Of a stretch of 64,000 nucleotides of DNA, positions 1-64,000 are shown piece after piece (positions within the stretch are counted from its first letter, which is position 1; the number at the start of each line of letters is the position of its first letter). This DNA is from an uncultured Nitrospiraceae bacterium. Lineage in GTDB: Bacteria > Nitrospirota > Thermodesulfovibrionia > Thermodesulfovibrionales > Dissulfurispiraceae. The DNA lies in contig CAMTVO010000020.1 in assembly GCA_947085205.1 (NCBI GenBank), forward strand, positions 21,043 through 85,042, written 5' to 3'. The notes under the pieces were generated by a model. The model was not told where the DNA came from, searched no databases, and saw nothing but the letters and a program-made list of their open reading frames with translations. The position numbers and the translations under genes are program-made.

Positions 1-1
1 A

Positions 2-2473
2 AATATCCCGAATGAGATAGCCACAACATTAAGGAATATCGGCGACGCCTATTGCGACCTCGTTGAATATGATAAAGCTCTCACATATTATCAGGATGCG
101 TTGGATATACAGAAGAAACACAATTTTCGTTTTGATATGGCAGCAACCCTGACAAACATAGGGGCTTTTTACAAAGACCTTAATCAATATGATAAAGCCC
201 TTTCCTACTATGAGGGATCACTAAAAATAAGCAGGGAACTTGACAACTCTGCCGATACTGCCACAAACCTGAATAACATAGGCAATGTATATGCATCTCT
301 CGGTAAATCCGATAACGCCCTCTCTTATTATCATCAGGCATTGAGCATAGAAAAGCAGCTCAACAGGCCGCACAAAATGGCTATAACTCTTAACAACATC
401 GGCATGGAGCATTTCCGTCTCGGCAGGTACGAACAGGCACTTTCTTATCTTAATGAGGCGCTTAAAATAGAAAGGAAGTTGAGCAATCCGCATAATATCG
501 CTGCGAGACTGAATAATATCGGAGCTGTTTATTTGCGGCAAAAAAGATACAGAGAAGCTGAAGATGTATTTCTTGAAAGGAAAGATATAGGAAAGAGAAT
601 CACAAAGACCAGATTAATACATGCCGGATTAATAGAAGTTTATCTTGCAACAAAAAGATACGATGAGGCATTGGCCTTGCTGAGAGAACTGCCTCCAAAC
701 TGGAGGGATAGCAGGAATCGCCGCATGGAATACCACACACAGTATGGTCTGGCATTAAAAGGCAAGGGACTACTCAGGGAGTCTGCGCAGGAATTGTTAA
801 AGGCGGTTTCAATAGTTGAAGAGATAAGGCGTTCAGTGGGTGAGAAGAGTGAGTTTTTTGCCGGTGGCGGTTATATCGGCAGGTTAACACCTCACAGAGA
901 GCTTGTAGCAGTTCTCTCAGAAATGGCTCTCAGAGGAGAAAGACCTGATGATAGCTTTAAACCTTTCGGCAGGGATTTGGCATCCGCCGCATTTTATTTT
1001 TCGGAGTTTACAAAGGCAAGGGCGTTTCTTGAGACAATGGCAGGCTCTGCAAGGAAATATGACGAGCTTGAAATTCCTTCTGAAATAAAAAACAGAGAGG
1101 CAGATATTCTAAAGGAGCTTTCATCAATAGAAGACAACTGGGAAAATGCCTATTCAAAAGGCGAGGCTGTTTTCAAAAGGCTTTCGCAGAGAAAAGAAGA
1201 GCTTAATAGAGAGCTAAATTCTCTGATTTCCTCCATAAGAAAAGATTTCCCTGCATATGCTGCCGTAAATTATCCAAAGCCCATGCCGGCTGAAGACATG
1301 TCATTAACGGCAAATGAAGTCTTAATAGAGTTCGGCATAAGCAATGATGCAGTTGTTGTTTTTGTTGTAAGAAAAGGCGGTGTAAATAAAATCCATAAAA
1401 TAAACATCTCTAAAGAAGAACTGACCGAGAAAGTAAAGAAATTTATAGAACCTTTAAATTCTGGAAGGCACTCTGAATTTTCAACAAAGCTCGCAAAAGA
1501 GCTTTACGATATGCTGCTTTCAGGGTCACTGAAAGATGTTAAGGATTCGGAAAAACTGATAATTGTCCCTGACGGAATACTCGGTCTTTTGCCATTTGAG
1601 GCATTGGTGATAAATGCAGGAAAAGACTATAAAGGTAATCTCTTTGTTGGCGACAAATGGACAATAACGTACAGCCAGTCTGCAACAGCGCTTGCATTAA
1701 CAAGGCTTTTGAAGCCCTCCGAAGCTAAAAAGCCTCTTTTTGCTTTGGGCAATCCTGTATATGACAAATCAGACCCGAGATATATAGCATATAAAAAAGG
1801 CGGCTCTCAACAAATTGCTGCAAAGGATGTTAAACAATATGCTTACAGGGGCATCACCGTACTGCCGAAGGGGGAAAGGGAATGGGAAGAGGTAATATAT
1901 TCGCCCCTTCCAGAAACAGAGGATGAGGTCAGAGAGATAGCAAAACTGTTTGGTGTAAAACCTGAGATGCCGGAGGTGCTTTTGAATATTTCGGCAAATG
2001 AAACAAATTTCAGGAATACCTTTCTTAAAGACTATCGCTACATACATCTTGCAACCCATGCAGACTTGCCCGGAAAGGTTCAGGGCATAAAGGAGCCGTT
2101 TATAATTCTCGGTCAGGTCGAAAACAGGGGGCAGGATGATGGATTCCTCACCCTCACCGAAGTCCTCGAATTGAAACTTGACGCTGACATGGTGGTTTTG
2201 TCCGCCTGCTCCACGGGCAAAGGCAAAATGATGGAAGGTGAAGGTGTTGCCAATTTTGCAAGGGCATTTCAGCATGCAGGCACGAGAAGCGTTGTAGTGA
2301 GCCTCTGGGAGGTGGCTTCAGACGCAGCAGTAGAATATATGAAGTCGTTTTATAGCCACATAAAGTCAGGCAAGAGCAAGGCAGAGGCATTGAGCCTTGC
2401 AAGAAACGAGATAAAGGCAAAATACCCGAATCCGTTTTACTGGGCAGTATTTATATTGTATGGAGAGGGATAA
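2..2473 (+). CDS. TPR-repeat + CHAT-domain (clan CD) protease, 5' end outside window
   Basis: Frame is open from base 2 (NIPNEIATTLRNIGDAY...). It carries tandem TPRs (ATNLNNIGNVY, AITLNNIGMEH) and CHAT motifs LIIVPDGILGLLPFEAL, YIHLATH (His), VVLSACST (Cys), SLWEV and NPFYWAVF. Confidence 0.92.
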   Translation, partial: NIPNEIATTLRNIGDAYCDLVEYDKALTYYQDALDIQKKHNFRFDMAATLTNIGAFYKDLNQYDKALSYYEGSLKISRELDNSADTATNLNNIGNVYASLGKSDNALSYYHQALSIEKQLNRPHKMAITLNNIGMEHFRLGRYEQALSYLNEALKIERKLSNPHNIAARLNNIGAVYLRQKRYREAEDVFLERKDIGKRITKTRLIHAGLIEVYLATKRYDEALALLRELPPNWRDSRNRRMEYHTQYGLALKGKGLLRESAQELLKAVSIVEEIRRSVGEKSEFFAGGGYIGRLTPHRELVAVLSEMALRGERPDDSFKPFGRDLASAAFYFSEFTKARAFLETMAGSARKYDELEIPSEIKNREADILKELSSIEDNWENAYSKGEAVFKRLSQRKEELNRELNSLISSIRKDFPAYAAVNYPKPMPAEDMSLTANEVLIEFGISNDAVVVFVVRKGGVNKIHKINISKEELTEKVKKFIEPLNSGRHSEFSTKLAKELYDMLLSGSLKDVKDSEKLIIVPDGILGLLPFEALVINAGKDYKGNLFVGDKWTITYSQSATALALTRLLKPSEAKKPLFALGNPVYDKSDPRYIAYKKGGSQQIAAKDVKQYAYRGITVLPKGEREWEEVIYSPLPETEDEVREIAKLFGVKPEMPEVLLNISANETNFRNTFLKDYRYIHLATHADLPGKVQGIKEPFIILGQVENRGQDDGFLTLTEVLELKLDADMVVLSACSTGKGKMMEGEGVANFARAFQHAGTRSVVVSLWEVASDAAVEYMKSFYSHIKSGKSKAEALSLARNEIKAKYPNPFYWAVFILYGEG

Positions 2474-2483
2474 TAGCTGATTT

Positions 2484-2499
2484 ATGGTAATTTTCACTT
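2484..2499. promoter_or_regulatory. Copy of the shared 16-bp operator-like motif (ATGGTAATTTTCACTT)
   Basis: Reverse-orientation match to the motif at 6483/13443/24375/33715. TATAAT lies at 2513-2518, at a shorter spacing than in the other copies. Confidence 0.45.
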
Positions 2500-2520
2500 C
2501 CAATTAGGATTGTATAATTT

Positions 2521-2606
2521 GTCATTCTCTGGCCCTCCTGATCAAGTCAGAGGGCATGCTTGACCAGAGAATCCAGATGCCGTCCCCGATTAAATCGGGG
2601 AATGAC
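2521..2606. repeat. REP/MITE-like nested palindromic element
   Basis: GTCATTC...GAATGAC termini with internal hairpins (GCCCTC...GAGGGC; TCCCCGATT-A-AATCGGGGA). Related to 59841-59907. Confidence 0.65.
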
Positions 2607-2689
2607 ATTATAGAAAATCTGAATTTATGACATTTTCACGCAGGTTTCAGGTTTTATATTACTGATAGATAAATAAAACGGAGGTCGCA

Positions 2690-4309
2690 ATGAACAGAAA
2701 TATCTTTTTTGTTTCGGTTTTTATTTTGTTTGTGATTTTTGCTTTTAGTTTTAATGCATGGGCATCTCCCGCAGAGATAGAGAGTGTCCCTAAAATCCAG
2801 AACATTGTCCTTTATCCGGACAGCGCAATGATAAAGAAAGAAGCAACGGTTGCGGTTAAGAAAGGCGAAAATATCATAGGGATTTCGGGGTTGACCGTAA
2901 ATTTAACTGACGAATCTGTTCAGGTGAATATTAAGGAAAAGGCTGCTGTCAGAATATCCAGTGTCAGAGTTGAAAAGACTTATCTCCAGAAGACAATGCA
3001 GGATAAGATAGAGAAACTCCAGTCAAGACTTGAAAGTATTAATGAGCTTATAAAGGAACACTCAAATGAAATCTCCGCAATAAACAGTTCCATCGAATTT
3101 TTAAAGAAGACAATTCCATTCCCTCAAAACCAGAAGGTTACACAGGCCGAGGTCGAAGGGCATGCTAAGTTTATCGAAAAATCTTTGTCGGCAAGCTACG
3201 ACAGGACTGCAAAGCTTGAAAATAAAATAAAGAAACTTAATGAAGAAAAGAGGGCAGTGGAAAATGAGCTTAAAAAACTAAGCTCATCGAGGGATGAAAG
3301 CAAAACTGTTGTAATCAATCTGCTTTCGAATGCAGACCGGGAGATTAATCTGGGACTCTCCTACATCGTTACAAAGGCGGGCTGGTCTCCACAGTACGAT
3401 GTAAGGGCTGACTCTGCTGCAGGAAGGATCGATATTGTTTGCTTTGCAACCATAACCCAGTCTACCGGCGAGGACTGGAAGAATGCGAATATCGAGATTT
3501 CTACGGCAAGGCCTTCTTACGGGCCTCCGCCGGAACTTTCCGCATGGTATGTGGATGTATACAAGCCGAGGCCTGTGGTTTATAAATACAAAAAGGCTAT
3601 TGAGGATGCGGATTTCATGATGAGCAAGGAGAAGGCGTTAGAGGCAGCTCCGGAGCAGCGATTCGAAGAGCCGAAGATAAAGGCAGAGGCGACATCATTC
3701 AGCTTTATAATCCCGGGCAAGGTCAATATCCCGTCAGACAACCAGCCGCACAGGATATTAATCTCATCCTCGTCCAAAGAGGCTAAACTCGACTATTATG
3801 CAGCGCCGAAGCTCTCGCGGTATGCGTATTTAAGGGCGGGCCTTAAAAATCCGCTTCCGTTTCCAATCTTCTCAGGGCAGATGAGTATATTTTTAGATGA
3901 GCGGTTTGTGAATACAACATCTGTTGATAAGCAAATCCTTCCTGATGATGACATGAGTTTGTCACTTGGAATCGATGAAGGAATAAAAGTAGAGAAAAAG
4001 CTCCTGAAGAAATTTACCGAATATTCCGGCGTGTTTTCGAAAGATACTCAGATAGGCTATGAATATGCGATTGACATTGTCAGCAGCAAAGATAAAGAGA
4101 TCGGCATCAATATCAGCGATAATTTCCCTGTCTCAAGAAACGAGCAGATAAAGGTCGCTCTTGAATCTCCCAAAAAAGAGGATGCAAAGATTGCTGACGA
4201 CGGAATAATATCATGGGATTTAAAGCTTAAGCCCAATGAGAAGAAAACCCTGAAAATAAAATTCAGGGTCGAACATCCGAAAGACTTGAAGATTACGGGA
4301 TTGGAGTAG
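2690..4309 (+). CDS. DUF4139/DUF4140 (MuiA-like) exported protein
   Basis: Signal peptide, N-terminal VLYPDSAMI, a coiled coil, then WSPQYDVR, QSTGEDW..ISTARP and LSLGID.I.VEKK motifs. GGAGG RBS. Confidence 0.85.
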   Translation: MNRNIFFVSVFILFVIFAFSFNAWASPAEIESVPKIQNIVLYPDSAMIKKEATVAVKKGENIIGISGLTVNLTDESVQVNIKEKAAVRISSVRVEKTYLQKTMQDKIEKLQSRLESINELIKEHSNEISAINSSIEFLKKTIPFPQNQKVTQAEVEGHAKFIEKSLSASYDRTAKLENKIKKLNEEKRAVENELKKLSSSRDESKTVVINLLSNADREINLGLSYIVTKAGWSPQYDVRADSAAGRIDIVCFATITQSTGEDWKNANIEISTARPSYGPPPELSAWYVDVYKPRPVVYKYKKAIEDADFMMSKEKALEAAPEQRFEEPKIKAEATSFSFIIPGKVNIPSDNQPHRILISSSSKEAKLDYYAAPKLSRYAYLRAGLKNPLPFPIFSGQMSIFLDERFVNTTSVDKQILPDDDMSLSLGIDEGIKVEKKLLKKFTEYSGVFSKDTQIGYEYAIDIVSSKDKEIGINISDNFPVSRNEQIKVALESPKKEDAKIADDGIISWDLKLKPNEKKTLKIKFRVEHPKDLKITGLE

Positions 4310-4327
4310 GGTAAAAGGGAGGCTCTT

Positions 4328-5827
4328 ATGAAATACATCTTTGGGGTTGTTATTACTGTGTTTTTAGTTTTACCCGCCTCTGTTTTTGCAGAGACAAAGA
4401 ATATTATTGCAGAAGGCGAATATATAATGGGTGATGGAGAGACAATGGCGATTGCTGAGGAACGGGCACAGAAAGAGGTAGTCCGACATGCAGCTGAAGA
4501 GGCAGGGGCTTTTGTAAAGAGTTACACAAAGGTCAAAAATATGGCTCTTCAGGAAGATGTAGTGGAAGTCATTGCCAACCATTCAATGAAGATTACTGTG
4601 TTGGAGAAGAAAAGGACAATGGTGGGTGATGCAGTTAAATTTTACTCAAAGATAAAGGCAGTTGTTACAACAGAGGAGATAGAGGCAAATCTTGAGAAAG
4701 TTCGGAAAGAAAGTAAAATTGTAGATATGTACAAGAGACTTATAGATGAATACAGCAGGCAGACAAAAGAAATGGAAGAACTGAAGAGAAAGCTCTCGGT
4801 TGCACAGGGAGAAGATAAAAAGGCAATATTGGGGAAAATTGCTGCCGAGGAAAATCTCTTTAAAGCAAACCTGTTGTTTGAGGAAGGAATGAAGGCTAAG
4901 GAAGATTTTAAATCCCAAGATGCCATAGAAGCATTTACAGGTGCAATTGCGTTAAATCCCATGTTTGCGGATGCATATGCTGTAAGAAGCGACGCGTATA
5001 GTGCGATTTTTCAGTTCAAGAAAGCCATTGAGGATATCAACAAGGCAATTGAAATCAAGCCTGAAAACCCTGATTTTTATGTTGTCAGAGCAATGACTTA
5101 TCCTGGGTGTTCCGACTCATATAGAAATGTTTGCAAAGCAGGGGCTGAGGAGGATGGTATGGTCGGAGATATGAAATGCAGAGAAATCAGCCCCGACGAT
5201 TGTAAGAAAGCTTTGAATGACATCGGGAAAGCTATTCAACTGAAACCGGAAATTCCCTTTTATTATCTTACGAGAGCGGGGTTATATCATCAGGCTGAAA
5301 TGTATGACAAGGCTATGGAGGAGTTTACAAAAGTCATATCCATGCAACAAAAATTATCAGAAGAATGGCCTATCTCTCTCGTTATGGCATATTTGTCCAG
5401 AGCAGAACTTGCAAAAAAGAAAGGTGATAAACATGCATTTATTGCCGATTTGACATCAGCAATAACAGTCGTTGTGAATTCAAAATACTATAATGAGAAG
5501 CTCAGGAAACTCTCTAATATTTTAAGAGAAGCACGGAACAAAAAATATACGGACCAACAAATGGAAGCGGTGTTTGCAAAGGAATATAATGTTGACCCCA
5601 AGAACGAAAAGGAATTGAAGAGATTGCGTGATCGGGCAGACAATCTTCTTTTTGTATCTGCCTTATACATAGGACGTTCTGATATTTATATGGATATGGG
5701 CTTAAAGGAAAAGGCCGACAGAGATATCAAAACTGCTTGTGAATTCTTCTGGATAGAAGGAATTTGCGAGATTTTGGGAAAAGACACAAAGAAATCTACT
5801 GGAAAACCGTCAAAGAAAAAGCGATGA
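4328..5827 (+). CDS. Exported protein: LPP20/FlgT-N-like domain, coiled coil, TPR repeats
   Basis: Signal peptide (ASVFA|E); N-domain AEGEY..G.GET...AEERA....AAE.AGAFV; TPRs (AIEAFTGAIALNP, AIEDINKAIEIKP). Confidence 0.75.
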   Translation: MKYIFGVVITVFLVLPASVFAETKNIIAEGEYIMGDGETMAIAEERAQKEVVRHAAEEAGAFVKSYTKVKNMALQEDVVEVIANHSMKITVLEKKRTMVGDAVKFYSKIKAVVTTEEIEANLEKVRKESKIVDMYKRLIDEYSRQTKEMEELKRKLSVAQGEDKKAILGKIAAEENLFKANLLFEEGMKAKEDFKSQDAIEAFTGAIALNPMFADAYAVRSDAYSAIFQFKKAIEDINKAIEIKPENPDFYVVRAMTYPGCSDSYRNVCKAGAEEDGMVGDMKCREISPDDCKKALNDIGKAIQLKPEIPFYYLTRAGLYHQAEMYDKAMEEFTKVISMQQKLSEEWPISLVMAYLSRAELAKKKGDKHAFIADLTSAITVVVNSKYYNEKLRKLSNILREARNKKYTDQQMEAVFAKEYNVDPKNEKELKRLRDRADNLLFVSALYIGRSDIYMDMGLKEKADRDIKTACEFFWIEGICEILGKDTKKSTGKPSKKKR

Positions 5828-5858
5828 CCAATAAAAAGAGAGGATAGAATAAAATAAT

Positions 5859-6170
5859 ATGAACCCTAAATCCGCCAAGACCTTCGTCTGGGCCGCAGTA
5901 ATCAGCATTTTACTCGGCATGGTCGTCATGTCCCCTGCCGGAAGTTTTTTTCTTTATTCAGTGTCTGCGCTTTTTGCTGCAAGTCCGGCAATCTTCGGTG
6001 CTAAAGGAACGCGCATTGCAGCCGTCGTGATATTAGCCGTATCCCTTGCGTTGCTTGCCGTGACGTATCCTAAATATGATGCCGAAATGACAAAATACAA
6101 AGAGCGAGCTCATAAGAAGTCTTCAGAAGTATCAACGCCGCTGACTCAGCCGCAACAAGGGAGCAGGTAA
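5859..6170 (+). CDS. Small membrane protein (about 3 TM), similar to 11795-12082
   Basis: Three hydrophobic segments and a basic tail. Layout resembles 11795-12082. Confidence 0.65.
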   Translation: MNPKSAKTFVWAAVISILLGMVVMSPAGSFFLYSVSALFAASPAIFGAKGTRIAAVVILAVSLALLAVTYPKYDAEMTKYKERAHKKSSEVSTPLTQPQQGSR

Positions 6171-6180
6171 AACCTGAGAT

Positions 6181-6381
6181 AACGGCATACTTTATTACAG
6201 GAAAGGGGATGCGGGCATCAGGAACATATTTCCGGTCTTTAGTCCAGGAAGAGATTTTGATTATGAGCTCAAGTCATACGAAAAAGGCACAAAGTTTATT
6301 GCAACTGCCACCGGCAAAAAAGGAACTAAAGTTGAAAGAGAGATGTATACGATTAACCAAGACAACGCCAGGAACTGGTGA
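6181..6381 (+). pseudogene. Start-less fragment resembling a type IV pilin (PilE-like) C-terminus
   Basis: Frame reads ...DFDYELKSYEKGTKFIATATGKKGTKVEREMYTINQDNARNW*. An in-frame stop lies at 6175, with no start codon or prepilin N-terminus. Confidence 0.4.
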
Positions 6382-6482
6382 GGCCAATAAAAAAAGAAGC
6401 AGCAAGGCAAGTTTTCAGGCGGGAAGGTATTGATTGCAATTTTTTAATCTATGATTCCCTGCTTTTATATAGATAATAAGAG

Positions 6483-6525
6483 ATGTGAAAATTACCTTTA
6501 CGTGCGAGATTGGCGCTGATATAAT
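6483..6525 (+). promoter_or_regulatory. Operator-like motif + sigma70-type promoter
   Basis: ATGTGAAAATTACCTT (6483-6498) overlapping TTTACG-N17-TATAAT. Confidence 0.7.
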
Positions 6526-6548
6526 TTGGTTTAAAAAAGAGATGCAAT

Positions 6549-7538
6549 ATGAATAAAAAGATATTTATAAGCCTTTTTCTTTTTACGCTTTTCTTAAGTC
6601 CTGCTTTTGCCTCTGAAAAGCAGGAATGTCCCGTAAACCCCAAGAATATTGTTTATGAAAAATACACATCGGGGGGTAATTTTTTTGTTGTATTGATCCC
6701 TAAAGGCTGGGGCAAAAAAGAAAAGAATTTTTCACACGCTTACACAAGAACAGGGGATAAGGTATTCGGAGTAGAGCTTTCCGGACCGCATAATGCTGCT
6801 GGCTGTGTTCCAGTAGAAAAAGTACCTGGATCTGGAGGTGAGGTTATCCAAATAAAGCAGGGAACTGTCGGCACTTTCCATGAACTCCGGATAGGTGTCG
6901 CAAATATAATCAAAGCTGATTATCTTGATGAGGCTGGCACAAAAAAGCATGGTTTAATAGCTATATTGATATTATTTATTGAAGGGAATCCCCCGCAAAA
7001 AAAGGACTTTAAAGTTCATGCGGGGCAGAAGATAATAATGGACAACTACTCAGTGTATGTGGAAGAAATACGAGGAACAGTTAAAGGCTTAGTAATATTG
7101 CGGATAGAAGAGATTTCTAAATCTCCGTATAAAGACGAGGCCCGCCCGACAATCTCCGTTTTGTATTATGAGTACGGACAGTTTTTTAAAAGTTATGAGA
7201 GATATATCAACCTCAAAATAGGATCTTTCACGCGCCTCGCCCCGGAAAAAGATGTCTCTATTACAAATACGGCAGTGGCGGGAAGAGAGGCTAAAAAATT
7301 TGAGATTGAAAAATTTGAACTTATTATGCTGCCTTTTGATCCGCCTGATTTCAAGGAAGGCATCATGCATGAAATTGTCCCGCCTTCAAAGAAAGTTACA
7401 GTCATAGAAAGATACATTGTAATCCCGGCTGAGAAAGGTTTTTATGTATTGAACTACAGGGCCTCGCCTGATATTGTAAAAAGTATTGAAGGGATATTTG
7501 AAAAGATTTTAAACTCTTTTGAACCATTGACAAAATGA
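6549..7538 (+). CDS. Exported hypothetical protein, PsbP/Mog1-like termini with a possible internal insert
   Basis: Signal peptide (PAFA|SE); F.VLIPKGW near the N-terminus; VAGREAKKF and FYVLNYRA...FEKILNSF at the C-terminus. Confidence 0.6.
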   Translation: MNKKIFISLFLFTLFLSPAFASEKQECPVNPKNIVYEKYTSGGNFFVVLIPKGWGKKEKNFSHAYTRTGDKVFGVELSGPHNAAGCVPVEKVPGSGGEVIQIKQGTVGTFHELRIGVANIIKADYLDEAGTKKHGLIAILILFIEGNPPQKKDFKVHAGQKIIMDNYSVYVEEIRGTVKGLVILRIEEISKSPYKDEARPTISVLYYEYGQFFKSYERYINLKIGSFTRLAPEKDVSITNTAVAGREAKKFEIEKFELIMLPFDPPDFKEGIMHEIVPPSKKVTVIERYIVIPAEKGFYVLNYRASPDIVKSIEGIFEKILNSFEPLTK

Positions 7539-7577
7539 AAGAATTATACGACTGGAAAAATTTTCATGGGAGGGGAT

Positions 7578-8774
7578 ATGTTTACATTTAAGAGTTTATT
7601 GCGCTCTTTAGCAGGCAGGCTTGGGGTTATTGCTATACTGTCAATAAGTTCAGCTTCAATTTTTGCCGCTGAAAAGCTTGCCCCAGTCCCGCACTCAATG
7701 CGGGATAAGCAGGGGCCGGAGATATCTGCACAGGATTCAGATATTCAGAAGAGCAACTGGCTACTTGGCGTGATACTCAAGCTGGGAAATATGAGAGACA
7801 AGGCAATAGCGGATATTCAGAAATACGAAGGTGAAATCCAGAAATGCGACACCACTATAAGTAAATCTGAAAACATTGTAAGACTTGCCCAGCAGAAAGG
7901 TAATGTGCAGGCGGAAATAATTGCCCGTGAGGCATCGCTCAAGGCACAGGAAGCAAAGTTAAAGAATAAAGAGAAAAAGAATTCAGCAGAGCTTAATAAG
8001 AAAAGGGTGGATGCGGCGCTCGACCATATGCGAAAGGACGGTGCGGAACCTGAGGCCATGCTGGAGCAGGTTGAATTTGAAAATATGAACGACCGGTGGG
8101 TGCAGAACCAGAAGCATCTTATTGAACAACGGCTCAAGGAACCCAATCCTTATGCAAGTGAGATATACCGGTCGCTCAAGACGAAAGTCCCTCCTGTCCT
8201 GCCTGATAGAAAGTATGACAAGCTTCAGCCCGGTGATGTGCTTCTCTTTTCGCCAGACGACACAAAGACTTTTTGGATTAATTTTGGAGATAAACTATCC
8301 TCAGCCTCTAAATCGCCTGCCTATCACACGGTTCTCTATCTCAAAGAAGTTAACGGCAAAAAGCTCTTCCTTGACAATAGACCGGGAAGGGGCTCTCATG
8401 TGATCAGCGAATAAGAGTTCTTGCGGACTTACGGCCGGAGTGACGCATTAGTCGCTTCGCTTGCGCAACCGTTAACAAAAGATGAGGCCGGTAAAATATG
8501 GAATACTGCCAAGGAATTGATAAAGAAAGAGTCTGTTATCCAGCAAAACGCGTCCGGGAACATTTTCGATAAGACAGGCTACGGTCTCTATGGGAATGAC
8601 AACATGGTCTGTTCGGAAACTTCCCGCTGGGCCCTGGTCAAGGCCGGCCGGGATATTCCGGAAACTGCTTCCCCGCTCAAGAGGCTGCTCGGTATTCACT
8701 ACGGCCCGTCAAACTTTTATAACGATAACCACAATTTTATTATAACCCCTTTATGGGGCGCTGCAGAAAAGTGA
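7578..8774 (+). pseudogene. Exported coiled-coil + permuted papain-like (NlpC/P60, YiiX/C92-like) protein split by one in-frame TAA (8412-8414)
   Basis: ORFs 7566-8414 and 8421-8774 are in the same frame. LQPGDVLLF and AYHTVLY (His) precede the stop; MVCSET (Cys) follows it. Confidence 0.7.
7677..7715. repeat. 39-bp in-frame palindromic insertion
   Basis: CTTGCCCCAG-[TCCCGCA-CTCAA-TGCGGGA]-TAAGCAGGGG. Absent from the homologous site at 13892-13903. Confidence 0.7.
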
Positions 8775-8777
8775 CCT

Positions 8778-8915
8778 ATGAAGCCAGTAATTACTCAAGG
8801 GGACAGGACCATGATAATCAATGCAGGGCACAAAGGCGCTGTTGCAAAAGACGGCAAGTTATCAGAACCAGAAAAGATTGATTTATCAAAAATAGAAAGG
8901 TGGTGGGAAAAGTGA
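8778..8915 (+). pseudogene. 45-aa ORF resembling the C-terminal tail of a FecR-domain protein
   Basis: MKPVITQGDRTMIINAGHKGAVAKDGKLSEPEKIDLSKIERWWEK*; not in the ORF track. Confidence 0.35.
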
Positions 8916-8917
8916 AA

Positions 8918-9958
8918 ATGAAAGAGAGATTATTAAATATCGCAGAAAACAGATTACTGGTAGTTTTCCTTGTTTGCATGGGCATGACATCTATTGTTGT
9001 AATGGCACCGCGAACGGCGATTGCCGGTATCGCACTCGATTGTGAAGGATCGGCACAAGCTTATGCGAGCCACAGGCCACCAATTCCCTGTTACTGCAGA
9101 GGCGGACGGATAGTTTGCGACTCACCCGGGAGTGCATCCGGAAGTTCTTCGCAAAGAGGGCTTTCCAGCAAGAACCAGATGAAACTGAATATGCTCCAGG
9201 GGGCAATGGACGGTTTCGCGAACGCATTCATCCGCTGGATGAATGCGCCATCAACCCCTCAACAGCGCTGCCCTACCCCCGAGCAGATCGCCGAGCAACA
9301 GGAGCGGGCCAAGGCCGAATGGCAGGCCAAGGTTCAGAAGCAGATCAACGATATGGAGAGCCAATACGCGCAGATGGAACGGCAGAAGGCTGAGGTCATC
9401 AGGAGCAAGCTTCTGTCCGGGATGAGGGGGGTGGAGAGCGGCAGCCCCGCCGGGCAGTCGTATGCGCTGATGCAGTTGCGATGCAGCGCTTTCTGGAGCG
9501 TGGAGGCTGCCAGGGCATCATCGGCAACGGATGTCGAAAAGTTCAGCCGCTTTGCCGAGAAACCCGATAACGTCAGCATGACTGAATGCGCCAATAAACT
9601 TCCGGCGCCCCCCATGCCGTCGTCCGGTGACGAATTCCGCATGGATATGTACGAAACGATTATTCATGAGGTAAATCTGCGTATCCCGATGATCGAGCAG
9701 GCCAAGACAAAACAGCGCGAAGCCGATGACCGGGTTGCCGAAAAACGGCAAAAGGTTGACGATCTGAAAAACAGGCAGGGGACAGCAGTTTCCGCAGAGG
9801 ATAAACAGGCCACAGACGATCTCATGGCGGAAGCCATGCGGGAACTGGAGGTGGCCAATGCGTTGAAGAGCGAAGCCGATGCCGGGCTTGGCAAGTTGAA
9901 ATTGGAAATAGATGCCTTGAACGAGGTGGGAAACATGGCTGTCGGCGCTAAACAATAA
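8918..9958 (+). CDS. Exported Cys-containing coiled-coil hypothetical protein
   Basis: Signal peptide (AIA|G), CxC-type cysteines, long helical C-terminus. Visibly GC-richer than its flanks. Confidence 0.7.
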   Translation: MKERLLNIAENRLLVVFLVCMGMTSIVVMAPRTAIAGIALDCEGSAQAYASHRPPIPCYCRGGRIVCDSPGSASGSSSQRGLSSKNQMKLNMLQGAMDGFANAFIRWMNAPSTPQQRCPTPEQIAEQQERAKAEWQAKVQKQINDMESQYAQMERQKAEVIRSKLLSGMRGVESGSPAGQSYALMQLRCSAFWSVEAARASSATDVEKFSRFAEKPDNVSMTECANKLPAPPMPSSGDEFRMDMYETIIHEVNLRIPMIEQAKTKQREADDRVAEKRQKVDDLKNRQGTAVSAEDKQATDDLMAEAMRELEVANALKSEADAGLGKLKLEIDALNEVGNMAVGAKQ

Positions 9959-9982
9959 CCGCTCAATTAAGGAGATATCGCC

Positions 9983-11020
9983 ATGAAAAGAGCTTCGATG
10001 AACTGCATTCTTATGACGCTAGCAATCTTGCTGCTGCTCCCGCTGCCTCTCTTTGCACAGCAGGATGTCCCGGAGGGGGCAAGAGGGCATTTCAAAGCAG
10101 GGGTGGCATTGATCGAAAAAGCGAACAAACCTGCCGACTTCCTGGCGGCCATCACCGAGTTCGAGGCTGCCGCCGCCCTCGCGCCGCAGTGGCCGGACAT
10201 ACACTACAACCTGGCAAAACTTGCCGCGGAGATAGACAAGCCGGCCAAGGCCATCAAGGAATACCGCACCTACCTGACCCTGGTGCCGGCAGCGGCCGAC
10301 AGGGCTGCCGTAGAAGGAGAAATGGCTAGAATGAAAAAACTGATGGCGAGCAAGCGGAAAATCGGCCTGCCTGGCGTCAAATTTGTTGCCATGGCAGATG
10401 GCATCTGGGTGCTGCAAATTTTTCCCGGCAGCAGAGTCGCCAAAACCGGACTGCAGCGGGGGGACAAGATCGTCACGGTTGACAACACTAACGTTGCCGG
10501 GATGAATCTTGCTGATTTTTTCAAGACCGTCGAGACCAGCAGCCTGGGGCTATCGAAGGCCAGTGCGGCGCGGTTGCTCACCCGGCTGACCGGAGGCGAT
10601 GAGAAGACATCTGTGACGGTGATGATGCTTAAAGTGAAACGAGCTGGCGACGATAAGGAAATATGGGCCCTCGGCACGAAGGAAATGTTCCACTCGCAGA
10701 TACTGGAGATCGAGGAGGATGAGTTCGAGTCGGAAGTACTCAAGGCGACCCTGCCGGTGGTAGTGACGTTTTGGAACAGCGGGTGCGAGCCTTGTCGCCA
10801 ATTCGTCCCTGTCGTCGAGGCGGAAAGCCCCAAATATGCCGGCAAGATCAAGTTCGTAAACGTCAACGTGGACGAGAACATGAAACTCGCCCAACAGTTG
10901 GCGGTGAAAGGCATACCAACCATGATGGTGTTCAAGGGCGGGGCGCTGGTGCCGAGCGATACGGGAAAGCTGCCCCAGGAGAGGGTTGAAGAAATCCTGA
11001 AGAGTGCGGCGGCCCGATAA
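9983..11020 (+). CDS. Exported TPR + PDZ + thioredoxin fusion protein
   Basis: Signal peptide; TPR (PQWPDIHYNLA); PDZ (VLQIFPGSRVAKTGLQRGDKIVTVD); thioredoxin (FWNSGCEPC, VNVDEN, VKGIPTM). Confidence 0.85.
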   Translation: MKRASMNCILMTLAILLLLPLPLFAQQDVPEGARGHFKAGVALIEKANKPADFLAAITEFEAAAALAPQWPDIHYNLAKLAAEIDKPAKAIKEYRTYLTLVPAAADRAAVEGEMARMKKLMASKRKIGLPGVKFVAMADGIWVLQIFPGSRVAKTGLQRGDKIVTVDNTNVAGMNLADFFKTVETSSLGLSKASAARLLTRLTGGDEKTSVTVMMLKVKRAGDDKEIWALGTKEMFHSQILEIEEDEFESEVLKATLPVVVTFWNSGCEPCRQFVPVVEAESPKYAGKIKFVNVNVDENMKLAQQLAVKGIPTMMVFKGGALVPSDTGKLPQERVEEILKSAAAR

Positions 11021-11155
11021 GAGGGCTTGCTAACGAAGGAAAATCAATCCCGGCGCAATTCCGGGATCATAGCATACGGGGTCAGGCATGAGTATTGACT
11101 TATTTGAGCCGCATGAAAAATAGGTGGGCTATCCTGCTGGAAGGAGCAACAAAGA

Positions 11156-11683
11156 ATGAAATTCTTCATAAGAACTGCGCTTCTGATGATTTTCAGCATG
11201 AGCCTTTATTCCTGCATAGGCCCAGTTCCTGTTGATGTGGTAATGATAGACAATGAACTGTTCTTCGTATTGGAAGAAGAGCATGAGATTACCTACCTGG
11301 AGGTAAGCACTTTTATAGATAAAAACAAAAGTGGCCCTGATAAATGGAGATACGAGAATCTTAAGGTGATGTGGTTGCTGGGTTATGACGTCTCTACCCC
11401 GGTAAAGTCAAGGAAATATTTAGAATTGAGCCAGATACGCTACGGCAAGAAGTATGACGGGTTTCAAGTGGTAAAGGGACCGGCGGAACTGCAGCGGAAC
11501 GTGGAATACCATGTCGAGATAAAAATGGGCGACAGGTTCGCGAATGAAACATTCATCATCACAAGCGACAACAAAGTAATTATGCCGGATCCGACGTTTG
11601 AACGCCAGAAGAACCGCAATTATTCAGTTTCGGTTGATAAGGACGGCAACAAAATACTTATCCTTGAGCCTGTCTCAAAATAG
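11156..11683 (+). CDS. Hypothetical lipoprotein
   Basis: Lipobox-like LYS|C; AAGGAG RBS. Confidence 0.7.
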   Translation: MKFFIRTALLMIFSMSLYSCIGPVPVDVVMIDNELFFVLEEEHEITYLEVSTFIDKNKSGPDKWRYENLKVMWLLGYDVSTPVKSRKYLELSQIRYGKKYDGFQVVKGPAELQRNVEYHVEIKMGDRFANETFIITSDNKVIMPDPTFERQKNRNYSVSVDKDGNKILILEPVSK

Positions 11684-11794
11684 GTAATGTGCGGCAGTTT
11701 TTATAAACATAATCAGGGTTTTTGGTTTTCTATGATAAAAATAAAGGGAGTGAATTTATTGCCTTGCGGGCAAGCATGGAGGGAAGCAGGACAA

Positions 11795-12082
11795 ATGGCT
11801 AAAACAGGGCTAAAGGTCTCAGACCCAAAGGTTCTTATAGGCATAGCGGCATTCCTTGTGTTGATAGGGGGAATGGTGATAGATCCTCTGGCAGGCTTTA
11901 CATGCCTTGTGCTGGCAGGAATTCTCATGTTCATAGCAGGTCTATATCGAACAAGACGGGTGCGCTATATTGCCTTTTTCTTATTGATAATCATTATCGC
12001 CCTTGCAGTATCAAAATTTCCCGAAGCCGGCCGTCACCTCAAAGTTTATAAATCTAAAACAGTGACAGGAGGCATGAAATGA
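11795..12082 (+). CDS. Small membrane protein (about 3 TM)
   Basis: Hydrophobic helices similar to 5859-6170. Start moved to ATG 11795 (MAKTGLKV). Confidence 0.6.
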   Translation: MAKTGLKVSDPKVLIGIAAFLVLIGGMVIDPLAGFTCLVLAGILMFIAGLYRTRRVRYIAFFLLIIIIALAVSKFPEAGRHLKVYKSKTVTGGMK

Positions 12083-12630
12083 TACTCAGATTGCATTTGG
12101 TAATCTTAATCTCTGCGGTTATTTTATTAAGTTCGAATATAGCTTCTGCTGAACCGCTGAAATCTTCAGGGCTTGATATGATTGAGCCTGATGAATATGA
12201 GATATTTAATGCAGTCCTTGATAAATATGACGCTTTTGTCTCACTTGAAAGAATAACTATATTTGAAAAGAGATTAGATAATGCCGCTATTAAGCATTTG
12301 ACTCAATCAGGCATGCAGATTGATAATTATCTGACTGACGATTTTAATAAGAGAAACAGCAGATCATATGAGCTTGAAAAAAGATTCTCTAAAAAGAGAT
12401 ATTTCATGGATGAATCGCATCCACGTTTTCCGGACAGAGTCAAGGAAAGCGTAAAAATATCGAGGGCAGGCTTCGATAAACAAAAAAATAAGGCGGTCAT
12501 TTTTATAAGGTATCGGAGCATCGCGCCGCAAAAAGCATTTTACGAAGAAGGCAACTTTGTCTTTCTTGAGAGGAAGGAGGGCAAATGGATTGTAATAAAA
12601 ACAGTAATGGCATCGCAAAGGTATTATTAA
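12079..12630 (+). CDS. Exported hypothetical protein
   Basis: Signal peptide (ASA|E); ISRAGFD..KNKAVIF and FLERKEGKWIV motifs. ATGA overlap with the upstream gene. Confidence 0.7.
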   Translation: MILRLHLVILISAVILLSSNIASAEPLKSSGLDMIEPDEYEIFNAVLDKYDAFVSLERITIFEKRLDNAAIKHLTQSGMQIDNYLTDDFNKRNSRSYELEKRFSKKRYFMDESHPRFPDRVKESVKISRAGFDKQKNKAVIFIRYRSIAPQKAFYEEGNFVFLERKEGKWIVIKTVMASQRYY

Positions 12631-12815
12631 TGAAATACATCTTTAAGATATTGTGCGCCTTTGTTTTCATTGCATCGGTTCTAAACCCTGCAACCGCATC
12701 TGAAAAGCTTGCCCCAGCAGGCCTGCCCTCGAACGCATCTATCGGGGACAGTAAGCAGGGGCCGGAGATATTTGTGCAATTGGGGCATAATCAGTGCTAT
12801 AATTCAAGCAGATAA
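12630..12815 (+). pseudogene. Truncated 5' end of an exported WD40 protein gene
   Basis: Signal peptide, then EK[insert]PEIFVQLGH matching the start of the mature WD40-caspase at 13799. Stops just before a TA module. Confidence 0.7.
12708..12761. repeat. 54-bp in-frame nested palindromic insertion
   Basis: Same outer ends as 7677-7715, with a different core (GCCTGCCCTCGAA...ATCGGGG) also seen near 59856. Confidence 0.7.
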
Positions 12816-12831
12816 AAAGGAGGTGATTTTT

Positions 12832-13020
12832 ATGAAAGAGGCAATGATAAAACTGCAAATAGAAAGCCTTGAGCAGCAGATGAAGGTTTTAAAATCTAAA
12901 ATAGTTTTCCCTAAAAAAGAAAAAACCTTATCAACAATGTATGGCATTTTTGAGGGCAAGATGGACATGTCTTTAGAGGAGATTAAGAAATATGAATATT
13001 CCTTTGAGGGTAAGGTATGA
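12832..13020 (+). CDS. Probable antitoxin
   Basis: Short ORF after an AGGAGGT RBS, overlapping the start of the PIN gene. Confidence 0.65.
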   Translation: MKEAMIKLQIESLEQQMKVLKSKIVFPKKEKTLSTMYGIFEGKMDMSLEEIKKYEYSFEGKV

Positions 13021-13403
13021 CCTATGTTGTAGATACCCATATATTTATCTGGTTTTTAGATAAGAACAAGAGACTGAATCCCCGTCATTACCAAATACTG
13101 ATTGATAAAAATAATAACTTTGTCCTGCCTGTGATTGTATTGGCAGAAATCAAACACCTTATTTCTCTAAAACGAATAAAAGTAGCTTTTGAAGAGGTTA
13201 TAGACTATCTCGGCGAGTCTGATAATTGTATTATTTATCCAGTGGATGAAGATGTTGTTGAAAAAATGCCGGACGGACTTAATATTCATGATGCTTTGAT
13301 TGTTGCAACAGGGCTTGTCTATAAAAATATGCTTGGGGAAGATGTAATACTACTTACTGAAGACGAGGAAATTATAAAAGCCGATGTTCTTCCTGTTATT
13401 TAA
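13017..13403 (+). CDS. PIN-domain (VapC-like) toxin
   Basis: YVVDTHIFIW, VLAE, HDALIVAT and LLTED acidic motifs. Confidence 0.85.
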   Translation: MTYVVDTHIFIWFLDKNKRLNPRHYQILIDKNNNFVLPVIVLAEIKHLISLKRIKVAFEEVIDYLGESDNCIIYPVDEDVVEKMPDGLNIHDALIVATGLVYKNMLGEDVILLTEDEEIIKADVLPVI

Positions 13404-13442
13404 CCTATCATGTCATGCCCTGCTTTTACTATGATAGTAATA

Positions 13443-13486
13443 ATGTGAAAATTACCTTGACCCCATAGGCCTATATTCCTTAAGAT
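13443..13486 (+). promoter_or_regulatory. Operator-like motif + sigma70-type promoter
   Basis: ATGTGAAAATTACCTT overlapping TTGACC-N18-TAAGAT. Confidence 0.65.
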
Positions 13487-13515
13487 TCTTTAAACGACAA
13501 ACAAAGGAGGAATTT

Positions 13516-13722
13516 ATGGTTGGTATAGGCTTGATGGAATTTATTGTTTTGTTTGTCCTTTTTGTGCCCTTCGGGTTAATGTTAATCGCATTTGTGGACA
13601 TCCTCAGGAGTGAGTTTACGGGCTCGAACAAGATTGTCTGGCTGATCGCTGTGATACTCGTTCCCTTTATTGGTCCCATAGCCTACTTTTTCATCGGCAG
13701 GAAGCAGAAGGTAAAAAAGTGA
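13516..13722 (+). CDS. PLDc N-terminal-domain (PLDc_N-like) small membrane protein
   Basis: AFVDILR...KIVWLIAVILVPFIGPIAYFFIGR. Confidence 0.85.
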   Translation: MVGIGLMEFIVLFVLFVPFGLMLIAFVDILRSEFTGSNKIVWLIAVILVPFIGPIAYFFIGRKQKVKK

Positions 13723-13798
13723 GAGAAAATTATTAAGAGGGGCAGGAGGAATTATAATTTCGGTAAAGAGAGGCTCTTCTTTAAATAGCAGGAGGGAT

Positions 13799-16700
13799 AT
13801 GTTTAGATTTAAGAGTTTATTGCGCTCTTTAGCGGTCTGGTTTGAGGTTATTGCCATACTGTCAATCAGCCCTGTTTCTGTCTCTGCAGCTGAAAAGCCT
13901 GAGATTTTTGTGCAACTGGGGCATACATCGTCAATAAACGTGATTGCAATATCACCGGACAACAAGTTCATCCTTTCCGGAAGTGATGACAATAGTATAA
14001 AACTCTGGGAAGCCGCCACCGGAAGGCTGATCAGAACTTTTAAAGATAATGAAGATATAAATTTCGTTTCCTTTCTGCCCGGTGGCAAATCTTTTTTTTC
14101 ACTCAACGATAAGGGTAATGTCTGTATCTGGGATATCCAGACCGGCGATAAAATAAAGGAATTTTCTTTGGGGGAAACGGGTCAAGCCAGCTTGCGATCC
14201 GCCATTTCCTATGACGGCGCTATGCTACGGGTAATCGTCGGTCTTAAACTATATGTCGCCGATATATTAACAGGAACAATAACAAAATCAATCGAGTCGC
14301 CCAAAGCAGCGCCCGTCAGCGGTTACCTCGGCTTTGGTTTTGGATCCAGAAACGTTATCACTGCCGATGGCAGACGAATGCTTTCGTCTGTGAAGGAAAA
14401 CCCCTCGGAATCGGTCATGGACAGCAAAGATAAAAAACTTATGCTCTGGGACATATCAACCGGTAGAATTATTTCTACTTTTACCGGCCATGATGATCGT
14501 ATTGACGTAATTGCCTTATCGCTCGACGATAAGCTCGCGCTCTCCGGCAGCCGTGACAAAACCGTCCGGATTTGGGATTTAAAAAGAGGAAAAGCGATAG
14601 CCACATTTGCCGGGCATCAAAAACAGATTGAAGCCGTCGCCATTTCGCCCGACCAGAAATATGTCCTTTCCGGCAGTAAGGACAACACCATGAAGCTCTG
14701 GGATATTGAGGCGGAAAAAGAAATCCGAACTTTTGCCCATGATTGCCCTGTCACCTTTGTCCGGTTTTCACCGGATGGCATGTTCGCTCTTTCCGGAGAC
14801 GATAAAGGAGCGCTGCGGATATGGGATATAAAGACCGGCATGGAAGTCAAAGCGCTGAAAAGCTATGCCACCAACTCTCGTGCCATGGCGTTATCCGCGG
14901 ACGGAAATTATGTGCTTACTGGCTCTAATGACGGACAGGTAAGGCTTTGGGACGCAGCATCAGGAAAATTGCAAAAAACGATATCCGCCCATCGTGAAGG
15001 GATTTCCGCCGTGAAATTTACGCCGGACGGCAAGTATGCCCTTTCCGCGAGTTATGACAAGACCTTAAAGTTATGGGATTTGAGCGACGGGAAACTGCAA
15101 AGAACATTTTCCGGGCATCCCGGCCAGGTTTATAAGGCCGTCATTTCTCCCGACGGATTGTATGCCTTAAGCTCGGCGCAGGAGGGCGATGTGCGGCTGT
15201 GGAATATCAGTAGTGGCGCAGAAATCAAAGCCTTTAAATTTTCCGGTATGATTAAATCTATCGGCTTTACGGCGGATAGCCGGCATCTCGTGATCGCGCA
15301 TGACCAGAAAAAATTCGGTTCAGGCAACACGGTCAAGGTTCTGACTTTAGACGGGAAAGAAGTTAAAAATTATTACGATGTTTCTCTGGGCAGATATTCC
15401 AATGATGGGAAATATTTTCTGGCCAATAGCTTTAAGGAACCGACGGACAAAGAGCAGAGGCTTTTTGATTCCGAAGCCAAACAAAAAAAACCATTCTTCC
15501 GCAACGATAGTTATAATAAAAAAACACTGGTGGAGATCGCCGACGGCAAGGTATTGGGACATTTCGGGCAGAGCGGCGCTATTGTTTATGTATCCACTTC
15601 CGCCAATAACGATATCATCTTAACAAAGAATTATTATGATCAGGACATTCGCCTTTGGGATGTCCGCACCGGCAAAGAAGTGCGCCGATTCCCCGTCAAA
15701 TTCGGATTACTTTCTCCCGATGGCAGTAAAGTCATCGCCCCGGCCGGTAAAACATTGCAAGCCTTTGATACTGCCACCGGCCGCGGTTTGCCCGCTTTTA
15801 ACGGCAGTGCGACGGGTGACATCAGCTCTTTTGCCCTTTCGGCCAAAGGCGGTTATGCTGTTACCGGTGATAATACTGGCGCCATCCAGTTTTGGGATGT
15901 GACCGGCAGTAAATTAATAAAAACCATCAAGGCTGAGGAGAGGGAGGCTATTTCCGCGGTCGCCTTTTCTCCCGACAATAAATATGCCGCTTCCCTATCC
16001 AGGTTTGGGGCGGCCAAAATCTGGGATTTGCGCGAAGGCAGCAAGGTTTCTGAATTTAAAATTGATTTTATACCCAGGTATTATGATGAGTTGGAGGCCG
16101 GCGATTATGTAGACTATGGAAATGGCATTCTGGCTTTCTCGCCCGACGGTCGCTATCTGGCTTCCGGCAGCAAACTTTGGGAAGTTTCCTCGGGAAAAAA
16201 GGCGCTGGATTTTCAAACCCCCTTTGGCCCCGGCCCCTGGGTTACATTTTCACCTGACGGAAATTATCTGCTTTCCAGAAATACGATTTGGGATGTTTTC
16301 TCAGGCCGGCGCGTAAAAACGTTGGAAAGCATCAAGGACGCAAAGTCAGTCTATTCTTCTGATGGAAAATTTATCTATGCCGCTGATGCTGAAGGGTCTT
16401 TCTATGTTGTCGATTCGGATACCGGCAAGCTTGTCCGCAAGTTTGTCAACTTTGTTTCCGCAAGGTCCTTTGAAGTGTCGCCGGACAAGAAAATGCTGAT
16501 TGCGGAAGAGACGGATTACAACGATTTGACTTTGTGGGATTTAACATCGGGCAAAAAAAGCGCTACGATCGAGATTAATCAGAGCATTTCAAGCGTATTA
16601 CTCAGCGCTGATGCGCGCAATGCCGTTTTGAATAACTGGGTTTCTGTAAGGCAATTCAACATTGCCACCGGCAAGGAAATCGCGCAATTCATCAGCTTCA

Positions 16701-17959
16701 CCGATGGCGAATGGATAGTTCTCACGCCTGAAGGCTATTTCAATGCCTCGCCGAATGGCGCAAAACACTTAAATGTAAGGGTTGGAAATAATGTTTACTC
16801 CATAGACAACTTCTATGAAAAGTTCTTTAATCCTGTTTATGTAGCATCTGTATTGCAGGGCAAAAAGGTTGAGGCTGTCGCAGATATAAGAAAAGGAATC
16901 TTAACGCCTCCAGATGTAAAGATTACCTCTCCTGAACCGAATAAGGAATTCAGCACTGACACTGTAACAATAACCGTCTCTGCGAAAGACACAGGCGGAG
17001 GCATTGATGAGATACGGCTTTATCATAATGGCAAGGCAATAGGAGAAGATACGAGGGCTGTAAAGATAGTTCCAAAGGGCAATGAAACAATAAAGACATA
17101 CACAGTTGCTCTCGTTGATGGACTTAACACATTCAGGGCAACGGCATTCAGCAAGGACAGGACAGAATCAAACCCCTATGAACTGATCGTCAAACTTACT
17201 GCGCCTTCAAAAGATGTATCCATGTATGTCTTTGCAGTAGGCATAAATAAATACAAAAACCCTGTATTAAACCTTAACTATGCAGAGCCTGATGCCAAAG
17301 GTATAGCGGACTTCTTCAAACAGAAAGGCACGGGATTATTCAAAAAAGTTGATGTCAGAGAGATTTACAATGAACAGGCGACAAAAGAGACAATAATCTC
17401 AAAACTTAACCAATTACAGAATACAAACCCGCAGGACGCTGTATTGATATACCTTGCAGGGCATGGAGAGAATGTAAATGACAAATGGTATTTCATCCCC
17501 CATGAACTGACCTATCCTGAAAGAGAAGAAGATGTAAAAACAAAAGGCATATCATCCGATGAGCTTTCAGGGTATATAAAGAACATAAAGGCTCAGAAGA
17601 TACTTGTTTTGATAGATGCGTGTAAATCAGGAGCGGTATTGATAGCATTCAGGGGCTTTGAAGACAGGAAGGCTCTATCACAATTGTCAAGGTCAACAGG
17701 GGTGCATATAGTAGCAGCATCAACAAAAGACCAGTTTGCAGCAGAGGTAAAGGAACTCGGTCATGGGGTATTCACATACACGCTTTTGGAGGGATTAAAA
17801 GGCAAGGCAGCAGGCAAAGGCGAGACTGTTACAGTGAGAAAACTGATGGGATATATAGAAGAAAAACTGCCGGAGATAACGAAGAAATACAAACAGGAGG
17901 CTCAATTCCCTGTGGTGGATTCACGGGGAATGGATTTTCCGCTGGTTTTGACTAAATAA
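13799..17959 (+). CDS. Exported WD40-repeat + Ig-like + caspase (peptidase C14) protein
   Basis: Signal peptide; many GH...SPDG...SGS.D.T.K.WD repeats; GEWIVLTPEGYF linker; caspase motifs VGINKY, LNYAEPDA, YLAGHG, IDACKSG and HGVFTY. Confidence 0.93.
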   Translation: MFRFKSLLRSLAVWFEVIAILSISPVSVSAAEKPEIFVQLGHTSSINVIAISPDNKFILSGSDDNSIKLWEAATGRLIRTFKDNEDINFVSFLPGGKSFFSLNDKGNVCIWDIQTGDKIKEFSLGETGQASLRSAISYDGAMLRVIVGLKLYVADILTGTITKSIESPKAAPVSGYLGFGFGSRNVITADGRRMLSSVKENPSESVMDSKDKKLMLWDISTGRIISTFTGHDDRIDVIALSLDDKLALSGSRDKTVRIWDLKRGKAIATFAGHQKQIEAVAISPDQKYVLSGSKDNTMKLWDIEAEKEIRTFAHDCPVTFVRFSPDGMFALSGDDKGALRIWDIKTGMEVKALKSYATNSRAMALSADGNYVLTGSNDGQVRLWDAASGKLQKTISAHREGISAVKFTPDGKYALSASYDKTLKLWDLSDGKLQRTFSGHPGQVYKAVISPDGLYALSSAQEGDVRLWNISSGAEIKAFKFSGMIKSIGFTADSRHLVIAHDQKKFGSGNTVKVLTLDGKEVKNYYDVSLGRYSNDGKYFLANSFKEPTDKEQRLFDSEAKQKKPFFRNDSYNKKTLVEIADGKVLGHFGQSGAIVYVSTSANNDIILTKNYYDQDIRLWDVRTGKEVRRFPVKFGLLSPDGSKVIAPAGKTLQAFDTATGRGLPAFNGSATGDISSFALSAKGGYAVTGDNTGAIQFWDVTGSKLIKTIKAEEREAISAVAFSPDNKYAASLSRFGAAKIWDLREGSKVSEFKIDFIPRYYDELEAGDYVDYGNGILAFSPDGRYLASGSKLWEVSSGKKALDFQTPFGPGPWVTFSPDGNYLLSRNTIWDVFSGRRVKTLESIKDAKSVYSSDGKFIYAADAEGSFYVVDSDTGKLVRKFVNFVSARSFEVSPDKKMLIAEETDYNDLTLWDLTSGKKSATIEINQSISSVLLSADARNAVLNNWVSVRQFNIATGKEIAQFISFTDGEWIVLTPEGYFNASPNGAKHLNVRVGNNVYSIDNFYEKFFNPVYVASVLQGKKVEAVADIRKGILTPPDVKITSPEPNKEFSTDTVTITVSAKDTGGGIDEIRLYHNGKAIGEDTRAVKIVPKGNETIKTYTVALVDGLNTFRATAFSKDRTESNPYELIVKLTAPSKDVSMYVFAVGINKYKNPVLNLNYAEPDAKGIADFFKQKGTGLFKKVDVREIYNEQATKETIISKLNQLQNTNPQDAVLIYLAGHGENVNDKWYFIPHELTYPEREEDVKTKGISSDELSGYIKNIKAQKILVLIDACKSGAVLIAFRGFEDRKALSQLSRSTGVHIVAASTKDQFAAEVKELGHGVFTYTLLEGLKGKAAGKGETVTVRKLMGYIEEKLPEITKKYKQEAQFPVVDSRGMDFPLVLTK

Positions 17960-17977
17960 AAGTTGGAATCACAGCTT

Positions 17978-18862
17978 TTAGTCGGTTTGTTTTAGTTGCT
18001 TGTCTATCAATTTTTTTATGCTTTCGGAAGTATCTGTATCGCCTGCACTCTCGCTCACAGAAAGCGCCCTTTTGAAATAACCGAGCGCATCGTTAGTCTT
18101 TCCTTCTTTTAAAAAGGTCTTTCCTATCCCTATTAAATCCATTGCTATCTTTCTGCTTAATCCCAGTGTCTTATCTATGGAAAGGGCATCTTCATAGGAT
18201 TTCCGCGCATCTTCGTATTCGGATCTCATCGCCTTTGCGTCTGCAATCAGTCTCAGAGAATTTGCCTTTTCGTTTTTGTGCCTGTCTTCCTTATTTGACT
18301 CAAGTCCTTTATTTCCATAAGATATGGCTGAAACGACATCACCTTTTTCAAAATATATCCTTCCTTTGAGGTTGTAAATTTTGCCTATGTCGCTGCATTG
18401 AGAGCTTTGGCAAAAGGTTAATGACCTGTCCGCCCATTGCAATGCTTTGTCGTATTCGCCCTCATCCATATAGAGCATTGCCTTTAGAAAAGAAGCCTCA
18501 GAAAGATGTAATGGATTGTAGGCAACTGGGGACGGATTTAATATTTCATCGAGGCATTTATGTGCATTTTCTCCATCACTGAGCTTGCGATAAACAGCAG
18601 TTAAATTGACAATGTTTATCGCTGTGCCATCGATATTTTCGATGGAGCGGTTGATTTTAAGCGCCTCATTGTAAAGCCTGAGTGCATTTTCATAATCGCC
18701 GTTTTTTAATGAGGATTCTGCCCTCTGGTTGAACTTGACTGCTGTCAGATGGGCATCCGACAATGTTGCATGTTTTCCGCCGCAACCCATTAAAAACAGG
18801 CAAAAGGCGATAAAGAAAAACCTTTTACCCATTGCCCATAGTCTGTTATCTGTTTTATTCAT
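17978..18862 (-). CDS. TPR-repeat lipoprotein
   Basis: Lipobox LMG|C and multiple TPRs; last gene of the MCE operon. Confidence 0.8.
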   Translation of the reverse strand: MNKTDNRLWAMGKRFFFIAFCLFLMGCGGKHATLSDAHLTAVKFNQRAESSLKNGDYENALRLYNEALKINRSIENIDGTAINIVNLTAVYRKLSDGENAHKCLDEILNPSPVAYNPLHLSEASFLKAMLYMDEGEYDKALQWADRSLTFCQSSQCSDIGKIYNLKGRIYFEKGDVVSAISYGNKGLESNKEDRHKNEKANSLRLIADAKAMRSEYEDARKSYEDALSIDKTLGLSRKIAMDLIGIGKTFLKEGKTNDALGYFKRALSVSESAGDTDTSESIKKLIDKQLKQTD

Positions 18863-19811
18863 AGCTATCAGTATTTAATACCTTCTGTTCGGGTTCTTTT
18901 ATGAATAGTCTTATTGGCCATATCCTTTTTACAGCATCGGTAACCTCTTTTGCTCCTTCTGCTGCGTCTTCACCTTTTCTGAGCGTGGACGGGATTTTAG
19001 GTGCTGTCTGTTCTGTCGCCTTTTTTATGTCTTCGGTCGTCTTCTGGATATTTTCGAGACTCTTGTTTGTCTTTTCAAGCATATTCGGGATGTCCTTGTC
19101 CACTTTCTTTATGAGGCCGTCAACAGTGTCCATGGTCTGTTTTGTGGAATCGAGTATGGAGTCTATTTTCTTTGTTGTTGTCTTCACTCCTTTGTCAGCA
19201 TCCTTCAGCAGGGCATTAAGATGTTGTTGTGTGGCAGGCAGGTCTTCCGACATTTTGCGGAGATTTTTTAATGTCTGTTTAACATCGCCCTGCGGGTCAT
19301 TGATATAATGTATTATCTCTCTTACATCGCTGAGAACAGGCTTGATTTCTTCTTTCAACTCTTCAGCTATTTCGCCGAGACCCTTTTCTCTTTCAAACTC
19401 GATTATTCCGTTTTCAGCAACCTGAGCTGCCTTTGCCGAACCCGGACTTATTTCGATAACGCTGTCGCCTATGAACCCTTCTTTAAAGAGCCTTGCCTTT
19501 GAGTCTGTCTTTATCCATTTCATGTATTTGGTATTTATGGATAGTTCAACCTTCACCTTTGCCGCATCGTCCAGATAAAGCCTTTTAACCTTCCCTATTT
19601 TAAAGCCGCTGAGCTTAACCGCAGTGCCTTCGTTTATGCCCTGCCCGCTTTCCGCAATAAAAAATATCCTCGTCTTTGGGGTGAATACATCGTGCTGTAT
19701 GCCTATGAGTGCTATTGCTGCGAGAATCCCGGTAACTGCAATAAAGACAAACAATCCTATCTTCTTCTCTATGCCCAAGAATCTTTCGTCTGCTTCTCTC
19801 ATTAATCCCAC
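18855..19811 (-). CDS. MCE/MlaD-family protein
   Basis: N-terminal TM (IGLFVFIA); GINEGTAVKLSGFKIGKV; GFIGDSVIEISPG; helical C-terminus. Confidence 0.9.
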   Translation of the reverse strand: MGLMREADERFLGIEKKIGLFVFIAVTGILAAIALIGIQHDVFTPKTRIFFIAESGQGINEGTAVKLSGFKIGKVKRLYLDDAAKVKVELSINTKYMKWIKTDSKARLFKEGFIGDSVIEISPGSAKAAQVAENGIIEFEREKGLGEIAEELKEEIKPVLSDVREIIHYINDPQGDVKQTLKNLRKMSEDLPATQQHLNALLKDADKGVKTTTKKIDSILDSTKQTMDTVDGLIKKVDKDIPNMLEKTNKSLENIQKTTEDIKKATEQTAPKIPSTLRKGEDAAEGAKEVTDAVKRIWPIRLFIKEPEQKVLNTDSYE

Positions 19812-19830
19812 AGCGTTTACCTCTTAAACA

Positions 19831-20472
19831 TTATAAATTCAGGGTAGTGTCTGCCTTTACATTTTTTACCGACTGCTCATCGAAGGTTACATAAACGGAT
19901 GTCCTGCCTGATTTTTCGGAATGAAAATCCATGGTCATTTTTGTCAATCTATCCGACATCTCAGGACTTAGCCCTTCGCATATAGAGTCGTATATCATCA
20001 ATTCGGGTTCCATGAGCATTGCCCTCACAAGACCTATAATCTTTTTTTCATGAAACGGCAACGGCCCGGGAAGTCTTCCCATCAATTCCTTGAGATATGA
20101 AATCTCTATCCCTGCCTCTTTGAATTTTTGAATGGCTTTCTCTTCCATATCCTCCGGCTTTTTCCCTGTGTGATACCATGCAGGTAGCACTATATTCTCC
20201 CATACCTTGAGATTGCTGATTAAACCCCCGTCCTTCAAAACCGTCCCGACCCTGCTGAAAAGTCTGTTTAGCTCCTTTTCGGAAAGGACATACACTTCTT
20301 CATCGAATAAAAAGACCCTGCCGTGTTCCGGCCTTTGGAGTCCCAGAATGACGTTGAGCAATTTTCTGTTTTCATAATCCGAGTTTGTGACAACCTTGTA
20401 TACGGAGCCTCCCCTTATCCTGAAGGAGAGGGCATTAAAATCTTCCGTGGTTATGTTTTCGAGCCTTATCAT
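19831..20472 (-). CDS. ABC ATPase-like protein (MlaF-like) with degenerate Walker A and signature motifs
   Basis: GLQRPEHGRV, GGLISNLKVWENI and RAMLMEPELMIYD are present. The Walker A position reads TNSDYENRK and the signature position LPFHE. Confidence 0.8.
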   Translation of the reverse strand: MIRLENITTEDFNALSFRIRGGSVYKVVTNSDYENRKLLNVILGLQRPEHGRVFLFDEEVYVLSEKELNRLFSRVGTVLKDGGLISNLKVWENIVLPAWYHTGKKPEDMEEKAIQKFKEAGIEISYLKELMGRLPGPLPFHEKKIIGLVRAMLMEPELMIYDSICEGLSPEMSDRLTKMTMDFHSEKSGRTSVYVTFDEQSVKNVKADTTLNL

Positions 20473-21245
20473 GCGAACGATATAAGGGTAATTATACCAT
20501 CAAATATGAATACTAAAAATAGGCTTTGCATAACCGCTCTTGTGGCTGCCTGCGGAATCTCTGTTATTGAAGACTTAACGCTGAATCCCTGGTAGCACGA
20601 AACTATAGAGATCAACAGTCCAAACACAAGGCTTTTTAATAAAGAGACAACCACCTCGAATATGCGGAGCGCTGAAAAGATACCCTTAAGATGCTGCAAA
20701 AAAGGCAGTTCCATGAAAATAGATGTGAATGCCAGTCCGCCTGCAATTGCCATCACCTGAAAGTAAAATGCGAGTATAAAGACAGAGACCGTAATCCCTG
20801 CAACCCTCGGAACAATGAGATAATCAAAAGGATTAATCCCCATAATCCTGAGGCTGTCGGTCTCCCTGTTGACCTTCATCGAGCCGAGCTCCGACGAAAT
20901 GGCAGTGCCGCTTCTTGCTATGATTATTATGGCTGCAAATAGCGGGCCGAGTTCCCTTACCACTGTCCAGATTAATATCTTGCCTGTAAGTACTGCATTT
21001 GAGCCAACAAGATTCACTATCTGGGTGATGATAACGATTCCTATCAATATCCCGATTGCAGCCACTTTGCTCAGGGCTTCTATCCCTGTGAAATATATTT
21101 GTTTGTAAAATACAGAACGGATTGGCGCTCTTCGCAGCAATGAAATGTTTCTGATGGAGTAGCAGAGCAGTTCATAATAGCCCTCTAAATATTTAAAGGC
21201 ATTGATTATGTTCCTCCCAATTTTCTGAGCAGTTGTTGTCATCAA
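20469..21245 (-). CDS. MlaE-family ABC permease
   Basis: VRELGPLFAAIIIIARSGTAISSELGSMKV and YLIVPRV. Confidence 0.92.
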   Translation of the reverse strand: MMTTTAQKIGRNIINAFKYLEGYYELLCYSIRNISLLRRAPIRSVFYKQIYFTGIEALSKVAAIGILIGIVIITQIVNLVGSNAVLTGKILIWTVVRELGPLFAAIIIIARSGTAISSELGSMKVNRETDSLRIMGINPFDYLIVPRVAGITVSVFILAFYFQVMAIAGGLAFTSIFMELPFLQHLKGIFSALRIFEVVVSLLKSLVFGLLISIVSCYQGFSVKSSITEIPQAATRAVMQSLFLVFIFDGIITLISFA

Positions 21246-21365
21246 TCAAATTTTATCATAATCAGACGATTTTGAACGGAGAATAAAGAAAAAATTAATG
21301 TTTAAGGTTTTTTGAAATATGATAGAATTGAAATACTTAGAGTTCAAGTGGAAGCATATCCTGAA

Positions 21366-22064
21366 ATGAAAAGAGACAAAAATGCGGCATTGATTATGGA
21401 GTTTCTCAAAGAGCTCCCTGTCTTCAAGGGTCTCTCTGACAGCCATTTAATGCAGTTGTCCGGCGATTTCATTATCCGCAATATAAATAAAGGCAAGACC
21501 ATATTTTACCAGTCGGACAACAGCACAGACCTTTACATCGTCCTTGAGGGCGCAGTGAGGGCATCTCTCCTGAACAATGAAGGAGAGGAGATGATACTTG
21601 CGATATTCTGCAAGGGTGACTTTTTCGGAGAGATGAGCCTCCTCGACGGCAAGCCGAGGTCTGCAACAATGATAGCAATGGAAGACGCATCTCTCGGCAT
21701 ACTAAAAAGGGAGAAGTTCCTCCTTGCAGTCAAAAATAACCCCATGATTGCTATTGACCTGCTCTCGGCAATTGTCCAGAGGATGAGAATGGCAAACGGG
21801 ATGATAGAGTCGCTCGCCTTTTTAGATGTCGGTCAGAGGCTTGTGAGGCTTCTTATGCAGATAGCCCGGACAGAGGGAGAGAAAGATAAGAGCGGTTTTT
21901 TCAGGATAAAAAGGCTTACCCACAGGGAACTTGCAGCACACACAGGCGCATCAAGGGAAGCCATAACCAAGGTTATGAAGGTACTTGCCTTTAGAGATGT
22001 AGTAAAAGAGGAAGACGGTTATTTCCTGATTTCTCCTGATGCAGAAGATGTGTATAACGAATAA
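21366..22064 (+). CDS. Crp/Fnr-family transcriptional regulator
   Basis: cNMP-binding domain (GDFFGEMSLLDGKPRSAT) and HTH (LTHRELAAHTGASREAITK). ATG 21366 preferred as start. Confidence 0.92.
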   Translation: MKRDKNAALIMEFLKELPVFKGLSDSHLMQLSGDFIIRNINKGKTIFYQSDNSTDLYIVLEGAVRASLLNNEGEEMILAIFCKGDFFGEMSLLDGKPRSATMIAMEDASLGILKREKFLLAVKNNPMIAIDLLSAIVQRMRMANGMIESLAFLDVGQRLVRLLMQIARTEGEKDKSGFFRIKRLTHRELAAHTGASREAITKVMKVLAFRDVVKEEDGYFLISPDAEDVYNE

Positions 22065-22082
22065 CAATGCAGTGAAATATGC

Positions 22083-22125
22083 AAGTGAATTTTCACTTGA
22101 CACTATAAGTACGCCATTCTACACT
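22083..22125 (+). promoter_or_regulatory. Palindromic operator-like motif + sigma70-type promoter
   Basis: AAGTGAA-TT-TTCACTT overlapping TTGACA-N17-TACACT. Confidence 0.7.
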
Positions 22126-22177
22126 TACTTAATCTGTGCGGTATTAAAGTTTGGCTGAATCAGGAGGGTTTATTTCG

Positions 22178-23365
22178 GTGTATAAAAATGTGGTTTTGAT
22201 TTTTCTGTTTGTCTGTGTTTTTTTCGTATCAGAAGGACTGTGCGAGGTAAAATGTATTGACTCGGAAGGCGAAGCTGTCATCATGAACAATGATGTTCCC
22301 TCTGCAAAGGCAGAGGCCATTGCGCGGGCGAAATGGTCAGCTATTGAACAGACCGTTGGTGTTGAGGTAAAGGCACAATCTGTAGTCCAGAATATGGCCC
22401 TTGTTGACGATGCTGTGAGCAAGCAGATAAGAGGTGTGGTTACAGGGCATAAAATAGTGAAGGAAGAAAACAGGAAGGACACTATTTGGGTAAAAATAAA
22501 TGCCTGTGTAGAACCCACAAAGGCCAAGGAAGCGGTTTCATCTCTTGCGCTTAATAATTCTATAGCCGTGTTTATACCTGCAAGAAAGCCGAAAGTAGTA
22601 AAGGAATTCGAAGAGAAATACAAAACCCCTTACGGCAAAACACAGAGGAGCGGGCTTGAGACAAGGGACGAATATGACGAGACGAATATACTGTCCGAAA
22701 CGCTCATAGGCAGACTTATCGAGCAGGGGTATACGGTTGCCGATGTAGCTCCTACCCACGCAATGGAGGCGAGGGAAGTAGAGGACGCGATAAAAAGCGG
22801 CAATTTTCTTACGCTGAGAACCCTTATGTATAAGTTTCTTTCCAACGTGATCCTCATAGGCAAGGTAGATTACGCCATTTCCACAAGGAAGGGTGAGGAT
22901 ATAGGATACGGGGTCTCCATGCCTTTTAATAATGTGACCGTAAGGCTTACGTACCGCATCGTAATCCGCGATGCCTCGGGCAGAACGGTTATTCTTACCG
23001 CAGGAACCGAAGAAGGGAAAGGGCTTGCGATTAACGTGGAAAATGCCGCTGCCAACGGCATGAAGGATCTGTCGCAAAAGATTACGCCGGCTATTCTTGA
23101 AAAGGTTTCCCGGTATATAAAGGGAGTTGCAAAGAAGGTGCAGGTCAAGGTTACAGGCGTTAGTGATATGAGCACCAATTTTGAGGTCAAGGAAATTCTC
23201 CAGAATATAGCATGGGTAACGAATGTTGAAGAAAAGGGCCTCGGCGAGTTTATCGTAAGCTATCCTGAAAATTCGGTATACCTGGCAAACAGCATAAGCC
23301 AGAAGAGCAATTTAAAAATAATAGAATTTTCACCATATGCGATAACTGCTGTATATCATAAATAA
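22178..23365 (+). CDS. FlgT-like exported protein (FlgT-N/LPP20-like N-domain)
   Basis: GTG start after AGGAGG; signal peptide; SEGEAVI...AKAEAIARAKWSAIEQTVGV; alpha/beta middle domain. Confidence 0.65.
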   Translation: MYKNVVLIFLFVCVFFVSEGLCEVKCIDSEGEAVIMNNDVPSAKAEAIARAKWSAIEQTVGVEVKAQSVVQNMALVDDAVSKQIRGVVTGHKIVKEENRKDTIWVKINACVEPTKAKEAVSSLALNNSIAVFIPARKPKVVKEFEEKYKTPYGKTQRSGLETRDEYDETNILSETLIGRLIEQGYTVADVAPTHAMEAREVEDAIKSGNFLTLRTLMYKFLSNVILIGKVDYAISTRKGEDIGYGVSMPFNNVTVRLTYRIVIRDASGRTVILTAGTEEGKGLAINVENAAANGMKDLSQKITPAILEKVSRYIKGVAKKVQVKVTGVSDMSTNFEVKEILQNIAWVTNVEEKGLGEFIVSYPENSVYLANSISQKSNLKIIEFSPYAITAVYHK

Positions 23366-23386
23366 GAATAGGAGGAAGTAAGATTT

Positions 23387-24358
23387 ATGAAGAAGTCAAT
23401 GATTTTAAAATTAGTGCTGATGATTATATTTTGTGGATATGTAACATTCCAATCTCCGCATGCATTTGCTGGCATTAAAAAAATAGCCGTTCTTGATTTT
23501 GAAGATGCATCTGCGACTATGCAAAACCAAGCAAAAAATCCATTGTATGTAATTATGGCATTAAAGGGGCAGCCGCTGCCTCAAAATGAGAAAGGCAAAA
23601 TTGGAAGGGCGGTCGCAGACATGCTAATTACAGAGTTAGTAAAAGACGGAACATTTAAAGTAGTAGAGAGGAGCCAGCTTGAGAAAATCTTAAGCGAACA
23701 GAAATTATCTGTAAGTGGAGTTATTGATCCTTCAGAGGTGGCTAAACTGGGAAAGATATTGGGAGTAAGTGCTGTTATTGCGGGGAGCGTTACCCAGTTT
23801 AATACAGATACATCTACAACGGGCATTCTGGGTATAGGAGTTAAAACAACTACAGCAAAGGTTGCAGTGAATGCAAGATTAATAGACACATCGACTGCTG
23901 AGGTATTAGTAGCAGTACAAGGGAATGGAGAAGAAGCAAAATCAGGAGTAAAGGTTGGAGATTTGGTTAATGTAGACCATTCGGAGTTTGAAAACTCTCT
24001 TATGGGTATCGCAACTAAAAAGGCAGTCGAAGATATTATTAAGCAGGTAAAGGAGCAATCATCAAAATTGAAGGATGCTGTTATAAATACAACTGTTGTG
24101 TATTTTGATAAGAATAACAAAAGCTGTATTATTGATGCTGGAAAAGAAGCAGGCATCGAAAAAGACATGCCATTATATGTAATAAAGATTATTAAAGAGA
24201 TAAAAAGTCCTTCGACAGGGGCTGTTATAAAACGAATAACGGATGTAATTGCGGAATTAAAAGTAACAGAAGTAGACAAGGCATCTGCAACTGCTATTTG
24301 TATTGAAGGAAAATGTGATGAAATCAGAGAGATGGATGTTGTTTCTACCGCCAAATGA
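23387..24358 (+). CDS. CsgG/HfaB-family protein with FlgT-C-like tail
   Basis: IAVLDF, DMLITELV...FKVVERSQLEKILSEQ, GKILGV..VIAGSVTQF and ARLIDTSTAEV; C-terminal IDAG...G. Confidence 0.85.
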   Translation: MKKSMILKLVLMIIFCGYVTFQSPHAFAGIKKIAVLDFEDASATMQNQAKNPLYVIMALKGQPLPQNEKGKIGRAVADMLITELVKDGTFKVVERSQLEKILSEQKLSVSGVIDPSEVAKLGKILGVSAVIAGSVTQFNTDTSTTGILGIGVKTTTAKVAVNARLIDTSTAEVLVAVQGNGEEAKSGVKVGDLVNVDHSEFENSLMGIATKKAVEDIIKQVKEQSSKLKDAVINTTVVYFDKNNKSCIIDAGKEAGIEKDMPLYVIKIIKEIKSPSTGAVIKRITDVIAELKVTEVDKASATAICIEGKCDEIREMDVVSTAK

Positions 24359-24374
24359 GATAATAACTTAATCG

Positions 24375-24417
24375 ATGTGAAAATTACCTTTACATAGGCT
24401 TTCAGAGGGAGTAAACT
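24375..24417 (+). promoter_or_regulatory. Operator-like motif + sigma70-type promoter
   Basis: ATGTGAAAATTACCTT overlapping TTTACA-N17-TAAACT. Confidence 0.7.
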
Positions 24418-24455
24418 TGCTTCAGAATGGCAAATGAAAACAGGAGGTGTTGTAA

Positions 24456-25670
24456 ATGAATAAAAAATGCATGTCGGTATTCTTAAGTTTATTGTCACTG
24501 GTCTTTATCTTTGGATGCACAAAGCAGGAGGTTGCGAAATGTACATCTCCCGAGGACAATCCCCAGCATCACTATCTAATGGGAATGAAGGCTCTTGAGG
24601 AAGGGAAAATTGACGTTGCGCAGAGCAAGTTCGACAGGGCTGTTTACTGCGAAGAAAAATTCTCTCCTGCTTACAGCGGACTTGCCGTTGTAACTGCAGA
24701 GAAGGTTAAAAAACAGACAGATGCGGGATTTAGAAAGGTTGAGATTGACAGGGCGATGGAATATCTGAAAAAGGCAAATAAACTCTCAGAAACCAATGAA
24801 GATAAGTTTGATTACCTTATGGCAGCTATCAGGGTTCATACCGCCCTCAAACCGAACAACTGGCTTAAAACAGTAGAAGAGGCCTTTGGAGATATTCGTG
24901 AATTAAAAGTTGATGAAAATAAATTGATATACTATCAGGGCACCGAGGCCGCACAGTATTTCATGGGCCTTGCCTATCTCGAGGCGCTCGAATTCCAGCA
25001 GGCAAGAGATAAATTTGCTGATGTGCTTAATGCAAAGAGAGAGGGTAAATGGCATGAAAGGGCTGACAAGGCATGGAAAAAGGCAGACAAGATTGTCCGT
25101 GCAATGGCTGGAATAACAGTTGGTGATGTCGGCAAAAAAATAGCTGTCAAGGATACCGTTACACGCGGTGATTTAGCAGCACTGCTTATTGACGAAATGA
25201 AGATTGATAAACTCTTTGCAGGCCGTATACCTGTTCAATCCATGATTGATAAAATGAAGGCTGAATTTACACCTGCAGATATACTGAATTACCATTTTAA
25301 GGAAGAGATACTTACGATCATGAAGTGGAAGGTAAGGGGATTGGAGCCGAAATACGATACCGCAACTCAGGCGTATCTCTTTAAGCCTACGGATGTGGTG
25401 AAACGCGGGGAGATGGCGTTTATCCTCGAAGACGTTTTGATAAAGCTCACCGGAGACGAGAAGATAGCAACGGCGTTTTTCGGCCATGCGAAATCGCCGT
25501 TCCCTGATGTAAGGGCGACTTCACCGTTTTATAACGCGGTTATGAATATGACGTCGAGAGGAATAATGGAAGGCGAGCTTTCCGGTGATTTCAGGATAGA
25601 TGCGCCTGTGGATGGGGCGGAGGCGCTTCTTGCCCTGAGGGTGTTGAAACAAAAAATGAATATTTATTAA
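24456..25670 (+). CDS. TPR lipoprotein with S-layer homology (SLH)-like repeats
   Basis: Lipobox IFG|C; TPR-like helices; VTRGDLA, FKPTDVVKRGEMA and FPDV....FYNAV...SRGIMEG. Confidence 0.75.
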   Translation: MNKKCMSVFLSLLSLVFIFGCTKQEVAKCTSPEDNPQHHYLMGMKALEEGKIDVAQSKFDRAVYCEEKFSPAYSGLAVVTAEKVKKQTDAGFRKVEIDRAMEYLKKANKLSETNEDKFDYLMAAIRVHTALKPNNWLKTVEEAFGDIRELKVDENKLIYYQGTEAAQYFMGLAYLEALEFQQARDKFADVLNAKREGKWHERADKAWKKADKIVRAMAGITVGDVGKKIAVKDTVTRGDLAALLIDEMKIDKLFAGRIPVQSMIDKMKAEFTPADILNYHFKEEILTIMKWKVRGLEPKYDTATQAYLFKPTDVVKRGEMAFILEDVLIKLTGDEKIATAFFGHAKSPFPDVRATSPFYNAVMNMTSRGIMEGELSGDFRIDAPVDGAEALLALRVLKQKMNIY

Positions 25671-25697
25671 GAAACATATTTTGAAGAGGAGGAGATT

Positions 25698-26618
25698 ATG
25701 AGAAGGACAATATTTATCATGGTGTTGTTAATAATGGGGTTGACTGGCATCGCGTTTGCCCAGCAGCCGCCGTCAACTGCGGCCATTGACGCGAGGTTTG
25801 CGGCTGCCAACGAATGGTTGAACAAGAACAATCTTTCCGTTACGGCAGCGCCGGAGCAGGCGTTTATCAACGACTATATATTGGTCGTCGGGGAGGGTTT
25901 GCCGTCACCAAGCGCAAAGTCCCCCACGCAGAGGCGGTTAACCGCTGAAAGGGCTGCAACAGCGGTTGCTTATCGCCAGCTGACCGAATTCATAGAGGGG
26001 TTTGCCCTTGTTGGAGATACCCTCGTTAAGGATGCGGAGCTTCAGTATGACGTGATAAGGGTGGCTGTCGCAGGTTTTGTAAAAGGCGCACAACTGGTCT
26101 ATAAGGAATACAATCCTCAGGAAGACTCTGCCCTCGTGATAGTTAAAATAGGGATGACCGGTCCGCAAAGCTTTGCCAAGACAATGTATGAGAAGATGCT
26201 GGGCGATCCGAAAATCAAAAAAGATATTATAGGAGTGCCGGGACCTGAATACAGGCACAAACCGGTTCCGCTCGAAGAAAAATATGACGGCCTTATTATC
26301 GATGCCACGGGACAGAGCTTCAGGCCGGCGCTGATAAACAGGATATTCACGCCCAAGGGAGACGTGCTCTACGACCCGTCGAAGATAAGCCAGAAGATTT
26401 TGGTAGAGCAAGGATGCGGCGAATACACGAACAGCGTTGAAAAGGCAAAGGCCGCGCTGGAGTCAAGAGGGGTGAAGAATCCCCTTGTCGTAACCGCTTC
26501 CGGGACCGTTACGGCATCGGATTTACAGGTAAGCAACGATGACGCCGTAAGGATATATTCCGCAAACCAGAAGGCCAATTTTTTTGCCTCGGCTAAGGTG
26601 GCTTTTGTATTGAAGTAA
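25698..26618 (+). CDS. LPP20/FlgP-like exported protein
   Basis: Signal peptide; GEG......RLTAERAA..VAYRQL.E.I.G; C-domain YDGLIIDA...PAL..RIF. Confidence 0.7.
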   Translation: MRRTIFIMVLLIMGLTGIAFAQQPPSTAAIDARFAAANEWLNKNNLSVTAAPEQAFINDYILVVGEGLPSPSAKSPTQRRLTAERAATAVAYRQLTEFIEGFALVGDTLVKDAELQYDVIRVAVAGFVKGAQLVYKEYNPQEDSALVIVKIGMTGPQSFAKTMYEKMLGDPKIKKDIIGVPGPEYRHKPVPLEEKYDGLIIDATGQSFRPALINRIFTPKGDVLYDPSKISQKILVEQGCGEYTNSVEKAKAALESRGVKNPLVVTASGTVTASDLQVSNDDAVRIYSANQKANFFASAKVAFVLK

Positions 26619-26621
26619 TAA

Positions 26622-27131
26622 ATGAATACAACACAGCATACAGGATGTGGGTTTCATGCAATGAGTATTTATCGTGTCTTAGTGCCCTCATCCTTTATGC
26701 TGATTATCCTATTATTATTTTTTACTCCTGTTTTCTCACCTGTTTTCTCATCGGAAGGGGTGCAGAAATATAAACCCCTTTCAGAAGAACATATCCAGAA
26801 ACTGAAAAAGATAGCCGGATTTATTGCCGTTGAGATAAACAGGAGAGGTATAAAGACCGTAGAGGTCAGGGAGTTCACGGATATAAGGGGCAGGCCGTCG
26901 GCTGTTGGAAAGGATCTTGCAAAAGAGTTTGAAAGACAGATGGCTGCGGCGGAGGGTAGAGGCTTTGCTATAATAAAGAACAATGCAAAGGCTGTCGTTA
27001 CAGGAACTCTTACGCCGTTCAAGGAAAGAGAGAAATGGCAGATTAAGATAGAGGTAATATCGGCAGAAACAGGAGCGATAATTACGGCATACACAGGGAT
27101 TTTGAAAAAGACTAAAGGGGTGAAGAAGTGA
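26622..27131 (+). CDS. FlgO/CsgG-like small exported protein
   Basis: V.V..FTD.RG..S..G..LA.EF, VVTGT and I.VISAETGAII. Start uncertain. Confidence 0.55.
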   Translation: MNTTQHTGCGFHAMSIYRVLVPSSFMLIILLLFFTPVFSPVFSSEGVQKYKPLSEEHIQKLKKIAGFIAVEINRRGIKTVEVREFTDIRGRPSAVGKDLAKEFERQMAAAEGRGFAIIKNNAKAVVTGTLTPFKEREKWQIKIEVISAETGAIITAYTGILKKTKGVKK

Positions 27132-27288
27132 GACGGATATGTGTAGCGGCAACAATCCACCTGTCAAGGGAGCCATCTGGATTGACAAAATCCGTTTTTA
27201 TAGGGAATAGGCACTTCTTTTTTATCTTCAAAAACAGCTATTTTTGTTGGATAATATAATTGGATAATATAAGCAGGAGAGCAAAAAT

Positions 27289-28934
27289 TTGTGGAGTTGT
27301 ATTGAGAAAGAGAAAATTTTTTGTATTTTATATTTTGTTTTTTTGTTTCTAAATAATCCTGCCCATGCCAAGACTCTTATCCTCGAAGGCAAATTAAACA
27401 GCAATATTTCCGTGAATCAGCAGATAGGTTTTGGTGTAGATAAGCCTTTATCGAGGCTCACTTTTAAATTTGCCCTTCCTTCTGAATTTGCCAATAAAGC
27501 CGTTTCTCAAAAAACACACGAGTTCAATATCAAATTTGACCCTCAGCCAGTGAAGGTTGATGATGCAACCGATGAGTTCGGAAATAGATTTAAAGTAGTT
27601 ACATGGAACGATCTGAACAGGGATGTGATGGTAAACATAATCTTTGAGACGAATATAAAATCAGAGCTTTCTGCGATGGAAAGCAAAACGCCATTCCCCC
27701 TTAATCCAATCCCTCATGGTGAAAAGACTTATCTGAAACCTACGGAACTGGTTCAGAGCAGCAGCCCTGAGATCACTGCCCTTTCAAAAAAACTTACATC
27801 AGGCGCGGCAACGGAATACGAGGCTGTTAACGCAATATTGAACTATGTTGTCGACAATGTAAAATATACCTACAACCCTCCGCAATTCGATGCCTTATAT
27901 ACGATAAAGACAAGAACCGGCAACTGCCAGAACTTTGCCCATTTATCTATGGCATTACTAAGGGCGGCAGGAATACCTGCAAGGATTGTAGGAGGCATTA
28001 GCTTAAAACAGCCTCTGAAGGTTCCTGTGAGTGGCAGTGATTTCCTTGTCCAGAGCATGGGACAGGGAGGACATGCATGGATGGAGATATATTTCCCTGA
28101 CCTTGGCTGGCTCTCTTACGACCCACAGCAGTCGAAGCAGTTCACATCTTCGCGGCATATCAAGCAGACACACGGACTTGACTCTGATGATATAAACGAT
28201 ACATGGAAGGCATCCCCATATTTACCTGCCTATAGTGAACTCGTTGACGCAAAATTTCTGGAGGATATGGTGGCTCTGAAATTAAAGTCTTCAGAGAAAT
28301 ATCCCAAGGCATATCTTTTAAGCAATAATTTTCTTTCAAAGGCAGAGATAAAACCGCCAGAAAAACCTTCTGTGCCTGAGATTCCAAAACTGCCTCCGGG
28401 TAAAGTTATTGAATTCGGGAACATGGAATTTCCGAGTTTTGTTAATATTTACCAGATTGTAGGAGACAAAGGTGTAAAGATACTCGATAAAGAAACTGCG
28501 GAATATGTGACATCGAAGTATGTTTATTCGCAGGCATTTGAGATAGATGAACCCCTCGAAATAGATGTAGTCTCATTAGCCATGAGAAAATTCGGAGGCG
28601 ACGGAACATTGTATATAGACCTTGTAGCGGATGATAAGAGAAGACCGAGTCTTTCCGGGTTTCGCTCGAATCCGATTTTCATAGAGAATATTAAAAAAAG
28701 ACCCGGCTATTACTGGGTGGATTTTGCTTTTTCATCCGATACGCCTCTAAAAATAAAGAAGGGAAGGTACTGGATAGTCATGAGGCATTCAGGAGAGGTG
28801 ATAATGAACTGGTTCTATATACCCGGCAATCCTTATGGAGACAGCGACGATACCCGCTCTACATTAAAGGTTACAGATGGGAAGATATTTTAAATTTTGA
28901 TTTTGTTTTTAAGGTAAAGGCAAGAAGGGGGTAA
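27289..28934 (+). pseudogene. Exported transglutaminase-like protein, copy 1, with a 1-nt deletion near 28868
   Basis: Triad GNCQNFA / HAWME / YDP. The shifted frame continues GYRWEDILNFDFVFKVKARRG* to 28934, matching the end of the paralog at 37752-39365. Confidence 0.8.
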
Positions 28935-29011
28935 GATAAATATATTGTAAAATAAAGGATTTTATGGGATGATTAAAATAAATAAGCAATCATAAATTAA
29001 GGGGGATAACT

Positions 29012-29626
29012 ATGACAGAAATAAAGACAAAAGCTATTCTTATTGGACTATTTGTGCTTTTTTGTATGACATTCATAGGATGCGCATTTGTTGACCAGAA
29101 AGTAGACCTGGCCTATGAAAGAACTGTCAATGCGAGAGGCGGCTCCGGCGAAGTATTTATCGCAAAGCCGAAAGAACATCATAATCTTAATAAAAAGGCG
29201 AACGGCTTGGTTATCGGGACTGTAAAAAACGCAATGGGGATGAAGACAGCGGATGTGGTTACGGAAAATAATATCGGAGACTGGATTGTGGGCGCATTGG
29301 TGCAGGAGTTGAGCGTTGCAGGATATAATACAAAAACAGTATCGGCGCTGCCGCATGATGTATCAAAAGGTCTGGATTTGACGGTTTTGAAGGTATTTGT
29401 GGATCAAGACCCCGGATTCTGGACGGTCGGCGCCATAAGCGATGTGCAGTTTACAGTCGAAATATGGAAAAACAGCATTAAGGCAAAGGTATTGAATATT
29501 GCTGCAAAAGGAGATGACCGCTCAATGATGGGTTCAGCAGAAACCAAGGCGATTTCCTTACGCAAAGCAATGCAGGCTGCAATGCAGCAGGCTGTGCCTG
29601 AGATAATAAAGACATTGGAATACTAA
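29012..29626 (+). CDS. Lipoprotein (YajG-like)
   Basis: Lipobox FIG|C; IGTVKN..G..TA and WIVGALVQEL..AGY. Confidence 0.65.
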   Translation: MTEIKTKAILIGLFVLFCMTFIGCAFVDQKVDLAYERTVNARGGSGEVFIAKPKEHHNLNKKANGLVIGTVKNAMGMKTADVVTENNIGDWIVGALVQELSVAGYNTKTVSALPHDVSKGLDLTVLKVFVDQDPGFWTVGAISDVQFTVEIWKNSIKAKVLNIAAKGDDRSMMGSAETKAISLRKAMQAAMQQAVPEIIKTLEY

Positions 29627-29637
29627 AGGAGAAAAAA

Positions 29638-30795
29638 ATGGCAACAGGTTTTCGCATTAATATTTTGTTGTCAATTATTCTCTCTATAGCAGCCGGCTGC
29701 AGCATGTATGAATTCAAAGACCCCACCGGCGCTAAAATGCAGATTGCATATGAGACGCCTGAACAAGGTAAAGCGTCTGCCGACAGACCTAAGAAACAAA
29801 AAGAAGAGCCACTTATAGACGAAAAACTTCCTCCACTCCGTCCCGACACCTATGCAATAGTAATCGGCATAGACTACAAAAACAGGCAGGACATACCAAA
29901 CCTCCAATATGCATCTACAGACGCAAAAAAAATCTACAACATACTCACAGATGCACGATACGGAGGAGTGCCTAAAGAAAATGCAATACTACTTCTCAAC
30001 GAAAAAGCAACAAGAAACGAAATGGTATCAGCATTGAGGAAGATAAAGAACTGGGATGGATATGTGTATGTATATTACTCAGGACACGGAGCGCCCAAGA
30101 CAAAAGGAGACAAATTCATAGACGCCTTTTTAGTGCCCAATGACGTAATAATAACCGACCCTGAGGCAATGGAAGACACAGCAATAAAAGTATCGTATTT
30201 ACAAGAGCTTATAGATACATCCAATGCAAAAGGAGTAATGCTTGCATTGGATGCCTGTTTTTCAGGAGGAGGAAAATCCATAGTGCCAAAGGGAGGGAAG
30301 CCCTTAGTAGGAATGATAGTAAGCTCTGAGATAATAAAACCAAGAGGCACAGGAAAAGTAATAATCACATCATCAGCAACCAACCAGCAATCATGGGAAG
30401 ACGAAGCAGAGCTAAAGGGAGGCATATTCAGCCATTATTTATTGGAGGGACTAAAAGGCAAAGCAGGCAAAGACATATGGGTGAAAGTAGATGAACTTGC
30501 AGAATACATAAAAGAAAACGTACCTAAAGCAGCGAGGAAACTCAAAGGAATGGAACAGACGCCGCAGATAACAGGAAAGGCTGACTTTGCAGTAACGAGG
30601 AACTGGGAAAAGGCAAAAGTAATGGACATAGAGATAGCGAGGAACAAACTAAAGAGTGTATTTGAAAAAGGAGTAATAACAGCAGAGCAGCTCAGCAGGG
30701 CAATGGATGAATTAAAGAAGCAGACAAGGACAAAGACACTTGAGGCATTTTTGGAAGGAAAGATAGATGAGAGGAAGTTCGGGGAGTTGTATTGA
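29638..30795 (+). CDS. Caspase-family (C14) lipoprotein with SHOCT-like tail
   Basis: Lipobox AAG|C; AIVIGIDY, YYSGHG, LDACFSG, GIFSHYLLEGL and QTPQ; tail GVITAEQL...GKIDERKF. Confidence 0.9.
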   Translation: MATGFRINILLSIILSIAAGCSMYEFKDPTGAKMQIAYETPEQGKASADRPKKQKEEPLIDEKLPPLRPDTYAIVIGIDYKNRQDIPNLQYASTDAKKIYNILTDARYGGVPKENAILLLNEKATRNEMVSALRKIKNWDGYVYVYYSGHGAPKTKGDKFIDAFLVPNDVIITDPEAMEDTAIKVSYLQELIDTSNAKGVMLALDACFSGGGKSIVPKGGKPLVGMIVSSEIIKPRGTGKVIITSSATNQQSWEDEAELKGGIFSHYLLEGLKGKAGKDIWVKVDELAEYIKENVPKAARKLKGMEQTPQITGKADFAVTRNWEKAKVMDIEIARNKLKSVFEKGVITAEQLSRAMDELKKQTRTKTLEAFLEGKIDERKFGELY

Positions 30796-30796
30796 G

Positions 30797-31609
30797 ATGA
30801 AAAGATTTTTAATAATGATTCTGCTTTTGATGCCTGTTTTCTCTTATGCCTCTGAAAAGCCCGTATGGGTAGAGGCGGAGGGAGAGGCATACATGAGCGA
30901 GATTGACACTCCGAAAGAGGTCATTGCGAGAGCAAAAAAGGACGCCCAGAGCAAGGCAGTCGAAAAGGCGGTAGGCGTGTTTATAAGATCACATACCCTC
31001 GTCTCGAACAGCCAGCTTGCGGAAGATCTCATCTACGCCGCTGTGAGGGGGAAGATAGAGAAGACCGAGATAATTAAAAAGGGATGGGATGATAAGGACA
31101 GGAATCTTTACAAAATAAGGCTCAAAGCCCTTATAGAGCCTGTCTATCCTGAAAAAGGGCACGGCATATCGATCAAGCTTTCGCTTTCAAAATCCGTAAT
31201 GAAAGAAGGCGATGAGGTAAAGATATTTTATCAGGCAAACAAAGAATGTTATGTATATATCTTTTCAGTTGCTGCAGACGGCTCGGTTACGCTGCTTATG
31301 CCGAATTCGATGAATCAGGAGAATCACATAAAAGCGAATAAAGCATATGAATTCCCTGTAGGGGGGAGCAGCATACGCTTAAAGGCTTTATTTTTGCCTG
31401 ATTATAAGGAAAAAGTCGCCGAGGAAAAAATTAAAATAATAGCCACAAAAAAGAGAGAGGAGATTGTGCCGCTCGGATTTCAAGAAGGTATGTTCAGGGT
31501 ATACGATGCGAAGTCCACAGGCATGATAAGCGACCTTGTTAAAAAACTTAACCAGCTTGAACCTGCTGACTGGGCAGAGGCAACTGCGGTTTATACGATT
31601 AAAAGATAA
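30797..31609 (+). CDS. Exported FlgT-N/LPP20-like + DUF4384 protein
   Basis: Signal peptide from ATG 30797; GDEVKIFYQANKECYVYIFSVAADGSVTLLMPN is DUF4384-like. Confidence 0.8.
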   Translation: MKRFLIMILLLMPVFSYASEKPVWVEAEGEAYMSEIDTPKEVIARAKKDAQSKAVEKAVGVFIRSHTLVSNSQLAEDLIYAAVRGKIEKTEIIKKGWDDKDRNLYKIRLKALIEPVYPEKGHGISIKLSLSKSVMKEGDEVKIFYQANKECYVYIFSVAADGSVTLLMPNSMNQENHIKANKAYEFPVGGSSIRLKALFLPDYKEKVAEEKIKIIATKKREEIVPLGFQEGMFRVYDAKSTGMISDLVKKLNQLEPADWAEATAVYTIKR

Positions 31610-31651
31610 GGATAATTTTCACCTTCCAAGAAGTTTTTTCTGGTATATAAT
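31609..31651 (+). promoter_or_regulatory. Degenerate operator-like motif + promoter
   Basis: AGGATAATTTTCACCT begins 37 nt before TATAAT (31646), the same offset as most other copies. Confidence 0.5.
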
Positions 31652-31734
31652 GAGTAACTGAAGGTAATAAGGCTGCATACGGTAAAAGAGGAAGTTTTTA
31701 TATAATAATGTAAAATTAAATAGGGGGTTTCAAT

Positions 31735-32085
31735 ATGCAAGCTGTAAGACATGAGGTATTAAATCTTACTGAAGCTGAAAAGCTTGCATTAAATGAAGTT
31801 ATAGCTGCCTTAAAAAGAGACTGGCCTTCTGTTAAATTCAAGCTATTTGGCTCAAAGGTAAATGGAACCTCTGACGAAGAGTCGGATTTAGACCTTTTAA
31901 TTATGCTTCCCTGTCATGTAACTAATGATATAAGGCGGCAGATAGTCCACAAGGTTTTCGATATAAATCTTAAATATGAAACTAATATTAGTGTATTTAT
32001 TGTTTCAGAAGATGAATGGCAAAAAGCTCCTCTTTCTCTTCTTCCTATTCATGCATTTATTGAAGAGGAAGGGGTTTCCTTATGA
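31735..32085 (+). CDS. Minimal nucleotidyltransferase (MNT-type antitoxin)
   Basis: LFGSKVNG..DEESDLDLLI. Confidence 0.88.
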   Translation: MQAVRHEVLNLTEAEKLALNEVIAALKRDWPSVKFKLFGSKVNGTSDEESDLDLLIMLPCHVTNDIRRQIVHKVFDINLKYETNISVFIVSEDEWQKAPLSLLPIHAFIEEEGVSL

Positions 32086-32481
32086 GTAACAAAGAGGAAC
32101 TAAAGGAACTTATCCGATATTGGTTTGAAAAATCGCATGAATCTCTTGACGCAGCCCGTGATGAACTGAAGGCAGGCCGTCTTTCCTTTTCGGTGAACCG
32201 AATTTATTATTCTTGTTTTTATGCGGTCAGCGCAATCTTGCTTCAAGAAAAACTTCGGTTTAAGAAGCACTCCGGTGTGAGGGGCCGTATTACATCAACA
32301 TCTCGTCAAATCAGGGAAAGTAAGTCATGAGCATGGGAAACTGTATGACGAACTTTTTGAAGCTCGCCAGAGAGGCGATCATATAGAGTTTGTCAGCTTT
32401 GAGGAAGAACAGGTAAAAGACTGGCTTCAACAGGCAAATCAATTTGTTGAGGCAATTAAGCGTTTAATCGAAAATGACTGA
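32082..32481 (+). pseudogene. HEPN-domain protein, frameshifted by an extra G near 32283
   Basis: NRIYYSCFYAV and KHSGV. The shifted frame continues AVLHQHLVKSGK...LFEARQRGDH...FVEAIKRLIEND*. Confidence 0.82.
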
Positions 32482-32508
32482 CTTTTTTCAGGAGGTGGGG
32501 TTACGAAA

Positions 32509-33720
32509 ATGAAGGGTAATTTAATTTCTTTGATCAGCGTCATCTTTATTCTGCTTGCGGGCATGGCGATGACAGGGTGTGTGACAACAACAGCGAGAAC
32601 ACCACTAATGCAAGCTGTAGAACAAAGCGACAGCAACGCTATCCGAGCTTTGCTTGATAAGGGAGCAGATATAAACGAACAAAGCGACTATGATATAGGA
32701 CCCGGAGGCAAGGGTTGGACTGCCTTACATCTTGCCGCAGTGAAAGATGATATAAAAGTCATTCGTTTATTGTTGGACTATGGTGCAGACCCAGGCATTA
32801 CAACTAAATTTGGTTGGACACCATTGAAGTGGGCGGAGCAGAAAGGCAATAACTTTGTTGCAGGGATGCTCAAGGAGGCTATGGAAAAACGCTATGTGGT
32901 TGACAAGAAACCTACCCATATTACGACTGAAAAACCATTGAAATCCGATGTTGACGAACTTCTAATATTTGTAAACGAGCATAAGGTTATCGGAGATCAG
33001 GATATAGCCATTGTCATTGGCATAGAAAAGTATCAGAATATCCCGAAGTCCGACTACTCAGCAGGTGATGCAAAACTCGTAAAGTCATATTTTAAGGCAC
33101 TCGGGTTTGCAGAGAGAAACATAGAATTCATCACAGATGAAAGGGCGACAAAATCATCCATTGAAAAATCCATAGAGGCATGGCTTCCTAACAGGGTTAA
33201 AAAAGACAGTAAGGTTATTGTCTATTATTCAGGACACGGAGCGCCTGAGCCAAAGACAGGAGACGCTTATATTGTCCCATTTGACGGAGACCCGAATTAT
33301 CTTGAGGTTACCGGGTATCCATTAAAGAGGCTTTACGATAAACTTGGGAAATTGCAAGTTGCAGAGGTTGTAGTTCTTCTTGACTCATGCTTCTCAGGCG
33401 CAGGCGGCAGGAGTGTTTTAGCAAAAGGAGCAAGACCATTGGTGATGATGACAGAGGCATCGGTAATATCGTCAAATATGGCTATCCTTTCTGCAACACA
33501 AGGCACACAGATAAGCACATCATCACCTGAAAAAAGGCATGGGGTATTCACATATTACTTTCTCAAGGCATTAAAAGAAGGAAAGAAGACAATTGCTGAG
33601 ATTTATGAATACATCAAACCGTTGGTGGAGGACGAGGCAAAGACTCTTAATGTCCAGCAAAGCCCGAGCATAAGTCCTGATGCGGAGAAACTGAAGGGGC
33701 GGTTTATTTTGAGACGGTGA
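32509..33720 (+). CDS. Ankyrin-repeat + caspase (C14) lipoprotein
   Basis: Lipobox MTG|C; ankyrin repeats (TPLMQAV, GWTALHLAA, GWTPLKWA); VIGIEKY, YYSGHG, LDSCFSG and HGVFTY. Confidence 0.92.
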   Translation: MKGNLISLISVIFILLAGMAMTGCVTTTARTPLMQAVEQSDSNAIRALLDKGADINEQSDYDIGPGGKGWTALHLAAVKDDIKVIRLLLDYGADPGITTKFGWTPLKWAEQKGNNFVAGMLKEAMEKRYVVDKKPTHITTEKPLKSDVDELLIFVNEHKVIGDQDIAIVIGIEKYQNIPKSDYSAGDAKLVKSYFKALGFAERNIEFITDERATKSSIEKSIEAWLPNRVKKDSKVIVYYSGHGAPEPKTGDAYIVPFDGDPNYLEVTGYPLKRLYDKLGKLQVAEVVVLLDSCFSGAGGRSVLAKGARPLVMMTEASVISSNMAILSATQGTQISTSSPEKRHGVFTYYFLKALKEGKKTIAEIYEYIKPLVEDEAKTLNVQQSPSISPDAEKLKGRFILRR

Positions 33721-33757
33721 AAATTACCTTGACTTCATGGCTCAGGCAGGGTAGTTT
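33715..33757 (+). promoter_or_regulatory. Operator-like motif + sigma70-type promoter
   Basis: CGGTGAAAATTACCTT overlapping TTGACT-N17-TAGTTT and the upstream stop codon. Confidence 0.62.
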
Positions 33758-33803
33758 TAAACTATAAAGATTATTTTTGAATAATTTCATAAAGGAGCCG
33801 CTT

Positions 33804-36086
33804 ATGAACGCAAAAAAAACCGCAATAATATTTTTTGCATTGTTATTTCTTTTTTCCTGCGCACCGCCTTCAGAAGTAAAAAAGGATATGCCTGAAATAA
33901 CCGTATCCAAAGAAGAGATTCCGAGGATGGTTGCGATTCTTCCGTTCCAGAACGAAACACAGGAGACGGGAATTGCCAATCAGGTAAGAAGGGCATTTTA
34001 TAACCATTTCAGTTCAAAACCATACACAGATGTTGAGCTTAATATTGTTGATGAAAAGATTATACATCTTGAGAAATCAACAGGGAAAAATATCCTTGAC
34101 CTGAAACCACAGGAGATATGTCAGGCAATAGGATGCGATGGATTAATCTACGGCAAAGTTACTGATTATACAAAGGTTTACGCTGGCGTTTATTCGCAGC
34201 TTGGCGTCGAGGCCGAGGTCTGGATGGTAAATAAGCGGACAGGCAAAGAGGTATTCAGGATAAAGGATGCAGTCAGGTATCACGAAGGCAGCGTGCCTCT
34301 CTCTCCCATCGGGCTGATAATGACTGCGGTGTCTACCGCAATGAACATAAGAGAGATCCAGCAGGTGAGAATGGTGAACGAGCTTGCCCATAAATTCAAT
34401 GAAAAAATCCCCTCCCCCGAAGGTATGGCTGTTGAAGACAGGCCTACGATTAAGGAAGTCCTTACGAATGTTAAAGAGGGGCCTTTCGGCAAAGGGAAGA
34501 TTATAAGAGTCGGACTCGAAGGCGAAAAGGGGCTGGTCGCCACCTTTGACATCGGGAACTTCAAAAAAGGCATTTTGATGAAGGAGACAAAGCCCGGCAT
34601 TTATCTTGGAGAATATCTCGTGATATCCGGAGACAACGCAAAGGACATGCCTATCATAGCCTCCTTAAAAAAGCCCGGTGGTTATGAAAGCCAGTGGATT
34701 GATGTAAGCGGCTTTGTGACCATTGATACAACACCACCGCCGCAGGTAGCCGGTCTAAGGGCAAAGGGATTTCAGGACAGAATAGAGGTTACATGGGAGC
34801 CTCTCAAGAATATTGCTGACTTAAAGGGGTATAAGGTCTTAAGAAGCGAGCAGCCATTGAGCGGATATGCGGAGGTTTCGGCAACAGAACATACATCGTT
34901 TGAAGACAAGACCGCAAAGCCGAACATTGCATATTATTACAGGGTGATTGCTGTTGACCAAGTGGGTAATGAATCCGAACTCGTAGATGCCGTTAAATCA
35001 GCCGTTACATCGAAGGAGCCCGTGCTTTTAAGTGGAGAGATCAGAACGGATACAGCGCTTGCAGGGAATTACATCGTGAAAGATTCGCTGACGGTTCCGA
35101 AGGGTTTATCCCTTGTCATAGAGCCCGAAACGAGGATAATGTTTGAAGAAAACTCGTCGTTGACTGTTTACGGCAAAATAGTCGTAAACGGAAAAGAATC
35201 TCCTGTGGAGTTTATCCCATCGGGTAATAAGAAATGGAAAGGCATTAGCGTCGAGAGAGGCAGCATCACTATAAATGGCTTGAGGATAAAGGGAGCCGTT
35301 ACCGCGATGTTACTGCAAAACGCAGAGGGAATGCTGGATTCAGGAGTAATTACGGACAGCGATACGGGCATTGCGGTTTCCGGTACGCCTTCTGTAATAA
35401 TTAAAAACACTGCCGTCTCAGGAAATAAAACAGGGATAGAACTTCAAAAGACGGACGCAAGGATTATGAACAGCAATATCTTTCAGAATGAAGACGGAAT
35501 AGCTATCAAAAGCTTTTCAGGCGAGATTAAGGACAACAATATTTTTGACAATAGCCTGAACATTTCGTCTGAGTCTATGGTTAAAATCGACCCCAATTAT
35601 CTCGGCTCTATAAATACCGATGAAATGAAAATCAAGGGTGTTGGTATAACTAAGGTTTATGACAACAGGATACCAGGCGGAAAGGTCGTTGATGCGATCT
35701 CAAATCCTTATGCGTCGCTGAGTAATGAAGACCGCCAGAAAAAGGCTACAGAATTCGTCATTGAGGCAGGCAATTATTTCAGGCAGAGGAATTACGGAAA
35801 GGCGACGACACTGTTTGAAGAAGCGCTGAAGGCTCTTCCCACGCCGGATGTTTATTATTATCTCGCTATCTGCTATCAGGAGATGAAAGAAGAGGAAAGG
35901 GCGTTAAAGTATTTGAAAGAAGGCGCAGACAAATTCCCGAAAGATTCGACGCTCCAAAAATCCCTCGGCCTTATGTATTACCAGAAAGGGGATGATGCAG
36001 AGGCGAAAAAGGTATTCGAAGAGGTATTGAGATTAAGCCCAGAAGATAGACAGGTGAGGTTTTTGATGGAGAGAATAGGAAAGTAA
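33804..36086 (+). CDS. Lipoprotein: DUF799/CsgG-like + FN3 + right-handed beta-helix + TPR
   Basis: Lipobox LFS|C; VAILPFQN; DGLIYGKVT; FN3 (DTTPP, VTW, GYKVLR, YYYRVIAVD..GNES); beta-helix (N..GI repeats); C-terminal TPRs. Confidence 0.8.
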   Translation: MNAKKTAIIFFALLFLFSCAPPSEVKKDMPEITVSKEEIPRMVAILPFQNETQETGIANQVRRAFYNHFSSKPYTDVELNIVDEKIIHLEKSTGKNILDLKPQEICQAIGCDGLIYGKVTDYTKVYAGVYSQLGVEAEVWMVNKRTGKEVFRIKDAVRYHEGSVPLSPIGLIMTAVSTAMNIREIQQVRMVNELAHKFNEKIPSPEGMAVEDRPTIKEVLTNVKEGPFGKGKIIRVGLEGEKGLVATFDIGNFKKGILMKETKPGIYLGEYLVISGDNAKDMPIIASLKKPGGYESQWIDVSGFVTIDTTPPPQVAGLRAKGFQDRIEVTWEPLKNIADLKGYKVLRSEQPLSGYAEVSATEHTSFEDKTAKPNIAYYYRVIAVDQVGNESELVDAVKSAVTSKEPVLLSGEIRTDTALAGNYIVKDSLTVPKGLSLVIEPETRIMFEENSSLTVYGKIVVNGKESPVEFIPSGNKKWKGISVERGSITINGLRIKGAVTAMLLQNAEGMLDSGVITDSDTGIAVSGTPSVIIKNTAVSGNKTGIELQKTDARIMNSNIFQNEDGIAIKSFSGEIKDNNIFDNSLNISSESMVKIDPNYLGSINTDEMKIKGVGITKVYDNRIPGGKVVDAISNPYASLSNEDRQKKATEFVIEAGNYFRQRNYGKATTLFEEALKALPTPDVYYYLAICYQEMKEEERALKYLKEGADKFPKDSTLQKSLGLMYYQKGDDAEAKKVFEEVLRLSPEDRQVRFLMERIGK

Positions 36087-36143
36087 TATAATGCATATGC
36101 TCCATGCAAACGGATAGTCTTGCTTTTAAGGGAGGGGTTCACA

Positions 36144-37742
36144 ATGCGTAAAAGAACAAAATGGCTCGGATTGATATTGCTGGCATTGCTTGCGACCGGG
36201 TGCGTTACCATATCAAAAGACATGTATCAGCGCAATATGGTATGGGATACCGTTCCTGCTGGCGGGTATATAGATGCCAATGTTCATATAGAATCCGACT
36301 GCAACTTCAGTGCGGAGTATGCGAAGTTGTGGAGAGACTGGATGAACACCGATGAAACCATTGCAAATTACAAGAGAGCGGTTTGCGAACGCATTACCGA
36401 AGATATGATTAAATCACGCATATTTACGAGGGTCGACATAGGCGGTCAACTGGATCTGCTGATCAGGATTGAGTATACCGAATCTCAGGCTGACCAGAAG
36501 GTTGCCGTTAATGTCATGGATCCCATAAGCGGTAAAGTTCATGCGATATATGGAACATCTTCGGTCCGGATGGGCTACGGGTATGAGAATTTTAATGCCA
36601 ACTTAAAGCGCATGCTTTCCGAGATAAGAAGCCAGATGCTTGCGGAATATCAGGCAGGAAAAGGCATAAAGACGCTACTCGCCTCAAGGCAGGCTCTCGG
36701 CGTTACGCAGCAGGCTCAACGATATAAGACTGACGCGGAAGATATAACCGTGCCGTTGTCCCCCGGCGAGAAACTTCCTCCTCTCAGGCGTGAAATATAT
36801 GCGGTTGTGATCGGCATAGACTACGCAGGCAGGGAAGATATGCCTAATCTTCAATACGCGGCGACAGACGCTAAAAAGGTATACAGCCTGCTGGTAGACC
36901 CACGATATGGAGGAGTGCCTAAAGAAAATGCAATACTACTTCTCAACGAAAAAGCAACAAGGAACGAAATGGTAGCGGCATTGAGAAAGATAAAGAACTG
37001 GGATGGATATGTATATGTTTATTACTCGGGTCACGGAGCGCCCAAGACAAAAGGAGACAAGTTCATGGATGCCTTTCTTGTGCCTCATGATGCTGTAATA
37101 ACCGACCCCGAGGCGATGGAAGATACAAGCATAAAGATGTCATATCTACAGGAGCTCGTGGACACATCCAACGCAAAGGGAGTAATGCTTGCCTTGGATG
37201 CCTGTTTTTCAGGAGGAGGAAAATCCATAGTACCAAAGGGAGGGAAGCCCTTGGTAGGAATAATGGTAACTCCCGAGATAATGAAACCGAAGGGTACGGG
37301 CAAGGTAATTATCACGTCATCCGCGACAAACGAGCAATCGTGGGAAGACGAAAAAGAACTAAAATCAGGCATATTCAGCCATTATCTGCTGGAGGGGATG
37401 AAGGGCGGCGCCGGGAAAGACATGTGGGTGAAGGTGGATGAACTGGCGGATTACATAAAGGAAAACGTATCGAGGGCGGCGAGAAAATTAAAGGGCATGA
37501 ATCAGAATCCCCAGATATCCGGCAGGGGAGATTTTGCAGTAACGAGGAACTGGGAGAGGGCAAAGGTAATGGACGTAGAGATAGCCAGATCTAAGCTCAA
37601 ATCGGCGTTTGAGAGCGGAAGTATCAGTGCGGATCAGTTGAGCAGGGCGCTGGATGAACTTAAGTCGCAGAGTCGTTCGAAGACTCTGGATGCGTTTTTG
37701 CAAGGCAAGATCGATGATAAGAAGTTCGGGGATTTATATTAA
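36144..37742 (+). CDS. Caspase-family (C14) lipoprotein, paralog of 29638-30795 with a different N-domain
   Basis: Lipobox ATG|C; YYSGHG and LDACFSG; C-terminal part closely similar to 29638-30795. Confidence 0.9.
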   Translation: MRKRTKWLGLILLALLATGCVTISKDMYQRNMVWDTVPAGGYIDANVHIESDCNFSAEYAKLWRDWMNTDETIANYKRAVCERITEDMIKSRIFTRVDIGGQLDLLIRIEYTESQADQKVAVNVMDPISGKVHAIYGTSSVRMGYGYENFNANLKRMLSEIRSQMLAEYQAGKGIKTLLASRQALGVTQQAQRYKTDAEDITVPLSPGEKLPPLRREIYAVVIGIDYAGREDMPNLQYAATDAKKVYSLLVDPRYGGVPKENAILLLNEKATRNEMVAALRKIKNWDGYVYVYYSGHGAPKTKGDKFMDAFLVPHDAVITDPEAMEDTSIKMSYLQELVDTSNAKGVMLALDACFSGGGKSIVPKGGKPLVGIMVTPEIMKPKGTGKVIITSSATNEQSWEDEKELKSGIFSHYLLEGMKGGAGKDMWVKVDELADYIKENVSRAARKLKGMNQNPQISGRGDFAVTRNWERAKVMDVEIARSKLKSAFESGSISADQLSRALDELKSQSRSKTLDAFLQGKIDDKKFGDLY

Positions 37743-37751
37743 TGTAAGGAA

Positions 37752-39365
37752 ATGAGAAAATCAATCGGCTTATGCCTTTTATTAGTGATGCTTTTTGGGG
37801 GGTTGTCTTACGCCAAGACCCTTATACTCGAAGGGAGGCTCAACAGCAGGGTTCAGGTGACCCAGCAGATAAACTTCAGTGTCAGCAGTCCCCTCTCAAA
37901 ACTCTCTTTCAGGTTTGCACTCCCGGCAGGCTTTTCAAATAAAACTGTTTCACAGAATATTCACGGATTCAATATCAATTTTGACCCTCAGCCTGTAAAG
38001 ATTGATGATGAGACAGATGCGTTTGGAAACAGGTTTAAGATAGCTGCATGGAACAATCCCTCCAGAGATGTGAGGTTAAATATAACCTTTGAGGTGTCCT
38101 TAAAATCTGAGCTGTCAGCAATGGAAAGCATATCTCCTTATCCTTTAAAGTCAATACCCCAGAACGAAATGATTTATCTTAAGCCCACTGAGATGGTTCA
38201 GAGCAGCAGTCCGGAGATTGTCTCCCTTTCAAGAAAACTTGTAGGCAACGCAAAAACAGAATATGAGGCAGTTACTGCCATACTGAATTATGTTATAGAT
38301 AATGTTAAGTACACCTATAATCCTCCGCAATTCGATGCCCTGTATACGCTGAAAACAAAATCGGGCAACTGCCAGAACTTCGCCCATCTCAACATGGCGC
38401 TTTTACGTGCTGTCGGCATACCGGCCCGTATTGTGGGAGGCATAAGCCTGAAACAGCCGCTGAAGGTGACTGTCGGCAATAACGATTTTCTTGTGCAGAG
38501 TTTAGGACAGGGAGGCCACGCCTGGATGGAGATCTATTTTCCGGATCTGGGATGGCTGTCTTACGATCCCCAGCAGTCAAAGCAGTTTACGTCTTCACGG
38601 CATATCAAACAGACTCACGGTCTCGATTCGGATGATATAAACGACTCATGGAGAGGGGCTCCTTATCTGCCGGAATACAGCGAAACCGTGAATGCCAAAT
38701 TTCTTGACGATGTTATTTCGCTTAAAATGAAATCTTCGGAAAGGTCGCCGAGGGCATATTTTTTGAGTAATAATTTTTTTACAAAGGCCGAAGTAAAGCC
38801 GTATCCGCCTTATGAAAAGCCGAAATTGCCGCCCGGTAAAATTATAGAATTCGGCAATATGGAGTTTCCGAGTCTTGTAAATATATATCAGATAGTGGGA
38901 GATAAAGGCGTGAGGATACTCGATAAGGAGACCGCCGAATATGTAACGTCCAGCTATGTATATGCTCAGGCATTCGAGATAGACGAAAAGCTGAATATCG
39001 ATAAAATTTCCCTTGCGATGAGAAAATTCGGCGGAGACGGCACTGTTTATGTGGACCTCGTATCCGACGAAAACGGCAGGCCGGGGTTTGAAGGGATGCG
39101 ATCCGTGCCTCTATTTCTCGAAAACATCAAAAGGATGCCCGGATATTATTGGGTGGATTTTACTTTTCCGGAGAAAGCAGTTCTTAAAAAGGGCAGATAC
39201 TGGATAGTTCTGAGGCATTCGGGAGAAGCGATAATGAACTGGTTTTATATTCCCGGAAATCCTTACGGCGACAGCGACGACACTCGTTCTACATTAAAAG
39301 GCTACAAGTGGGAAGATATACAGAACTATGACTTTGTTTTCAAGGTAAGAGCAGGTAGATTATAA
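37752..39365 (+). CDS. Exported transglutaminase-like protein, copy 2 (intact)
   Basis: Signal peptide (SYA|K); GNCQNFA / HAWMEIYFP / YDP triad. Confidence 0.88.
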   Translation: MRKSIGLCLLLVMLFGGLSYAKTLILEGRLNSRVQVTQQINFSVSSPLSKLSFRFALPAGFSNKTVSQNIHGFNINFDPQPVKIDDETDAFGNRFKIAAWNNPSRDVRLNITFEVSLKSELSAMESISPYPLKSIPQNEMIYLKPTEMVQSSSPEIVSLSRKLVGNAKTEYEAVTAILNYVIDNVKYTYNPPQFDALYTLKTKSGNCQNFAHLNMALLRAVGIPARIVGGISLKQPLKVTVGNNDFLVQSLGQGGHAWMEIYFPDLGWLSYDPQQSKQFTSSRHIKQTHGLDSDDINDSWRGAPYLPEYSETVNAKFLDDVISLKMKSSERSPRAYFLSNNFFTKAEVKPYPPYEKPKLPPGKIIEFGNMEFPSLVNIYQIVGDKGVRILDKETAEYVTSSYVYAQAFEIDEKLNIDKISLAMRKFGGDGTVYVDLVSDENGRPGFEGMRSVPLFLENIKRMPGYYWVDFTFPEKAVLKKGRYWIVLRHSGEAIMNWFYIPGNPYGDSDDTRSTLKGYKWEDIQNYDFVFKVRAGRL

Positions 39366-39376
39366 AGAGACGACTT

Positions 39377-39763
39377 TTGGGTGCATCCCTTACGCCTCCT
39401 GACTGGCAGGTAACCATGGGGAATCCGAAAAAGATTGTAGATATGTGGAAAAAAGGTTATTTTATTCTCTGCATAACAGAAGATATAGTCCTGGAATATG
39501 TAGAGGTTCTAAACAGATTGAATATTCCGATCAGGAAAATAAAAGAGTTGACAGGTCTTCTTAAAGAAAGAGCAAATGTAGAGTTTCTCGTAAACACTGA
39601 AAAAATGGAGATACTAGAAGACGATCCTCAAGACAATAAGTTTATAGAGTGTGCAGTTGCTGCAAATGCTCGGTATATTATCTCTGGCGATAAGCATTTA
39701 AGGGCATTAAAAAGTTTCGGCAATATCAAAATACTTTCACCTTCCGAATTTTTAGAGTTATGA
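39377..39763 (+). pseudogene. PIN-family toxin lacking its N-terminal D motif
   Basis: DDPQDNKFIECAV and YIISGDKHL are present. The N-terminal VxDTN strand and a partner antitoxin are missing. Confidence 0.65.
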
Positions 39764-39869
39764 AAAAACTTTTATTACTCTCTCCCCTTGCTGCCAAAAG
39801 TTTTCTCGGCGGAGATTTTTATTTCAGCCTCCCCTATCTCCCGTCCCTCAGGGGGAGGGGGAATGACAA

Positions 39870-40150
39870 CTTGGGATGCAACAAAATCGAAAGGTCGGGA
39901 GACGAGGTAACGGCGAGGGCGGGGCTTACAATGTTTGACGGATTCATGAAGGCGATGAAGATTGAAGAGATAATAAGCAAGCATAAAACAGTGAACTGCT
40001 TACTGCTTAAGGTCGCTGAGTCTGATGCAATACGGAGGTGGCAGGCACATAGCCGATTTAAGGGAACTAAGAGAAGAGAAGACAAGACATTACAGAAAGC
40101 ATCAGGGCTGAAAAGCATACCGTCAAATTCCGGAACAGGGGAGTGGTCTA
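39870..40150 (+). mobile_element. Probable IS1380-like transposase remnant
   Basis: KIERSGDEVTARAGLTMFDGFMKAM and GLKSIPS...GEW resemble IS1380-family N-terminal motifs; heavily deleted. Confidence 0.4.
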
Positions 40151-40213
40151 TGTCTATTTTTCGGACTTGTTTTTGTTATTGTAAATTGGTCATTGGTTAT
40201 TTTAATATTCAGA

Positions 40214-41188
40214 ATGATAGGCATTATCCTTTTGAACATGGGAGGGCCGGATTCTCTGCACTCTGTCAAGCCGTTTCTGCGCAATCTCTTTTCTGACAGG
40301 GATATCATAAAGCTCGGACCGTCTTTCCTGCAGAAGCCGATTGCATCGCTTATCATACGCAAAAGATTAAAAAGTGTTATAGAAGCCTACAGCCTAATCG
40401 GCGGCAAGTCGCCGCTCCCTGATATTACGAATGCTCAGGCAAGGGCACTGGAGGAATCGCTCAACAGTTCACGGTTCACGGTTCACGGTTCACAGGTTTT
40501 TAAAGTCTATGCCGGCATGAGATACTGGCATCCATTCATTGAAGAGGCCGTTGACCATGCGATGAGGGACAGCGTAGGCAGGATTCTGGCATTAAGCCTT
40601 TATCCTCATTACTCCATCGCCACTACAGGAACATCTCTGAAAAAATTCGAAGATGTGATAAAAAAATATCATGTGGACCATTTCTGCGTGACCTCGTGGT
40701 TTAATCATCCCATTTACATTAATGCCCTTGTAGAGAAAATTAAAAAGGGTTTTGAAGCATTTCGCTCCGAACTCAAAATTCCTGTCCTTTTCAGCGCTCA
40801 CAGCCTTCCTCAGAAATTTATCGATAAGGGAGACCCTTATGCAAATGAAATAAAAGGCACAATAGAGGCAATAACAAGAAAGATGGATATTGAATGGTAT
40901 CTTTCGTATCAGAGCAAGACAGGGCCTGTAAAATGGCTTGAGCCTACAACAGAGCATATACTCAAGGAGCTTGCAGAAAAAGGCGTGAAAAACCTTCTTG
41001 TTGTGCCCATCAGTTTTGTATCAGACCATATCGAAACACTCTACGAAATAGATATGATTTATAAAGACATGGCTCAGGAGCTTGGGATAAACCTTAAGAG
41101 AATGGAATCGCTGAACACATCTCCTAAATTCATAGAGGCGTTATCGGACATTGCAATGAAAAATGTGAAGGATATGGGATGGATATAA
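40214..41188 (+). CDS. hemH: Ferrochelatase
   Basis: LLNMGGP, GGKSPL, MRYWHP, LYPHYS, FSAHSLP, YQS..GP..WLEP and SFVSDHIETLYEID. Confidence 0.96.
   Translation: MIGIILLNMGGPDSLHSVKPFLRNLFSDRDIIKLGPSFLQKPIASLIIRKRLKSVIEAYSLIGGKSPLPDITNAQARALEESLNSSRFTVHGSQVFKVYAGMRYWHPFIEEAVDHAMRDSVGRILALSLYPHYSIATTGTSLKKFEDVIKKYHVDHFCVTSWFNHPIYINALVEKIKKGFEAFRSELKIPVLFSAHSLPQKFIDKGDPYANEIKGTIEAITRKMDIEWYLSYQSKTGPVKWLEPTTEHILKELAEKGVKNLLVVPISFVSDHIETLYEIDMIYKDMAQELGINLKRMESLNTSPKFIEALSDIAMKNVKDMGWI
40467..40494 (+). repeat. (GTTCACG)x4 heptamer repeat inside hemH
   Basis: Read directly; encodes SSRFTVHGSQ. Confidence 0.85.
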
Positions 41189-41192
41189 TAAA

Positions 41193-42389
41193 ATGCGCAA
41201 ATATGACATTGCAATAATCGGGGCAGGCATCAGCGGACTGAGTCTTGCTCACTACTGCGCCAAAGAAGGTCTCAAGACCTTAGTAATAGAAAAAAGTGAA
41301 AGGGTCGGCGGAACTCTACACTCTTACAGATTTAAGGATGCAGACGGCTTCTGGATCGAGATGGGCGCCCATACCTGCTACAATTCTTATCGCAACTTAA
41401 TAGGAATAATCGAAGACTGCGGAATTCTCGACCGCCTCGTCAGCCGTGAAAAGGTGCCGTTTAAAATGCTTATCGACAGCCGGATAAAATCAATCCCATC
41501 ACAGCTTAATTTTTTGGAACTCATCTTTTCAGCGCCGCGCTTATTTACCCTCAAAAAAGGGGGACAGAGCGTTGCATCGTATTATTCCAGAATTGTAGGC
41601 CGTACAAACTTCGAGCAAGTCCTCGCCCCTGCCATGAATGCTGTAATATCCCAAAAAGCAAATGACTTTCCTGCAGACATGCTCTTCAAAAAGCGTCTCC
41701 GCAGAAAAGATGTAATTAAAAAATTCACTCTGCCCAACGGCGTTCAGACAATAACCGATTCTATTGCATCAGAAAAAAACATTGAGATAGCAACAGGGAA
41801 GAATGTACTTTCCATAGAATCTAAAGGCGGTAATTTCCAGATTACTACACAGTTAAACACATATGAGTCGGACAGTCTGGCCATTGCCACTCCTGCGTCA
41901 GTTGCCTCGCAGCTACTGCATGAATCCTTCCCTGAAGTATCGGAAAAGCTGTCGCATATAAAGGTCGAAGCAGTGGAATCTGTAGGCGCAGCGGTAAAAA
42001 AAGACTTTGTGGTCTCGATACCTCCTGTGGCAGGGATAATTCCTGCTTCAGACAATTTCTATTCCATCGTGTCCAGAGACACGGTCAAACACGATACTTA
42101 TCGCGGTTTTACCTTCCATTTTAAGCCAGGCCTCATGAATCACGAGGCTAAGCTCAAACGGATCGCTGATGTTCTTGGAGTAAAGGAAAGGCAGTTAAAC
42201 CATATAGTAGCAAAGGAGAATTTTATCCCTGCACTCAAAGTCGGCCACGACACATTGGTTCGTGATATTCAGCAATTAATTTCCGGAAGCCGTCTCCTCC
42301 TGACAGGCAATTATTTTGAAGGCATAGCTATAGAAGACTGCATCACGAGATCGCTAAAGGAGCTCCTGCGCTTAAAGGGGCTTCGCTGA
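41193..42389 (+). CDS. FAD-dependent oxidoreductase, HemY-like protoporphyrinogen/coproporphyrinogen oxidase
   Basis: IIGAGISGL, EKSERVGG, EMGAH and GNYFEGIAIEDCI; directly follows hemH. Confidence 0.75.
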   Translation: MRKYDIAIIGAGISGLSLAHYCAKEGLKTLVIEKSERVGGTLHSYRFKDADGFWIEMGAHTCYNSYRNLIGIIEDCGILDRLVSREKVPFKMLIDSRIKSIPSQLNFLELIFSAPRLFTLKKGGQSVASYYSRIVGRTNFEQVLAPAMNAVISQKANDFPADMLFKKRLRRKDVIKKFTLPNGVQTITDSIASEKNIEIATGKNVLSIESKGGNFQITTQLNTYESDSLAIATPASVASQLLHESFPEVSEKLSHIKVEAVESVGAAVKKDFVVSIPPVAGIIPASDNFYSIVSRDTVKHDTYRGFTFHFKPGLMNHEAKLKRIADVLGVKERQLNHIVAKENFIPALKVGHDTLVRDIQQLISGSRLLLTGNYFEGIAIEDCITRSLKELLRLKGLR

Positions 42390-42446
42390 AATCCAACCGC
42401 CATATGTATTTTTATTTTCTGCCTCTCACGGAGGCTAACAATTCCT

Positions 42447-42980
42447 TCAAAGACTGCTCGCCACTATCCTCTCTGTATCTTCAGCAATAAGATGGCAGTC
42501 AACGCGGATGGCGTGGTTTTTCAGACGGCCCTCTATCTGCTTTTTTGCCTTGTGGCAGACCTTTCTCAGAATATCAAACCTTTTACCGTAATAAAAACAG
42601 GGGAACATATCATTCACGTCCGAAGCTTTGAATGGCTGAAGCTCTTGAGAACTCACCCCTGCACTTTTTAATACCGTAAACGCATCTCCTGCAGTCGGTT
42701 TCTTTGTCTGCCACAAAGAGACCTGCAGGAGATTGCTCCAATTAAGGACTAAATGGATTTTTGAGGGGCATGATGACGATTCGGCATTGTACGAATTAAC
42801 GATATTTACAATGGAATCAAAAATATTTTCTGTTTTGTCGGCAGTTACATATACATCATCGCTGTAGTGGAATAATTCTTTGTGAGCCTGCTTTGCCACC
42901 GCACTGTCGCAGATTATGATTTCATGGTTTTCCTTCAGGTTATCTATCGGACACAAAAGCGGCATATGTAATTTTACCAA
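42447..42980 (-). CDS. Hypothetical protein
   Basis: 177-aa ORF co-oriented with the response regulator; no motif recognised. Confidence 0.6.
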   Translation of the reverse strand: MVKLHMPLLCPIDNLKENHEIIICDSAVAKQAHKELFHYSDDVYVTADKTENIFDSIVNIVNSYNAESSSCPSKIHLVLNWSNLLQVSLWQTKKPTAGDAFTVLKSAGVSSQELQPFKASDVNDMFPCFYYGKRFDILRKVCHKAKKQIEGRLKNHAIRVDCHLIAEDTERIVASSL

Positions 42981-43004
42981 TCCATTGCAATCTCAATTCT
43001 GCTC

Positions 43005-43358
43005 TTATTTTCTGCTCTCAATTATCTGTTTTATCGTGGCCTTCAGATTGCTTAGGTCAGAGGACTTGACCATATATGCATCGGAAACCCAGACAGAAAA
43101 ATCATCCCTGTAATCATATGCTGTGAGCATTATTATGGGCATGTTAGGCCTTTTTTCCTTCATCTGCCTTAAGACCTGAATGCCGTCAATGTCGGGCATC
43201 AGAATATCGAGGGTCACAAGGTCTGGGTTTTCGGCTTCAAAAACCTCCAATGCCTCCTTTCCGGAATTTGCTGTAACAACGGCATACCCCTCGTCCTCAA
43301 GCTCTGCCTGATAGAGCTTCAGTATATTCTTTTCATCGTCCACAACAAGTATCTTCAT
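43005..43358 (-). CDS. Single-domain response regulator
   Basis: ILVVDDE, LDILMPDIDG, MLTA and VKS. Confidence 0.93.
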   Translation of the reverse strand: MKILVVDDEKNILKLYQAELEDEGYAVVTANSGKEALEVFEAENPDLVTLDILMPDIDGIQVLRQMKEKRPNMPIIMLTAYDYRDDFSVWVSDAYMVKSSDLSNLKATIKQIIESRK

Positions 43359-43359
43359 G

Positions 43360-46113
43360 CTATTCCTCCAATGGTAGATGTATCTTAAACTTTGTTCCTT
43401 TGCCCCAGATGCTCTCCACTTCTATTTTACCATCATGCTCTTCAACAATCCTCTTTGTTATCGAAAGCCCAAGTCCTGTACCTGTGGGGCGGGTGGTAAA
43501 GAAGGGATCGAAAACACGGTCTATATCTTCTTCTTTGATGCCGCATCCGTTGTCTTCTATTTCTATTACAGCCTCCCTCTTTTCTTCGACATGTCCAAAG
43601 AGATTTGCATCCGAATATGTCTTTGCAACATATGTCCTTATTATTATATCTCCGTTGTCGGCTGCCTGATTGGCATTGGTTACAATATTTAAAAGAGCCT
43701 CTTTTATCCTGTCGTAGTCTATAAATACCTCCACAGGCTGTTCTATCTCTTTCGTAATTATATTGCCCCTGTCATAAACTGCCGGCTCAAGCAGATTAAT
43801 AATATTTCCAACAAGCTCGTTTATATCCACCTTTTTCTTGTCGAGCCTTGCGCTCCTGACAAAACCCAGGGTGTCGTTCAATATGCCTTCGAGGCGCTGC
43901 ACCTCGCTCACTATTATCTTTGCGTGCTCTTTCAAGTCCCCTTCGAGCCTCTTTTCGAGCCTCCTCGCAAAGCCTCCTACCGAAAGGAGCGGATTTCGTA
44001 TTTCGTGCGCTACCTTTGCAGCCATCTCGCCGAGGGCAGCCATGCGTTCAGTAGATGCGACCTTTTCCCTCAAATTTTTCATTTCCGAGACATCTCTGAC
44101 AATGTGAACTGTCCCCATTATCCCTCCTGCCTTATCAAAGATAGGAGAACTCGAAATAAGGAATGTACCTCCCAAATAAGGGTCTTCAAGCTCTTCTATA
44201 AAGGGCCTTTTTGTCATCAATGTCTTATGATGCGGGCATTTTTTCCACGGCTCAGACATCCCATGAAATACCTCATAGCATTTTTTCCCTATAATCTCAT
44301 TAGCAGGCTTTCCGATTTTTTCTAAAACAGCCCTGTTAACCCTTTTTACTGTATAATCACTGCTGTTGAAATATACAAGGTCAGAGATCGACTCAAAGAT
44401 ATTCTCCAACTCCTGTTCTGCCTGCGCCACATGCTCAAAAAGCCTCGCATTTTCTATGGCAGATGCTATCTGGTCTGTAAATCCTTTAAGGAATTCTATG
44501 TCACTCCCTGTGATATGTCTTCTCGAATACAGGTTGTCGACCCATAATATCCCAATCACCCTGTCCCGCGATATTAAAGGGACTACAGCATAGGCTATGG
44601 TCCCGAGTTGCTGAATAAGAACAGTGTCCGAAAAAGGCTCGCTATAGACATCGGTCACATTGAAAGCTATTTTTTCTTTTACAGCCTTTGTGAGTATTGT
44701 ATCTATATCGAGTGGCACCTCTATGCCGCAGCAGAGCCTGTCCATAAAGGAATCCTTTCTTAATGGGCTGCTTTCTATTTCCTCAAGGAGTGCATGGAGC
44801 TTTTTGTGCTCTATGGATAGTTGCGACCATATCTGCCATGCCTCTTCATGGCTAGCAGGACCGACACCCATCGCGCCTTTCAAAATCTCTTTGTCTTCGT
44901 CCAGAAGAAAGAGCATTGCCCTGTTAAAGCCGAGGCCGTCCCCCATTGTTACTGCTGTAAGCACCATCCTGAGAAGCTTATCAAGCTCGAGAGTGCCTCT
45001 CATTGCAGAGCTTATGAAGAAGAGTCTCGAAAGCTCGTTGTTTTTTCTCAGAAGTTCTTTTTCTATCCTCTTTTTCTCTGTTATGTCCCTGGCTATTCCG
45101 CTTATGCCGATTATATTGCCGCTGGAATCCTTGATAGGAGAAAGGGTAAGGCTAACATCGATAAGCCTTCCATCCTTTGTCCTTCGCACGGTCTCTATGT
45201 CCTTTATGGTCTCTCCGCTTTTCACCCGCTCGCTGTAATTTTTTTCCATGTCGATGAGAAAGTCAGGAATAAAGGGAAGAAACCTGTCGATGGCCTCTTC
45301 CTTTGTGTAGCCGTAGATCTTTTCTGCGCCCATATTCCATGATGTGACAATTCCGTTCAGATTAGAAGTCACTATCGCATCTGCCGAGTTCTCTATCAAT
45401 CCTTGAAGGTAGTCTTTCAGCTCTTCTACCCGTTTTTTCGCCTCTATGGCCTCTTTTTCCTGCTCGACGGCATTTTCATATAGGATGGATTTGTCTATTA
45501 CAATGGCAACAATGGATGCAAGCCCTTCAAGGGTAGAAATGTCATCCTCCGTGAATGGAATTATCGAGCCGTGGGGTGATATTTTGTCGAAAAGTCCGAA
45601 TGTTCCTATTATCTGGTTTCCTATCTTTAACGGCGTGCATATGGCTGTCTGGATGTTTATATTCGGGGCAATGATGCCGAACTCTTCGGGGCTTTTCACC
45701 AGTATTGTCTTTCCTTCCTCCGCTGCCTTTCCTGCTATGCCTTCGCCCATGCATACCGTTATTCCTTCGCGTACCTCTTCAGGAAATCCAAAAGAAGCCC
45801 TTATCTTCAGCTTCCCGCCTTCTATGAGACGTATCATGCACCCTGTTGCATTAAAGAGTTTGACTGCATCCTCAGATATCTTCTTCAACAGTTCGTCAAA
45901 ATCGCTTATAGATATAATTGCCTTTGTTAATTCGTATACTACAGTAATCCTGTTGAGCTGCTCCTTTGTGATTTTGTAAAGCTCTATATTCTTGTCGACG
46001 GTCTCTTGAAGCTTTCTGAGCACATCCTTGTCGCTCCCCAAAAAGCTCTCCATCGAGAACTCTTTGCGCTCTTCCTGTACATCCTGAGATACTGCCGTGT
46101 TATTTTCAGTCAT
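43360..46113 (-). CDS. GAF/PAS sensor histidine kinase
   Basis: GAF-PAS-GAF-PAS; H-box AHEIRNPL; NA, DNGCG, FDPFFTT and GTGLGL boxes. Confidence 0.93.
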   Translation of the reverse strand: MTENNTAVSQDVQEERKEFSMESFLGSDKDVLRKLQETVDKNIELYKITKEQLNRITVVYELTKAIISISDFDELLKKISEDAVKLFNATGCMIRLIEGGKLKIRASFGFPEEVREGITVCMGEGIAGKAAEEGKTILVKSPEEFGIIAPNINIQTAICTPLKIGNQIIGTFGLFDKISPHGSIIPFTEDDISTLEGLASIVAIVIDKSILYENAVEQEKEAIEAKKRVEELKDYLQGLIENSADAIVTSNLNGIVTSWNMGAEKIYGYTKEEAIDRFLPFIPDFLIDMEKNYSERVKSGETIKDIETVRRTKDGRLIDVSLTLSPIKDSSGNIIGISGIARDITEKKRIEKELLRKNNELSRLFFISSAMRGTLELDKLLRMVLTAVTMGDGLGFNRAMLFLLDEDKEILKGAMGVGPASHEEAWQIWSQLSIEHKKLHALLEEIESSPLRKDSFMDRLCCGIEVPLDIDTILTKAVKEKIAFNVTDVYSEPFSDTVLIQQLGTIAYAVVPLISRDRVIGILWVDNLYSRRHITGSDIEFLKGFTDQIASAIENARLFEHVAQAEQELENIFESISDLVYFNSSDYTVKRVNRAVLEKIGKPANEIIGKKCYEVFHGMSEPWKKCPHHKTLMTKRPFIEELEDPYLGGTFLISSSPIFDKAGGIMGTVHIVRDVSEMKNLREKVASTERMAALGEMAAKVAHEIRNPLLSVGGFARRLEKRLEGDLKEHAKIIVSEVQRLEGILNDTLGFVRSARLDKKKVDINELVGNIINLLEPAVYDRGNIITKEIEQPVEVFIDYDRIKEALLNIVTNANQAADNGDIIIRTYVAKTYSDANLFGHVEEKREAVIEIEDNGCGIKEEDIDRVFDPFFTTRPTGTGLGLSITKRIVEEHDGKIEVESIWGKGTKFKIHLPLEE

Positions 46114-46119
46114 GCCTCT

Positions 46120-47565
46120 TTACCATACTATTTTGGCGTAAATATCAAGATAAAGCCTTGCTGACTTTTCCCATGAAAAGTCCCTGCTCATTGCACCCTT
46201 TATCATGCCCTGCCAAAATTTTTTGTTATTATAACTAATAAGCGCCCTCCTAATGCAGCGCATAAGCGCAGGCTGCGAATACTCATCAAACAAAAAACCG
46301 GTCTCTCCGTCTTCGATGGTGTCTGCAAGCCCTCCTGTCTTCCTTGCAAGGGGTATCGTGCCGTAGTGCATAGCTATCATCTGACCCAGACCGCACGGCT
46401 CGTATCTCGAAGGCATAAGGAATATATCCGACCCTGCGTATGCAAGATGTGCGGTGGGTTCATCAAAGCCTGAGTAGAAAAAAAACCTGCCGCCGAACCG
46501 GTTCTTCATGGAACTCAATAGAGTCTGGTAATACTCCTCTCCTTTCCCAATTATAACAATATTTGCACCGGTTGCAATTATTTCAGGGATAACATCTGCA
46601 AGCATGTCTATGCCTTTCTGGTCCGAAAGTCTTCCTACAAAGCATAAGACAGGGGTATTCAAATTGCCCTTCAAAAAGCACATTTTCATAAGTTCGGCCT
46701 TGCATTTCGCCTTCCCTGATAATCTTCGCTCATTATATGCATATGGCAGGAATTTGTCGGCAGAAGGACTCCATTCTTCGTAATCTATACCGTTCAATAT
46801 TCCGTATATGCAATCTGCCCTTTTCCTGAGTATGCCGTCCAGCCCGAAACCGGCTCCCGGCGTGAGTATTTCCTTTGCGTATGTATTGCTCACTGTGGTA
46901 ATAATGTCTGCTCCAACAATGCCGGCCTTAAGAAAATTCATATTGCCGTAAAACTCAACACCGTCCATATGAAAAAGCTCCCATCCAAGTCCTGTTATTT
47001 CCATTGCCTGCGGAGGAAATATTCCCTGATAGCCGAGATTGTGTATGGTTATAAGAGACCTTGTTTTCCTGAAAACATGGGAATCCTTATAAAGAGTCTT
47101 TAAATAAAGAGGGATTATTCCTGTCTGCCAGTCATTGCAATGCATTATGTCTGGGTTTATATCCAGCCTCTTGCATATTTCAAGTACGCTCTTAGAGAAA
47201 AATGCAAACCGCTGGTCATTATCGGAATAGTCTCCTTTTGCTGTTCCATAAAGCTCTTCCCTGCCGAAATATTCCTCATTGCCGATGAAAAAGATACGGG
47301 GTAATGGAGTGATAGAGTGATGGAGTAATGGAGTTGAAAATACTTTACACCTTCTCATGGCTTTTCCGAGGGGGATGTCAATTTCTATGCCTGTATCCTG
47401 AATATCTTCTCTGAATTGTTCTGCCGTCTTTTTATAGAGAGGAACGAACAAAAAGGCTTCGATTCCCATCTTCAGGTATTCTTTAAACAGCGTGCCGGTT
47501 ACATCAGCAAGTCCGCCTGTCTTTGAAAAAGGAACAGCCTCAGATGTTACTATGGCAACCTTCAT
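46120..47565 (-). CDS. glgA: Glycogen synthase
   Basis: KTGGLADV, HCNDWQT, TIHNLGYQG and PSRYEPCGL. Confidence 0.96.
   Translation of the reverse strand: MKVAIVTSEAVPFSKTGGLADVTGTLFKEYLKMGIEAFLFVPLYKKTAEQFREDIQDTGIEIDIPLGKAMRRCKVFSTPLLHHSITPLPRIFFIGNEEYFGREELYGTAKGDYSDNDQRFAFFSKSVLEICKRLDINPDIMHCNDWQTGIIPLYLKTLYKDSHVFRKTRSLITIHNLGYQGIFPPQAMEITGLGWELFHMDGVEFYGNMNFLKAGIVGADIITTVSNTYAKEILTPGAGFGLDGILRKRADCIYGILNGIDYEEWSPSADKFLPYAYNERRLSGKAKCKAELMKMCFLKGNLNTPVLCFVGRLSDQKGIDMLADVIPEIIATGANIVIIGKGEEYYQTLLSSMKNRFGGRFFFYSGFDEPTAHLAYAGSDIFLMPSRYEPCGLGQMIAMHYGTIPLARKTGGLADTIEDGETGFLFDEYSQPALMRCIRRALISYNNKKFWQGMIKGAMSRDFSWEKSARLYLDIYAKIVW
47301..47334. repeat. Octamer repeat (GTRATRGA)x4 inside glgA
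   Basis: Read directly; encodes TPLLHHSITP. Confidence 0.75.
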
Positions 47566-48563
47566 TATATCTTTGCTTCTCTAAGGAACTTCGTCGCCTC
47601 TTCAGGAGGTGTGGGATTGATAAAGAATCCAGAGCCCCATTCGAATCCGGCCCTTTTTGTAAGTCTCGGCAGAATCTCAAGATGCCAATGGTAGTAATCG
47701 TTAATCTCCTCCTTGAATGGAGATATGTGGAGAATGAAGTTATAAGGCGGTGTATCGAGAACCTTGTCAATCTGCTTTAATGTCCTCTGCAATATCTCTG
47801 CAAAGCTCGCAAAGCTCTTATCAGGAGGGGAGAAATTGGATTCGTGCTTTTTGGGCAAAATCCATGTCTCAAAGGGGTCGCGAGGAGCAAATGGAGAAAG
47901 AGCCACGTATCTGTCGTTTTCATAAATAATCCTTTTGCCCGACTCCAGTTCCTGATTGATGATGTCACAGAAGATGCAGCGCTCTTTGCTGTCATAATAC
48001 TTTTTTGACGATTCCATCTCTTCTCTGACGGTCTTCGGCACAATAGGAAGCGCTATCAACTGACTATGGCTGTGCTCAAGCGATGCTCCTGCAACTTCAC
48101 CTTCATTCTTAAAAATCAGGACGTACTTGAAACGCATATCCTTCTTCAAATCTGCAAGCCTGAAATAATAAGCCCATAGCACATCTTCAACTGCCCGATG
48201 AGGCATTGTGGCAAGAGAGAGTTGATGGTCCGGAGTTTCTATAATAACCTCATGGGCTCCTATACCGTTCATCATATCGAAAACTCCCTCTCCTCGTTTA
48301 TTGAGTTCTCCATGTATCTGCAGGGCTGGAAATTTATTCGGCAATACCCTGAGCGTCCATCCCGGAGAGTTCGGCGGTGTGCTTGCAGGCCTGAAAACAA
48401 TAATCTCCGGCGGCGTTGTATGTTCATTGCCCGGACAGAATGGGCAAAAACCTCCTGCCTTTCTCTTTTGGTAAGGTGATATAAAGTCGGTGGGTCTTTT
48501 GCCCCTCTCGACAGATATGATTACCCATCTTCCTGAGATGGGGTCTTTTCTCAATTCAGGCAT
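47565..48563 (-). CDS. galT: Galactose-1-phosphate uridylyltransferase family protein
   Basis: ELRKDP, CPFCPGNE, NKFPAL, GASLEHSHSQ and GFEWGSG. Confidence 0.92.
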   Translation of the reverse strand: MPELRKDPISGRWVIISVERGKRPTDFISPYQKRKAGGFCPFCPGNEHTTPPEIIVFRPASTPPNSPGWTLRVLPNKFPALQIHGELNKRGEGVFDMMNGIGAHEVIIETPDHQLSLATMPHRAVEDVLWAYYFRLADLKKDMRFKYVLIFKNEGEVAGASLEHSHSQLIALPIVPKTVREEMESSKKYYDSKERCIFCDIINQELESGKRIIYENDRYVALSPFAPRDPFETWILPKKHESNFSPPDKSFASFAEILQRTLKQIDKVLDTPPYNFILHISPFKEEINDYYHWHLEILPRLTKRAGFEWGSGFFINPTPPEEATKFLREAKI

Positions 48564-48622
48564 AAATCCTCCCTATCAGCGCTAACAACAGACATTAATT
48601 TAAATGCTATAATTATACCACT

Positions 48623-49603
48623 ATGAAGCCAACTTTTCATGCAAGGCCTGTCAATGGCCCGTTCGAGGACCCATGCGTTTACGCAAGAATCATAAGAGAA
48701 AAAAGGGCGCTGCTTTTTGACCTCGGGCACCTTGGAAGGCTCGAACTCGGAAATCTTTTAAATATCACTGATATCTTTGTCACACATATGCACATGGACC
48801 ATTTTGCAGGCTTTGATACGGTCTTAAGAGGAGTTTTAAAAAGAGACGTCCCACTAAGAATCTTCGGCCCTGAAAATATAACAGCATGCGTGGAGGGCAA
48901 GCTCAAGGGATACACATGGAATCTGATAAAGGATTATCCGTTAAAAATCGAGGTCTTTGAAATAAAGGACAGCTCGATATCACACGCTAGCTTCTATGCT
49001 GAAAATTCATTTGCGACAATAATAAACCCTGAAACAGAATTTGAGGGGATTATCAAGAAAGAGCCTTTATTTAAGATACGCGGAATTGTACTCTCGCATC
49101 AGATTCCTGTAATTGCATATTCTTTGGAGGAAGAGTTCCATATCAATATAAACAAGGCGCTCCTGAGCGAGAGATTGCTTCCAGTCGGATCATGGCTTTC
49201 TGATTTGAAAAGGGCAATCAGAGAGAGTCAGCAGTCAGCAGTCAGCAGTCAGCAGTCTTTTGAGGTAAACAATAAAGTATACGGCCTGGAGGAATTAATG
49301 GATATTGCCACAATTACAAAAGGCCAGAAGATTTCTTATGTAATGGACATAGCTCCGACTGATGAAAACATGGAAAAGACTATCCCTTTTGTGAAAGGCT
49401 CCGATATATTATTCTGCGAGGCGTATTTTCTCCAAAAGGACATGGACAGGGCAAAGGAAAGACATCATCTTACGGCAGCGCTTGCAGGAAGGATTGCGAG
49501 GGAGGCAAATGTAGGGAGTCTCGAAATAATGCATTTTTCACCAAAATACAGGCATTGTGTCGATAAGTTGTACAATGAGGCGATGAAGGAGTTTAAAGGA
49601 TAA
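48623..49603 (+). CDS. Ribonuclease Z-like metallo-beta-lactamase-fold protein
   Basis: LLFDLG, THMHMDH, CEAYF, HHLTA and HFSPKY. Confidence 0.85.
   Translation: MKPTFHARPVNGPFEDPCVYARIIREKRALLFDLGHLGRLELGNLLNITDIFVTHMHMDHFAGFDTVLRGVLKRDVPLRIFGPENITACVEGKLKGYTWNLIKDYPLKIEVFEIKDSSISHASFYAENSFATIINPETEFEGIIKKEPLFKIRGIVLSHQIPVIAYSLEEEFHININKALLSERLLPVGSWLSDLKRAIRESQQSAVSSQQSFEVNNKVYGLEELMDIATITKGQKISYVMDIAPTDENMEKTIPFVKGSDILFCEAYFLQKDMDRAKERHHLTAALAGRIAREANVGSLEIMHFSPKYRHCVDKLYNEAMKEFKG
49226..49257 (+). repeat. (AGTCAGC)x4.5 heptamer repeat inside the RNase Z-like gene
   Basis: Read directly; encodes SQQSAVSSQQS. Confidence 0.85.
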
Positions 49604-49618
49604 ACTCTTTTTTAGTCT

Positions 49619-49897
49619 TCATGCAGGTGAGGGTGAGTCCTTCTTTGTCATTCTATACACAAACGCCAGTATCTCCGCCACCGCCCTGTAAAGCTCCGCA
49701 GGAATCTCCTGATAAAGGTCAAGTGTTGAAAGCACCTCTACAAGCTGCGGGTCATCCTTTATAGGAACATTATGCTCCTTTGCAACCTGCAAAATCCTTT
49801 CTGCAATCTTGCCGCTGCCCTTTGCTACAACCTTCGGCGCTGCGTCTTTCTCAGGCTTGTATCTAAGCGCTGCTGCTTTTTTGCGTGTTTCCGCCAT
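49619..49897 (-). CDS. FlhB C-terminus-like (EscU/YscU/HrcU family) protein
   Basis: AAALRY....[13 protein letters not shown]...AKEH.VP and [16 protein letters not shown]. Confidence 0.92.
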
Positions 49898-49900
49898 AAT

Positions 49901-51337
49901 CTACGCCTTAATGCTTACAGTCCTTTCAAAGGATTCGAGCTTCTCATGTTGCTCCAAAGAGGTGTCATTACTATCCAAAATATTTACTGCCTTAAGGCTT
50001 AAGCCCCTTGCGCTGAATGATTCCTGAAGCTCATTTGCATTATTGTTGAGGACTGTTTGAAATTCCGAATTTTCAGCCATGAAAGAGACAAAAAACTCTC
50101 TGTTGTACATCATTACCATTACCGAGAGTTTTCCAAAACTTTCGAGGTCGAGGTTTATCCTGCATGAATATGACATTCCCTTTGCATCGCTCCGTCCCCT
50201 CTTGAAAGAGACTTCCCCATCTTTCAAATCCTGCCAGTTAACAGGCAGAAATGTATAAAAAGAGTCTGTGGTTTTTGATAGCAACTGAAAGGTCCCTATG
50301 TCTTTAATAAGTCCGCCAATAACCCTGACAGCGCCTTCCTTTTGGGTTAGTGTGAGGTCGGCAGTCGAAAGACCTTTTAAGGTCTCTCTGCCTTCTTCAA
50401 GCATAAGCTGTTTTAACTGAAGCAGTCCTGCCTTCAAATCCTTTTTTATTGCTGCCATATCATGCTGTATCTGTTGCTGCTTGGGCTCTTGTGTAACAGC
50501 ATCCCTGCTTTGAGGCAATGTTGCTGCCCTCTTCTTATCCGGTGCAGTCTTTAGAGCATCGGCCTGCTTTATAGGCTGTTCTGCAGGCTGCTCTGTCCGT
50601 TGAAATAGCTCAATGATTGCCTTTAGCTTTGCCTCAAGCGCCACACCTGTATTTTGTAAAACACTTTTCATTGGAGTCTGCAATAGTTTCTCTATACTGA
50701 CCGTTAAATCCTTTGTAAGATTTTCTACAACCGGATGATTTTTAATGCCAGCGGGAAGTTGGTTTATAAAACTCTCAAGCCTTGTCTGGATGCTCTGTCC
50801 TGTTATTTTGAGGCTTGACTGCAATAGATTCTGAAGCTGCACCCTTATCTCTTTCGGCAATAAATTCATGTCGGACGGCAATGCCTTTAATATCTCGGAA
50901 TTAAGGGTTTGCAGTTTGGCAATATTCGCATCTGTTTTTTCTCCTAAGACAACGCCTTTTTTGATGTCTGCAAGGCTGTTTGTCAGTTCCTGAATGAGTT
51001 TTGGTATGGGGCTATCTTTAAGATTGAATGAAGGCACAGGCATTTTCTGTCCTTTGGCTGATTCAGGGGTATAGCCCATGAACTGGAGTTTTAAGTCCTT
51101 GCCCTCAACAGGCAGGTCGGTTACTTTAAAAAACGCAATCGTGCCCTTCTCAAGCGGGACTTCTGTTTTTGCTGTAATGAAGTCGCCCTTTATCTTTAGG
51201 GTTACGCCGCCTGACGGCAGAATATCCATCACCTCTGCCTTTATAATCTCTCCCAATTTGAGAGATATGGCCTTTCCTGCGGGCTTTTCTATGGTGAGAA
51301 ATCCGGTATTGAGGCTTGTAATCTTGAAATTAATCAT
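49901..51337 (-). CDS. FliK-like flagellar hook-length control protein
   Basis: Adjacent to the FlhB-C gene; C-terminal INLDLESFGKLSV...F.AE...L..N..EL. Confidence 0.7.
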   Translation of the reverse strand: MINFKITSLNTGFLTIEKPAGKAISLKLGEIIKAEVMDILPSGGVTLKIKGDFITAKTEVPLEKGTIAFFKVTDLPVEGKDLKLQFMGYTPESAKGQKMPVPSFNLKDSPIPKLIQELTNSLADIKKGVVLGEKTDANIAKLQTLNSEILKALPSDMNLLPKEIRVQLQNLLQSSLKITGQSIQTRLESFINQLPAGIKNHPVVENLTKDLTVSIEKLLQTPMKSVLQNTGVALEAKLKAIIELFQRTEQPAEQPIKQADALKTAPDKKRAATLPQSRDAVTQEPKQQQIQHDMAAIKKDLKAGLLQLKQLMLEEGRETLKGLSTADLTLTQKEGAVRVIGGLIKDIGTFQLLSKTTDSFYTFLPVNWQDLKDGEVSFKRGRSDAKGMSYSCRINLDLESFGKLSVMVMMYNREFFVSFMAENSEFQTVLNNNANELQESFSARGLSLKAVNILDSNDTSLEQHEKLESFERTVSIKA

Positions 51338-51377
51338 GGCTACTTCTATTATATCCTAATACGAGTTAAGGAGTTAA

Positions 51378-52656
<1,279 letters not shown>

Positions 52657-52658
<2 letters not shown>

Positions 52659-52678
52659 AGGGGGCAGAACCCCCTTTT
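52657..52678. terminator. Hairpin between convergent serS and ahcY
   Basis: AAAGGGGG-CAGAA-CCCCCTTT. Confidence 0.7.
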
Positions 52679-52681
52679 GCA

Positions 52682-53941
<1,260 letters not shown>

Positions 53942-53960
53942 TTATCCTCCAATTGTAATA

Positions 53961-54027
53961 AGTGTCAGTGATCAGTGTCTGTGTCAGTGATTATTTTTAC
54001 TGTCACTAAACACTGACACTCTTCACT
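53961..54027. repeat. Intergenic short-repeat hairpin
   Basis: AGTGTCAGTG (53961-53970) pairs with CACTGACACT (54011-54020); internal CAGTG repeats. Confidence 0.7.
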
Positions 54028-54028
54028 T

Positions 54029-55192
54029 TTACAGTCCTGCATCCTTTTTAAGAGCATCTGCCATGTCGGTCTTTTCCCATGTAAATCCGTCTTCGTTCCT
54101 TCCGAAGTGTCCGTAAGCTGCTGTCTTTTTGTATATGGGCCTTCTCAAATCGAATTTCTCTATAATGCTTTTAGGTGTCATGTCGAAGTTCTTTATAATG
54201 AGTTTTGATATATCTGCATCGGCTATCTTGCCTGTGCCGAAGGTGTCAACAAAAACAGAAACAGGCTCCGGTATGCCGATTGCATATGCAAGCTGTATCT
54301 CGCATCTCGCTGCTATTCCTGATGCGACTATATTTTTGGCTATGTAGCGGGACATGTATGATGCAGACCTGTCGACCTTCGAAGGATCTTTTCCTGAGAA
54401 ACATCCTCCGCCGTGGCTTCCGACACCACCGTATGTATCGACGATTATCTTTCTTCCTGTAAGTCCGGTGTCTCCCTGAGGACCGCCGATAACAAATCTG
54501 CCTGTAGGATTAATGTGATAAACTACATTCTCTTCGTCAAGGAGTTCCGGAGGTATTACCGGCTTTATGACCTTTTCTATTATGTCTTCCCTCAGTTCCT
54601 TCAATGTTATGTCAGGGCTGTGCTGGGAGGATATGACAATTGTACGCACCTTGTAGGGTTTGCCGTCTTTATATTCTATTGATACCTGTGATTTTCCGTC
54701 TGGACGGAGGTATCCGAGGATATCTTTTTTCCTCACCTCTGCCAATTTCCTTGTGAGTTTATGCGCAAGCATAATAGGCATCGGCATTAATTCAGGCGTT
54801 TCATCGCATGCAAAACCGAACATCAAGCCCTGGTCTCCCGCGCCTCCTATATCAACACCAATAGCAATGTCTGAGGATTGTTTGTCTATAGAGGTAATCA
54901 CTGCGCATGTCTCGTAATCAAAACCGTATTTGGCCCTTGTGTACCCGATATCTTTTATAGTTTCCCTCACTATATCCGGAATATGGACATAACAGGTTGT
55001 TGTTATCTCACCTGCAACAAACGCCATTCCTGTTGTTACAAGGCACTCACATGCAACCCTTGCTATAGGATCTTGTGCCAAAATCGCATCCAGTACTGCA
55101 TCGGATATCTGGTCTGCAATCTTGTCAGGATGACCTTCTGTCACCGACTCTGAAGTAAATAAAAAGTCTCTGCCGTTTGACACGCTTGCCAT
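54029..55192 (-). CDS. metK: S-adenosylmethionine synthetase
   Basis: [29 protein letters not shown] and [10 protein letters not shown]. Confidence 0.98.
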
Positions 55193-55211
55193 GGTTCACC
55201 TCCATTAGTTT

Positions 55212-55271
55212 CGTAATGCATTATGCGTAAAGCGTGATGCGAAAACATACTCATCACACATCACGGATTAC
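55212..55271. repeat. Intergenic heptamer-repeat hairpin
   Basis: CGTAATG/CATTATG/CGTAAAG/CGTGATG followed by the complementary CATCACA/CATCACG. Confidence 0.65.
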
Positions 55272-55274
55272 TCT

Positions 55275-56291
55275 TTACGGTTTTATAAGTTCTTCCGCTA
55301 TCTGTACTGCATTTAGCGCCGCTCCCTTTCTCAGGTTATCGGCAGCAATCCACATGTTAATACCGTTTTCGAGGGATTCGTCCTCTCTGATTCTTCCTAC
55401 ATAAACCGCATCCTTGCCTGCCACATCGATTGGAAGGGGATATAAATTCTTCTCCGGCGCGTCAAAGACGATAATTCCCGGCGCCTTTGAAAATATTGAG
55501 CGCACCTCATTGGGTGTTATCTTTTTCTCTGTCTCTATATTCACGGACTCGGAATGCCCCCTGAATACAGGAACCCTTACTGTTGTGGCTGTGACCCCTA
55601 TAGAGTTGTCGCCCATTATCTTCTTTGTCTCATAGACCATCTTCATCTCTTCCTTTGTGTAGCCGTTTTCGAGAAATTTATCGATATGCGGGAGAACATT
55701 AAATGCTATCTGATGCGGATAGACATTACGCTGAATCTCCTTGAAGTTCAAGAGGTCTATAGTCTGCTGTAAAAGCTCATCCATAGCCTTTTTGCCCGTG
55801 CCTGACACAGCCTGAAATGTAGTTACAACAACCCTCTTTATCTTTGCAGCATCATGTATCGGCTTTAATGCAACAACCATCTGTATTGTCGAGCAGTTCG
55901 GATTTGCAATAATTCCTTTATGCCACTTGAGGTCATGGGCATTAACCTCAGGGACAACAAGGGGCACTTCAGTATCCATCCTCCACTGGCTTGAGTTATC
56001 AACAACCACGCATCCTGATTTTGCTGCAATCGGCGCCCATATCTTCGACCTCTCTGCGCCTGCAGAAAAGAGCGCAATGTCTATGCCATTGAAGGAGTTT
56101 TCATCAACTGTTTCGACAGGTATTTCGCTGCCTTCAAACTGGAGAGTTTTTCCTTCTGAGCGCTCTGATGCAAAGAGCCTGAGTTTTTCGACTGGAAACT
56201 TTCTTTCCTCCAGAACAGCAATCATCTCGTTACCTACCGCGCCTGTGGCGCCTACAACAGCGACTATATATCTTTCCTTCTTCTTAAGCAT
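55275..56291 (-). CDS. asd: Aspartate-semialdehyde dehydrogenase
   Basis: VVGATGAVG, ANPNCSTIQ, RVPVFRGHSE and DNLRKGAALNAVQ. Confidence 0.98.
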   Translation of the reverse strand: MLKKKERYIVAVVGATGAVGNEMIAVLEERKFPVEKLRLFASERSEGKTLQFEGSEIPVETVDENSFNGIDIALFSAGAERSKIWAPIAAKSGCVVVDNSSQWRMDTEVPLVVPEVNAHDLKWHKGIIANPNCSTIQMVVALKPIHDAAKIKRVVVTTFQAVSGTGKKAMDELLQQTIDLLNFKEIQRNVYPHQIAFNVLPHIDKFLENGYTKEEMKMVYETKKIMGDNSIGVTATTVRVPVFRGHSESVNIETEKKITPNEVRSIFSKAPGIIVFDAPEKNLYPLPIDVAGKDAVYVGRIREDESLENGINMWIAADNLRKGAALNAVQIAEELIKP

Positions 56292-56296
56292 CTTTT

Positions 56297-57370
56297 TTAC
56301 TCCTTTATCTCAGTTACGTGCTTTGCGACTAAATCTCCAACCTCTGTGGTCGTAAGTCCCATCTTTCCCGCTGCAAGGCTTTTCAGATGTTTGCCTGTAA
56401 CTTCCATGACCGCCTTCTCGATGGTTTTTCCTGCTATGTCTTCTCCGAGATGCTCCAGCATCATTCCGCCGGCGCATATTGCAGCCAACGGATTGATTAT
56501 GTTCTTGCCTTTGTATTTCGGCGCAGAGCCGCCGATGGGCTCAAACATCGAAACGCCTTGAGGATTGATATTGCCTCCTGCTGCAATGCCCATGCCTCCC
56601 TGTATCATTGCGCCTAAATCAGTGATTATATCGCCGAACATATTGTCAGTAACTATGACATCAAACCATTCCGGATTTTTCACAAACCACATTGTTATTG
56701 CGTCTACATGCGCATAATCAACCTTTATATCAGGATATTCTTTTGCAACCTCATAGAAAGTCCTCTCCCACAGATCAAATGCGAATGTCAGCACATTTGT
56801 CTTTCCGCAAAGAGTAAGCTTTTTATTTTTGTTTCTTTTTCTGCAATATTCAAACGCATATCTGATGCACCGCTCAACGCCTTTTCTTGTGTTTATAGAT
56901 TCCTGAACAGCCACCTCGTCAGACGTTCCTTTTTTCAGCACTCCTCCTGCGCCTGCATAGAGCCCTTCTGTATTCTCCCTGACAACGACAAAATCTATAT
57001 GCTCAGGACCTTTGTCTTTTAAAGGACACTCCACGCCTGGATAAAGCTTAACCGGCCTCAAATTCACATACTGGTCAAGCTCAAATCTCAGTCTTAATAA
57101 AATACCCTTTTCGAGGATTCCGGGCTTTACATCAGGATGTCCTATAGCGCCGAGATAGATTGCATCGAATTTTTTGAGCTCATCTATTGCTCCATTAGGG
57201 AGTGTTTCGCCTGTCCTTAAATACCTGTCGCCTCCAAAATCGAAGTGGTTAAAGTTGAGCTTGAATCCGAACCTTGCTGATGCGGCATTAAGAACTTTTA
57301 GCCCCTCGGCTACTACCTCAGGCCCTGTGCCGTCTCCGGCTATTACTGCAATGTTATAAATCTTGTTCAT
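56297..57370 (-). CDS. leuB: 3-isopropylmalate dehydrogenase
   Basis: [18 protein letters not shown] and NMFGDIITD; adjacent to leuD. Confidence 0.92.
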
Positions 57371-57392
57371 ACTGCAACTCCCTTTAAATCAA

Positions 57393-57420
57393 TGTTTGGT
57401 GTTCAGTGTTTGATGTTTTG
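57393..57420. repeat. Degenerate heptamer repeat (TGTTYNN)x4
   Basis: TGTTTGG TGTTCAG TGTTTGA TGTTTTG between leuD and leuB. Confidence 0.6.
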
Positions 57421-57422
57421 TA

Positions 57423-57923
57423 TCAAACATTAAGTATTATCTTTTTCTTTGTCCATTCTATTAAGCCTCCGGCAGCTATCAATTCCTGCATAAACGGAGG
57501 TATCGGTTTTGCTGTATATTGTTCGTTTTTTGTTAGGTTTTTTATAATGCCGCTGCCTGCATCGATCTCCACTGTATCTCCTTCTTTAATCTTCTTTGAC
57601 GCCTCTTCTGACTCGAATATTGGAAGACCGATATTAAATGAATTGCGATAAAAAATCCTTGCAAAACTCTTTGCAATAACCGCCTGAATGCCGGCAGCCT
57701 TTATGGCAATGGGAGCATGCTCTCTGGATGAGCCGCAGCCGAAGTTTTTGCCTGCGACGAATATATCGCCTGCCTTTACCTTATTCGGAAATTCTTTGTC
57801 CGCATCCTCCATGACATGCCTTGCAAGTTCTTTTGGGTCGGATGTATTAAGGTATCTTGCAGGGATAATTGCATCTGTATCTATATCATCGCCAAATCTC
57901 CAGACCTTGCCTTTGAGCAACAT
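57423..57923 (-). CDS. leuD: 3-isopropylmalate dehydratase small subunit
   Basis: [22 protein letters not shown] and SFARIFYRN. Confidence 0.93.
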
Positions 57924-57983
57924 AAGAGACCTCCGAAATTCTTTTTAAGCTAAATATTATAAACTTTTATTATAATAATTTCC

Positions 57984-58982
57984 ATGAAAAAAGTAATGAT
58001 TCTCCTTGGCCCTACAGGGGTTGGAAAGACAGCGGTATCCATTCTCCTCGCAAAGCATTTGGACACAGAAATCATAAGCTCCGACTCTATGCAGATTTAC
58101 AGGCACATGGATATCGGAACAGCCAAGCCGACAAAAAAAGAGAGAGAGTCCGTGAGGCATCACATGATAGACATTGTCGAGCCGTGGGAATCATACAGCA
58201 CAGGGGACTACATAAAAGATGTACATCCGATTATTGAAAATCTTCTGGGCAAAGGAAAAATCCCTATCATCGTCGGCGGCACTGGCCTTTACATAAGGGC
58301 AATGACAAGGGGGATTTTCACAGGCCCTTCTGCCGACTGGGACTTGAGGAATGAACTGCTCCAGAAAGAGGACTCAGAGCGAGGTTTTTTATACGAACAT
58401 CTTAAATCCCTCGACCCGATTGCCGCATCAAAGATAATGCCCACCGATACGAGAAGGGTTATAAGGGCATTGGAAGTATGCTTAAAAAGTGATAAAACTA
58501 TTTCAGAATTGCAGCGGGCTTTAACCGAGCCACTGCCTTATGAATTTATAAAAATTGGAATTACAAGGGACAGAAAAGAACTTTACAAGATGATAGAGCA
58601 AAGGGTGGATAAGATGATAGAACAGGGGTTGGTTGATGAAGTCAAAACCGTGATAGAACTGATAAAAAGCAAGGGCTATAGGCAAGAGGCTATAGGCGTT
58701 AGTGAAAAAGAGTCTTTGCCCATTGCCCATTGCCCATTGCCTCTTGCCTATTCCTCCATGCAGGCAATCGGCTATAAGGAAATAGCCATGCATCTTTATG
58801 GCAAAATAAGTCTTGAAGAGGCAATAACTCTTGTGAAGAAAAGGTCGAGGAATTATGCAAAGAGACAGTTTACATGGTTTAAGAAAGAGGAAGGAATCCG
58901 GTGGATAGATGTAACGGGGGTTTATGATGCTTCTGAAATAGTTAAGAAGGTATCATATATGATCACCAAACTTCCAGACTAA
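57984..58982 (+). CDS. miaA: tRNA dimethylallyltransferase
   Basis: GPTGVGKT, DSMQIYR.MDIGTAKP, VGGTGLY, QAIGYKE and YAKRQFTWF. Confidence 0.97.
   Translation: MKKVMILLGPTGVGKTAVSILLAKHLDTEIISSDSMQIYRHMDIGTAKPTKKERESVRHHMIDIVEPWESYSTGDYIKDVHPIIENLLGKGKIPIIVGGTGLYIRAMTRGIFTGPSADWDLRNELLQKEDSERGFLYEHLKSLDPIAASKIMPTDTRRVIRALEVCLKSDKTISELQRALTEPLPYEFIKIGITRDRKELYKMIEQRVDKMIEQGLVDEVKTVIELIKSKGYRQEAIGVSEKESLPIAHCPLPLAYSSMQAIGYKEIAMHLYGKISLEEAITLVKKRSRNYAKRQFTWFKKEEGIRWIDVTGVYDASEIVKKVSYMITKLPD
58671..58751. repeat. Heptamer-repeat inverted element inside miaA
   Basis: ATAGGCAAGAGGC (58678-58690) is the reverse complement of GCCTCTTGCCTAT (58739-58751); (TTGCCYN)x5 on the right arm. Confidence 0.8.
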
Positions 58983-59381
58983 AGTCCCTATATCTTCTTA
59001 TCAGATCAAAGTCTGCTCTATTTGAAGTAATAACGGTTGCGCCATAATTCCTCGCAGTAAGGGCTATTAAAACATCAAAATGTAAATCCCTCCGCTTGTC
59101 TGGAGAAAATCCTCTGTCTTTATAAATCCTTGATAATATCTGCCCTGATTCCAGCCAGTTTTTTCTGTAGGAGTCAATATTGGATGGTTTTTTGACAGAG
59201 TGACTACAAAATCTAATTCTATTTCTTTTGTGGCTCCTCTTGCTAATTCTGATAGAACGACAGAAGAATTTCTTATAAGAGCGTTTATGTTTTGGAAGTG
59301 GTTAGTATATTTATTTGTCCTCAAATGGTCTATAAAGACTGACGTGTCAAAAATAATAATTCTACTTGCCGTGCGCCTCAA
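58963..59381 (-). pseudogene. PIN (VapC-like) toxin, frameshifted in an A-run near 59160
   Basis: IIFDTSVFID and SSVVLSEL. The shifted frame continues NWLESG...HFDVLIALTAR...ITSNRADF...LEVW* to 58963. Confidence 0.82.
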
Positions 59382-59556
59382 ACTTCAGTTTTCCACCGTA
59401 CTTTGACATAAGCTCCTTAAATTTCTTAAGGGTAACCATCTCCCTTAAGGCTATGTGCACTGCCTCGCTTCTGCTCTTTACGCCAAGCACTTTTACCGCC
59501 TCATCGGCAAGTTTTATATCAAGCCGTATGGATGTCATTTTAGTTGCTGTTCTCAT
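59362..59556 (-). CDS. VapB-like ribbon-helix-helix antitoxin
   Basis: TSIRLD..LADEA..LG.KSRSEAV..AL; overlaps the start of the PIN gene. Confidence 0.85.
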   Translation of the reverse strand: MRTATKMTSIRLDIKLADEAVKVLGVKSRSEAVHIALREMVTLKKFKELMSKYGGKLKFEAHGK

Positions 59557-59840
59557 TAATAACGCCTCCTCATTTGTATATACATAGATTATTATTTTTA
59601 TATACGATTGTCAACTCAGCGAATTGCCTCATCAAAAATCTATATGAAACTGAATCGTTGCCTCATTTAAAAAGGGTCTTCGTGAAATAGTGTGAGTAAA
59701 AAGTGATAAGTTGAGAGGTGTAGACCGGCTCTGGGTAATGAAAAAATGGGTTCAAGATGTGTAAGAAAATCTGGTAAGATTACCTATGGGGGAAAGCGGT
59801 TATTCCAATACGAATCAAATGGAACGTTTAACATATTGTT

Positions 59841-59907
59841 GTCATTTCCCGGCTTGCCTGCCCTCGAAGGTAGTAATCGGGGAATGATAAGGGGGTCGGG
59901 GAATGAC
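59841..59907. repeat. REP/MITE-like element
   Basis: GTCATT...GGAATGAC termini; core GCCTGCCCTCGAA...ATCGGGG shared with 12721-12747. Confidence 0.6.
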
Positions 59908-59939
59908 ATGAGTTTGCAAGAATTTACCCACTTGATTAC

Positions 59940-60208
59940 GCGAAGACCCAAAATTAAGACGGTTTCGTAATGTATTTGGAGTGGAATGGCGCAACGACCG
60001 GAGAGACGCAAAGATGCTGGCAAAGATGTTGAAATTAAAAGACCATATGGATGCCGGAGAAGAAAAGGCATTCATAGCGGTAGAGAAACCGCCGGCAGTC
60101 CATGAAAAGCTCAGGATACTCTCAAGGCATCAACAGAGCCTGATAGATGAGAAAGTCAGTATACAGAACCGGCTGAAGAAAAGGCTGCTTTGTGTAGCCT
60201 ATTCTTAA
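59940..60208 (+). mobile_element. IS110-family transposase remnant
   Basis: NDRRDAKMLAKML and LRILSRHQQSL....IQNRL resemble the IS110 KTD..DA..LA and LR.L.R....NR motifs. Confidence 0.55.
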
Positions 60209-60219
60209 TTTCCCTGCTT

Positions 60220-62076
60220 CTATGCCATCTCTGTCCCACTGAGCTTTTCTTCAAACTCTTTAGTTTTGTCCTCAAGTTCGATATGCAGACGCTCCAGTTC
60301 AGAGAAGAGGGAATCTATCTTTGCTTGTGAAGCGTGAAGCGACTTGGACAGTTTATTGATGGTGTTGCCGTCGCCTTTGAAGGAAGCATCCACAATATCT
60401 TTGTTGCTCTGCCCGACCATCGCTTCAAGGCTCATGATCTCGCGTTCAATTTCAACTATCCGCTTCTGCAACGCCCCGAGGGTCTTTGATTTCTCATTGA
60501 CCAGTTCAGCGCGGAGGCGGCGGAGGAGTTTCCTGTCCACGGTTTTGCCTTCGTTCACTTTGGGACTTCGCTGCAACGGAGGAATTTCATTGTTCCATCC
60601 TGCTCTGTCAAGGAAGTCCTGATACGTGCCTTCAAAAAGGGTTGCCTTCCCGTTGTCAAATACAATGAGCCTTGTCGCGATGGCATGGAGTATCATTTCG
60701 CTGTGGGTTACAATAACTACGCAGCCGGGGAAGGCGTCTATCGCCTCAAGCAGGGACTCAGCGGACTCCATATCAAGGTGGTTCGTAGGCTCATCTAACA
60801 TCAGCATGTTGGCAGGGCTGACGAGCAGTTTGCCAAGCAGTACCCGGCTCTTCTCACCGCCGGAGAGGACGCTGATCTTTTTTAATGCATCATCGCCCGG
60901 AAACATCATCACTCCGCATATCTTACGCGCTGCGCCCCTGTTATGGTCAGGGTATGCTTCCATTATCTCTTCTTCCACGGTCTTCTGCAGGTTAAGCCGG
61001 TTTATATTTGTCTGTCCGAAATACGCAAGCTTCAGGTCATTGTGATGGCGCACCTCGCCGCTGAGAGGAGCCAATTCCCCGGACAGAAGGTTCAGGAGCG
61101 TTGTCTTGCCTTTGCCGTTTTTCCCTATTATCGCGATGCGGTCATTCTTTCCGGCATAAAAGCTTAACCCGTCAATTAACGGCGCGCCGGAATCAAATCC
61201 AAAAGACAGGTCTTTCACTTCCATCAGCTGTTTGCTGTTAAAGGGCGCTGAGTTAAAGGTGAAGTCAAGATTCTTTGTGTCAGACAATTTTTCGAGCCGT
61301 CCCTTTTTCTGCAATGCCTTGACTCTTGACTGAACCGCCTTAGCCTTGGTCGCCTTGGCCCGGAAGCGGTTTATGAACTGCTCTATCTCCTTCCGCTTTT
61401 TCTCGTCGTTTACCCGTGTCTTTTCATATACCTCTTCTTCAAGCAGTAATTGCTGATACACATTTTCCGTCGGTCCCGCTATCTTTCGTATCCCGCAGCG
61501 ATGAATCGCCATTGTATGCGTGGTAACACTGTCCATAAATGAGCGGTCATGCGTAATGATGATAAGTTCTTTTTTCCATTCGCGCAAGAACCGGACTAAC
61601 CAGCGGAGCGACACGATATCAAGATAGTTTGTGGGTTCGTCAAGGAGGAGGAGATTCGGATTGGAGACGAGCGCCTTCGCCAAGTTCAGCCTCACCTGAA
61701 ACCCGCCGGATAACTGCGCAGGATTGAGAACGAGATCGTCAGCGGAAAACCCAAGGCCCATCAGAATGGCTTCTGCCTTGTAACTTTCGTCCCTACCCCG
61801 AGCAGCTCGGGGCAGGCTCAGACATGCTTCTTTCAATACGCTCTCTTCTGTAAACCGGATGTGCTGGGAGAGATACCCGATACTGTAGCCGGCAGGAATG
61901 CTGATAGTCCCCGAGTCCTGATGCTCCTGTCCTAATATCAGTCTGAACAGGGTGGTCTTGCCATGACCATTTCTGCCCACGAGTCCCACACGCTCTCCGG
62001 GGTTGATCATGAAACCGATCTTGTCGAAGAGCACCTGTTGTCCGTATGATTTTTCTAAATTGCTTACCTGGATCAT
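60220..62076 (-). CDS. ABC-F family ATP-binding protein
   Basis: Two nucleotide-binding domains (GRNGHGKTT/LSGG/LLLDEPTNYLD; GKNGKGKTT/LSGGE/LDEPTNHLD), no TM segments, C-terminal coiled coil. Confidence 0.94.
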   Translation of the reverse strand: MIQVSNLEKSYGQQVLFDKIGFMINPGERVGLVGRNGHGKTTLFRLILGQEHQDSGTISIPAGYSIGYLSQHIRFTEESVLKEACLSLPRAARGRDESYKAEAILMGLGFSADDLVLNPAQLSGGFQVRLNLAKALVSNPNLLLLDEPTNYLDIVSLRWLVRFLREWKKELIIITHDRSFMDSVTTHTMAIHRCGIRKIAGPTENVYQQLLLEEEVYEKTRVNDEKKRKEIEQFINRFRAKATKAKAVQSRVKALQKKGRLEKLSDTKNLDFTFNSAPFNSKQLMEVKDLSFGFDSGAPLIDGLSFYAGKNDRIAIIGKNGKGKTTLLNLLSGELAPLSGEVRHHNDLKLAYFGQTNINRLNLQKTVEEEIMEAYPDHNRGAARKICGVMMFPGDDALKKISVLSGGEKSRVLLGKLLVSPANMLMLDEPTNHLDMESAESLLEAIDAFPGCVVIVTHSEMILHAIATRLIVFDNGKATLFEGTYQDFLDRAGWNNEIPPLQRSPKVNEGKTVDRKLLRRLRAELVNEKSKTLGALQKRIVEIEREIMSLEAMVGQSNKDIVDASFKGDGNTINKLSKSLHASQAKIDSLFSELERLHIELEDKTKEFEEKLSGTEMA

Positions 62077-62309
62077 TATCTAATGCCTTGTCATGCTGTC
62101 GGTTAGCAGTTTCTCTGAAGCGGGATTTTTGTGCGTAGTCCGCAATTAGTATTGTATGATTTATGATGGAGTTAATTCAAGACAGCAATCTGCTATAATG
62201 ATGTAGATTGTAGCATGAATACCGACTACCGAAGATGGATAGTCCAAAGCTACCACCCTGATTGCTATCCTATTTGCTGAGACTTAGCTTCTCAGAAGGA
62301 GACCTCGAC

Positions 62310-64000
62310 TTGAAGATAAGCAGCAAGACCATTCTCGGGAATCTGTCCCATTTGTGGGCGGGGTTCTGCGGAAACAGCCGGATACAAAAGTGCGCCGTCA
62401 CTGAGCCGCCGCTGCGATCGGAACTGTTCAGCAGCGATCAGATGGAGCGGCACGGCAAGACTCTGGCGGGCTGGCATAAGTTGGGTCTGGAACGTGCACG
62501 GGACCGGCTTCTGACGCGGCTGGCTGATAATGAAAGCGTGCTGCTCAAAGTCCGCAACCTCTTGACTGAGGCTATTAAGGCGGCCCGCCGTATTACGCCG
62601 GCGGGGGAATGGCTGCTCGATAACTTCTACCTTATTGAAGAGCAGATTCGCGCGGCCAGGAGACACTTGCCAAAGGGGTACAGCCGGGAACTGCCTCGAC
62701 TGCTGAATGGTTCATCGGCCGGTCTTCCGCGCGTTTATGACATTGCGCTGGAAACGATCTCGCATGGCGATGGACGGGTAGATCCGGAGAGCCTCGGCAG
62801 TTTCGTGGCAGCCTACCAGACAGTCACCGCCCTAAAACTGGGCGAATTGTGGGCAATTCCCATCATGTTACGCCTGGCGCTGATCGAGAATCTCCGACGC
62901 GTTGCAGTCCGGATCGCCACTGATAGGACCGACCGAAACCTTGCCGATTATTGGGAGGACCAGATGACGGAGATCGCGGATAAAGACCCGAAGAGCCTTA
63001 TTTTAGTGATCGCGGACATGGCGCGTTCGAACCCGCCCATGGTAAGTTCGTTTGTCGCGGAATTTGCGCGCCGACTGCAGGGGCAGGGTCCCGCTTTAGC
63101 AATGCCGCTCACCTGGATTGAGCAGCAACTGTCCGAGTCTGGCCTGACAATCAAACAATTGGTGCAGTCGGAGAACCAACAACAGGCTGCTGATCAGGTC
63201 TCGATGAGCAACAGCATCGGCAGCCTCCGTTTCCTGGGCGCGATGGACTGGCGCGAGTTCGTGGAGACGATGAGTACTGTGGAAAAAACCCTGCGTGAGG
63301 ACACGGGCGGAGTTTACGGCAAGATGGATTTCTCAACCCGTGACCGCTACCGCCATGTTGTAGAGAAGATTGCGAAGAACGGGCTGCTTTCCGAGCGCGA
63401 GGTGGCCACGCAAGCGCTCCGGCTTGCGCGTGACGGTGCAGCCAAAAATGGCCCTGACGATCGCGCGGCACATGTCGGCTTTTACCTGATAGACAAGGGA
63501 CTGGCGGAGCTTGAGCATCTGGCAGAAGTGCGCTTATCTGTTTTTGAGGCCCTTCGAAAATTGAGCTCACGGTTTCCTTTGCTGCTGTACATAGGCATGA
63601 TCATGCTGATGACAATGATCTTCGCCTGGAGCTCACTGGCGAAGGCGCATGCCGGTGGTTTAAATGGTTGGGCACTCGGGCTAATCGGTATCCTCTCGCT
63701 CCTGTGCGGGAGTCATCTGGCCGTAGCCCTGGTGAACCGGCTGGTGACTTTGCTGGCAGCGCCGCACCCGCTGCCGCGAATGGACTTCTCCAAGGGAATT
63801 CCGCCGGAATTGCGCACTCTGGTCGTGGTCCCGACTATGCTCACAAACACTCAGAATATAGAGGACCTGGTAGAAGCTCTTGAAGTCCGGTTCCTGGCAA
63901 ATCGGGACGACAGCCTGCACTTCGGCCTGCTGACTGATTTTAGAGACGCGGCCGAGGAAATGCTGCCGGAGGACGGATCGCTGTTGCTGCTGGCCCGGCA
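62310..64000 (+). CDS. ndvB: Cyclic beta-1,2-glucan synthase (Cgs/NdvB/ChvB family), N-terminal part, runs off window
   Basis: TTG start after AAGGAG. PLRSELFS, PAGEWLLDNFYLIEEQI, LGELWAIPIMLRLALIENLRR, MDFSTRDRYRH and RTLVVVPTML are all in one frame. Confidence 0.88.
   Translation, partial: MKISSKTILGNLSHLWAGFCGNSRIQKCAVTEPPLRSELFSSDQMERHGKTLAGWHKLGLERARDRLLTRLADNESVLLKVRNLLTEAIKAARRITPAGEWLLDNFYLIEEQIRAARRHLPKGYSRELPRLLNGSSAGLPRVYDIALETISHGDGRVDPESLGSFVAAYQTVTALKLGELWAIPIMLRLALIENLRRVAVRIATDRTDRNLADYWEDQMTEIADKDPKSLILVIADMARSNPPMVSSFVAEFARRLQGQGPALAMPLTWIEQQLSESGLTIKQLVQSENQQQAADQVSMSNSIGSLRFLGAMDWREFVETMSTVEKTLREDTGGVYGKMDFSTRDRYRHVVEKIAKNGLLSEREVATQALRLARDGAAKNGPDDRAAHVGFYLIDKGLAELEHLAEVRLSVFEALRKLSSRFPLLLYIGMIMLMTMIFAWSSLAKAHAGGLNGWALGLIGILSLLCGSHLAVALVNRLVTLLAAPHPLPRMDFSKGIPPELRTLVVVPTMLTNTQNIEDLVEALEVRFLANRDDSLHFGLLTDFRDAAEEMLPEDGSLLLLAR

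Follow-up and report, generated by a model that had tools for sequence, protein, structure and literature searches.

A gene set carried by the 64,000 nt stretch of DNA analyzed here (the window) is common to several anaerobic bacterial groups and constitutes a conserved system. The set is undescribed, and no description of such a set was found in the literature searched. It likely senses damage in the cell envelope, or intruders there, and then triggers a response. Tentatively, the locus may serve envelope surveillance under cAMP control, with an arsenal of proteases that diversifies. The locus starts approximately 5.5 kb before the window and comprises the following features (window coordinates unless a contig is given).

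C20:15511-20307, directly before the TPR-CHAT gene: FecR-TPR, FlgP-like/DUF4384, a sixth clan CD gene (WD40-caspase with an internal deletion) and CHASE2 adenylate cyclase
1..2473, +: TPR-CHAT protease, 3′ part (Pfam); the full gene starts at G000:C20:20375
2486..2497, -: promoter box, reversed copy (GGTAATTTTCAC on +), without a -10 at 16-18 spacing
2690..4309, +: DUF4140/DUF4139 (MuiA-family) exported protein, recurs in the island
4328..5827, +: exported TPR protein, N-terminus like the FlgP-like/DUF4384 adaptor (via relatives); variable region
6485..6496, +: promoter box GTGAAAATTACC, abuts TTTACG-N17-TATAAT
6549..12630, +: variable cargo (exported proteins without known family, small membrane proteins, and a TPR-PDZ-thioredoxin protein at 9983-11020)
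7566..8774, +: papain/NlpC-like gene, interrupted by a TAA stop in frame (8412-8414)
13445..13456, +: promoter box, abuts TTGACC
13799..17959, +: WD40-caspase (Peptidase_C14), Glu16 in signal core
17978..18862, -: TPR lipoprotein, fourth gene of the MCE cassette, invariant (70/80 loci)
18855..19811, -: MlaD; its tail of 153 aa would, as a helix, be some 23 nm long
19831..20472, -: MlaF-like pseudo-ATPase, with substitutions throughout Walker A, the signature, the Walker B Glu and the H-switch
20469..21245, -: MlaE permease (Pfam)
21312..22064, +: CRP-family regulator (cNMP-binding and HTH)
22151..23365, +: exported FlgT_N-like protein (Pfam match under cut-off)
23387..24358, +: exported CsgG-like protein (CsgG domain)
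24377..24388, +: promoter box, abuts TTTACA-N17-TAAACT
24456..25670, +: lipoprotein with C-terminal SLH domain, core (‘TPR-SLH’; the TPR label reflects a sequence pattern only)
25698..26618, +: LPP20/FlgP-like protein with a second domain, core; matches Tp0624 D1-D2 over its entire fold
26622..27131, +: FlgO-like protein (weak Pfam match)
27289..28935, +: transglutaminase-like enzyme 1, local duplicate; this assembly has a frameshift at 28868
29012..29626, +: 204-aa lipoprotein, recurs in the island
29638..30795, +: caspase lipoprotein 1 (Peptidase_C14)
30767..31609, +: FlgP-like N-domain plus DUF4384, candidate scaffold adaptor
31611..31622, -: promoter box, reversed variant with a correctly spaced TATAAT
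32509..33720, +: ankyrin-caspase lipoprotein (Peptidase_C14)
33717..33728, +: promoter box, abuts TTGACT
33777..36086, +: GNA1162-like/Fn3/beta-helix/TPR lipoprotein
36120..37742, +: caspase lipoprotein 2 (Peptidase_C14)
37752..39365, +: transglutaminase-like enzyme 2, core; has Cys-His-Asp motifs and, in a low-confidence model, a lectin/CBM-like jelly roll at the C-terminus

PIN and nucleotidyltransferase toxin-antitoxin genes are scattered through the locus. A PADLOC run on the locus returned generic domain matches and nothing more.

Gene co-occurrence, which the original prediction had proposed as a check, is strong in Thermodesulfovibrionia and Desulfobacterota. Among 60 relatives from the same order, a full-length transglutaminase-like gene is present in 13, FecR-TPR in the identical 13 and the LPP20-like gene in 12 of these; the remaining genome has a 1-kb run of N where the LPP20-like gene is expected. 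All 13 fall among the 16 relatives that carry the pseudo-ATPase of the MCE cassette, and none of the other 44 has any of the three genes. Twenty genomes were also chosen from 80 pseudo-ATPase loci. All three genes occur in 11 of 11 Desulfobacterota-type genomes tested, and the MCE cassette stands without them in 9 of 9 Gammaproteobacteria/Verrucomicrobia-type genomes and in G014, G039 and G051. In all these comparisons the profiles derive partly from genomes later scored, and kin are not independent. FecR-TPR is found in 33 of the 61 genomes of the family of G075.

The constant enzyme of the system is a single transglutaminase-like protein. Both predicted proteins of this kind carry a Transglut_core domain (Pfam), but the first is intact only outside this assembly: the extra base at the frameshift site is present in contigs from two further runs, which belong to two studies. 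Like Pseudomonas aeruginosa TgpA and Cytophaga hutchinsonii 3isr, the enzyme of the system has a transglutaminase-like core with Cys-His-Asp. Unlike them, it is a soluble protein with a signal peptide and an extra, predicted lectin-like C-domain, and has no multi-pass membrane anchor.

The supposed MCE transporter resembles MlaFEDB and other MCE ABC lipid transporters in its operon of MlaE, MlaF-like and MlaD genes, but its ATPase has lost every catalytic motif and is, judged from those motifs, a pseudo-enzyme. Not one of 120 MlaF-like homologues keeps Walker A, Walker B DE, the H-switch or LSGG at the signature position, so that the loss extends across the subfamily; the two other MlaF proteins of this genome are canonical. 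Also unlike MlaFEDB, the TPR lipoprotein is a fixed partner, and MlaC, MlaA and MlaB had no Pfam match in the locus. The long MlaD tail, if helical, is together with the lipoprotein reminiscent of PqiB/PqiC. In 47 of the 80 loci, many of them short, the cassette has no system gene within 10 kb.

Five clan CD proteases with intact His/Cys motifs had been proposed, and Pfam and the motifs bear this out. Peptidase_C14 was matched in all four proteins listed (AGHG/IDACKSG, SGHG/LDACFSG twice, and SGHG/LDSCFSG) and CHAT at 2-2473 (E 3e-60; ATHA/LSACSTG); these are all four C14 matches and the sole CHAT match of the 1.9-Mb genome. The full-length TPR-CHAT protein (1046 aa) begins before the window, with a signal peptide of its own. 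Export was scored with a home-made signal/lipobox rule that also counts membrane anchors. A signal peptide or lipobox had been claimed for all four C14 proteins. By this rule three of them have lipoboxes, but the WD40-caspase fails, with Glu16 inside the hydrophobic core of its signal; its three closest orthologues pass. Export signals are general: in the extended locus 29 of 39 ORFs score, versus 229 of 1393 genome-wide, and so do 46 of 60 C14 domains in fetched loci of relatives. The papain-like gene is broken: besides its in-frame stop, it has no Pfam match and only an NlpC/P60 Atlas lead of 0.89.

Caspases are swappable modules rather than the core switch that they had been taken for, because no C14 gene was found in four of 24 core-positive genomes (G046, G056, G062 and G066). 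Conversely, a total of 33 C14 copies is spread over 12 of the 47 core-negative relatives. Copy number ranges from 0 to 14 per genome, and fusion partners include PDZ, TPR, ankyrin, WD40, CARDB and S41 domains and, in G032, an SLH protein. Caspase lipoproteins 1 and 2 share 83% DNA identity over 300 nt, the papain-like gene and the WD40-caspase have signal-peptide DNA in common (83%), and broken gene remnants occur in the locus. Compared with its three orthologues, the WD40-caspase shows 30-42% identity in the WD40 part versus 88-94% in the C-terminal linker and C14 part. Because such repeat domains are hypervariable, their proposed role as sensors gains indirect support. The TPR region of TPR-CHAT is not hypervariable (49-58% versus 64-67% identity for CHAT), which counts against the diversification reading. 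Serpins are encoded in five of 80 genomes, four of them within the island; by standard hinge counting all have Lys at P1, which fits the invariant metacaspase-type Asp residues of the caspases. Type III-E CRISPR Csx29/Csx30 and gasdermin-caspase systems likewise join a TPR-CHAT protein or caspase to sensor repeats, and their proteases act in the cytoplasm. Cas7-11, gasdermin and sigma factors had no match in the locus. Prokaryotic metacaspases/orthocaspases (C14B) and CHAT proteins share the His-Cys dyad, acidic S1 residues and WD40/TPR/ankyrin fusions (PMC3501461, PMC6426788). It was noted in 2012 that N-terminal helices in such proteins are likely signal peptides and that the proteins are enriched in Nitrospirae. 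A conserved envelope system, a scaffold, a serpin or control by cAMP does not figure in the passages available from these reports.

A FecR-TPR/CHASE2-cyclase/CRP arm is present at the extended locus. In 24 of the 80 loci the MCE cassette has, within 10 kb, a gene for a CRP/cNMP protein, a CHASE2 cyclase or a class II phosphodiesterase; in G039 and G051 such a gene adjoins it. Contig C10 of this genome carries another cyclase-FecR-PDE cluster, of conventional type. According to the available passages, a CHASE2 cyclase, a FecR-domain periplasmic protein, a TPR protein and a CRP-family regulator similarly cluster, with exported targets, in the Sinorhizobium meliloti CyaD1/D2/K-Clr cascade (FecR-domain SMc02177 and TPR protein SMb20495, the FecR protein being dispensable for signal perception; PMC5498481) and in a CHASE2 cyclase-PDE-FecR-TPR cluster of Campylobacterota (PMC9239204). 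Compared with what those passages describe, the present locus has a FecR-TPR fusion and a box distinct from HGTYHCNNNNGRWACA, and further includes a dead-ATPase MCE cassette, ring proteins, a transglutaminase-like enzyme and caspases.

The 12-bp promoter box abuts the -35 hexamer, centered near -41.5. Ten of the 13 core-positive relatives contain an exact 16-mer of the box, at 30 sites, versus three of 47 others, at four sites; the reversed control gave 0 of 80. Caspase genes on further contigs (G018:C21, G017:C63 and G058:C4) likewise have the box ahead of them, and its position before TPR-SLH is conserved in G008, G018, G027, G032 and G057. The association of CRP with the box has exceptions. 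CRP orthologues (at least 50%) exist without box or core in G010, G029 and G055. CRP is present yet the exact box absent in G031 and G046, both are absent from G026 and all 11 Desulfobacterota-type genomes, and G045 has boxes with no CRP match. The cAMP arm, the box and the dead MCE ATPase had not figured in the original prediction; nor had the WD40 divergence on near-identical proteases or the Lys-P1 serpins of relatives.

For the scaffold, Pfam confirmed the predicted DUF4384 and CsgG domains (CsgG E 1.5e-41; PDB CsgG E 2e-4) and the SLH, GNA1162-like and MlaE/MlaD/ABC domains. The LPP20-like protein matches FlgP structures (E 4.5e-11), but the FlgT_N and FlgO assignments fall under the Pfam cut-off. 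Two structure models, both of low confidence (pLDDT 62), align the LPP20-like protein with Tp0624 residues 68-318, which are D1-D2 (Z 11.2, rmsd 14.2, 192 aligned), and the transglutaminase C-domain with the lectin-like domain of the S-layer protease Cwp84 (Z 9.5, rmsd 5.8, 126 aligned). The FlgP-type domain and Tp0624 D1-D2 fold recall flagellar FlgP, FlgT and FlgO, Helicobacter pylori Lpp20 and Treponema pallidum Tp0624. The N-domain of the DUF4384 protein also matches FlgP (E 0.003), and caspase genes adjoin DUF4384 genes in most islands fetched. In the available part of one report, DUF4384 is also the C-terminal domain of Csx30 (bioRxiv 2022.08.17.504292).

In an envelope surveillance system, the fixed core (MCE cassette, FecR-TPR, CHASE2 cyclase, LPP20-like and SLH proteins, and one transglutaminase-like enzyme) is predicted to reach across the periplasm and brace it. 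LPP20, FlgT_N, CsgG, FlgO and GNA1162-like proteins would form outer-membrane rings that SLH ties to the wall. MlaE, dead MlaF, MlaD and the TPR lipoprotein would act not as a pump but as an ATP-independent tether or outer-to-inner membrane relay, and the signal would pass from FecR-TPR to the CHASE2 cyclase. The swappable caspases, with predicted export, likely use their fast-changing repeat domains to recognize proteins that are foreign or damaged, and are predicted to cleave after Arg/Lys; docked by FlgP-like/DUF4384 proteins, they would serve as plug-in sensor-effectors damped by the serpin. cAMP-bound CRP would switch genes on through the shared box in Nitrospirota, another regulator perhaps acting in Desulfobacterota. 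The constant output would be the transglutaminase-like enzyme, cross-linking or cutting envelope proteins.

Envelope maintenance rather than conflict is a somewhat unlikely alternative, in which the core is a cAMP-regulated envelope remodeling machine. Its ring proteins and TgpA-like enzyme would strengthen or repair the outer membrane and wall, and the proteolytic role of the caspases would be quality control of misfolded envelope proteins. PDZ-caspase and S41-caspase fusions, reminiscent of DegS/Prc-type sensing, are consistent with it, as are the low-confidence model match of the transglutaminase-like enzyme to TgpA and 3isr, the SLH and OmpA-like anchors, and a single-copy core that is 60-85% conserved. 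Tp0624, whose D1-D2 unit the LPP20-like protein matches, is proposed in the available text to help envelope stability (PMC5104382). Yet only 13 of 60 close relatives carry the set, patchily even inside a genus, its repeat domains diversify much faster than housekeeping sensors would require, and gene turnover is fast and leaves pseudogenes. We consider improbable a secretion or assembly apparatus in which CsgG/FlgT/FlgP-like rings, together with an MCE needle, serve to export or anchor a polymer or layer of protein at the surface, with transglutaminase as its cross-linker and caspases as maturation proteases. The CsgG domain, the Cwp84-like C-domain and a small barrel-like protein with terminal Phe ahead of the scaffold in four genomes fit such an apparatus, but the sole ATPase is dead, no curli subunit or other conserved substrate was found among the neighbors, and CsgG and FlgT_N genes are missing from the fetched G026 and G057 islands.

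It is quite improbable that the genes form a co-regulated collection instead of one machine, with a cAMP/CRP regulon and an insertion hot spot gathering independent cassettes (MCE-TPR, cyclase-FecR, ring genes and caspase-DUF4384 pairs). Against the dispersal of modules in Trichlorobacter-type genomes and G017/G031, the MCE cassettes and single exported caspases found alone, and the interspersed toxin-antitoxin genes stand all-or-none presence even for unlinked genes, re-clustering in differing order across families and two phyla, and cross-module fusions. A flagellar motor accessory (H-ring or basal disk) locus is very unlikely: despite the resemblance to FlgP, FlgT_N and FlgO, and FlgI and flagellin in four of five genomes tested, this genome’s flagellar genes are unlinked, on contigs C14 and C2, and G058, a 99% complete genome in which neither FlgI nor flagellin was matched, carries the scaffold in full.

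The genes under study form an island that starts 5.5 kb upstream of the window (C20:21043-85042), at position 15511 of contig C20 of the source genome (G000; 1.9 Mb, 90% complete), and runs to window position 39365, with housekeeping genes on both sides. Its nearest named homologues come from the Nitrospirota (Thermodesulfovibrionales and Dissulfurispira). Several of the families recognized in the original prediction were confirmed by Pfam, which matched CHAT, four C14 (caspase), two Transglut_core, DUF4384, CsgG, SLH, GNA1162-like and MlaE/MlaD/ABC domains; the CRP regulator encoded in the island also has a Pfam match. These four C14 proteins and the CHAT protein account for every C14 and CHAT match in the genome, and their catalytic motifs are intact as predicted, with the His-Cys dyad present in all four window C14 proteins and in CHAT. 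Before the window start lie genes for a CHASE2 cyclase whose class III motifs look intact, for FecR-TPR and DUF4384 proteins, and for a WD40-caspase with an internal deletion. The two transglutaminase-like enzymes (TGase1 and TGase2) are local duplicates, as are caspase lipoproteins 1 and 2.

A home-made signal peptide/lipobox rule was satisfied by 29 of 39 island ORFs, versus 229 of 1393 ORFs genome-wide. The expectation that all four C14 proteins carry such a signal stands for three, which are lipoproteins, but the WD40-caspase fails the rule (Glu16), though its orthologues pass. The papain-like gene has an interrupted reading frame, and no full-length relative was found in the fetched loci. 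The TGase1 frameshift is not present in contigs of sequencing runs X2 and X5, in a comparison of four of the six listed runs that excluded the possible source run.

Across 60 same-order relatives, the core genes (FecR-TPR, TGase, LPP20-like and others) occur in a nearly all-or-none manner, upholding the proposed co-occurrence. TGase is found in 13 genomes, FecR-TPR in the identical 13 and the LPP20-like gene in 12, counts made with profiles built from some of the scored genomes and on kin that are not independent, several of them incomplete; partial TGase matches in two genomes (G042 and G054) were excluded. A FlgP-like/DUF4384 protein occurs in 13 of the 60 (12 of the 13 core-positive genomes plus G039). 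The pseudo-ATPase, an MlaF-like protein, occurs in 16, including all 13; the genome search (query A2) also caught ordinary ABC ATPases, and we counted the 16 matches of at least 161 bits (next best 126). The core is present in four of 13 families and is patchy within the window's own (7 of 36 genomes). Island genes recur in shuffled order in fetched regions of seven relatives (G008, G018, G027, G032, G045, G057 and G058), and also in G026, G046, G062, G063, G066, G070 and G071. Twenty non-Nitrospirota genomes, out of 80 pseudo-ATPase loci, were examined at genome level: TGase, FecR-TPR and LPP20-like genes occur in all 11 of Desulfobacterota type and in none of the nine of Gammaproteobacteria/Verrucomicrobia type, counts subject to the same caveats on profiles, kinship and completeness. 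Of 61 Trichlorobacter-family genomes sampled, 33 carry the FecR-TPR marker, and homologues are known from the cultured and harmless Thermodesulfovibrio, Dissulfurispira thermophila and Trichlorobacter thiogenes.

The caspases are the variable part of the island. We counted 66 C14 copies in 11 of the 13 core-positive relatives and 33 in 12 of the 47 others; none was found in G046, G056, G062 or G066. Of the 60 C14 domains in fetched loci, 46 have a signal or lipobox, and the 14 without one include several fragments and three cytoplasmic-type copies of relative G019. These three near-identical small caspases (L035, L036) are tandemly repeated close to an insertion sequence and a CHAT gene, and are a separate cytoplasmic-type system. 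Of 19 C14 N-terminal regions scanned, 13 match ankyrin, PDZ, TPR, WD40, CARDB or S41 families and six are without a match. One exported protein of G018 (L011:9523-11880) fuses an S41 (CtpA-like) protease, PDZ and caspase. Compared with three orthologues, the WD40-caspase is 30-42% identical in its propeller and 88-94% in its linker and protease, and unrelated cargo genes have signal-peptide DNA in common. By eye, the caspase lipoproteins end in helical tails that look SHOCT-like, an assignment rejected for want of a Pfam match.

In metacaspases, Asp residues of the S1 pocket determine Arg/Lys specificity. Two residues, D31 and D141, are invariant across 29 C14 sequences and align with the Asp pair of a yeast metacaspase. 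The C14 proteins match metacaspases/orthocaspases (C14B) on both dyad and acidic S1 pocket, and are predicted to be proteolytic. Serpins are encoded in five of 80 genomes, four of them within the island, and were not found in the source genome; these serpins have inhibitory-type hinges and Lys at what we take to be P1, following standard hinge pattern numbering. Acidic S1 Asp residues are linked to Arg/Lys specificity in metacaspases in PMC6426788, and serpins can reportedly inhibit metacaspases (a title cited in PMC8233489).

The scaffold had been described as CsgG/FlgT/LPP20/FlgO-like. CsgG stands, as does LPP20: the LPP20-like protein matches LPP20 clusters in Atlas and a FlgP-like domain (E 4.5e-11), and its low-confidence model resembles Tp0624 D1-D2 and Lpp20. 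The FlgT_N and FlgO Pfam matches fall below cut-off, and the FlgT_N-like protein has no PDB sequence match. A FlgP-like domain forms the N-terminus of the DUF4384 protein. In four genomes, an exported barrel-like protein of about 250 aa that ends in Phe and has no Pfam match is encoded 5′ of the FlgT_N-like gene (L123:4475-5233, L127:1834-2598, L128:142-900, L129:5487-6230); it was not found in G000. Behind the LPP20-like gene, L003:11511-12988 (G008) and L009:8721-10210 (G027) encode a small helical protein and a coiled-coil/OmpA-like protein (labelled by eye), a possible second wall anchor.

The TGase, which may either cross-link or cut its substrates, retains an invariant Cys-His-Asp core (NCQN, H236, D252) and has PDB matches. 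Its model (pLDDT 62.7) aligns with 3isr (Z 16.0, rmsd 4.4, 233 aligned) and also matches TgpA, with a C-domain that appears CBM/lectin-like. TgpA has a multi-pass membrane N-domain. This domain is absent from the modelled island enzyme, whose N-terminus would instead comprise a signal peptide and a beta-sandwich.

The predicted MCE transporter is present in its MlaE (PF02405, E 1.6e-58) and MlaD (PF02470, E 8e-15) components, but its ATPase motifs are lost, and lipid transport is a putative role. The motif positions read TNSDYENR (Walker A), LPFHE (signature), MIYDSI (Walker B) and VTFD (H-switch), and Walker A, LSGGQ, the Walker B DE and the H-switch are each missing from all of the top 120 among 306 homologues; the two other MlaF proteins of the genome, used as a control, are canonical. 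Walker A occurs in one of 74 wide-locus ORFs, which lies outside any MCE cassette. Because the Walker and signature sides are both lost, a normal MlaF partner would probably not rebuild an ATP site. The cassette is a fixed unit of MlaE, MlaF-like protein, MlaD and a TPR lipoprotein (MlaD at 76, the lipoprotein at 70 and MlaE at 63 of 80 loci), and the MlaD tail could reach about 23 nm. Within 10 kb of the cassette, 24 of the 80 loci have cAMP genes, 17 caspase/CHAT genes and 17 ring genes; 47 have none of the system's genes. Frequent neighbours are a BrkB-cNMP protein or a class II phosphodiesterase. In several Nitrospirota, a BrkB/YihY membrane protein with a fused cNMP-binding domain (L013:2781-3995) lies right behind the TPR lipoprotein and is a candidate cAMP-gated effector. 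In G067, two caspases directly follow the cassette. The cassette also stands alone among housekeeping genes (L102-L118, Gallionellaceae and Verrucomicrobia; L055-L062, Sulfuricaulis-type), and so may have its own function.

The clustered CHASE2 class III cyclase, FecR protein and Crp regulator recall the Sinorhizobium meliloti Cya/Clr cascade. By eye, the common box of the island, GTGAAAATTACC, does not match the S. meliloti Clr box, HGTYHCNNNNGRWACA. The pattern GTGAAAATTA[CT]C occurs seven times in the genome, six of them in the island. Four forward copies directly adjoin TTGAC/TTTAC, with a -10 element at 17-18 bp, which centres the box near -41.5, where class II CRP/FNR sites lie. Intergenic copies of the box are also present in the islands of seven relatives; as a 16-mer it was found in 10 of 13 core-positive genomes, three of 47 other relatives and none of 20 genomes from outside, whereas the reversed 16-mer, used as a control, was found in none of 80. 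Eleven of the 13 have a CRP orthologue (at least 50% identity), as do G014 and three core-negative genomes; the 20 outside genomes have none. Given these exceptions, assignment of CRP to the box is plausible, not clean, and cAMP-dependent binding is predicted. We judged an ECF-sigma -35 element less likely, since the box abuts a sigma70-type -35/-10 pair and stands in both orientations. Core-negative G054 has a partial TGase (C20:16743-17654) and two exact boxes (C61:49753, C73:46825), possibly a decayed copy. A second, conventional cluster in G000 (C10:60291-69499) encodes a GspE/PilB-like ATPase, a CHASE2 cyclase, FecR-like, GAF/HD-type and phosphodiesterase-like proteins, and a barrel-like protein ending in Phe, most of these labels resting on resemblance.

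Our tentative reading, which we consider quite possible, is cAMP-controlled envelope surveillance, all of whose interactions we infer. Plug-in caspases would recognize proteins that are foreign or damaged, a fixed core across the envelope would relay the signal to the cyclase, and CRP would amplify the response. A more elaborate and rather unlikely version is a periplasmic immune system. Here hypervariable WD40, TPR, ankyrin and PDZ receptors on exported caspases would detect predators, phage tails or injected effectors; the caspases, docked on flagellar-ring-like scaffolds and held back by a cognate Lys-P1 serpin, would set off cross-linking by the transglutaminase, much as protease cascades lead to clotting; and the repurposed MCE complex would serve as an ATP-free trans-envelope signal wire into the cAMP-CRP loop.

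Envelope maintenance is likewise a minority prospect. That the genes build a secretion or assembly apparatus is improbable; the CsgG domain is shared with curli (type VIII) secretion, but CsgA/B/E/F partners had no Pfam or NCBIfam match among the locus ORFs. A loose regulon seems slightly more improbable again. A flagellar accessory is very hard to credit despite the FlgP-like domains: relative G058 has the scaffold yet no FlgI or flagellin match, so the scaffold does not seem to depend on a flagellum.

The best-studied bacterial caspase systems are cytoplasmic. The proteases here have predicted export signals, and the partners of gasdermin-caspase and type III-E Craspase systems (gasdermin, Cas7-11/Csx30) are without a match in the locus. 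MlaE and MlaD are common to the island and MlaFEDB, whereas the ATPase motifs of the known transporter are lost in the island; the Cys-His-Asp core is common to the island enzyme and TgpA. On the features tested, the system does not appear to be a member of the Mla transporters, H-rings, curli or gasdermin/Craspase systems; it is made of known parts, and no description of this gene combination was found in the mainly open-access literature searched. In its mode of action the signalling arm resembles S. meliloti Cya/Clr (PMC5498481) and a Campylobacterota cluster (PMC9239204), of which the C10 cluster is a conventional copy, and DUF4384 is known to adjoin proteases (PMC6426788; bioRxiv 2022.08.17.504292). 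A 2012 survey noted exported prokaryotic caspases without context; it reports export signals on many of them and enrichment in Nitrospirae, with the reason only guessed (PMC3501461). The present locus places exported caspases in a defined setting, together with a promoter box and candidates for an inhibitor and for adaptors, which makes their purpose a testable question. An MCE ATPase lacking any catalytic motif across several phyla would mean an MCE role besides lipid pumping.

As a mobile element or prophage the island was rejected, with no tRNA, no inverted repeats and a GC content close to the genome mean apart from about 0.51 at 8-12 kb; as a known defence system it was rejected too, since the PADLOC matches of the 20 proteins scanned were all to generic domains (cyclase, TPR, cNMP and caspase). 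Several minor features were observed:

C20:17457-18182 (L019:12457-13182), 5′ of the window: gene for a WD40-caspase that has lost a large internal part, keeping the signal peptide, the first blades and, in a different frame, the caspase tail; the G008 and G027 copies are intact
window 12630-12790: short remnant that retains a signal peptide and first WD40 motif
window 12709-13403: toxin-antitoxin-type gene, PIN
window 31735-32480: toxin-antitoxin-type nucleotidyltransferase and a frameshifted partner, which we take to be HEPN-like
window 39377-39763: toxin-antitoxin-type gene, PIN_3
window 62262-64000 (contig end): GC up to 0.55, ORFs overlapping on both strands

The remnant has sequence in common with the papain-like gene and with the beginning of the WD40-caspase, which suggests domain shuffling. 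The toxin-antitoxin-type genes belong to the island, insertions similar to them occur in G008 and G018, and the contig-end segment is possibly mobile or misjoined.

Follow-up and report, generated by a model that had tools for sequence, protein, structure and literature searches.

The Sinorhizobium meliloti CyaD1-Clr module also includes SMc02177 (FecR) and SMb20495 (TPR) (PMC5498481). Clr recognizes the box HGTYHC-N4-GRWACA, a palindrome that differs from that of CAP, and the promoters described as activated by it carry sites between -42 and -76 (PMC5498481, PMC10187061, PMC10127613). We analysed a stretch of 64,000 nucleotides from an uncultured Nitrospiraceae bacterium (hereafter the window), in which an island with a similar layout extends upstream past the first position:

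From operator C20:15422, upstream of the window: FecR with signal peptide, DUF4384, WD40 remnant, CHASE2 adenylate cyclase (C20:18184-20307) and TPR-CHAT genes
101-2473, + strand: 3' part of the TPR-CHAT gene, last of that run
17978-21245, - strand: MlaE/MlaF/MlaD-like ABC genes and a TPR lipoprotein gene, arranged divergently to crp and part of the conserved core of the island; no operator was seen ahead of them
21366-22064, + strand: Crp/Fnr regulator, with a cNMP pocket (E89, R98-S99) and the F-helix R197-E-A-I-T-K202

As in the CyaD1/CyaD2/CyaK-Clr systems, a receptor-like cyclase lies beside a Crp-family regulator, with FecR-domain exported proteins and TPR proteins as putative targets. 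Here, crp forms a cluster with the genes of a CHASE2 class III cyclase and of FecR and TPR proteins. However, the recognition helix is REAITK instead of RPKVNR, and we found neither a Clr-type helix nor a Clr-type box; the Clr site keeps G2-T3, whereas the invariant G of our motif is one base further inward. The putative targets also differ from those reported for Clr in the same sources (caspase, CHAT, transglutaminase, CsgG, FlgT-like and SLH proteins), as do the operator positions, which are nearly all of class II, and there is no known plant host. By analogy, the architecture is best read as resembling that of CyaD1-Clr, and the island Crp would function like Clr but is no Clr. Our literature search found no paper that treats NsrA, CyaK and FecR together with the outer membrane.

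Our preferred reading, with a probability of about 0.6, is a cAMP-Crp class II regulon, in which Crp probably binds the operators described below and activates sigma70-type promoters when the CHASE2 cyclase, as is likely, makes cAMP. We infer both Crp binding and promoter activation from comparative evidence.

Operators of the island

The earlier note had listed seven related 16-mers, and each is present at its coordinate:

2484-2499, + strand: operator, GGT-first, preceding a DUF4139/MuiA-like gene (2690-4309); sole TATAAT at offset 29
6483-6498, + strand: operator; -35 TTTACG begins in its final two bases, -10 TATAAT at 6520-6525 (offset 37); precedes an exported protein (6549-7538)
13443-13458, + strand: operator; -35 TTGACC, -10 TAAGAT at offset 38; precedes a small PLDc_N membrane protein (13516-13722) and a WD40-caspase (13799-17959)
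22083-22098, + strand: symmetric operator immediately 3' of crp; -35 TTGACA, 17 nt, -10 TACACT at 22120-22125 (offset 37); precedes FlgT_N-like (22151-23365, score slightly below the Pfam cut-off) and CsgG (23387-24358) genes
24375-24390, + strand: operator; -35 TTTACA, -10 TAAACT at 24412-24417 (offset 37); precedes an SLH lipoprotein (24456-25670), then exported genes
31609-31624, + strand: operator in reverse orientation (GATAA variant); -10 TATAAT at 31646-31651 (offset 37); precedes a nucleotidyltransferase-HEPN pair (31735-32330) and an ankyrin-caspase (32509-33720)
33715-33730, + strand: operator; -35 TTGACT, -10 TAGTTT at 33752-33757 (offset 37); precedes a lipoprotein (33777-36086), a caspase (36120-37742) and a transglutaminase (37752-39365)

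The sequence GKKAAWWTTMMC matches the window six times, the 31609 variant being a seventh site outside these matches. This number is well above chance: none of 100 shuffles reached six matches (mean 0.39). No match was found past 33.7 kb of the window, in agreement with the earlier note, which had noticed none in the housekeeping half. In the whole 1.89-Mb genome, there are six exact copies of GTGAAAATTACC, compared with 0.21 expected under a third-order Markov model. The best 10 of the 25 genome-wide PWM matches comprise the seven window sites, two more intergenic sites (C20:15422 and C41:25820) and one match in a coding sequence. The regulon extends past the window; the site at C20:15422 is an eighth island operator.

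The operator is a pseudo-palindrome kept throughout the order, with the half-site wwG(G/T)(G/T)AAw and the full form G-K-K-A-A-W/W-T-T-M-M-C, and every combination of half-sites is represented. Its most CAP-like form equals TGTGA-N4-TCACA rather than TGTGA-N6-TCACA. The canonical N6 box was poorly matched: 68 of 77 sites agree at no more than two of ten positions in register, at most six are reached with a shift of +1, and a single site reaches eight with a shift of -1. A canonical box read in a shifted register was rejected: the distance to the -10 should then differ by 2 nt from one orientation to the other, and no such difference was found; GGT..ACC sites devoid of TGTGA also exist. The motif, which the earlier note had already described as differing from the canonical one, is a separate palindrome and not a degenerate CRP box, and its core sits 1 bp inward per half-site.

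A motif-string search of the literature yielded no related description; supplements, Table 1 of PMC10187061 and RegPrecise lie outside its scope and could hold a similar motif. Searches for a Thermodesulfovibrio Crp regulon motif gave nothing relevant, those for N4-spaced TGTGA sites of CRP gave none, and term searches of PMC3590769 and PMC12531629 revealed no mention of Nitrospirota. The motif can also be used as a query to trace this unstudied regulon, no such description having been found for the phylum.

Promoter geometry

The spacing first noticed, with a sigma70-like -10 hexamer 37 nt after the start of the motif (38 nt at 13443), holds for six sites, five of them at 37. In contrast, the site at 2484 lacks class II spacing because its only TATAAT is at offset 29, which agrees with the six promoters named in the heading of the earlier note; it has possibly decayed, and in a relative (G018) the site preceding a similar gene has its -10 at offset 37. 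When sites were oriented by the next gene only, TAnnnT occurred at offset 37 in 36 of 64, compared with 5 of 64 on the opposite strand. Among 78 asymmetric sites, offset 37 was a peak on both strands (38 and 16 occurrences, other offsets averaging 2.4 and 1.6), and the numbers were 25/65 and 9/70 after removal of similar spacers. Against this, the -10 lies at 37 in only 3 of the 12 reverse-orientation sites whose direction was set by the next gene.

The proposed placement near -41.5 is upheld by this fixed distance in either orientation, with the start predicted from the -10: the two-fold site lies near -41.5 and abuts the -35. Position -41.5 is the class II position for Crp-family activators. 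Forward-orientation promoters have near-consensus -35 boxes in 38 of 54 cases, and the strong -35 overlaps the operator by 2 bp. In reverse-orientation promoters, the -35 is poor (at least 5/6 in only 3 of 16), the spacing is kept, and an extended -10 is found in 10 of 16.

Near-consensus -35 boxes are unusual in activator-dependent promoters. Their overlap with the operator would suit a Crp that represses, or one that needs no cAMP or uses a different nucleotide. This is quite unlikely, as repression does not require a distance exact to 1 bp in both orientations, kept even with a poor -35. The ligand part of this alternative is considered with the regulator.

The geometry also bears on two readings in which the motif is not the site of a Crp-type dimer. 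It might be the promoter element of an ECF sigma factor released by FecR, or an extended -35 or UP element; the FecR domain belongs to the regulon, and the core GAAAAT resembles ECF -35 elements. However, the palindrome is functional in both orientations, as judged by spacing, and there is no conserved ECF -10 at 16-17 nt downstream, positions 27-37 carrying ~0.0-0.2 bits of information. What is conserved downstream is TTGACA and TAnAnT, and FecR starts with a signal peptide-like segment. Moreover, only 2 of 114 consensus-like sigma70 promoters in intergenic DNA bear the operator. This proposal is largely refuted and very improbable. Still less credible is a recombination or insertion site between shuffled cassettes, although gene order differs among relatives and toxin-antitoxin-like cassettes often come next after the operator. 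A promoter at a fixed distance is present on just one side of the motif, the motif is absent from most gene junctions, and no recombinase is encoded in the core.

The Crp regulator

The product of 21366-22064 combines two Pfam domains of CRP/FNR receptors, cNMP_binding at 79 bits against a cut-off of 27.5 and HTH_Crp_2 at 34 bits against one of 27, and its fold matches those of GlxR, Mycobacterium tuberculosis CRP, TTHA1437, Clr and CAP. An AlphaFold monomer (pTM 0.59) confirmed the family, left the hinge unresolved and is uninformative on helix spacing. The equivalents of the phosphoribose residues of CAP (E72, R82, S83), assigned by motif mapping, are E89 and R98, which all 14 Crp sequences share, and S99, present in 12 of 14. 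A145-N146 occupy the C-helix positions of T127-S128, and across orthologues this pair is A/T then N/D, with T-E in the clade that has Gln at the Lys202 position. Compared with E. coli CAP as described in PMC10187061, the regulator shares the fold, the pocket equivalents, R180-E181 and a dimer site at the -35 region. It differs by its N4-type site, by having Lys at 185 and Ala at 182, by A-N in place of T127-S128 and by a small local regulon of ~9 sites with intact -35 boxes.

The replacement of T-S in the C-helix also speaks for another ligand or none, as do two genomes (G017 and G028) with operators and crp but no island-cyclase orthologue. On the other side are the invariant E89 and R98, and a cyclase orthologue in 14 of 54 genomes, all 14 of which bear operators. 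Thermus thermophilus TTHA1437 (4EV0), the best match to Crp by sequence (~32% identity), binds cAMP with Ala-Asp at the C-helix positions and is described as having a small regulon and only remotely CAP-like sites (PMC10187061). Unlike the present regulon, that of TTHA1437 includes CRISPR-Cas. For the cAMP-Crp reading, the cNMP pocket of Crp and the motifs of the island cyclase are intact, and Lys and Thr occupy the adenine-specifying positions of the cyclase.

Distribution in relatives

In 221 genomes, at least two copies of the exact 14-mer were present in 39 of 60 genomes with a Crp orthologue, compared with 10 of 161 without one. This co-occurrence is repeated in seven families (f1, f5, f6, f8, f9, f10 and f11). 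Sites were intergenic in 70 of 84 cases in crp-positive genomes and in 14 of 36 in crp-negative ones. Operators adjoin crp in many gene contexts: one lies at the position equivalent to 22083 in G008, G034, L094 and L095, and crp itself is headed by an operator in G028 and G090, whereas none was found at the crp promoter of this genome. The 24375 operator is kept in seven genomes (G008, G018, G041, G042, G051, G054 and G059), that at 33715 is retained ahead of the orthologue in at least eight, and G008 has an arrangement identical to that at 31609. Beyond Nitrospirota, no operators were evident in the flanks of 65 distant Crp-relative loci (975 kb), with nine PWM matches, two of them outside ORFs.

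These data support the proposal of the earlier note that the island is one regulon probably read by its resident Crp; the crp-adjoining sites, the fixed spacing and the island CHASE2 cyclase point the same way. They also bear on whether the palindrome is the target of another dimeric transcription factor with its gene elsewhere, crp being a mere neighbour or regulon target. The operator misfits the usual target of an Arg-Glu F-helix and resembles no CRP-family site in the literature compared, though Crp retains R-E. At least six genomes have promoter-like operators without detected crp (G033, G185, G157, G092, G062 and G207), among them G033 (five intergenic sites, assembly 100% complete) and G185 (three sites, one contig, 91% complete); G103 and G220, with five and two copies, likewise lack crp. 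Conversely, the 14-mer is missing from 14 of the 60 crp-positive genomes, including 8 that have Lys at the K202 position, and G010 has a Lys-type crp but no GTGAAWWTTACC.

Nevertheless, another factor is unlikely. The association with crp is repeated in seven families, no conserved island gene other than crp encodes a DNA-binding protein, and -41.5 suits a Crp-family activator. Most crp-less exceptions are fragmented assemblies in which the neighbours of crp are missing too, and in one seeming exception, G135, crp is internally deleted. Site loss accompanies the Lys-to-Gln change: no copies occur in any of the six genomes in which Gln replaces Lys202, whereas their Lys-bearing sister (G231) has three. 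The Gln genomes form one clade and therefore represent a single event. Housekeeping-type Crp paralogues with TVET/TTET helices were considered as readers; they are found in G000 (in a profile that left out a third paralogue, C15) and G033, and fail to explain the operator distribution because site-free genomes have them too. The regulon and its promoters hold even if another factor binds.

Proposed circuit and targets

In the cAMP-Crp reading, an external signal would reach the CHASE2 domain through exported FecR and TPR proteins, and the cyclase would produce cAMP. Crp-cAMP would then bind G-K-K-A-A half-sites, 1 bp closer to the dyad than the TGTGA of CAP, and make class II activating contacts with RNA polymerase. 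In a speculative code, Arg197 would contact the invariant G, Glu198 an amino group (that of the C or A opposite G/T) and Lys202 a keto group (that of G or T). Textbooks present CRP-family sites as an example of a fixed protein-DNA code, and an inward-shifted palindrome read with Arg-Glu would, if true, represent a second register.

The induced set would comprise exported caspase and CHAT proteases, transglutaminases, CsgG, FlgT and SLH envelope proteins and the FecR-cyclase operon itself, whose presence among the targets leads us to propose that the regulon probably includes positive feedback. More tentatively, a Nitrospirota-specific Crp clade with the Arg-Glu of CAP may read half-sites 2 bp closer together (N4) in a self-amplifying cAMP switch, in which the CHASE2 cyclase acts on Crp and Crp in turn on its own sensor operon. 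Such a switch might commit the cell to an extracytoplasmic caspase/CHAT/transglutaminase programme that builds or remodels an outer-membrane ring structure. cAMP from a CHASE2 sensor is a candidate trigger for exported bacterial caspases and transglutaminases.

PADLOC gave domain-level matches only. An N-terminal hydrophobic segment was detected by a crude hydropathy rule in 46 of the 59 genes coming first after an operator, compared with 26% of genome ORFs, which suggests that the regulon targets are mostly exported proteins.

Operator sites in the window and the genome

All seven 16-mers listed in the earlier note are present, at window 2484, 6483, 13443, 22083, 24375, 31609 and 33715. The check on chance frequency gave six window matches of the core GKKAAWWTTMMC versus 0.39 expected, and none in the right-hand 30 kb. 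Across the whole genome holding the window (G000), exact GTGAAAATTACC occurs six times versus 0.21 expected, and a looser pattern 14 times versus 7.8. A matrix built on the seven sites gave 25 hits in this genome; all seven are among the 10 best, together with two intergenic sites (C20:15422 and C41:25820) and one coding match. The spacing noted between site start and a -10-like hexamer stood for six sites (offset 37 at five, 38 at one); site 2484 has TATAAT at 29 only. A short inverted-repeat element (window 2560-2605, with a similar string on contig C14 near 77.8 kb) lies between this site and the DUF4139 gene and may have disturbed the promoter.

Promoter architecture

We pooled intergenic matches from crp-positive genomes and G033. 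Among the 102 found, 64 could be oriented by the next gene alone, with 28 ambiguous sites and 10 from other genomes excluded. TAnnnT is found at offset 37 in 36 of these 64 versus 5 of 64 on the opposite strand; a TTGACA-like sequence starts at the last two bases of the site, and nothing else is conserved between the two elements. Only 3 of the 12 reverse-orientation (GGT..CAC) sites of this subset show the -10. When both strands of 78 asymmetric sites were considered, a peak appeared at 37 in both orientations (38 and 16 sites), the means at other offsets being 2.4 and 1.6, without offset 39, a shadow of TATAAT. After removal of similar spacers, the counts were 25/65 and 9/70.

The halves combine freely among 77 sites chosen for a -10 at offset 37 (54 GTG..ACC, 16 GGT..CAC, 4 GTG..CAC, 2 GGT..ACC and 1 GGG..CCC). 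Forward sites have a strong -35 box in 38 of 54 cases; reverse sites have one in only 3 of 16 and an extended -10 in 10 of 16. From the peak in both orientations and the free combination of halves, we take the operator to be a dyad, wwGKKAAw·wTTMMCww; with the -10 placed at -12 to -7, its centre falls at -41.5. The proposed class II position is thus supported by the -10 peak at offset 37 in both orientations, and we infer from this base-exact distance an activator that contacts the polymerase. The reported departure from TGTGA-N6-TCACA was also borne out: 68 of the 77 sites match at most 2 of 10 CAP positions in register, and the operator is not a CRP box. The closest approach to a CAP site is TGTGA-N4-TCACA (locus L102).

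Co-occurrence with the Crp regulator

A Crp profile and GTGAAWWTTACCTT were both run against one set of 221 genomes from the order. With a Crp orthologue present, 39 of 60 genomes have two or more copies of GTGAAWWTTACCTT, versus 10 of 161 without one, a contrast that repeats inside seven families; as the genomes are kin, the Fisher value overstates the co-occurrence. Sites in the fetched loci are intergenic in 70 of 84 cases where the genome has crp versus 14 of 36 where it does not. Five of those 14 belong to G033, and in crp-negative G058 all four sites lie in coding sequence. In many genomes with differing neighbours, a site or variant lies within ~300 bp of crp, and crp itself is headed by a site in G028 and G090. 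The motif is a real, conserved regulatory element.

The cNMP pocket residues of Crp are intact, and its recognition helix reads R-E-A/G/S-x-x-K. In one clade Gln replaces the helix Lys, and all six of its surveyed genomes have no copies; the sister genome G231 kept the Lys and has three. The Gln change with site absence is a single event. Proteins of this clade (L012, L013, L106, L256 and L258-L260) carry Cys instead of Ser in the pocket. At the loci that were viewed, their genes adjoin receiver/histidine-kinase genes, not the island, and they probably control a regulon of their own through a distinct site.

Several genomes depart from the correlation. The apparent exception of G135 is explained by an internal deletion in its crp. 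In G033, G092, G157 and G185 both crp and the SLH gene are missing, which fits loss or missing assembly; the G185 assembly is a single contig. G103 has the SLH gene without crp, and crp is likewise missing from G062 and G207, where sites occur. Eight genomes with the Lys-type helix have no exact 14-mer; in four (G034, G044, G068 and G124) variants adjoin crp, and three more form a distant clade. G010 has crp without site, island cyclase or SLH gene. In G017 and G028, crp and sites are present without the island cyclase.

The main difficulty for Crp as the binder is structural: G is invariant at position 3 of the operator, and CAP R180 and E181 read G2 and G4. Clr illustrates that the family can shift its DNA contacts, but via an altered helix (PMC10187061).

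Gene content of the island

The island starts 5.5 kb upstream of the window and includes the following features.

C20:15422, site heading genes for FecR, DUF4384, WD40 remnants, a CHASE2 class III cyclase and TPR-CHAT
C20:21043-85042 (the window), island genes in order: DUF4139, WD40-caspase, Mla-like ABC, crp, FlgT_N-like, CsgG, SLH, transglutaminases, more caspases

The best -10 of site C20:15422 is one base beyond the usual distance. The cyclase has the motifs DIRGFT, KYIGD and TAMGDTVNLSSRLE, with Lys and Thr at the adenine-selecting positions of adenylate cyclases. Catalytic His/Cys or Cys/His/Asp motifs were found in the caspases and transglutaminases. Over 29 island loci, sharing is widest for crp, the SLH gene and the gene beside it, each called in 11 genomes; the cyclase follows with 10, and FecR, DUF4384, MlaE and transglutaminase with nine. 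No DNA-binding protein besides Crp is among these widely shared genes. The nearest named relatives of the regulator are from Nitrospirota, Thermodesulfovibrionales.

A divergent MlaE/F/D-like transporter with a TPR lipoprotein (window 17978-21245) accompanies the island in 8-9 genomes and has no operator here. The WD40-caspase gene at C20:17457-18184 (L002:3458-4185) retains only N- and C-terminal remnants; its G008 counterpart is longer, in the same place. Two exported-looking genes (window 8900-11020), the second ending in a thioredoxin domain, have ~51% GC versus 42% for the island.

Proposed regulatory circuit

The most likely reading, to which we give a probability of about 0.6, is that the CHASE2 cyclase receives a cue from outside and makes cAMP, which would load Crp; the dimer would occupy the site at -41.5 and activate sigma70 promoters, including that of the FecR-cyclase operon itself. 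The output would be exported proteases, cross-linkers and ring-like envelope proteins. On a rough split of this probability, activation as the mode of regulation and cAMP as the ligand are both very likely, and Crp is a likely binder of the operator.

The Sinorhizobium meliloti CyaD1-Clr system, with FecR and TPR targets, works alike in the accessible parts of its descriptions (PMC5498481, PMC10127613); however, the window regulator is not a Clr, nor is its operator a CAP box. The motif and regulon were not found in the literature searched, most subscription papers and supplements being outside its reach. What is new relative to that literature is the operator geometry, whereas the cAMP-Crp class II regulon is a known type.

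Predicted target genes, promoter units and inserted cassettes

From 72 sites, 59 first genes had an identifiable start, and 46 of these begin with a hydrophobic segment versus 26% of G000 ORFs. Among 26 proteins scanned, those outside the island include members of the TPR, TPR-CHAT, caspase, FecR and DUF4384 types; a small number are of other kinds (radical SAM, glycosyltransferase 4 and small antitoxin-like proteins). In genus g33, the first gene after the operator codes for an exported peptide of 80-86 residues, a candidate signal or ligand; one narrowly passes the Pfam threshold for a Cys-knot family.

L053:8670-8909, g33 small exported peptide
L197:11913-12170, g33 small exported peptide
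L202:16525-16764, g33 small exported peptide
L203:10329-10568, g33 small exported peptide
L208:5179-5418, g33 small exported peptide

A promoter unit of 50 bp, with a reverse operator and an extended -10, repeats almost unchanged at unrelated places and appears to move together with a family of TPR genes. The G000 copy lies ahead of a short gene for an exported protein, apparently truncated; G013, with no crp orthologue detected, has one copy.

G000:C41:25820 (L003:13821), 50-bp unit
G008:C1:791618, similar unit
G014:C23:2222 and 2989, similar units
G018:C81:781, similar unit
G013:C54:29202, similar unit

Toxin-antitoxin-like pairs (nucleotidyltransferase-HEPN, PIN, DUF433 and DUF2442 types) are often inserted directly before or after operator promoters, at window 31735-32330, 12709-13403 and 39377-39763 and in loci L036, L057, L285, L289 and L290. 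The HEPN gene of the window codes for only 82 residues and may be truncated.
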